25,696 nt of DNA, from assembly GCA_964479355.1 (NCBI GenBank), contig CAYZLS010000003.1, positions 1 to 25,696 on the forward strand, given 5' to 3'. This DNA comes from an uncultured Wenzhouxiangellaceae bacterium. Lineage in GTDB: Bacteria; Pseudomonadota; Gammaproteobacteria; Xanthomonadales; SZUA-36. This document shows positions 1 to 25,696 of this stretch, piece by piece (within the stretch, counting starts at the first letter, position 1; each line of letters starts with the position of its first letter). The notes beneath the pieces were generated by a model. It worked only from the letters and a program-made list of their open reading frames with translations, did not search any database and was not told the origin of the DNA. Both the position numbers and the translations under genes were made by a program.

Positions 1-429
1 GATCATCGCGCAAACGCCGATAGGCTCGTTGAGGATCACTGAGTTGCCCACTTCTTTGCTCTCTTCCATATTCCGGGCCTTAACCGCAAACGATTCGCAA
101 ATAATGGCCAAAGGATCTACCTGGAATTCGGCGGCATTTTGCACTGGCATGCCCAATTCATCAATGATTGTCTGGGTCAGATCAGCGCTTCTTTTTTCAC
201 CCTCTACCGCAAGTTTTCTCAAAAAACCGGCTCTTTCAGCGGCAGAGGTCTGGCACCAGGAAGCAAACGCCTTTTTGGCTGCGCTTACCGCAGCGTCAAC
301 ATCTTCAGCATTGCCATAGGGCACTGTGGCTGATATTTCACCATTGGCAGGGTTGATAACCTGGCTGGTACCCTTGCCGATCGGCTCAACCCACTGGCCA
401 TTGATATAAAATTTGTCGTACGTTCTCAT
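1..429 (-). CDS. Aldehyde dehydrogenase family protein, N-terminal 143 aa (runs off the left edge; absent from the ORF track)
   Basis: Manual translation from ATG at 429: MRTYDKFYINGQWVEPIGKGTSQVINPANGE...DVDAAVSAAKKAF...ELGMP...NEPIGVCAMI, a typical ALDH N-terminus (YING-W, NPA-GE, EPIGV before the expected PWN). AAGGA RBS upstream. Confidence 0.93.
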   Translation of the reverse strand, partial: MRTYDKFYINGQWVEPIGKGTSQVINPANGEISATVPYGNAEDVDAAVSAAKKAFASWCQTSAAERAGFLRKLAVEGEKRSADLTQTIIDELGMPVQNAAEFQVDPLAIICESFAVKARNMEESKEVGNSVILNEPIGVCAMI

Positions 430-468
430 GCTGTATCCTTTCGCTGTTTCAATGTGATCAAGAGCCTG

Positions 469-2529
469 TTATTCAATTAAAACACGGTCAACCCTAACGG
501 GCATATCCCGGTCTATTTCGCAATCCAGTTCGCGTGCGTACTTATGACCGGCATAAACTGCAGCGGCAATTATCGCCGGTGCCTCGGCATCACCAATTCG
601 CTTGACGGATTTCGGTGTGCCATCGACTTTATTTTCAATCGCATCAAGCAGGTCGTGATAGAGCTTGTCTTGCGGCACCCGGCAAGTAACCAGCACCAGG
701 TTCTGGGCTTTGATCGTTTGACCAAGCCCCGTAAAGGCACAGCTCAAGCTCGCATTTTCGTCATCAAAACCGGCCAGTTCCTGGTTAAGAATGATATGCA
801 CGCCGATTTCTGCCAAACGCCTGTGTACGCGGATTTGCTCGTCGGTATAACTGCACCAGTTTGATACCTTCGAGTTCGGTGTCACGTAGTAGACCTCATT
901 TCCATTTAGCCTGAGTTTTTCAGCCATTAAACTGGCCATGTAAAAGCCATCGTCATCAAACACCAAAACAGAACCACTGGGCAAATGACCGGCCATGATG
1001 TCATCGGGCGTAAACATCTTGTCCCGCGGCGGCAAGGGGTCAATGGCCGTGGTACAGGTGATGCCGTAACCATCACGGCGCCATTTGGATCCGGTGGCAA
1101 TGGCAACATGTCCCGCACCCACTTCGAGGATATCTGCCAGGGTTAATTCACTTTCCCGGTAAATTTCAACATTGGCCATTTTTTTCTACTGACCCACGCG
1201 GTATTCTTTCACCGGCACCCATTCAGATAAGCCGGGTAATTGAGATTCAGCACTAACCCTTCCACCCAACTCGCGGGTGGCTTCAGCCAATATGACCTTA
1301 TACCCCCGTTGACCCAAAGCGCGGGCTGCTTCCAGGCCTGTTGGTCCGGCCCCGACAACCAGCACCAGATCATCCGAGCCTTTGGCTGCAATATTTTCAG
1401 GATGCCATCCACGACACCATTCTTCACCCATGGTGGGGTTTTGGGTGCACCGAATTGGGTAATGTTTGCTGTCACTGGTGTAACAGATATTGCAGCCAAT
1501 GCATTCACGTATATCTTCAAGCCGATCCTGTGCAATTTTGTTTGGCAAAAACGGGTCGGCAATGGAAGGTCGTGCTGTACCGATAAAATCAACAATACCT
1601 CGCCTGACCTGGCTCACCATGGTGTCGGGAGAGGTGAAGCGTCCGACGGTTACCACCGGCTTGGTGGTTTTCGATTTCACTGTGGCCATATAATTTTCGA
1701 GTGAACCCTCTTTGACGAACCGCGAGACCCCCATTTCCAATGAATAGTCCCAGATGTTGATATCCCATAAATCCGGTAACTCGGCCATGGCTTCAAATAT
1801 TTCCATGCGGTCACCGTGCACCGGAGTGCCATCCGGCCCCCCGCCATCATCAACGGTGTAGCGAACGGCTACGGCGCAGGTGTCACCCACGGCATCTTTG
1901 GTATCTTCGATAATTTCACGCACCAGCCGCATGCGATTGTCCTGGCTGCCACCATATTCGTCGGTGCGGGTATTCAAGGTCGGGTTAAGAAAATTATCCA
2001 GCAAATAATGATGCGTTGCATACACATAGACAATATCAAAGCCTGCCTGTTTTGCCCGTAAGGCTGCATTCCGGTGCCAACGGCGCAGCTCCACGATATC
2101 GGCTTTGGTCATGGCGCGTGACTGGTACGGGTTACCTTCCCAGTTGGGCATTGATGCCACATCTATCGGCACCTCCCTGCTGAGAAGGTTAGGTGACCTG
2201 CTACCGCCAACCCAAAGCTCGACACCCGCCAACGCACCGTGCTGGTGAACCTTGTTGGTCATCAGGCGGTGGGCGCGGATATCGTGATCGTCCCACAAAG
2301 TGTGCGTGGGCATGGGGATGTCATCAGATACCGGATGGATAGAACAATATTCAGTACAGACCACACCCCAGCCACCCTCAGCCTTGGTGGCGCGTACATC
2401 CGCAACCATATGCGGGCGCAGCCAGCCCATACCGGTGCAGTGCGGAACTTGGTAAAAACGGTTTTTGGCCGTCACCGGGCCAATGACCACAGGCTCAAAT
2501 AAGGATTTGTAACGTGGATCACAATCCAT
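469..2529 (-). pseudogene. Trimethylamine/dimethylamine/histamine dehydrogenase-family FMN/[4Fe-4S] flavoenzyme (OYE-like barrel plus nucleotide-binding domains), split by one in-frame TAG at 1186-1188
   Basis: KNRFYQVPHC (covalent-FMN Cys motif), KAEGGW, TEYCSI, VELW, DIVYVYATH, ARPSIADP, CIGCNIC-x11-C Fe-S motif, VVGAGPTG. ORFs 1186-2529 and 469-1179 share a frame: ...CGC GTG GGT CAG TAG AAA AAA ATG GCC AAT = RVGQ*KKMAN. Confidence 0.9.
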
Positions 2530-2568
2530 AAGGTGTCACTATTCGCTGAGTTAATATTAGGTTCTGCG

Positions 2569-2602
2569 TGCAATTATCAATTGCAATCAGGAAGATATCT
2601 TC
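2569..2602. promoter_or_regulatory. Candidate operator(s) upstream of the dehydrogenase: TGCAATT-N3-AATTGCA and GAAGATATCTTC palindromes
   Basis: Perfect inverted repeats at 2569-2585 and 2591-2602 in an AT-rich intergenic stretch 40-75 nt upstream of ATG 2529. Confidence 0.45.
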
Positions 2603-2674
2603 TTTCTCTATAGGCACGCAACACATAATGAGCAAGATGATATTTGCAACCAGCTCACCCTGAAAACATTTATT

Positions 2675-3016
2675 GTGCGTGTACGCTTGGTATCATTTAT
2701 TGTTGGAGGTGATGGTGAAATGCATGCGCAGGGCCAGTTTGGCAACCTGAGGAAAACACCACCCACTTACATATATACCCGTTGGGTATTGGTCGCTTTC
2801 ACTGTTCTGATGATGCTGAGTTCACTTTTCTTTGCGCCGGTTTGGATCTTTCGCAAACTCAGGGGAAAGCTCGGTAGAGGCAACTTGTTGGTTCGATCCC
2901 TGCCGTTATTTGCCACACTGGCTTTTGCTATCTTAATCGTCCTGATCATGGCGGGGCTCGCTGATATGAGCCGACAAACCGGCAACGGTACATTTTGTAC
3001 TTCCTGGCAAACCTGA
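2675..3016 (+). pseudogene. Orphan fragment of a membrane protein (two hydrophobic helices); resembles, from recollection only, the C-terminal membrane tail of some serine-hydrolase/beta-lactamase-family proteins
   Basis: TRWVLVAFTVLMMLSSLFFAPVWIFRKLRGKLGRG and LLVRSLPLFATLAFAILIVLIMAGL look like real TM helices with a positive-inside loop. No good start/RBS, and an abrupt end. Confidence 0.4.
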
Positions 3017-3115
3017 AACATGCTTACAAGTAGTTGAATTTTTGCAACAATCAAGTAAAGTGCAGTGATACTCGTGCAATATGCGGGCTAGTACTGAAGA
3101 TTAGTGGGGAGGCCC

Positions 3116-4763
3116 ATGAAAAGAAGAAAATTCATCACCCAATCCAGCCTGCTCGGTACGGCAGTTGTCGTATCTCCTGCGGGGTTTCTTCAGGCACAAT
3201 CGAGCGAGGGACCTGTCCGGGCTGACCTGATCATAAAGAGTGCCGGCGTCTACACGATGGACGAAAAACGGCCGCTTGGCGGTTGGATCGGATGACGACC
3301 TCAAATCTCTTGAAGGCCCGGGAACCACGACGATTGATGGTACGGGAACCACGGTCACGCCCGGATTCATCGATGCGCACAGCCATCCGGATGGCGCCGA
3401 CGAAGTGACTGGTGCAGACGTTAACCTGCGCAGCATCGCCGAAATCAAGGATGCGATGCACACACAAGCGGCAAACACTATGCCGGGCCAGTGGGTAACA
3501 GGCAACAAGTATGACGATACCAAGCTGAGCGATGAACGGCCGGTCAACCGATATGACCTGGATGAAGCTGTTCCCCTGCAACCGGCCATCATTATCCACC
3601 GCGGCGGACACACTGCAGTGGTGAATTCACGAGGACTCGAAATTGCCGGAGTGAACAAAAATACGCCGGATCCCGAAGGTGGACAGTACGGGCGCGAAGA
3701 GGGTGATCTCACCGGGTATGTTGCAGAACACGCTCTCGAAGTGATGTATGACACAGGAAGTTGGCCCGAGATCACACCAGAGGTCAGACAGCAGGGCGTG
3801 GCGCTCATGTCCCGCGCCATGGCCGCGTCTGGCCTGACCTCCACCACGGATGCCTGGGGCACTACCGAAGGCTTCACCGCATTCCAGGACGCACGTGCCG
3901 CAGGTCAATTGTTGACCCGATTGAGTTACATGCCCCGCGGTACACAGCCCATTTACGCGGCTTTGAAGCAGGCCGGCATCCGCAGCGGTTTTGGAGACGA
4001 CTGGATTCGCATTGGCGCCGTTAAGTACTCAGCCGATGGCTCGGCCAGCGAGCGCACCATGCGTATGAGCACCCCGTTTGAAGGACGACCGGAAGACTAC
4101 GGCATCCTCACCATGTCCCAGGAAGAAATCGACACGGCCGTGGAAGATGCCATCGCCAATGGTTTCCGGATAGGGATTCATGCCAACGGTGACGTCACCA
4201 TCGATATGGTATTGAAGGCCTATGAAAAGGCGCTTGCCGGATGGGAAGGCCCGAACCCCAGGCTCCGGCTCGAGCACTGCTCTCTGGTGAATCCGGATCT
4301 GCTGAAAAGAATCAAGGATACGGGATCAATTCCAACTCCGTTTTACACATATGCTCATTTTCACGGAAATAAGTGGCTGGACTATGGGCCTGAGAAAATG
4401 GAGTGGATGTTCGCGCACAAATCATTCCTGGATTACGGCATCCCGGTGGCCCCGGCCTCGGACTACATGCCCGGCCCGTTCGAGCCCCTGATGGCCATCC
4501 AGAGCATGGTCACGCGCAAAGATTTCAAGGGCCGTGTATGGGGGCCGAGTCAACGAATCACGGTGGCCCAGGCAATGAAAATCTGCACAGTCAACGGCGC
4601 ATATGCCTCTATGGAAGAAAACATCAAGGGCAGCATTACACCCGGTAAACTGGCCGACTTGGTGGTCCTGGCCGCAGACCCGCACGACACCATCGACGAC
4701 CAGATCAAAAATATTCCGGTGTTGAGAACCATTGTTGACGGCAAGACCGTCCACGAGGCGTGA
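3116..4763 (+). pseudogene. Tat-exported amidohydrolase-3 (YtcJ-like) with a frameshifting deletion near 3275
   Basis: GGGGAGG RBS then ATG 3116 MKRRKFITQSSLLG...AQS (twin-Arg signal) and ADLIIKSAGVYTMDEKRP; continues in another frame as LAVGSDD...PGFIDAHSH...IGIHANGD...RLEHCS...PASDY...GSITPGKLADLVVL. Confidence 0.88.
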
Positions 4764-4787
4764 GGGTCGCTATCCGGATAGATAAAA

Positions 4788-4834
4788 TGCTGGGCCCTGA
4801 AGGATTTGAACCTTCGACCAATCGACTATGAATC
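4788..4834 (-). mobile_element. 3' half of a tRNA with CAT anticodon (Ile2/Met type), degenerate; probable att core of an integrative element
   Basis: Minus strand reads GA TT CAT AG TCGAT TGGTC GAAGG TTCAAAT CCTTC AGGGCCC A GCA: anticodon loop, variable loop, perfect T-stem (GAAGG/CCTTC), T-loop, acceptor 3' strand, CCA changed to GCA. No D-arm or 5' acceptor strand upstream. Confidence 0.85.
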
Positions 4835-4864
4835 AAACTGTTGTCCTTTTTAATCAATGCGTTA
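4831..4864 (+). promoter_or_regulatory. Two IHF-consensus sites (WATCAANNNNTTR), 21 bp apart, abutting the tRNA fragment
   Basis: AATCAA-ACTG-TTG at 4831-4843 and AATCAA-TGCG-TTA at 4852-4864 both match the consensus exactly. Confidence 0.7.
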
Positions 4865-5188
4865 TTTAGCTCTATTCCAGGGGAGTAGCCCAAGCGACAG
4901 ACTCCCATATTCAGCGTTTCATGATTTGGACCCTTCAGGGCCTGAGTGTAGAAGCGGGCTTCCAGTTTGTGCTTTTGGTCAGCCTCGCCGACGGTCGCAG
5001 AAAAATAGTTGACGGCGTTCATTGCCGCCCGGGTCCTGTTTCCGCCAGGTCACGCACCAACGTGCGCGCCGCCAGCAGGTAGTGAAAGCTGGACCAGTTA
5101 CTGCACCGTAACCCACAACACAGGAGTTTACGGCGTTTTCAAGCCGACCACTTAAGTAACGTACAATCCGAGTTACCACATTCCAAAC

Positions 5189-5204
5189 AGGCAGCATAAT
5201 TGCC
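5189..5204 (+). promoter_or_regulatory. Possible sigma-54 (-24/-12) promoter for the MFS gene
   Basis: AGGCAGCATAATTGCC: GG(5190-91)-N10-GC(5202-03) with GGCA and TTGC halves, about 60 nt upstream of GTG 5263. Confidence 0.4.
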
Positions 5205-5262
5205 AGAAAATTCAGACGAGGACGTGATTGGTTAGATTGATATCCACCCAAAGTAAGCAACC

Positions 5263-6576
5263 GTGATTGTGTTCAACAATTCTGTAGTTCTGCGCCGCTC
5301 GCTTTACATGTTTGGGCTGATTCTCGCAGGTGAAGCGGTGTTTACGTTGCCGTTTCACGTGACGCGGTTTTTTCGTCCCACGGTCCTCGAGGTGTTTTCA
5401 CTCTCTGCCACCGAACTGGGTGCCGCACAGGGCGTTTACGGCATTCTCGCGATGCTGTCCTATTTTCCGGGCGGACCCTTGGCCGACCGGTTCCAGGCGC
5501 GCAAATTGCTCGCCGTATCGTTGTGGTTAACCGCCGCGGGCGGCCTTTATATGGCAACTTTTCCTGACTACAGGGGCACACTGATACTGTGGGGCTTTTT
5601 TGGTATCACCTCGATATTACTGTTCTGGGCGGCCTTGATTCGGGCGACACGGGATTGGGGTGGCCACGACAGACAAGGGCGCGCATTCGGGCTGCTGGAT
5701 GGCGGTCGCGGCCTGCTCGCCGCAATCCTGGCTTCCCTGGGTGTGCTTTCGTTTTCGTTTGCCTTTCCCGAAGGCTATGCGGCGGCGAATTTCGAACAAA
5801 AAGAGGGCGCGCTACGCCTGATCATCCATGGCTATACCGCCGTGACCGCTACCGCGGGTGTATTTATTTGGTTTACCATCTCGGATGGACATCCCTCCGG
5901 TGAGTCCGGCGTGGAGGCGTGGAAGCCACAAACCGAGAACGTTTGGACTCATATCCTGCGCGTGCTGCGTATACCGGCCGTTTGGTTGCAGGCTGTCATC
6001 GTCGTCTGTGCCTATGTCGGCTACAAGGGCTTCGACAATTATTCACTGTTTGCAGTGCAAGGCTATAGCCTGGACGAAGTCGAAGCTGCCCGCATCGTCG
6101 CCATCGGTTCCTGGATGCGACCCATTGCGGCAATCGGCGCCGGCTTGCTTGGTGACCGTTTCAATGTTTCTCGCATGACATTGATCCTGTTCGCCCTGTT
6201 GCTCGTATCAGATCTGTTTTTTGCGCTCTCCACGCCGATAACGGGCGCCGCATGGGTCATGCTCGGCAACACCCTGCTGACCTGCATTGCAATTTTCGGC
6301 TTTCGTGGCCTTTACTTTGCGCTGTTCGAGGAGGCGAAGGTACCCGCGGCGGTCACCGGCACCGCCGTCGGACTGGTATCGGTCGTAGGCTTCACGCCCG
6401 ACATCTTTGTCACCTTCGTGGCAGGTGTCCTGATCGATCGCTCACCGGGTCTGGCCGGGCACCAACACTTCTTCCTGTTCCTGTCGGTGTTCGCTGTTAT
6501 CGGCCTGATGGCAAGCATTGCAATGATGCGCCTTGCGCACTCTGCAGAACAACTCACTGGCGATTGCCGGGACTGA
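5263..6576 (+). CDS. Major facilitator superfamily transporter (437 aa)
   Basis: About 12 hydrophobic segments; motif-A-like GPLADRFQAR and GLLGDRFNVSR; QGRAFGLLDGGRG. Start (GTG) uncertain. Confidence 0.92.
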   Translation: MIVFNNSVVLRRSLYMFGLILAGEAVFTLPFHVTRFFRPTVLEVFSLSATELGAAQGVYGILAMLSYFPGGPLADRFQARKLLAVSLWLTAAGGLYMATFPDYRGTLILWGFFGITSILLFWAALIRATRDWGGHDRQGRAFGLLDGGRGLLAAILASLGVLSFSFAFPEGYAAANFEQKEGALRLIIHGYTAVTATAGVFIWFTISDGHPSGESGVEAWKPQTENVWTHILRVLRIPAVWLQAVIVVCAYVGYKGFDNYSLFAVQGYSLDEVEAARIVAIGSWMRPIAAIGAGLLGDRFNVSRMTLILFALLLVSDLFFALSTPITGAAWVMLGNTLLTCIAIFGFRGLYFALFEEAKVPAAVTGTAVGLVSVVGFTPDIFVTFVAGVLIDRSPGLAGHQHFFLFLSVFAVIGLMASIAMMRLAHSAEQLTGDCRD

Positions 6577-6616
6577 ATGAAACTAATGAATATCGCAATC
6601 AGCCAAGCACCGCTGC

Positions 6617-9034
6617 TCAACTGCGTATTCTTTGCCCGGCCGGATCATACGGAGCTTGCGCCAGGACATGCGCCACTCTTTCCTCACCGACAATGTGTAC
6701 GCTCAACTGTGCCTTTGATTCGACGACTTCCCGGTCGATGTAGGCCAGTGCCAGGCTCATGCCAACATGATGACCATAGCCGCCCGAGGTCACAAATCCC
6801 ACGCGACGACCAGCCGCCCAAATGGGCTCATACCCTGCCGCATCGGCATCAGTCGCTTCGATTGCAAGTGGCACAAGCTGTTGCGATGGACCGGTCTCCT
6901 GCTCGAGGATTGCGGCATCGCGTCCGATAAAATCACCCTTGTCGAAGGCAATGAAATGATCAAGCCCGGACATGCCGGGCGTGTAAGACTGTGCAAATTC
7001 CGTAGACCAGCTACCGTAAGCTTTTTCAAACCGGAGGCTGTCAAGCGCACGTAAGCCGATCTGGCGCAAACCAAACGGCTGGCCGGCAATACTCAATGCA
7101 GACCATAGGCAGCGCTGTTGAATCGCCGGCACCGAAACCTCGTAACCGAGTTCGCCTGTCAATGAGATGCGCGCAACTACAGCCTGCGTCATGCCGATGT
7201 TCATGGTTTGGCAGGAAAGGAATGGCACCGCGGAATTCGATACATCGACATCGGTCAGTGCAGCCAGGATATCTCTCGATCGTGGTCCGGACAGGGAAAA
7301 GCCCAACCAGCACTCAGAAAGATTTTCAACCTTGACACCCGATCTAGGCAGATGATCACGGAACCAGCGAAGATGCCATTCCTGCAATATATAGGAGCCA
7401 ACGAGCCAGAAACGATCGTTTGCGAGACGACTCACGGTCAGGTCACCCATCAATTTGCCGGCCGGACTCAACATCGGTGCGAGGCGCACACGACCAACAG
7501 CGGGAATCCTGGACGCGAGAATATGATCAAGCCACTTTTCGGCGCCGGGGCCGGAAACCTCGTACCGGGCATAGATGCCGGTCTCAAACAAGCCCGCAGC
7601 GGTGCGGGTTGCAGCAACCTCCCGCGCGACAACTGCGTGTGCATTCGATCGTCTGAGCGAAGGAGCCTCGGTAAAGTCAGGGTCGTCAGGTACGAAGAAC
7701 AATGGCGTTTCCATTCCCCAGATCTCGCCAAAGTGTGCGCCTTCCGATTTCAGAACGTCGTAACAGGGGGAGGTTTTCAGCGGTCTGCCGGCTGGCAATT
7801 CCTCATTGGGGTAGGCCATGGCAAATCGCCGTGCATAAAACTGCCTTGTGGTGTCGGCCAGGTACTTGTCGTTACAGGCGTAATTGCCAAAGCGCGCAAC
7901 ATCCATGCCGAATACATCGAAACCGGGATCACCTTCGACCATCCAGTTCGCCAGCGCCAAACCGATGGCACCGCCCTGTGAGAATCCTGCCATGCAACCA
8001 CATGCGGCCCAGTAGTTCTGAAGACCGGGCACCGGGCCAATCAATGGGTTGCCGTCCGGGGTAAATGTAAATGCACCATTGACCCAGCGTTTGATACCGG
8101 TTTCCTGCAAAACGGGAAACCGTTCGAATCCAACCAAAAGCTCGTGTTCAATGCGGTCGATGTCTTCCGGCAGAAGGTCCATGCCAAAATCCCAGTCAGC
8201 GCCCTGGGGGTGCCAGTGAACCGGGTTGCGTTCATAAACACCGAGCAGTACGCCCGTGCCTTCTGGTTGCAGATAGGTGAAACCATCCAGGTCTGTAACC
8301 GATGGCATTTCTTCTTCAAGCGCTGCCAGTTCGGGAATGCTATCCGTCACCAGGAAATGGTGCTCCAGCGGCACCAGTGGCAGGTCGATGCCAGCCATAT
8401 GTCCGACCCGTCGCGCCCACAGCCCGGCCGCATTGACGACGTGCTCGGCGGTCAAGTCGCCCTTTTCGGTGGTAATACGCCAGCGTTTGTCAGGCAGTTG
8501 GGTTAGGTTGGTTACGCGATTTCTCAATATTGTCTTCGCACCCAGTTTTCTCGCGGCGATTGCAAATGCATGCGTGGCTCCGTGGGGGTCGAGGTGACCC
8601 TCCTGTGGATCAAACAAGCCACCTATGACGCCATCAAGGTTGACGATCGGAAACCTCGCCTCGATTTTCTCACGACCGATAAGTCGCGCATCCATTCCCA
8701 GCGTCTGGAACAGCGCCCACTCTGATTTGAGCCACTCCCACCGCTCCGGTGTGCACGCGAGTACAATACCACCGGTGCTGTGCAAACCGACATCCTGGCC
8801 GCTCTCTTTTTCAATCTGGTCATAAAGCGCGATGGTGTAGCTCTGAAGCGCTGCGATATTCGGGTCCGAATTGAGAGCGTGGAAACCACCTGCCGCATGC
8901 CAAGTTGACCCTGCTGTCAATTCCGCGCGCTCGATCAACGCAATATCGGTCCACCCGGCACGTGCAAGGTGATACAAAACACTTACCCCGACAATTCCAC
9001 CGCCGATAACAACCACACGGTAATGATCAGTCAC
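6617..9034 (-). CDS. Dimethylglycine/sarcosine dehydrogenase-like FAD-dependent oxidoreductase with GcvT folate-binding domain (~805 aa)
   Basis: VVIGGGIVG, GSTWHAAG (covalent-FAD His motif), VVNAAGLWA, FTPDGNP, RISLTGELGYE, VTSGGYGH. Start reassigned to GTG 9034, which overlaps the soxG stop (GTGA). Confidence 0.93.
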   Translation of the reverse strand: MTDHYRVVVIGGGIVGVSVLYHLARAGWTDIALIERAELTAGSTWHAAGGFHALNSDPNIAALQSYTIALYDQIEKESGQDVGLHSTGGIVLACTPERWEWLKSEWALFQTLGMDARLIGREKIEARFPIVNLDGVIGGLFDPQEGHLDPHGATHAFAIAARKLGAKTILRNRVTNLTQLPDKRWRITTEKGDLTAEHVVNAAGLWARRVGHMAGIDLPLVPLEHHFLVTDSIPELAALEEEMPSVTDLDGFTYLQPEGTGVLLGVYERNPVHWHPQGADWDFGMDLLPEDIDRIEHELLVGFERFPVLQETGIKRWVNGAFTFTPDGNPLIGPVPGLQNYWAACGCMAGFSQGGAIGLALANWMVEGDPGFDVFGMDVARFGNYACNDKYLADTTRQFYARRFAMAYPNEELPAGRPLKTSPCYDVLKSEGAHFGEIWGMETPLFFVPDDPDFTEAPSLRRSNAHAVVAREVAATRTAAGLFETGIYARYEVSGPGAEKWLDHILASRIPAVGRVRLAPMLSPAGKLMGDLTVSRLANDRFWLVGSYILQEWHLRWFRDHLPRSGVKVENLSECWLGFSLSGPRSRDILAALTDVDVSNSAVPFLSCQTMNIGMTQAVVARISLTGELGYEVSVPAIQQRCLWSALSIAGQPFGLRQIGLRALDSLRFEKAYGSWSTEFAQSYTPGMSGLDHFIAFDKGDFIGRDAAILEQETGPSQQLVPLAIEATDADAAGYEPIWAAGRRVGFVTSGGYGHHVGMSLALAYIDREVVESKAQLSVHIVGEERVAHVLAQAPYDPAGQRIRS

Positions 9035-9483
9035 AACCTTTTCCCCACCTTGTTCAACGCATCGCAAAGACTTTCAGCGTAGCTTGCAGGCACCCATATC
9101 TCGTCTGCATCGGCTACGAGCAGTAATACAACCGGGCAATCAAATAGTGACAGCGCCGCACATTCGCGACCATTCAGCACCAGGTCGGTATGGGCACCTG
9201 CTGCCAAGACCTTGCGGGCGCCTGACCCGTGCAGACGATAACCACACCACTTGCCGGTTGCATCGACCGCGATTGCTTCGGCAGTTGCTGCCACGGCTGG
9301 AGTTGTGCCTTTATGGTTTATGGCCAACAGGTAACGCTGCGCAAAGTGAAATATGCGACTGTCATTTTCGATGACCGCAAAACCGGGGTTCACACCATGT
9401 TCCGCAAAACTCGCCACCACATGCCACTCCACGCAATCGGTCACGTTGATGACCTCGAGTTGCCACTGCGCCAGTGCACTCAT
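9031..9483 (-). CDS. soxG: Heterotetrameric sarcosine oxidase gamma subunit-like (short, divergent, 150 aa)
   Basis: Position after soxA with ATGA coupling; VDATGKW-x-YRLHGSGARKVLAAG and EIWVPASYAESL echo the SoxG C-terminal pattern. Confidence 0.75.
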   Translation of the reverse strand: MSALAQWQLEVINVTDCVEWHVVASFAEHGVNPGFAVIENDSRIFHFAQRYLLAINHKGTTPAVAATAEAIAVDATGKWCGYRLHGSGARKVLAAGAHTDLVLNGRECAALSLFDCPVVLLLVADADEIWVPASYAESLCDALNKVGKRL

Positions 9484-12410
9484 GATTTCATCCTCGTGCC
9501 CTGGGGATCAAACTGCACCGTCGACACTGTTCTGACCGGCGTATCTCCACCCCGCAACGGATCACGTGCTAGCAATGTAGTGCCCTCTTCTCCATGTTGG
9601 CGTGCCACCAGCGCCAGCCCTATCCATTCGCCCAGCGCCGGACTGAAATTGGCAGAAGTGACATGTCCACATGAACGGTTGGGTTCGCTTGTGGTCGTGA
9701 TTTGTGCACCGGTCAGGAATTCTTGGCCCGATTGGCTGGACCGCAGACCCACCAGGTGGGGCCGCTCTAAGCTGTGCAGACCGGGACGATCCAGCAGGGC
9801 ACGTCCAATGCAAGGATTGCCCTGCCCGACCATCCAATCCATGCCCAGGTCCTGGGGTGTTGTCTGGCCATTGAGTTCCGCGCTGGTCAGGTAGCCCTTC
9901 TCTACCCGTAGCACCTCCAATGCCTCAAGACCATAGGGCAGCATGTCCATATCCGACAACGCCTGCCACAAGGGCCCGGCGATTGGTGCCCGGCAATGCA
10001 GCTCATAGGCCAGTTCACCGGAGAAACTGGCTCGCAGCACACGCAAGCCGTGGTTTTGCCACTGACCGGCAACAAACTCCATATGGGTCAGCTGTTGCAG
10101 ATCATCCTGCCAAACACTACCGAGGACCTGGCAAAGAACCTCGTGACTGCGTGGGCCAGCCACCACGATCACGCCCCATACTTCGGTCACATCAGCGATA
10201 ACCACACCACGGTATTGCGCTTCGAGATCGCGATGAAATTCGACGTGGGACAGGACGTGACCGGCGTGCCCCGTACTTACCGTAGCCAGGAAACGCTCAG
10301 ACTCCAAACGCATGACAAGACCATCGTCCAGCACCATGCCATCTTCACGCAACATGACCATGTACTTACTGCGCCCGGGCTTGATCGTACTGGCCCGGGT
10401 AAGATAGATATGATCGAGAAATGCCCCGGCACCAGGCCCGGCCACCTCTATCTTGCCCAGCGTGGAGCCATCCAATATGCCACCCGAGGCCCGCACACGG
10501 GCTGCCTCGGCGAGACCTGCAGCGACAGGGTCGGAGCCGTTAGTGCGGTAGTAACGGGGTCGTTGCCAGCGGCCCGCGTCTTCCATTACCGCACCCTGCT
10601 CAAGATGCAGGGAATGCAGTGCAGTACGCCGCTCGGGGCGTAGTGACAAGCCCTGACGGTGAGCAGCGATAACACCGAGGGTCGCGGGTTTGAATGGCGG
10701 ACGGCGACGGCTCGTGGTGGTGATCTTGTCATCACGACCAGAGAGCTCGGCCAGGATCGCGGCACCCATAACTGCACTGGTACGGCCCTGCTCGGTGCCA
10801 AAACCAAGCGCCGTGAAACGCTTTACATGTTCGATGTCACAAAAACCCTGTTCAAGGGACTGGCGCAGGTCAGCAACCGTGACGTCATTCTGCAGATCAA
10901 CAAACTGCCGTTTCTCACCCTTGCGGTTCGTGGGTGAACGCCAGAACGGTTCAACCCCTGGTTGCGGATCTCCACCGGTGATTTCAACGGGGAGCGAGTG
11001 ATTGGCAAGTGGCAAGCTGTCATCGGCCTCAACCCCTGCCCTGGTGGCGGCGGCGATACCGGCCTGGTGACCATCTGCAATGGCCTCTTCCAGTTCCAAT
11101 AGGCCGTTCGCAGCACCCGCAGCGGAACTCCAGGCTTCGGTAGCGGAAGCCAGGCCGCTGATCGGACCAGCAACGGAGTGCAGCGCCGCATAGTAATCCG
11201 GTATCCAGCCAGCGCTGACGAGCAGGCTGTCACAGCTGATGTCCTGTTTGATGCCAGACGCATCAAGTACCGCAACCCGTACACTACGCAGACTACGACC
11301 ACCCAGCGCCACCACGACGGCGTGACCGCTTAGGCAAACTACCCCTTCATCTTCAAGAGACGCCTGTTCGGGAGCCTCGCAAACCGGGCGAGTATCGACG
11401 ATCGCCGCGACATTCATGCCACCCTTGATCAGGCGTTGAGCCGACGTGTACAGACGGTTGTGGCAACCGAACAGGACAACATTCTGACCAACGCGTACAC
11501 CGTAGCGTGCCAGGTATCGCTCCGCTGCACCAAGTAACATCACACCCGGCAGATCATTATCGACAAAGGCAATCGGTTGTTCGATGGCGCCGGTTGCAGC
11601 AACGAATGCGCCGGAGTGAATTCGGTAGACAACGGCCTTGTCCGCCAGGCCGCCGGGCTCACGGTGTGCAACGACTAACTGGCCAGAACTGCCGACAACC
11701 GCGGTTTCGGTCAGAATACGTACCGAGCGTGCCTGCAATTCCTCGAGCGTTGTCCTGACCCAGTCAAGGCTAGCATGGCCGTCTATGACTGCGTCTTCAA
11801 ACTCCAGTTCTCCACCAAGCACCGGTTCACGTTCGCAGATCATGGTTCGCGCACCACCACGCGCTGCTGCAAGTGCTGCGGCGAGGCCTGCGGGTCCGGC
11901 CCCGGTGATCAGTACATCACAGTCAATGTGCTCCACCCTCGGTGGTTCAAGCGTACTGCCACTCGCCGTCGCACCCAGTCCGGCCAGACGCCGGATGATA
12001 CCCTCGTAGGCGTGCCATCGGGGCCACATGAATGTCCGGTAATAAAAACCGGCGCTGAATAAACCGCCAACGACACCAAACACCGAAGCGAGGTCGTAAC
12101 GTAACGACGGCCAGCGGTTCTGACTGACGATTCGCATGTCCTGCTGCAAGGTGAGGCACGGTGCCGGAAGGTTGGAGATGCAAAACTCTCCAGGATTGTT
12201 GGTTAGAAGGGCATTGGGTTCCTCAAAGCCTGCACTCAACACGCCACGTGGTCGATGGTACTTGACACTGCGCCCAAACAGTCTTGTACCCGCTGCGAGC
12301 AGTGCGGAGGCCGCGGTATCACCAGCAAAACCCTGGTAGGTTTTGCCGTCAAAACGGAAGCTGATCTTCTCATTGCCCAACCTGTGGCCGGTACGAACGG
12401 GCGTCTTCAT
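9480..12410 (-). CDS. soxA: Sarcosine oxidase alpha subunit family (~976 aa)
   Basis: FRFDGKTYQGFAGDT-ASALLA, RSVKYHRPRG, GAGPAGLAAA, FVDLQNDVT, HVKRFT, DGSTLGKIEV, RASFSGELAYE. Start reassigned to ATG 12410, overlapping the soxD stop (ATGA). Confidence 0.95.
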   Translation of the reverse strand: MKTPVRTGHRLGNEKISFRFDGKTYQGFAGDTAASALLAAGTRLFGRSVKYHRPRGVLSAGFEEPNALLTNNPGEFCISNLPAPCLTLQQDMRIVSQNRWPSLRYDLASVFGVVGGLFSAGFYYRTFMWPRWHAYEGIIRRLAGLGATASGSTLEPPRVEHIDCDVLITGAGPAGLAAALAAARGGARTMICEREPVLGGELEFEDAVIDGHASLDWVRTTLEELQARSVRILTETAVVGSSGQLVVAHREPGGLADKAVVYRIHSGAFVAATGAIEQPIAFVDNDLPGVMLLGAAERYLARYGVRVGQNVVLFGCHNRLYTSAQRLIKGGMNVAAIVDTRPVCEAPEQASLEDEGVVCLSGHAVVVALGGRSLRSVRVAVLDASGIKQDISCDSLLVSAGWIPDYYAALHSVAGPISGLASATEAWSSAAGAANGLLELEEAIADGHQAGIAAATRAGVEADDSLPLANHSLPVEITGGDPQPGVEPFWRSPTNRKGEKRQFVDLQNDVTVADLRQSLEQGFCDIEHVKRFTALGFGTEQGRTSAVMGAAILAELSGRDDKITTTSRRRPPFKPATLGVIAAHRQGLSLRPERRTALHSLHLEQGAVMEDAGRWQRPRYYRTNGSDPVAAGLAEAARVRASGGILDGSTLGKIEVAGPGAGAFLDHIYLTRASTIKPGRSKYMVMLREDGMVLDDGLVMRLESERFLATVSTGHAGHVLSHVEFHRDLEAQYRGVVIADVTEVWGVIVVAGPRSHEVLCQVLGSVWQDDLQQLTHMEFVAGQWQNHGLRVLRASFSGELAYELHCRAPIAGPLWQALSDMDMLPYGLEALEVLRVEKGYLTSAELNGQTTPQDLGMDWMVGQGNPCIGRALLDRPGLHSLERPHLVGLRSSQSGQEFLTGAQITTTSEPNRSCGHVTSANFSPALGEWIGLALVARQHGEEGTTLLARDPLRGGDTPVRTVSTVQFDPQGTRMKS

Positions 12411-12658
12411 TCCGGACCCCCGGTTTTGACAATGCTGTCGAGAGCCTGTATTTCCAATACCTCGCCAGTTGAAGGATTGCGCCAGATTTGCAGCCATTGG
12501 CGACATCCACTGACATGCTGCCAGTACTCGACACAGCTGTCAGTGCGGTTCAATCGCTCATACACAGCGCTGATTGCATCATCACTTTCCGCCACCATGC
12601 CACGGCAGTGGAATTCCTCCGCTTGCCTGGGACCGCAAAATGGGCAATGTAACTGCAT
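12407..12658 (-). CDS. soxD: Sarcosine oxidase delta subunit (83 aa)
   Basis: MQLHCPFCGPR...EEF...EYWQHVSGCRQW, with the Cys/Cys/His/Cys zinc ligands; ATG 12658 is 1 nt after the soxB stop. Confidence 0.93.
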   Translation of the reverse strand: MQLHCPFCGPRQAEEFHCRGMVAESDDAISAVYERLNRTDSCVEYWQHVSGCRQWLQIWRNPSTGEVLEIQALDSIVKTGGPE

Positions 12659-12659
12659 A

Positions 12660-13934
12660 TTAGTGCAACCCCGCAAACGGGCCTGTGCCCACTTCATCGA
12701 TTGGCCTGCCCTCGGCGAAGCGCCGCAGGCTGAAATGACGGATCAGGTCTGGCGCAGTGCCACTTGCCACGAACTGCGCAAAGGCTGCGCCGGAGGCGGG
12801 TATGGCTTTGAAACCGGTGTAGCACCATCCGCCATTGATGAATACGTTTTCGTAGCCCAGGCGATCCATGATGGGGCTGCCATCCATGGTCATGTCACAA
12901 GTGCCAGCCCATTGGCGCAACAATCTCAAACCGGCGATCTGCGGTAACATGGTGACAGCGCCCTGAACCACTTCGGCGAGACGATGCCACTGTGCCTCTT
13001 GGTTATAGGAAGCAAATCCATCCAGCTTGCCACCCATGACCAAACCGCCCTTATCTGACTGGGAAATGTAGGTCTCGGCATCGTCGTAGAGCCAGATCAG
13101 CAGGGTGTCGAGTACTGGTTTGACCGGTTCCGTTACCATGGCCTGTAACAGGTTCGTTTCGATCGGTAGCGGTACACCGAGCATGGTACCGATCGGCCCC
13201 GTGTGACCCGCCACCGCGAACACGATCCGCTCGGCCTTGACATGACCACACGTGGTTTCAACACCAGTTGCGAGCCCTGCTGATGTGCGCACCCCGGTGA
13301 CTTCACAGTCCTCGATAATATCGACCCCCAACGCTGCCGCTGCCCTGGCATAACCCCAGACAACGGCATCATGCCGGACCGTGCCACCGCGCCGCTGCAA
13401 CAATCCGCCCACAATCGGGTAGCGTTGAGGGCTCTCGAGATCCAGTTCCGGAACAAATTGTCCGAGGGACTTACGGTCAAGCAATTCGGCGTCAATTCCT
13501 GCCAGGCGCATGGCGTTGCCGGTACGTGCGAGTTCGTTCATCAGGTCATCAGAGTGAACAATCTCAACCATACCGCGCGGGCTGTACATCACGTTGAAGT
13601 TGAGATCCCGTGACAGGGTTTCCCAGCGCCGTAGTGAGTCTTCGTAAAAATGGTGGTTTTCCGGCAGTGTGTAGTTCGAACGTACGATGGTGGTATTTCG
13701 GCCTACATTGCCATAGCCCAGCAGGCGCTTTTCCAGCACTGCAATCCGCCGGATACCGTGATCCCGTGCTAGGTGATAGGCCGTCGCGAGGCCGTGACCA
13801 CCTGCTCCCACCACCACAACATCATAAGCATCCTGCAGTTGGGTTCCACCCCACAGGCGTTGCCAATAACTGCCGCTGGCCCGGGCAGCTTTGACCAGCG
13901 ACCAGCCCGAATAGCGCTGCTGCGGCTGTCTCAT
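12660..13934 (-). CDS. soxB: Sarcosine oxidase beta subunit (424 aa)
   Basis: RYSGWSL N-terminus, GAGGHGLATAYHLA, GNVGRNTTIVRSNY, GTVRHDAVVWGY (covalent-FMN His motif), GGWCYTGFKAIP. Confidence 0.96.
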   Translation of the reverse strand: MRQPQQRYSGWSLVKAARASGSYWQRLWGGTQLQDAYDVVVVGAGGHGLATAYHLARDHGIRRIAVLEKRLLGYGNVGRNTTIVRSNYTLPENHHFYEDSLRRWETLSRDLNFNVMYSPRGMVEIVHSDDLMNELARTGNAMRLAGIDAELLDRKSLGQFVPELDLESPQRYPIVGGLLQRRGGTVRHDAVVWGYARAAAALGVDIIEDCEVTGVRTSAGLATGVETTCGHVKAERIVFAVAGHTGPIGTMLGVPLPIETNLLQAMVTEPVKPVLDTLLIWLYDDAETYISQSDKGGLVMGGKLDGFASYNQEAQWHRLAEVVQGAVTMLPQIAGLRLLRQWAGTCDMTMDGSPIMDRLGYENVFINGGWCYTGFKAIPASGAAFAQFVASGTAPDLIRHFSLRRFAEGRPIDEVGTGPFAGLH

Positions 13935-14013
13935 GCCAGCCTGTTCACACTAGCCCGCAACTGGTATGTCCGGAGGGACTGGCGCGGCTACGGTCATCGG
14001 AAGAATGGGCAAT

Positions 14014-15756
14014 TCAGTTCGCGCTGCGGCTGTAGACGATGCGACCGCCGAGCACGGTGTGCAGCACTCGCGCCTGCAGCAGTTCGGCATCCGGCACGCG
14101 TAGAATGTCGTGCGAGAGCACCACGAAGTCGGCGAGCATTCCCGGTGCGAGTCTGCCCTTCAGGTCTTCCTCGAATGCCGCCCAGGCATTGTTGCGGGTA
14201 TAGCTCGCGAGCGCTTCGACGCGCGTGAGACATTGTTCGGGGTGGAACGTGCCGCCATCGGTCATGCGTCGCGTCACCGAGCCATAGAAGCTCGCGAGCG
14301 GATCAATGTCTTCCACCGGCACGTCGGTGCCGTTGGTCACAACAGCACCAGTGTCCCACAGCGAACGCCACAGCATCGAGCTCTCGCCCGCGCGTTTTTC
14401 GCCGAGCCGTTTGGCCATCCACGAGCCGTCGGAAGTCGCGGACACACCGTGCATCGAGGCGATAACACCAAGCTGTGCAAAGCGCGGCGCATCATCGGCG
14501 TGCAGGTGCTGTGCGTGTTCGATGCGCCAACGCAGTCCGCGCGGATTTGCCTGCCCACGCCACACCTGCTCGTAGAGGTCGAGAACCTCCCGGTTGGCGC
14601 GATCCCCGATCGCGTGTGTGTTCAGCTGGTAATCATTCGCGAGTGCGAGCCGCGCCGTCTCCTCGATCATCGCCAGCGAATCCACCACCAGCCCGATGTT
14701 TTGCGGCTCGTCGGCGTACGGCTCGAGGAGCCAGGCGCTGTGCGATCCGAGCGCACCATCGGCCAAACGCTTGATGGAACGCACCGTCAAGAAATTGTTC
14801 GCGTACCCGACCACGCGGTACCGCGCTAGGTTGGCAGCAAGGTTCGCGTTCGACTCGTAACCGACCATCGCGTACATCCGCACCGGGAGTTCACCCGCAT
14901 CTGCAAGCTCGCGGTATAGATCGATGGTGGCAAAGGGAACGCCTGCATCTTGAAAGCTCGTGATGCCTTTCTCGAGCGCTTCGCGCCCGGCGCCAAGTGC
15001 CCATTCACGATAGATGGCACGCTGCACCGCCGGGTCGCGTGTGCTCGCGGCGCGAAATTGTGCTTCGAGCACGAGATCCGCCGCGCGGTCCACGAGCCAG
15101 CCGGTGGCCGCCCCCGTGGCATCACGCGCAATCGTGCCGCCCGGCGGATCAGCACTCATGTCATCGATGCCGGCCAGCGCAAACGCCGCGGCATTGGCCA
15201 TGTAGCCGTGGCCGCTTGCGTGCTCGAGAAGCACGGGGTTGTATGGTGCCGCGGCATTGAGTGAAGTATTCAGCGGCACACCGTCGACGTTATCGCGTGG
15301 CACCGACGACCATTTCTCCTGGTGCCAGCCACGGCCTAGAATCCACTCACCCTGCGCCGCGCCTGCTGTGGCCTCGCGCACTTGAGCGACAATGGCATCC
15401 CAGTCGCGCGCCCCGCGCAGGTCGAGCGTACCCTGCGATTCGCCAAGCGCCATAAAATGGCCATGCCCCTCGATGAATCCGGGCACCACGAGCTTACCGC
15501 CCGCATCAAGTATGCGCGTGTCCGGGCCGGCCAGAGCGCTTATCTCCTCGTTGCTGCCGAGCGCGGCGATTCGGTCACCGCTAACCGCCAGCGCTTCAGC
15601 GTGCGGTTGAGCCGGTTCCAAGGTCTCGATTGCGGCATTCAGAAGCACCAGGTTCACTGGCGGCGGGGCCACAGCCACGGCCGCGGGCATGCCGAGCAGG
15701 AATACGCTGCAGAGTCGCCCCATCATTCGTTTTACGATCACGATTTTGATCTTCAT
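14014..15756 (-). CDS. Exported amidohydrolase-3 (YtcJ-like), ~580 aa
   Basis: Signal-like N-terminus, PGFIEGHGH, ADGALGS, NTHAIGD, RIEHAQH, GTDVP, GRLAPGMLADFVVL. The ORF-track extension to 16047 overlaps the upstream gene; the start is ATG 15756 or possibly 15726/15723. Confidence 0.92.
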   Translation of the reverse strand: MKIKIVIVKRMMGRLCSVFLLGMPAAVAVAPPPVNLVLLNAAIETLEPAQPHAEALAVSGDRIAALGSNEEISALAGPDTRILDAGGKLVVPGFIEGHGHFMALGESQGTLDLRGARDWDAIVAQVREATAGAAQGEWILGRGWHQEKWSSVPRDNVDGVPLNTSLNAAAPYNPVLLEHASGHGYMANAAAFALAGIDDMSADPPGGTIARDATGAATGWLVDRAADLVLEAQFRAASTRDPAVQRAIYREWALGAGREALEKGITSFQDAGVPFATIDLYRELADAGELPVRMYAMVGYESNANLAANLARYRVVGYANNFLTVRSIKRLADGALGSHSAWLLEPYADEPQNIGLVVDSLAMIEETARLALANDYQLNTHAIGDRANREVLDLYEQVWRGQANPRGLRWRIEHAQHLHADDAPRFAQLGVIASMHGVSATSDGSWMAKRLGEKRAGESSMLWRSLWDTGAVVTNGTDVPVEDIDPLASFYGSVTRRMTDGGTFHPEQCLTRVEALASYTRNNAWAAFEEDLKGRLAPGMLADFVVLSHDILRVPDAELLQARVLHTVLGGRIVYSRSAN

Positions 15757-15769
15757 AGAAATTGCGTCT

Positions 15770-18700
15770 CTAGGGGCTCGGCAAATCCTCCTGCCAGCCG
15801 CGTAGCCAGTCACGCACCAGAGGTTCGGGCAGCAACTCCGAAAGCGTGTCGCCCGAGTAGACCACGCCGTTCTTGACCACGTAGCGGATTGCGGTGCTGT
15901 TGTGGATATCCTCGAGGGGATCAGCGTCCAGAACCACGAGGTCGGCCATCTTGCCTGGCTCGATCGTGCCCAGGTCCTGCTCCAGGCCGATGATGCGGGC
16001 CCCGAGTACGGTGGCCGCACGCAGCGCGTCGTGATTGTCCATGCCACTTGCGAGGTTCCAGAGCTCCCAGTGGAAACCCAAGCCCTGGCGTTGCCCGTGC
16101 GCTCCCACGCCCACCATGCCGCCGGCGCGGATCACGGCGCCCGCCGACTGCGCGAAGCGCGGAAACTTAAACTCCTCGTCGTGTAGCCACTGAGCCCAGA
16201 TAAGCTCGCGCCGGCGCGCCTGGCGATCCAGGAAGGGATGCGGCGTCAGGCGGGCGAGCTTGGGGTCGTCGTGAACGGGCATCCGTGGGTAATAGTACTC
16301 CTCGCCGCCCACCGCGCCGTGGGTGATCAGCAGCGTGGGCACGTAGCCCACACCTGAGCGCGCCATCAGTTCCACCACATCCCGGTACAGGGGCGCTATC
16401 GTGAAGTAGTGCTGGTGGGCTGTATAACCGTCGATGATCTCGGTGATGCCGGGTTTGTTCTCGCCGTTGCCCTCGGCAATCGCTAACACACCGGCTTCCA
16501 CTGCGGCCATCAGCAGCAGTTGGCGCTTGCGCCGGTCACCGAAAGCGTACTGCTTAACGCCGTCCAGGCCGTTGTCCGTCACGTAGCGCCGCAGCAGGCC
16601 ACGCGCATCCTCGAGATCCTTCAGGTCGTCCACGTTCTCGGGCAGCAGGATGCCGCCGGTACCGAAGAATCGAGGTCCGACGAACTCGCCGGTCTCAACC
16701 AGGTCTGCGTAGTCCACCAGTGAGGGCCCTGCCGCCCCCGTGTCGTAGCCGGTAGTGACGCCGTAGGCAAGGCTCGAGACGAACTCCCAGGGCTGGATCA
16801 GGCGGGTCTCCTGGACAGAACCCTGGTGGTTGTGAAGGTCGAGGAAACCCGGCACGATGGTCTTGCCCGCGAGCTCGAGCCGCTTCACTCCGGCGGGAAC
16901 ATGCAGCATGCCGCGCGCCCCGACTGCCGCAATGCGGTTGCGCGTGATCAGGATGTCGGCCTCCGGCAGGATCTCATCGCCGCGCATCGTGATCACCCGT
17001 GCGCCGCTCAGCAGGATATTGCCCTCGGGCACCTGGCGCGGCAGTTCGATCTTGATCTTCGTCTCCTGCAGCGCCGTCGAGTCGAGCTTGTAACGAAACA
17101 GCTTAGCGCCCAAGGTAAAGACCGCCTCGCGCCCGTCACGGCCCCAGCCCGCGAATTCGCCGCCGGTGTCGCTGATGCGCCGCACCGACTGTCCGGGGCG
17201 CGGAGATTCCAGCGAGACCTCGACCGGCTCCTCGCGCGTGTCGGGCAAGCTGACGAGATAGATCTGCCGCTCGGCCTGCACCAGCAGGTGGTGGCCATCC
17301 GGGGAGATCAACGGAGAATTGAAGGGCGCACCGCGCTCCTCGTCCTCGTCGGGCCAGTCGTTGCTGTCGAGCTGACCAGTCGCGTGTACGCGAAAATTGC
17401 TGCCGTCGACGTGCACGGACACCAGTTCGCCGCGGCCCGGCAGGTTGGGTTCCGGGTTCTGGAAAACGAAAATTCGTTCGGGATCCTGCGTGAAATGCGG
17501 CTGCCCCAACCCGTGCAGCGGCATCACCCGGTGCAACTCGCCGCCCTCGGCCGATACCCATGACAGCTCCGCGCGTGGACGGGAGCGAGGGAACATGGCC
17601 TCACCGTAGCTGAGCAGATCTTCGATCCAGGCCTGCCGCGACATCGTGAGAACGGCTATCCGCCGCCCGTCCGGCGAGAAAGCCGGCCAGCCGTAGAACG
17701 CAGCCTCGCGCGTGAGACGCACGCGGCGTCCGTCAGCGTCGACACTGTAGACATGCCCAGCCTCCGCCATGTCCTTCCAACTCGCATAAACGATCTGGCG
17801 ACCGTCCGGCGACCAGGCTGGCTGAAACTCTCCCTCTTCGGCGCCGGTCAGGCGCCGCGGCTTCCCGTCCGGCAGATCCATCACCCATATCCGCCCGAGC
17901 GCCGAGAAGGCCACACGCTGCCCATCCGGCGAGAGTGCCGGCGAGGAGATGCGTCGTGCGCGTACCGGTCTATCGGCAAGGCGGCGATCGGCCTTCACCG
18001 CTGGCCCCAACGGCTGATCCACCTCGACGCTGAATGGAATCGGGCTCTTCTCGCCGGAAGGGATGGCCAGTTTCCACAGCTTGCCCGCCAGGGTCGTAAC
18101 CAGTGCTTTCGAGTCGGGCGTGAAGCTCGCGCCCGGCATCAGGTCCCAGCTCGCGTGATTTGCGGTCTGGTCGTCGGACTCAGCGGGATGAAGCAGCCAG
18201 CGCTCCGCCCCGTTGGACAGGTCCCGCAGCCTGAGCCCGGTGCCCGCGTGGAAGCGACTCGCGTAGACAAGCCAACGGCCGTTAGGCGAGAGAACGGGTC
18301 GCAGCCCCCCGCCCTGCATGTTGCTGAACGGATGGATGTCGCCGGAGTCGCGGTCCAGCACAGCCAGCTGGTATTGCCCGATCTGCGGGTAATAGTTCTG
18401 CTGCTCCTTCGGCTTCTGCGCGAAATAGACGTGTTGTGCATCGGCACCGAAGGCCGCACCCACGGCGGTCAAACCATGATCCTTGCCATTCACGAGGCTC
18501 GTCGGCGCGCCGCCCGCCAGTGAGTAGAACAGCAGTTCCATCAGTGAATTCCGGACCACACCGGTCCGCGATACTACAATTCCCGCGCCGTCCGGTGTCC
18601 ACTCGGGCGAGACGAAAACGGTGTCGGTGTCTTCGGTCAGGCGTCGGGGATCCCCGCGCCCGTCGGCGCCCATCAGCCAGATGTTCTCGGAACCATCCCT

Positions 18701-19015
18701 GTCGCTCACGAAGGCGATGTGCCGGCCGTCGGGCGAGAAGCGCGGCTGGGTATCGAACGCCATCCCGCGGGTGAGGGCCTGTGCCTCGCCGCCCTCGATC
18801 GGCAGCAAATAAAGATCGCCCAGCAGGTCGAAAACCAGCGAGCGGCCGTCGGGGGAGACATCGGTCGAGATCCAGGTGCCTTCGTCTGTAGAGAAGCGGA
18901 TCAGGCGGGTTGGTTCAAGCGGAAGACCTTCTGCAGCGGCTGGTACTGACGAGAGGCAGAACTGGCACATCGCCACCATCAGGATGCTAGCCACGCGCCG
19001 ACTCAGTATACTCAT
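15770..19015 (-). CDS. Exported TolB/PD40 beta-propeller plus amidohydrolase fusion protein (1081 aa)
   Basis: Sec signal (…PAAA/EG); repeated SPDG/SPNG PD40 motifs (DVSPDG, PRFSPDG, PALSPDG, PAWSPDG, PAFSPDG); C-terminal PGFLDLHNH, GAHGQRQGLGFHWELW, GTIEPGKMADLVVL. AAAGAGGG RBS. Confidence 0.93.
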   Translation of the reverse strand: MSILSRRVASILMVAMCQFCLSSVPAAAEGLPLEPTRLIRFSTDEGTWISTDVSPDGRSLVFDLLGDLYLLPIEGGEAQALTRGMAFDTQPRFSPDGRHIAFVSDRDGSENIWLMGADGRGDPRRLTEDTDTVFVSPEWTPDGAGIVVSRTGVVRNSLMELLFYSLAGGAPTSLVNGKDHGLTAVGAAFGADAQHVYFAQKPKEQQNYYPQIGQYQLAVLDRDSGDIHPFSNMQGGGLRPVLSPNGRWLVYASRFHAGTGLRLRDLSNGAERWLLHPAESDDQTANHASWDLMPGASFTPDSKALVTTLAGKLWKLAIPSGEKSPIPFSVEVDQPLGPAVKADRRLADRPVRARRISSPALSPDGQRVAFSALGRIWVMDLPDGKPRRLTGAEEGEFQPAWSPDGRQIVYASWKDMAEAGHVYSVDADGRRVRLTREAAFYGWPAFSPDGRRIAVLTMSRQAWIEDLLSYGEAMFPRSRPRAELSWVSAEGGELHRVMPLHGLGQPHFTQDPERIFVFQNPEPNLPGRGELVSVHVDGSNFRVHATGQLDSNDWPDEDEERGAPFNSPLISPDGHHLLVQAERQIYLVSLPDTREEPVEVSLESPRPGQSVRRISDTGGEFAGWGRDGREAVFTLGAKLFRYKLDSTALQETKIKIELPRQVPEGNILLSGARVITMRGDEILPEADILITRNRIAAVGARGMLHVPAGVKRLELAGKTIVPGFLDLHNHQGSVQETRLIQPWEFVSSLAYGVTTGYDTGAAGPSLVDYADLVETGEFVGPRFFGTGGILLPENVDDLKDLEDARGLLRRYVTDNGLDGVKQYAFGDRRKRQLLLMAAVEAGVLAIAEGNGENKPGITEIIDGYTAHQHYFTIAPLYRDVVELMARSGVGYVPTLLITHGAVGGEEYYYPRMPVHDDPKLARLTPHPFLDRQARRRELIWAQWLHDEEFKFPRFAQSAGAVIRAGGMVGVGAHGQRQGLGFHWELWNLASGMDNHDALRAATVLGARIIGLEQDLGTIEPGKMADLVVLDADPLEDIHNSTAIRYVVKNGVVYSGDTLSELLPEPLVRDWLRGWQEDLPSP

Positions 19016-19043
19016 GCGATACCCTCTTTAAACTTTGCTTCGT

Positions 19044-19075
19044 CGGCTGGTGACCGATCCTTAGGAAGCCAGCCG
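19044..19075. other. Intergenic stem-loop (CGGCTGG...CCAGCCG) downstream of the TBDR stop
   Basis: 7-bp GC-rich inverted repeat with an inner TCCT/AGGA pairing; no clean U-tract on the minus strand. Confidence 0.4.
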
Positions 19076-19094
19076 CAGCTCCTTGCAAATCATG

Positions 19095-21608
19095 TCAGCG
19101 GAAGTATTTGCGCACACCCGCGCCCATGGTTCGCGGTCTAACAGTGTAGACCGTTTCGCCGCGGCCAAAAAAGGTCTCGGGACCGAACGACCTGAATGTT
19201 TCGGCCCGTTCGTTGAACATGTTGTCCAGGTAGACGGAGATTTCCCATTCGCCGATGCTGAACCCGGTACGCAGGTCGACGATCGAGTATGCGGGATTGA
19301 GAACTGTTGCGCCGTATTCAAAGGAATCTTCGAATCCGTCGTCTGGGACCTGATTCCAGGATTCCCCTGTGTAGCTGTATTGCAGGCGCGCGAAAGCATC
19401 GCCACCACCCATCTGCCAGTCGTACTCCAGGTATGCCGCGAGTTTAAGGTCCGGCGTTAGTGGGAGGCGCGAGCCCCCGGCAAGGAAGTAGGGATCGGTT
19501 GTGGGGTCGTTGGGGTTTTCCACGATAACGTCTTCATCGATTTCCGCATTGAACAGGTAGGTTGTAACCAGACCGGTGGACCAGCCGGCGCCGATGATTG
19601 CACTGATGTCGAGATCAATGCCGTCCACGATGCCGTCACTCAGATTGGCGACGACAACCTGGTACGGGTAGTGGGTGTCAACTTCTCCGTCGCCGTCCGA
19701 GTCGACTAAGGTGAAGTTTTGCGGATCAATCATCTCGAGTTGCATGTCCTTCCAGATCTGGTGGTAGATGGTGACATTCAGCTGTACCCGGCCGTCGCGC
19801 CAGCGCGACTTGAGGCCTGCCTCCCAGTTCTGGAGGATGTCAGAGTCGTACTTGAGCGGGAAGGTCGATTCAATGCCCTTTTGCTGGGCGCGATCCCGAT
19901 TGACTCCCCCCAACCGGAAGCCTTCTGAATAGAGTGCGTAGACCATGCGCTCGTCGTCGATATAGTACTGGAAACCGATCTTGGGCAGCCACCCGTCATC
20001 GTCGCTGTCTCCGATCACCCATGAGGGAATCGGGTGTGTCGCAGGTACTCGATCGAAATAAGTGCGATCCACCGAGGTGTCGTACCAGCGCGCACCGGCC
20101 AGCAGCTTCCAGTGCTCGTTCAGGCTCCAGGTTCCCTCGCCGAACACCGCCGTGTCTTTGCGGGTGCTCTCCTCGCCGTTTTGCCATTTGATGAGGGTCG
20201 GCTCAAGTGGCGGGCGGCCAAAGAATTCCTGCTCGGCCTGAAATTGGGCCCAGGCTTCCATGCGCGTGAAGTCCGTCACATAGGTGCCGGCCTCCCAGTG
20301 CTGATCCGATTCCTGGTAGAAGAAGCCGAGCGTCCAGTCGAGCCGCGAGCTCGAGCCCGAAAGCCGGGTCTCGTGGGTCCATCGTTCGTCTTTCTGGTCG
20401 TGACGGAACCAGGCGATGGGATCGCCATCGTCTACGTCGTACCCGAAGCCATTCAACTCGCAGGCCGTGGCGTAGTCATAGAGGTTGTAAGCCGCGTAGT
20501 AGCCGGTGAACGCATCCGAGCCGCAGCTGCCGCGCCCCCAGGTGCCGAATGCGGCGTGGTAGTACGCCATGTTGTTGGAGGCGTCGAAGACATAGGCCGT
20601 GTCGCGCTCGAAATACGACGTAGAACTGGTCAGTTGCGCACTGCCCAACTCGCCTTCGAGTGTGAGCTGGAAGTTGTACCAGGAGTCGTCCCGGAGTTCC
20701 TCGACGAACTTGACGGTCTCGAGTTTGCCTAAGCTCCGGTCGAAAGCGTTGAACCCGTGGGCCTCCAAATTCTGGTTGTTGTAAATCCCGGTGATGGCCC
20801 ACTTGTCGTTAATGAACCACTTGGCCGAGATGCGTCCCCCATACCAATCGATGTCGTTGACATCCTTCCCTGCGACGTCTGCGTTCGTCTTGCTGCCGCC
20901 GTAGGGCGTTACGCCCGGCACGTTGTCGATGTAGCCGGCATCCTCTGCGGCGAAGGCGACCAGCCGCACAGCCAGCCGATCCTCGATGAGAGGGATGTTC
21001 AGCATCGCATCGGCATCCCAGCCGAGATCTCCGTGCTCGATCTGATACATACCGGTCTGGACGTTGGCGTCGAAGGCACTCGGGTCAGGCTTGGCGACGA
21101 TGTAACGCAGGGTTCCCGACTGGGAACTGGCTCCGTAGAGCGTGCCTTGCGGGCCCGCGAGGGCCTCGATACGCTCCAGGTCCACTAGGCGGATATCGGG
21201 CGTCTTTGCCCCCGTGGTCAGGGGTTGCTCATCCAGGTAAACGGCCGCGGAGGATTCGACAATGAACGGAGATACCGAATCCGCGAGGCCGCGGAACACG
21301 ACTTTGTTGGAGAGACCACCCGCACCGATCACTGTCATCGAGGGCACGAAACGCGATAGGTCGTGCATGTTGCGGATGCCCAGTTTCCCGATGTCCCTGG
21401 GGTTGAAAGCCAGCACCGCCTGAGGTACGTCCTGGCTATTCTCGTCGCGTTTGCGCGCTGTGACGATGACCTCTTCGAGCTCTCTTAAGCCCGCCTCATC
21501 CTCCTCCTGTGCCACCGCAATGGGTACGCCGGAAGTAGACGCGACAATAGCGGAAATGGCGCTCGCGAGCGCCCGGCGATCTGGGTTAAAAGGGGCTGAT
21601 TTTTTCAT
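19095..21608 (-). CDS. TonB-dependent receptor (837 aa)
   Basis: Signal peptide (AVA/QE), TonB-box-like LEEVIVTARKR, plug motif DLERIEALAGPQGTLYGASSQSGTL, SEGFRLGG, C-terminal VYLDNMFNE...RPRTMGAGVRKYF. Confidence 0.96.
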   Translation of the reverse strand: MKKSAPFNPDRRALASAISAIVASTSGVPIAVAQEEDEAGLRELEEVIVTARKRDENSQDVPQAVLAFNPRDIGKLGIRNMHDLSRFVPSMTVIGAGGLSNKVVFRGLADSVSPFIVESSAAVYLDEQPLTTGAKTPDIRLVDLERIEALAGPQGTLYGASSQSGTLRYIVAKPDPSAFDANVQTGMYQIEHGDLGWDADAMLNIPLIEDRLAVRLVAFAAEDAGYIDNVPGVTPYGGSKTNADVAGKDVNDIDWYGGRISAKWFINDKWAITGIYNNQNLEAHGFNAFDRSLGKLETVKFVEELRDDSWYNFQLTLEGELGSAQLTSSTSYFERDTAYVFDASNNMAYYHAAFGTWGRGSCGSDAFTGYYAAYNLYDYATACELNGFGYDVDDGDPIAWFRHDQKDERWTHETRLSGSSSRLDWTLGFFYQESDQHWEAGTYVTDFTRMEAWAQFQAEQEFFGRPPLEPTLIKWQNGEESTRKDTAVFGEGTWSLNEHWKLLAGARWYDTSVDRTYFDRVPATHPIPSWVIGDSDDDGWLPKIGFQYYIDDERMVYALYSEGFRLGGVNRDRAQQKGIESTFPLKYDSDILQNWEAGLKSRWRDGRVQLNVTIYHQIWKDMQLEMIDPQNFTLVDSDGDGEVDTHYPYQVVVANLSDGIVDGIDLDISAIIGAGWSTGLVTTYLFNAEIDEDVIVENPNDPTTDPYFLAGGSRLPLTPDLKLAAYLEYDWQMGGGDAFARLQYSYTGESWNQVPDDGFEDSFEYGATVLNPAYSIVDLRTGFSIGEWEISVYLDNMFNERAETFRSFGPETFFGRGETVYTVRPRTMGAGVRKYFR

Positions 21609-21617
21609 TTGATTATC

Positions 21618-21646
21618 CTAGTCGTGAGTCGGCTCTTCTAGTCGTG
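21618..21646 (-). repeat. 9-bp direct repeat CACGACTAG x2 (20-bp period) in the TBDR 5' leader; second copy overlaps the AGGA RBS
   Basis: Plus strand CTAGTCGTG at 21618-21626 and 21638-21646. Confidence 0.6.
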
Positions 21647-21666
21647 GATCTGACCCTGTCATATGC

Positions 21667-21695
21667 ATTGTATAGTTTCGATATGAATGATTCAA
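21667..21695 (-). promoter_or_regulatory. Sigma-70 promoter for the TBDR (TTGAAT-N17-TACAAT) with a TGAAT-N-ATTCA palindrome over the -35
   Basis: Minus strand TTGAAT cattcatatcgaaacta TACAAT, exact 17-nt spacer, about 60 nt upstream of ATG 21608; palindrome at 21684-21694. Confidence 0.7.
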
Positions 21696-21862
21696 TGAGT
21701 GCGCGACCTGAGTGGCGCAATCGCGGTAGGGAGGCTTGAGCGTGGCATGCGGCTGCGTGATCCGGGCCCCGTGAATATGGGGGACGTGGAGAAGGCCATC
21801 CTCGCGCGCTGCAAACACGCCGGGCGGCACAGTCATCCACGCCGTGACGGAAGTCGTTTAGA

Positions 21863-23884
21863 ATGAGTGCATCATCGAGTGGATTACCCTATATGCAGGT
21901 TGCTGCCATTACACAGGAATTCGAGCGTGCGTTCACGCGGTTGCGTGGTGGCGATGCCGAGGGCGCGGTTGCGCTGTGCCGCGAGACGCTGGTGCGCAGT
22001 CCCGACAACATCGATCTGTTGACCTTGCTTGGCGCCAGCCTGAATGCGCTGCGCCATTCGGATGTGGCGCTCGAACCGCTGCAGCGAGCTCTAGAAATCG
22101 CGCCCGGATTCGCCCGCGCCCACGAGGAAATCGGACGATCGTTACTGATGCTGCGCCGGGTAGACGAGGCCATCAGCCACCTCGAGCAGGCACTCGTGCT
22201 GTCTCCGGGTATGGAAAGTGTGGAGCGCAGTTTGGCGCAGGCGCTGCTGCTCGCCGGGCGTGGTGAAGATGCCGATCGGGTGATCGGGGAGGGTTTCGCG
22301 CGCAGCCCGCAGCGCAAGATACTGCTGGCTGCTGCGGAGCACCAACGCGCTGGACGCTTCCGGGAGAGCGAGCCGCTGTTGCGCAAAGTGCTTGCCGTAG
22401 AGGCAGATGATGTGAACGCGATGCGCATGCTGGCGCGGGTTGCCGAGGAGGCCAGGCATCTGGACGAAGCCGAGCGGTTACTGCGGCGTGCGGTTGAGCT
22501 GAAACCGGGATTCGACGACGCGCGGCTCAACCTAGCACGCGTGCTGAAGGAGAATGACCAACTGGAAGAGGCGGTCAATTGCACTGCCCAGGCAACGCTC
22601 GTCAATCCGCGTAATCCACTAGCGCATTATCTGCATGGGAGCATGCTTGCACTGATGCGGCGCTATGAGGATGCGATCGACGCCTACCGCGAGTCCATCC
22701 GTTTGCGGGCGCACAATCCTGCGGCGTGGGTGGGGCTGGGGAATCTGCTGAAGACGCTGGGCCGTCAGGAGGAGAGCATCGAGGCCTACCGCGAGGCGCT
22801 GCGTCTGCGGCCTGGTTTCGGTGAAGTGTGGTGGAGCCTGGCGAACCTCAAAACGTTTCGCTTCAGTGACGCCGAGCTTGCCGCGATGGAGCAGGGTCTA
22901 GAAGATACGGCTGAAGACGATGATGACCGCGTGCATTTCCTGTTCGCGCTCGGCAAAGCGGCGGAGGATCGGGGTGACTTCAAAGCCGCGTTCGCGCGCT
23001 ACGACGAGGCAAACAGCAGCCAGCGCATGCGCTTGATGTATGACCCGGTCGATACCGAGGTCAAGCACGAGCGCATCCGCGACACATTCAGCACGGAAGT
23101 CCTCGCCGCGCGTGTTACGCCGCCTGCGGATGAAGCGGTGCCGATCTTCATTGTCGGCCTGCCGCGATCGGGATCGACGCTGTTGGAGCAGATCCTCGCC
23201 AGCCATCCTCTGGTCGACGGGACTGCGGAACTTCCGGATTTGGCTCGTGTGATAGCAGAAATATCGCTCTGCCAGGCGGGCATGCGCTATCCGGAGGCGG
23301 TGACGCGTCTGGATACATCGGAACTGCATGAACTCGGCCTGATGTATCTGCAGCGCACGCGCCGCCACCGTAGCGGGAAACCATTCTTCACCGACAAGAT
23401 GCCGAACAATTTTTCCAGCATTGGCCTGATCCATCTCATTCTGCCGCAGGCGCGGATCATCGACGCACGTCGTCATCCGCTTGACAGCCTGCTTGGCTGC
23501 TACAAGCAGCATTTCGCACTCGGTCAGAGCTTCACTTACGATCTGGTGGAGCTGGGCGAGTTCTATCTTGAATACCGGCGCATCATGGAGCACTGGCATG
23601 CGGTGCTGCCTGGTCGGGTGCTGGAACTGCGCTACGAGAACATAGTGCGCGAACAGGAGGATATGACACGGAGGCTACTCGACTACTGTGGGTTGCCGTG
23701 GGATCCGCGCTGCCTGCGATTCCATGAAACGGAGCGGGCGGTGCACACCGCGAGTTCGGAGCAGGTGCGGCAGCCGCTCTACGACAGTTCCGTTAACCAC
23801 TGGCGGAATTTCCGTGAACAGCTGGCGCTACTGGTAGAGCAAATCGGTCCCGCGATCGAGGCCGAGGGCTGGCTTATAAATTGA
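21863..23884 (+). CDS. Tetratricopeptide-repeat sulfotransferase (PAPS-dependent sulfotransferase domain at C-terminus), up to 673 aa
   Basis: About 8-10 TPR-like helical repeats (e.g. AWVGLGNLLKTLGRQEESIEAYREALRLRP), then PIFIVGLPRSGSTLLEQIL (5'-PSB loop), DKMPNN, RHPLDSLLGCY (3'-PB), TASSEQVRQP. The start may be ATG 21893. Confidence 0.93.
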   Translation: MSASSSGLPYMQVAAITQEFERAFTRLRGGDAEGAVALCRETLVRSPDNIDLLTLLGASLNALRHSDVALEPLQRALEIAPGFARAHEEIGRSLLMLRRVDEAISHLEQALVLSPGMESVERSLAQALLLAGRGEDADRVIGEGFARSPQRKILLAAAEHQRAGRFRESEPLLRKVLAVEADDVNAMRMLARVAEEARHLDEAERLLRRAVELKPGFDDARLNLARVLKENDQLEEAVNCTAQATLVNPRNPLAHYLHGSMLALMRRYEDAIDAYRESIRLRAHNPAAWVGLGNLLKTLGRQEESIEAYREALRLRPGFGEVWWSLANLKTFRFSDAELAAMEQGLEDTAEDDDDRVHFLFALGKAAEDRGDFKAAFARYDEANSSQRMRLMYDPVDTEVKHERIRDTFSTEVLAARVTPPADEAVPIFIVGLPRSGSTLLEQILASHPLVDGTAELPDLARVIAEISLCQAGMRYPEAVTRLDTSELHELGLMYLQRTRRHRSGKPFFTDKMPNNFSSIGLIHLILPQARIIDARRHPLDSLLGCYKQHFALGQSFTYDLVELGEFYLEYRRIMEHWHAVLPGRVLELRYENIVREQEDMTRRLLDYCGLPWDPRCLRFHETERAVHTASSEQVRQPLYDSSVNHWRNFREQLALLVEQIGPAIEAEGWLIN

Positions 23885-23933
23885 AGTGTCGGCGCTCGCT
23901 TTGGAAGCAGGTCGTCGCCATTTGAAAGCTGCC

Positions 23934-23963
23934 TTGCTTTTCACGTTCAGCGCATGTTAGCTT
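23934..23963 (+). promoter_or_regulatory. Possible sigma-70 promoter for the CocE/NonD gene (TTGCTT-N18-TAGCTT with extended -10 TG)
   Basis: TTGCTT 23934-39, TG at 23955-56, TAGCTT 23958-63, about 85 nt upstream of ATG 24048. Confidence 0.3.
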
Positions 23964-24047
23964 TTCGGTATCGGGCATGTCAGTGGCTGTCCGCAGAGGC
24001 CGCTAGCCGCGGCCGCACAGCAACCACAAAATCGAAAGGGCAAGACA

Positions 24048-25696
24048 ATGGGCTATATCCTACGTCCAGCGGGTCACCAGTCTAAGCGCCGCGGATCCGC
24101 GGCGGGGATCGGGAGGCTGCTCATGCTGCTGCTTGCACTCCTCGCGACCGCGCAGATTTCCTTCGGCGCCGATCGCGGCGACGACATCGTCATGCAGGAA
24201 GCCTGGATTCCGATGCGCGATGGCGTGCGTCTCGCCGCGGACGTCTATTTCCCCCGAGGGCGAGAACCGGGTGCGGAACATTCCGGCGAAGCGCTGCCGG
24301 TGCTGTTTGAATACCTGCCGTACCGCAAGACCGAGGGCCGCGCCTCTAGGCTGGCGCTGTACTCCTATTTCATCCGGCGCGGTTACGTCGTAGCCCGCGT
24401 TGACATCCGCGGCACGGGCAACAGCGAAGGCCACCTCGTAGAGTTCGAGTACAGCGAGCAGGAGCAGCAGGATGGCGAGGACGCGATCGCCTGGCTCGCG
24501 GGGCAGCCCTATGCGAGCGGCAAGGTCGGCATGTTCGGGTTGTCCTGGGGTGGTTTCAATTCCATTCACATGGCGATGCGCAACCCGCCTGCGCTCAAGG
24601 CGATCCTGGCGATCATGGCGGCCGATGACTTGTACGAGGACGATGTGCACTTCATCGACGGAGGCATGCACGTTGACTCCTATGAAATGCTACTGGATCT
24701 AGAGAACTCGATGCCTGGGGCACCGGACTACCTCATCGACGAGGACTACTACCGTAACCGCTTCGACACACCGCCCTGGCTGCCCCTGTACAAGCGTCAG
24801 CCGCGCGCCGGCCCCTTCTGGGATCGAACGGCTCCGAAGGCCCATTTCGACGCAATCCGCATCCCCACTTTTCTGATCGGCGGCCTGCTGGATGGCTACC
24901 GCGACAGCCTTCCTCGCATGCTTCAGCACCTGCAGGCGCCAGTGAAGGCGATCATGGGTCCCTGGGCGCATTCCTGGCCGAACCTGGCCTACCCGCAGCC
25001 CGCGATCGAGTGGCGCCACGAAGCGGTGCGCTGGTTCGATTACTGGCTGAAGGACGAGGACACCGGGATTATGGCGGAGCCGCGCTTCGCCGTGTACGTG
25101 CGGAACTGGCATCCGCCGCTCACGGACCTTGAGACCATGCCCGGCGAGTGGCGCTGGGAAGAAGGTTGGCCCATCGAGCGCATCGGCATGCGAACGCTCT
25201 ATCCGCGCGCCAACCGTGGCCTCGGTGACGCGGTTCCCGCCGGCGAGGCCCAGACGCACACCCTCGACTATGTACCTACCAGTGGTGCCGAGGCGGGCGG
25301 ACCGGTCATGTGGTGGGGCGATCCCACGCCGGACCAGCGCCCCTCGGACGCCTTCGGGTTGGTGTACGAGACCGAGCCGCTAACGGAGGACCTCGAGATC
25401 CTCGGTTTCCCCCGAGCCTACCTGAATGTGAGTTCCAGCACGCCGGTCGCAAACTGGTTCGCAAGACTATCGGACGTCGCACCAGGTGGCGCCGTCAGCC
25501 TTGTGGCCGGGGCCGGCTTTAACGGCACGCACCGCGAGTCTTCGCGCTCGCCGGCGCCGCTGGTGCCGGACGCCGAGGTGGTGTTAGACATCGATATGCA
25601 CTTCACCTCCTGGGTGTTTCCTGCCGGCCACCGGATCCGACTGGTGGTGAGCAACGCGCAGTGGCCGATGATCTGGCCAACGCCCGCAGTGATGAG
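24048..25696 (+). CDS. Exported CocE/NonD family (peptidase S15-like) alpha/beta hydrolase, 3' end beyond the window (absent from the ORF track)
   Basis: Manual translation: signal-like GRLLMLLLALLATAQISFG, IPMRDGVRLAADVY, EYLPYRK, VDIRGTGNSEG, nucleophile elbow GMFGLSWGG, IGGLLDGY, GPWAH, GHRIRLVVSNAQWP. GAAAGGG RBS. Confidence 0.94.
   Translation, partial: MGYILRPAGHQSKRRGSAAGIGRLLMLLLALLATAQISFGADRGDDIVMQEAWIPMRDGVRLAADVYFPRGREPGAEHSGEALPVLFEYLPYRKTEGRASRLALYSYFIRRGYVVARVDIRGTGNSEGHLVEFEYSEQEQQDGEDAIAWLAGQPYASGKVGMFGLSWGGFNSIHMAMRNPPALKAILAIMAADDLYEDDVHFIDGGMHVDSYEMLLDLENSMPGAPDYLIDEDYYRNRFDTPPWLPLYKRQPRAGPFWDRTAPKAHFDAIRIPTFLIGGLLDGYRDSLPRMLQHLQAPVKAIMGPWAHSWPNLAYPQPAIEWRHEAVRWFDYWLKDEDTGIMAEPRFAVYVRNWHPPLTDLETMPGEWRWEEGWPIERIGMRTLYPRANRGLGDAVPAGEAQTHTLDYVPTSGAEAGGPVMWWGDPTPDQRPSDAFGLVYETEPLTEDLEILGFPRAYLNVSSSTPVANWFARLSDVAPGGAVSLVAGAGFNGTHRESSRSPAPLVPDAEVVLDIDMHFTSWVFPAGHRIRLVVSNAQWPMIWPTPAVM

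Follow-up and report, generated by a model that had tools for sequence, protein, structure and literature searches.

The window analysed here is a 25,696-nt stretch of DNA from an uncultured marine gammaproteobacterium whose genome is a bin of 382 contigs, 70% complete, with a GC content of 0.52. Public records label near-identical proteins as Woeseiaceae or Steroidobacteraceae. The segment from 5263 to 25696 contains a co-oriented minus-strand run in the order TBDR, propeller-amidohydrolase, Amidohydro_3, soxB, soxD, soxA, soxG and DMGDH-like gene, flanked on the plus strand by genes for an MFS transporter, a TPR-Sulfotransfer_3 protein and an S15 CocE/NonD hydrolase (Table 1). A sequence-only reading had proposed this gene set and order, and all of its members are present with strong family matches, as are the three flanking genes. 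The coordinates bear out its gaps of 79, 13 and 79 nt, and the overlaps it saw in sox come to a 1-nt gap and three 4-nt overlaps when starts are set as in the orthologs. Its remark that glycosidases are absent also stands: no glycosidase family match was found among the main ORFs of 5263–25696, where a main ORF is the longest open frame over its stretch. The locus consists of two modules. Module A (14014–25696) has the TPR-sulfotransferase and S15 genes divergent from TBDR, propeller-amidohydrolase and Amidohydro_3. Module B (6617–13934) has five translationally coupled genes, soxB-D-A-G and the DMGDH-like gene.

Table 1. Genes and intergenic features of the 5263–25696 segment.
Feature	Position	Strand	Size, family evidence and remarks
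MFS transporter (MFS-Y)	5263–6576	+	MFS_1 E 1.8e-22; convergent with sox operon
DMGDH-like flavoprotein	6617–9034	-	DAO, FAO_M, GCV_T and GCV_T_C, all four; last gene of module B
Short SoxG, gamma subunit	9031–9483	-	150 aa; identified by predicted fold
soxA-like alpha subunit	9480–12410	-	976 aa; TIGR01372 902 bits, below cutoff of 1164
soxD-like delta subunit	12407–12658	-	SoxD Pfam E 7.6e-14; TIGR01374 54 bits, below cutoff of 116.5
soxB-like beta subunit	12660–13934	-	TIGR01373 533 bits, above cutoff of 529
Spacer between modules A and B	13935–14013	-	79 nt
YtcJ-like Amidohydro_3 hydrolase	14014–15756	-	580 aa; Amidohydro_3 E 1.5e-91; predicted exported
Propeller-amidohydrolase	15770–19015	-	1081 aa; Pfam PD40, Amidohydro_1, Amidohydro_3; predicted exported
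TBDR	19095–21608	-	Plug and barrel domains; first gene of run
Divergent intergenic region	21609–21862	.	Promoter-like site 21695–21667
TPR + Sulfotransfer_3 protein	21863–23884	+	Pfam; predicted cytoplasmic
S15 CocE/NonD hydrolase	24048–25696	+	TIGR00976 244 bits, cutoff 66.3; 3′ end off contig; predicted exported

The propeller-amidohydrolase is a fusion of PD40/Tricorn-type propellers, about 650 aa in extent, with a cog1228-like amidohydrolase domain. Precomputed annotation includes Tricorn_N and Tricorn_2nd. The cog1228 carboxypeptidases and dipeptidases (Cc2672, Sgx9355e, Sgx9260b/c and ochratoxinase) act on dipeptides or N-acyl amino acids, from which they release the C-terminal residue (PMC11342369). 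An amidohydrolase fold with an HxH motif makes up the C-terminal domain of the 1081-aa protein, and carboxypeptidase/dipeptidase-type enzymes are its best solved relatives. It differs from them in that the similarity is remote (PDB match at E about 1e-15; best equivalog NF051886 at 94.8 bits, below the 500-bit cutoff), in the propeller fusion and in its predicted export. By sequence, the fused architecture was not found among solved structures. A candidate specificity clue, "prolidase", was dropped, as PDB 2QS8, titled Xaa-Pro dipeptidase, is listed as a Xaa-hydrophobic dipeptidase (PMC11342369).

The Amidohydro_3 protein likewise has an HxH motif. Its only PDB relatives are 3icj and 3igh, both uncharacterised, and its gene adjoins the propeller-amidohydrolase ortholog in six of nine contexts. 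The S15 protein resembles cocaine esterase (PDB match E 9e-32) and the alpha-amino acid ester hydrolases in scoring above the family cutoff and in having the serine nucleophile motif GLSWG and a PepX_C domain; it differs in the size of its full-length orthologs, about 700 aa vs 574 aa for cocaine esterase, and in being a predicted exported or lipoprotein-like protein. The export-signal-like N-termini that had been ascribed to the three hydrolases are seen by eye, and by the same inspection SoxB and the DMGDH-like protein have none. The TPR-sulfotransferase carries the PAPS-binding-type motifs PRSGST and RRHPLDS and, again judged by eye, no signal peptide. The TBDR reached no specific NCBIfam family in an NCBIfam score search. 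In the related contigs L001, L004, L035, L036 and L037 the propeller-amidohydrolase gene is immediately preceded by a TBDR ortholog, and the TPR-sulfotransferase is beside the TBDR in the window, L001, L004, L035 and L036, that is, in all TBDR-bearing contexts reaching that far. Both the leading TBDR and the TPR-sulfotransferase are restricted to a single clade of Gammaproteobacteria.

The gene order of module B is that of heterotetrameric sarcosine oxidase: beta, delta, alpha, gamma. SoxB matches the TSOX beta subunit in PDB (E 5e-98) and has orthologs at 84–94% identity in L035 and L042–L044. SoxA matches TSOX alpha (E 3e-130); its frame is open to 12506 and its orthologs are 976 aa. An Fe-S cluster is not expected in SoxA because its Fer2_4-like N-terminal region has only two Cys. 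The 150-aa SoxG gave no SoxG match in a Pfam scan and a weak GCV_T match (E 0.0016), but its AlphaFold model (pLDDT 85) finds 2gag_C and 1vrq_C as best PDB matches (E 1e-8, TM 0.73), and it is 61–82% identical in L042–L044. SoxB passes its curated family score, SoxA and SoxD fall below theirs and SoxG has no Pfam match, which places the complex among the divergent members of the sox superfamily. The DMGDH-like flavoprotein matches rat DMGDH in PDB (E 8e-163) and, on domains, has the architecture of the DMGDH family. Its orthologs (83–88%) occupy the same position in L042–L044, and its start, set as in these orthologs, overlaps the soxG stop by 4 nt. Each of the two oxidases has a folate-binding GcvT domain, and SoxBDAG may oxidise sarcosine with methylene transfer to tetrahydrofolate.

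Marine genes for the catabolism of glycine betaine through dimethylglycine and sarcosine to glycine include DMGDH and SoxBDAG (PMC3160333, PMC9321204). Module B resembles these in its DMGDH-architecture flavoprotein, its four-subunit Sox and the MttB-family genes nearby in related contigs. It differs in the low scores of SoxA and SoxD, in the shortened SoxG, and in that its five genes form one coupled unit that repeatedly carries or abuts exported-hydrolase genes.

The boundary between the modules is sharp. The GC step at 14 kb noticed in the sequence-only reading is confirmed, and third codon positions show it more sharply: the five genes to the right of 14 kb have a GC3 of 0.71–0.80 and the sox genes one of 0.56–0.64, against a mean of 0.56 (sd 0.07) in the rest of the genome. 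Module A is foreign in composition. DNA homology to L001 stops at 13992, 22 nt past the Amidohydro_3 stop. The linkage is evolutionarily labile because the junction coincides with the compositional break and the end of L001 homology. Alignment of the 79-nt spacer with the DNA that precedes soxB in L042 and in L043 showed no homology, and its counterpart in L035 is 1 nt. No ortholog of the propeller-amidohydrolase was found in 93 same-family genomes, which is evidence that module A is foreign to the lineage. Within the genus and the order, the best match to soxA is 40% identical. A class-wide search for the S15 ortholog gave 0 of 400 genomes, and neither a tRNA scan nor a search for direct repeats revealed any island border.

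A junction of this kind could be an assembly or binning artefact at about 13.99 kb that fused the DNA of two organisms, so that the run exists in no cell. The fragmented, incomplete bin, the GC-outlier right half of the contig and the lack of the propeller-amidohydrolase from same-family genomes would all agree with this, as would L001, whose genome lies outside the family of the window genome and whose DNA is 90% identical to the right half alone. Also, no contig bridges 13978–14018 among the matches listed, and one run has a different flank there. Yet an artefact is very improbable, for L035, an independent metagenome contig, joins TBDR, propeller-amidohydrolase and an Amidohydro_3 remnant, across the 1-nt spacer, to orthologous soxB (84%), soxD and soxA. 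In L001 the same high-GC block sits within lower-GC flanks, and it is therefore an island there too. Moreover, marine metagenomes of three studies cover both contig halves together at ≥99% identity and at similar low depth. The alternative flank at 14018, 30 nt in one metagenome, has only a 15-mer in common with an MttB-like gene of another contig, too short a match for interpretation.

The co-oriented run may be co-transcribed, and one strong promoter at its head had been proposed. The site in the divergent intergenic region does not bear this out. It fits 9 of 12 positions and is equalled in score by a site at 19032–19005 between TBDR and the next gene; it also lies within about 73 nt absent from L001 and L035, conservation being limited to the leader at the start of the sulfotransferase gene. 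Promoter-like sites number 5 vs 6.5 (sd 2.4) in shuffled sequence, not above chance, and none reaches the scan threshold in the 79-nt spacer. Terminator-like matches inside the run all fall within coding sequence (19 vs 16.4, sd 4.0, by chance). The RNA libraries of one sediment metatranscriptome contain only short contigs of relatives, lying on soxB, Amidohydro_3 and TBDR.

The neighbourhood survey found no second case of the full gene set in one unit. The genes of module A stay together at 76–93% protein identity in L001, L004, L035 and L036, and L001 and L036 are without sox. L001, the closest relative, has a propeller-amidohydrolase 93% identical to that of the window, together with the S15, TPR-sulfotransferase, TBDR and Amidohydro_3 genes. 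Module B recurs as a block, at 61–94% identity, in L042–L044, all without TBDR, propeller-amidohydrolase and Amidohydro_3. Thus, the run is not one fixed system; its two modules have been joined repeatedly, not always.

The linkage of hydrolases to demethylases takes five different arrangements, all co-oriented and with spacers of at most 80 nt. Hydrolases precede orthologous sox in the window and L035. The propeller-amidohydrolase is followed by a cupin gene and then paralogous sox in L004, and an MttB gene precedes propeller-amidohydrolase and then Amidohydro_3 in L038. In L042 and L043 sox is followed by S15, and in L044 the order is S15 then sox. The S15 relatives of L042–L044, at 54–60% identity, are thus embedded in the sox operon at two positions, with spacers of 18–21 nt; S15 orthologs are beside the propeller-amidohydrolase in L001, L004 and L040. 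One MFS subfamily, 47–64% identical between contexts, adjoins sox in L042 and L044 and the hydrolase pair in L039 and L041; in L004 it heads the TBDR operon. Among control loci, these hydrolases were carried by 0 of 71 generic sox loci and 0 of 9 loci of the next sox clade, and neighbourhoods of propeller-amidohydrolase paralogs held sox, DMGDH, MttB, S15 or that MFS in 0 of 20 cases. The earlier idea that exported hydrolases, cytoplasmic N-demethylation and MFS uptake form a coupled core is supported to this extent: the association recurs in rearranged form and is absent from control loci, while the notion of a single fixed unit fails.

Our preferred reading, about evenly poised between right and wrong, is that the run, an accessory locus pieced together from two modules each conserved on its own, leads from capture of an amide- or ester-linked compound to demethylation. 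Gene identities, the limits of the modules and their recurrent, facultative linkage are observed; a common substrate, the sequence of steps and co-transcription are inferred. The steps would be as follows. A scarce amide- or ester-linked nitrogenous compound, such as a peptide-like one or an N-acyl conjugate, would pass through the outer-membrane TBDR. The three exported hydrolases would cleave it in the periplasm, and an MFS would take up a small product resembling an N-methylated amino acid. Its methyl groups would be moved stepwise onto tetrahydrofolate, first by the DMGDH-like enzyme and next by the Sox complex. A stronger version, which we consider possible but rather unlikely, is that the three hydrolases, the ACS-type MFS and the five genes of the Sox/DMGDH unit make up an undescribed pathway dedicated to harvesting N-methylated amino acids from larger marine organic nitrogen, with TBDR capture in one gammaproteobacterial clade. 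Examples of its sources would be peptides that contain N-methylated residues, and N-acyl-N-methyl amino acids. Counting against a joint pathway, the MFS of the window itself (MFS-Y) is convergent and of another family than MFS-X, which is beside sox or hydrolases elsewhere. A 36% relative of MFS-Y directly follows the propeller-amidohydrolase ortholog in L003.

The modules may instead be independent neighbours drawn from a mobile pool of organic-nitrogen genes, sharing at most regulation: module A would scavenge ordinary peptides and amides, and module B would be an ordinary dimethylglycine/sarcosine (glycine betaine) operon. This is a real possibility, somewhat short of probable. It accords with the existence of each module without the other and with the GC3 step and homology end at the junction. 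Of the nine contexts of the propeller-amidohydrolase orthogroup, five, among them the closest relative, lack demethylation genes in their vicinity. No full sox cluster other than module B was found in this 70%-complete genome, so that module B may be there for sarcosine use in general. It also has an obvious stand-alone role, since no hydrolase is required for free glycine betaine, dimethylglycine and sarcosine. There are four MttB-family genes in this genome and MttB genes near module B in L042–L044, and MttB, DMGDH and Sox together would complete a betaine route. S15 relatives at 66–67% in other phyla lie among ordinary peptidases, one beside proline dehydrogenase and none near sox. What independence leaves unexplained is the exported S15 gene embedded at either of two positions in the sox operon, two sox lineages and MttB each abutting a propeller-amidohydrolase, the one MFS subfamily found with both modules, and the lack of such neighbours in the 80 other sox loci and 20 paralog loci.

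It is also conceivable that module A has a role other than nutrient amide capture, such as uptake and modification of sulfated or metal-binding compounds through the TPR-sulfotransferase, or envelope turnover, the hydrolases feeding no catabolic route. In its tight conservation with the TBDR the TPR-sulfotransferase equals the hydrolases, its PAPS-type motifs are intact, and the TBDR reaches no specific family. Still, we judge such a role quite improbable. Outside the TBDR-bearing clade the hydrolase pair keeps an MFS importer (L039, L041), S15 travels with peptidases, and the amidohydrolase domain is nearest carboxypeptidase- and dipeptidase-type enzymes (PMC11342369); these likenesses fit nutrient breakdown.

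TBDR-led carbohydrate utilisation loci are known as CUT loci in Proteobacteria and PULs in Bacteroidota. The window resembles them in that a TBDR heads co-oriented exported degradative enzymes. Its inner-membrane transporter, the MFS, is convergent and 12.5 kb from the TBDR. It differs in having no glycoside hydrolase, SusD or regulator found, in its amidohydrolases and S15 enzyme, and in the folate-linked N-demethylases downstream. In place of the SusC/SusD pair of the PUL definition applied to Woeseiaceae (PMC12175321), the propeller-amidohydrolase follows the TBDR, and no SusD-family match occurs among the main ORFs of 5263–25696. Pfam matches are to amidohydrolase, S15, DAO, GCV_T, MFS and sulfotransferase, with no carbohydrate-active enzyme among them.

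A large share of the dissolved organic nitrogen in the sea is amide-bound, and little is known of the routes by which bacteria use it. The locus hints at an unstudied use of N-methylated organic nitrogen, in which polymeric or conjugated N-methylated compounds might feed one-carbon metabolism. Should the modules be mere neighbours, it is an ordinary mosaic of known gene kinds. Our literature search found no paper on a TBDR-hydrolase-sox locus. We found no characterised member of the propeller-amidohydrolase or S15 subfamily, and we know of no characterised member of the fused propeller-amidohydrolase architecture. The repeated operonic joining to folate-linked demethylases offers a testable handle on the substrates of these hydrolases. 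Relatives number more than 7,500 for the propeller-amidohydrolase and more than 5,000 for the S15 subfamily, which is 62–68% identical across several phyla; with the YtcJ-like Amidohydro_3 as the third, these are three large families of exported hydrolases, each at least 60% identical across phyla.

The window, the entire contig C3 of a metagenome bin (2.2 Mb in 382 contigs, 70% complete), contains every gene named in the sequence-only reading, as judged from the ORF listing and family scans. Because the top matches of its AlphaFold model (pLDDT 85) are the gamma subunits of two solved sarcosine oxidases, the 150-aa gene, to which Pfam SoxG gives no match, is a short SoxG. The gaps of 79, 13 and 79 nt outside the sox-DMGDH unit are as described, and within the unit the five genes are chained by one 1-nt gap and three 4-nt overlaps when starts are placed as in the orthologs. 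Signal-like N-termini are found on all three hydrolases; the oxidases and the sulfotransferase lack them. A terminator scan yields nothing above chance. The single strong promoter proposed for the head of the run is not confirmed as such: a promoter-like site exists, but the promoter scan, too, yields nothing above chance. The site falls in a stretch absent from two relatives. Upstream of the TBDR, contigs L001 and L035 share a palindrome, CCATAC-N6-GTATGG, which is absent from the window; in its place are ~73 extra nt bearing the promoter-like site (alignment A3).

Genes of the window, with position and basis of assignment; the run is the minus-strand series headed by the TBDR
Gene	Coordinates	Strand	Placement	Basis
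TBDR	19095-21608	minus		ORF and family scan
Propeller-amidohydrolase, 1081 aa, exported fusion of PD40/Tricorn-type propellers and an amidohydrolase domain	15770-19015	minus		ORF and family scan
Amidohydro_3, exported	14014-15756	minus		ORF and family scan
soxB, soxD, soxA		minus	downstream of Amidohydro_3	family scans
Short SoxG, 150 aa		minus	between soxA and DMGDH-like gene	predicted fold
DMGDH-architecture gene	ends at 6617	minus		family scan
MFS gene			convergent with end of run	
TPR-sulfotransferase, cytoplasmic	21863-23884	plus	divergent from head of run	
S15 CocE/NonD hydrolase, exported			divergent from head of run	

The run is a mosaic. The GC step noted near 14 kb is real, as follows. 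Third-position GC is 0.71-0.80 in the Amidohydro_3, propeller-amidohydrolase, TBDR, sulfotransferase and S15 genes and 0.56-0.64 in the sox genes; elsewhere in the bin the mean is 0.56 (sd 0.07, 902 long ORFs). A search of 93 further genomes from the same family turned up no ortholog of the propeller-amidohydrolase, and one of 40 relatives no ortholog of soxA. The sole gene for which a congener, G019, has a close ortholog (87%) is the amine-dehydrogenase gene at the far left, and synteny between the two genomes breaks off at 2552. L001, from a genome outside the family, shows 87-91% DNA identity over 13992-25696 and none left of 13992; its block is likewise a high-GC island.

The two parts are conserved separately. 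Module A, that is, the sulfotransferase gene divergent from the TBDR and propeller-amidohydrolase genes, with S15 where the contig extends that far, is found at 76-93% protein identity in L001 and three other contigs, L004, L035 and L036. Module B, soxB-D-A-G plus the DMGDH-like gene, likewise stays together in contigs L042, L043 and L044 (61-94% identity), from which the TBDR, propeller-amidohydrolase and Amidohydro_3 are absent. Thus, the ten-gene set is not one fixed system.

The modules have nevertheless been joined about five distinct times. L035, an independent metagenome contig, carries a TBDR, the propeller-amidohydrolase (84%), an internally deleted Amidohydro_3 and, after 1 nt, orthologous soxB (84%), soxD and soxA. 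L004 has a cupin gene after the propeller-amidohydrolase (83%) and then paralogous soxBDAG (soxB 50% and soxA 38% identical). In L038 (67%) an MttB-family methyltransferase gene lies directly 5′ of the hydrolase pair. Among the module B contigs, the gene 18 nt after the DMGDH-like gene in L042 and L043 encodes an exported relative of the window's S15 hydrolase (58-60% identity); in L044 a gene for another exported relative (54%) lies 21 nt before soxB. Nine contexts of the propeller-amidohydrolase orthogroup were tallied for neighbours: Amidohydro_3 is adjacent in six, the TBDR and the sulfotransferase in five, S15 and demethylation genes in four each, and an anion:cation-symporter-type MFS in three. 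In control surveys, these hydrolases were absent from all 80 other sox loci, and sox, DMGDH, MttB, S15 and the symporter-type MFS were absent from all 20 neighbourhoods around propeller-amidohydrolase paralogs (29-36% identical). The joinings are counted, with no P value given, because related sequences are not independent.

Misassembly at the module junction is very improbable, since L035 independently has the hydrolases followed by orthologous sox genes and both halves of the window are evenly covered in three studies. However, no contig among the matches listed bridges 13978-14018, and one run has another flank at the junction. One marine metagenome contig matches Amidohydro_3 from 14018 rightwards and continues leftwards in 76 unrelated letters, which suggests that a second arrangement of the 14018 junction coexists in the population.

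Modules A and B are also linked by the symporter-type MFS subfamily. Its members (47-64% identity among these contexts) are divergent from sox in L042 and L044, beside the hydrolase pair in L039 and L041, and first in the TBDR operon of L004. The bin has its own copy, 88% identical to that of L044, on the 3.4-kb contig C272 (L157), adjoining an MTHFR-like gene.

The fusion's amidohydrolase domain has its nearest, though remote, relatives among cog1228 enzymes. These cleave the C-terminal residue off dipeptides or N-acyl amino acids with differing specificities, and the name "prolidase" is wrongly attached to several of them (PMC11342369). The solved relatives of Amidohydro_3 are all uncharacterised. 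S15 scores above the cutoff of the CocE/NonD family, and its serine motif is present; close relatives in other phyla are surrounded by peptidases, those of the M13 and M2 families included. Solved structures of sarcosine oxidase and dimethylglycine dehydrogenase are strong matches for SoxA and SoxB and for the DMGDH-like protein, respectively, yet SoxA and SoxD score below curated family cutoffs. Going by the known activities of their families, a quaternary amine would lose three methyl groups if MttB, a DMGDH-like enzyme and Sox acted on it in turn.

On the likeliest reading, which has about an even chance of being right, the exported hydrolases would liberate a small N-methylated amino-acid-like compound, which an MFS would bring into the cell for demethylation in the cytoplasm, the TBDR being a putative clade-specific front end. 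The main rival, less probable yet quite possible, is mere proximity, within a mobile organic-nitrogen gene pool, of a module that scavenges peptides and an ordinary operon for betaine-derived demethylation. The bin itself displays this theme elsewhere: TBDRs precede amidohydrolases or an amidase, and TPR-sulfotransferases adjoin TBDRs and DMGDH-like genes.

The TBDR-led runs are on contigs of native composition, C169 (L130) and C119 (L125): one has a TBDR and after it two single-domain cog1228-like amidohydrolases, another a TBDR, an unknown gene and an amidase, in that order. TPR-sulfotransferase paralogs, none with a signal peptide, number at least six in the bin and adjoin TBDRs on C119 and C351 and DMGDH/GcvT-like genes on C264 and C54. 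The PAPS-type motifs of the window's own sulfotransferase are intact.

Runs with the sequence come from marine water, sediment, vent and seep metagenomes, and cluster members are labelled Woeseiaceae, Steroidobacteraceae and Tara Oceans. Pelagic Woeseiaceae are reported to be rich in peptidases and sulfatases (PMC12175321).

Several minor observations concern individual genes. The OYE/FAD amine-dehydrogenase-like gene (469-2529, minus strand) is split in two, with an in-frame TAG lying between 1179 and 1186; its G019 ortholog, 87% identical, lies within an uninterrupted 686-aa open frame. The counterpart of roughly residues 82-380 of the window's Amidohydro_3 is missing from that of L035 (8769-9662), which is only 51% identical where alignable, and a DDE transposase gene (1400-2566) separates sulfotransferase and TBDR there. 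In L042 and L043, from one public assembly, many genes near the sox unit are fragmented (MttB, soxB, GH106, GH2), pointing to either pseudogenes or an error-prone assembly. BNR/sortilin-like exported proteins of ~1100 aa flank the sox unit of L044 on both sides (1427-4654 and 15821-19114) and have seven matches in the bin (C19, C55, C160 and others), including two full-length ones (44-47% identity). Finally, L164 (G001:C45:1-20000), from the genome of the closest module A relative, carries a paralogous soxB-soxA-DMGDH cluster (35-49% identical), an amine-dehydrogenase gene ~2 kb away that is 57% identical to the split one of the window, and a nearby TPR-sulfotransferase/TBDR pair.
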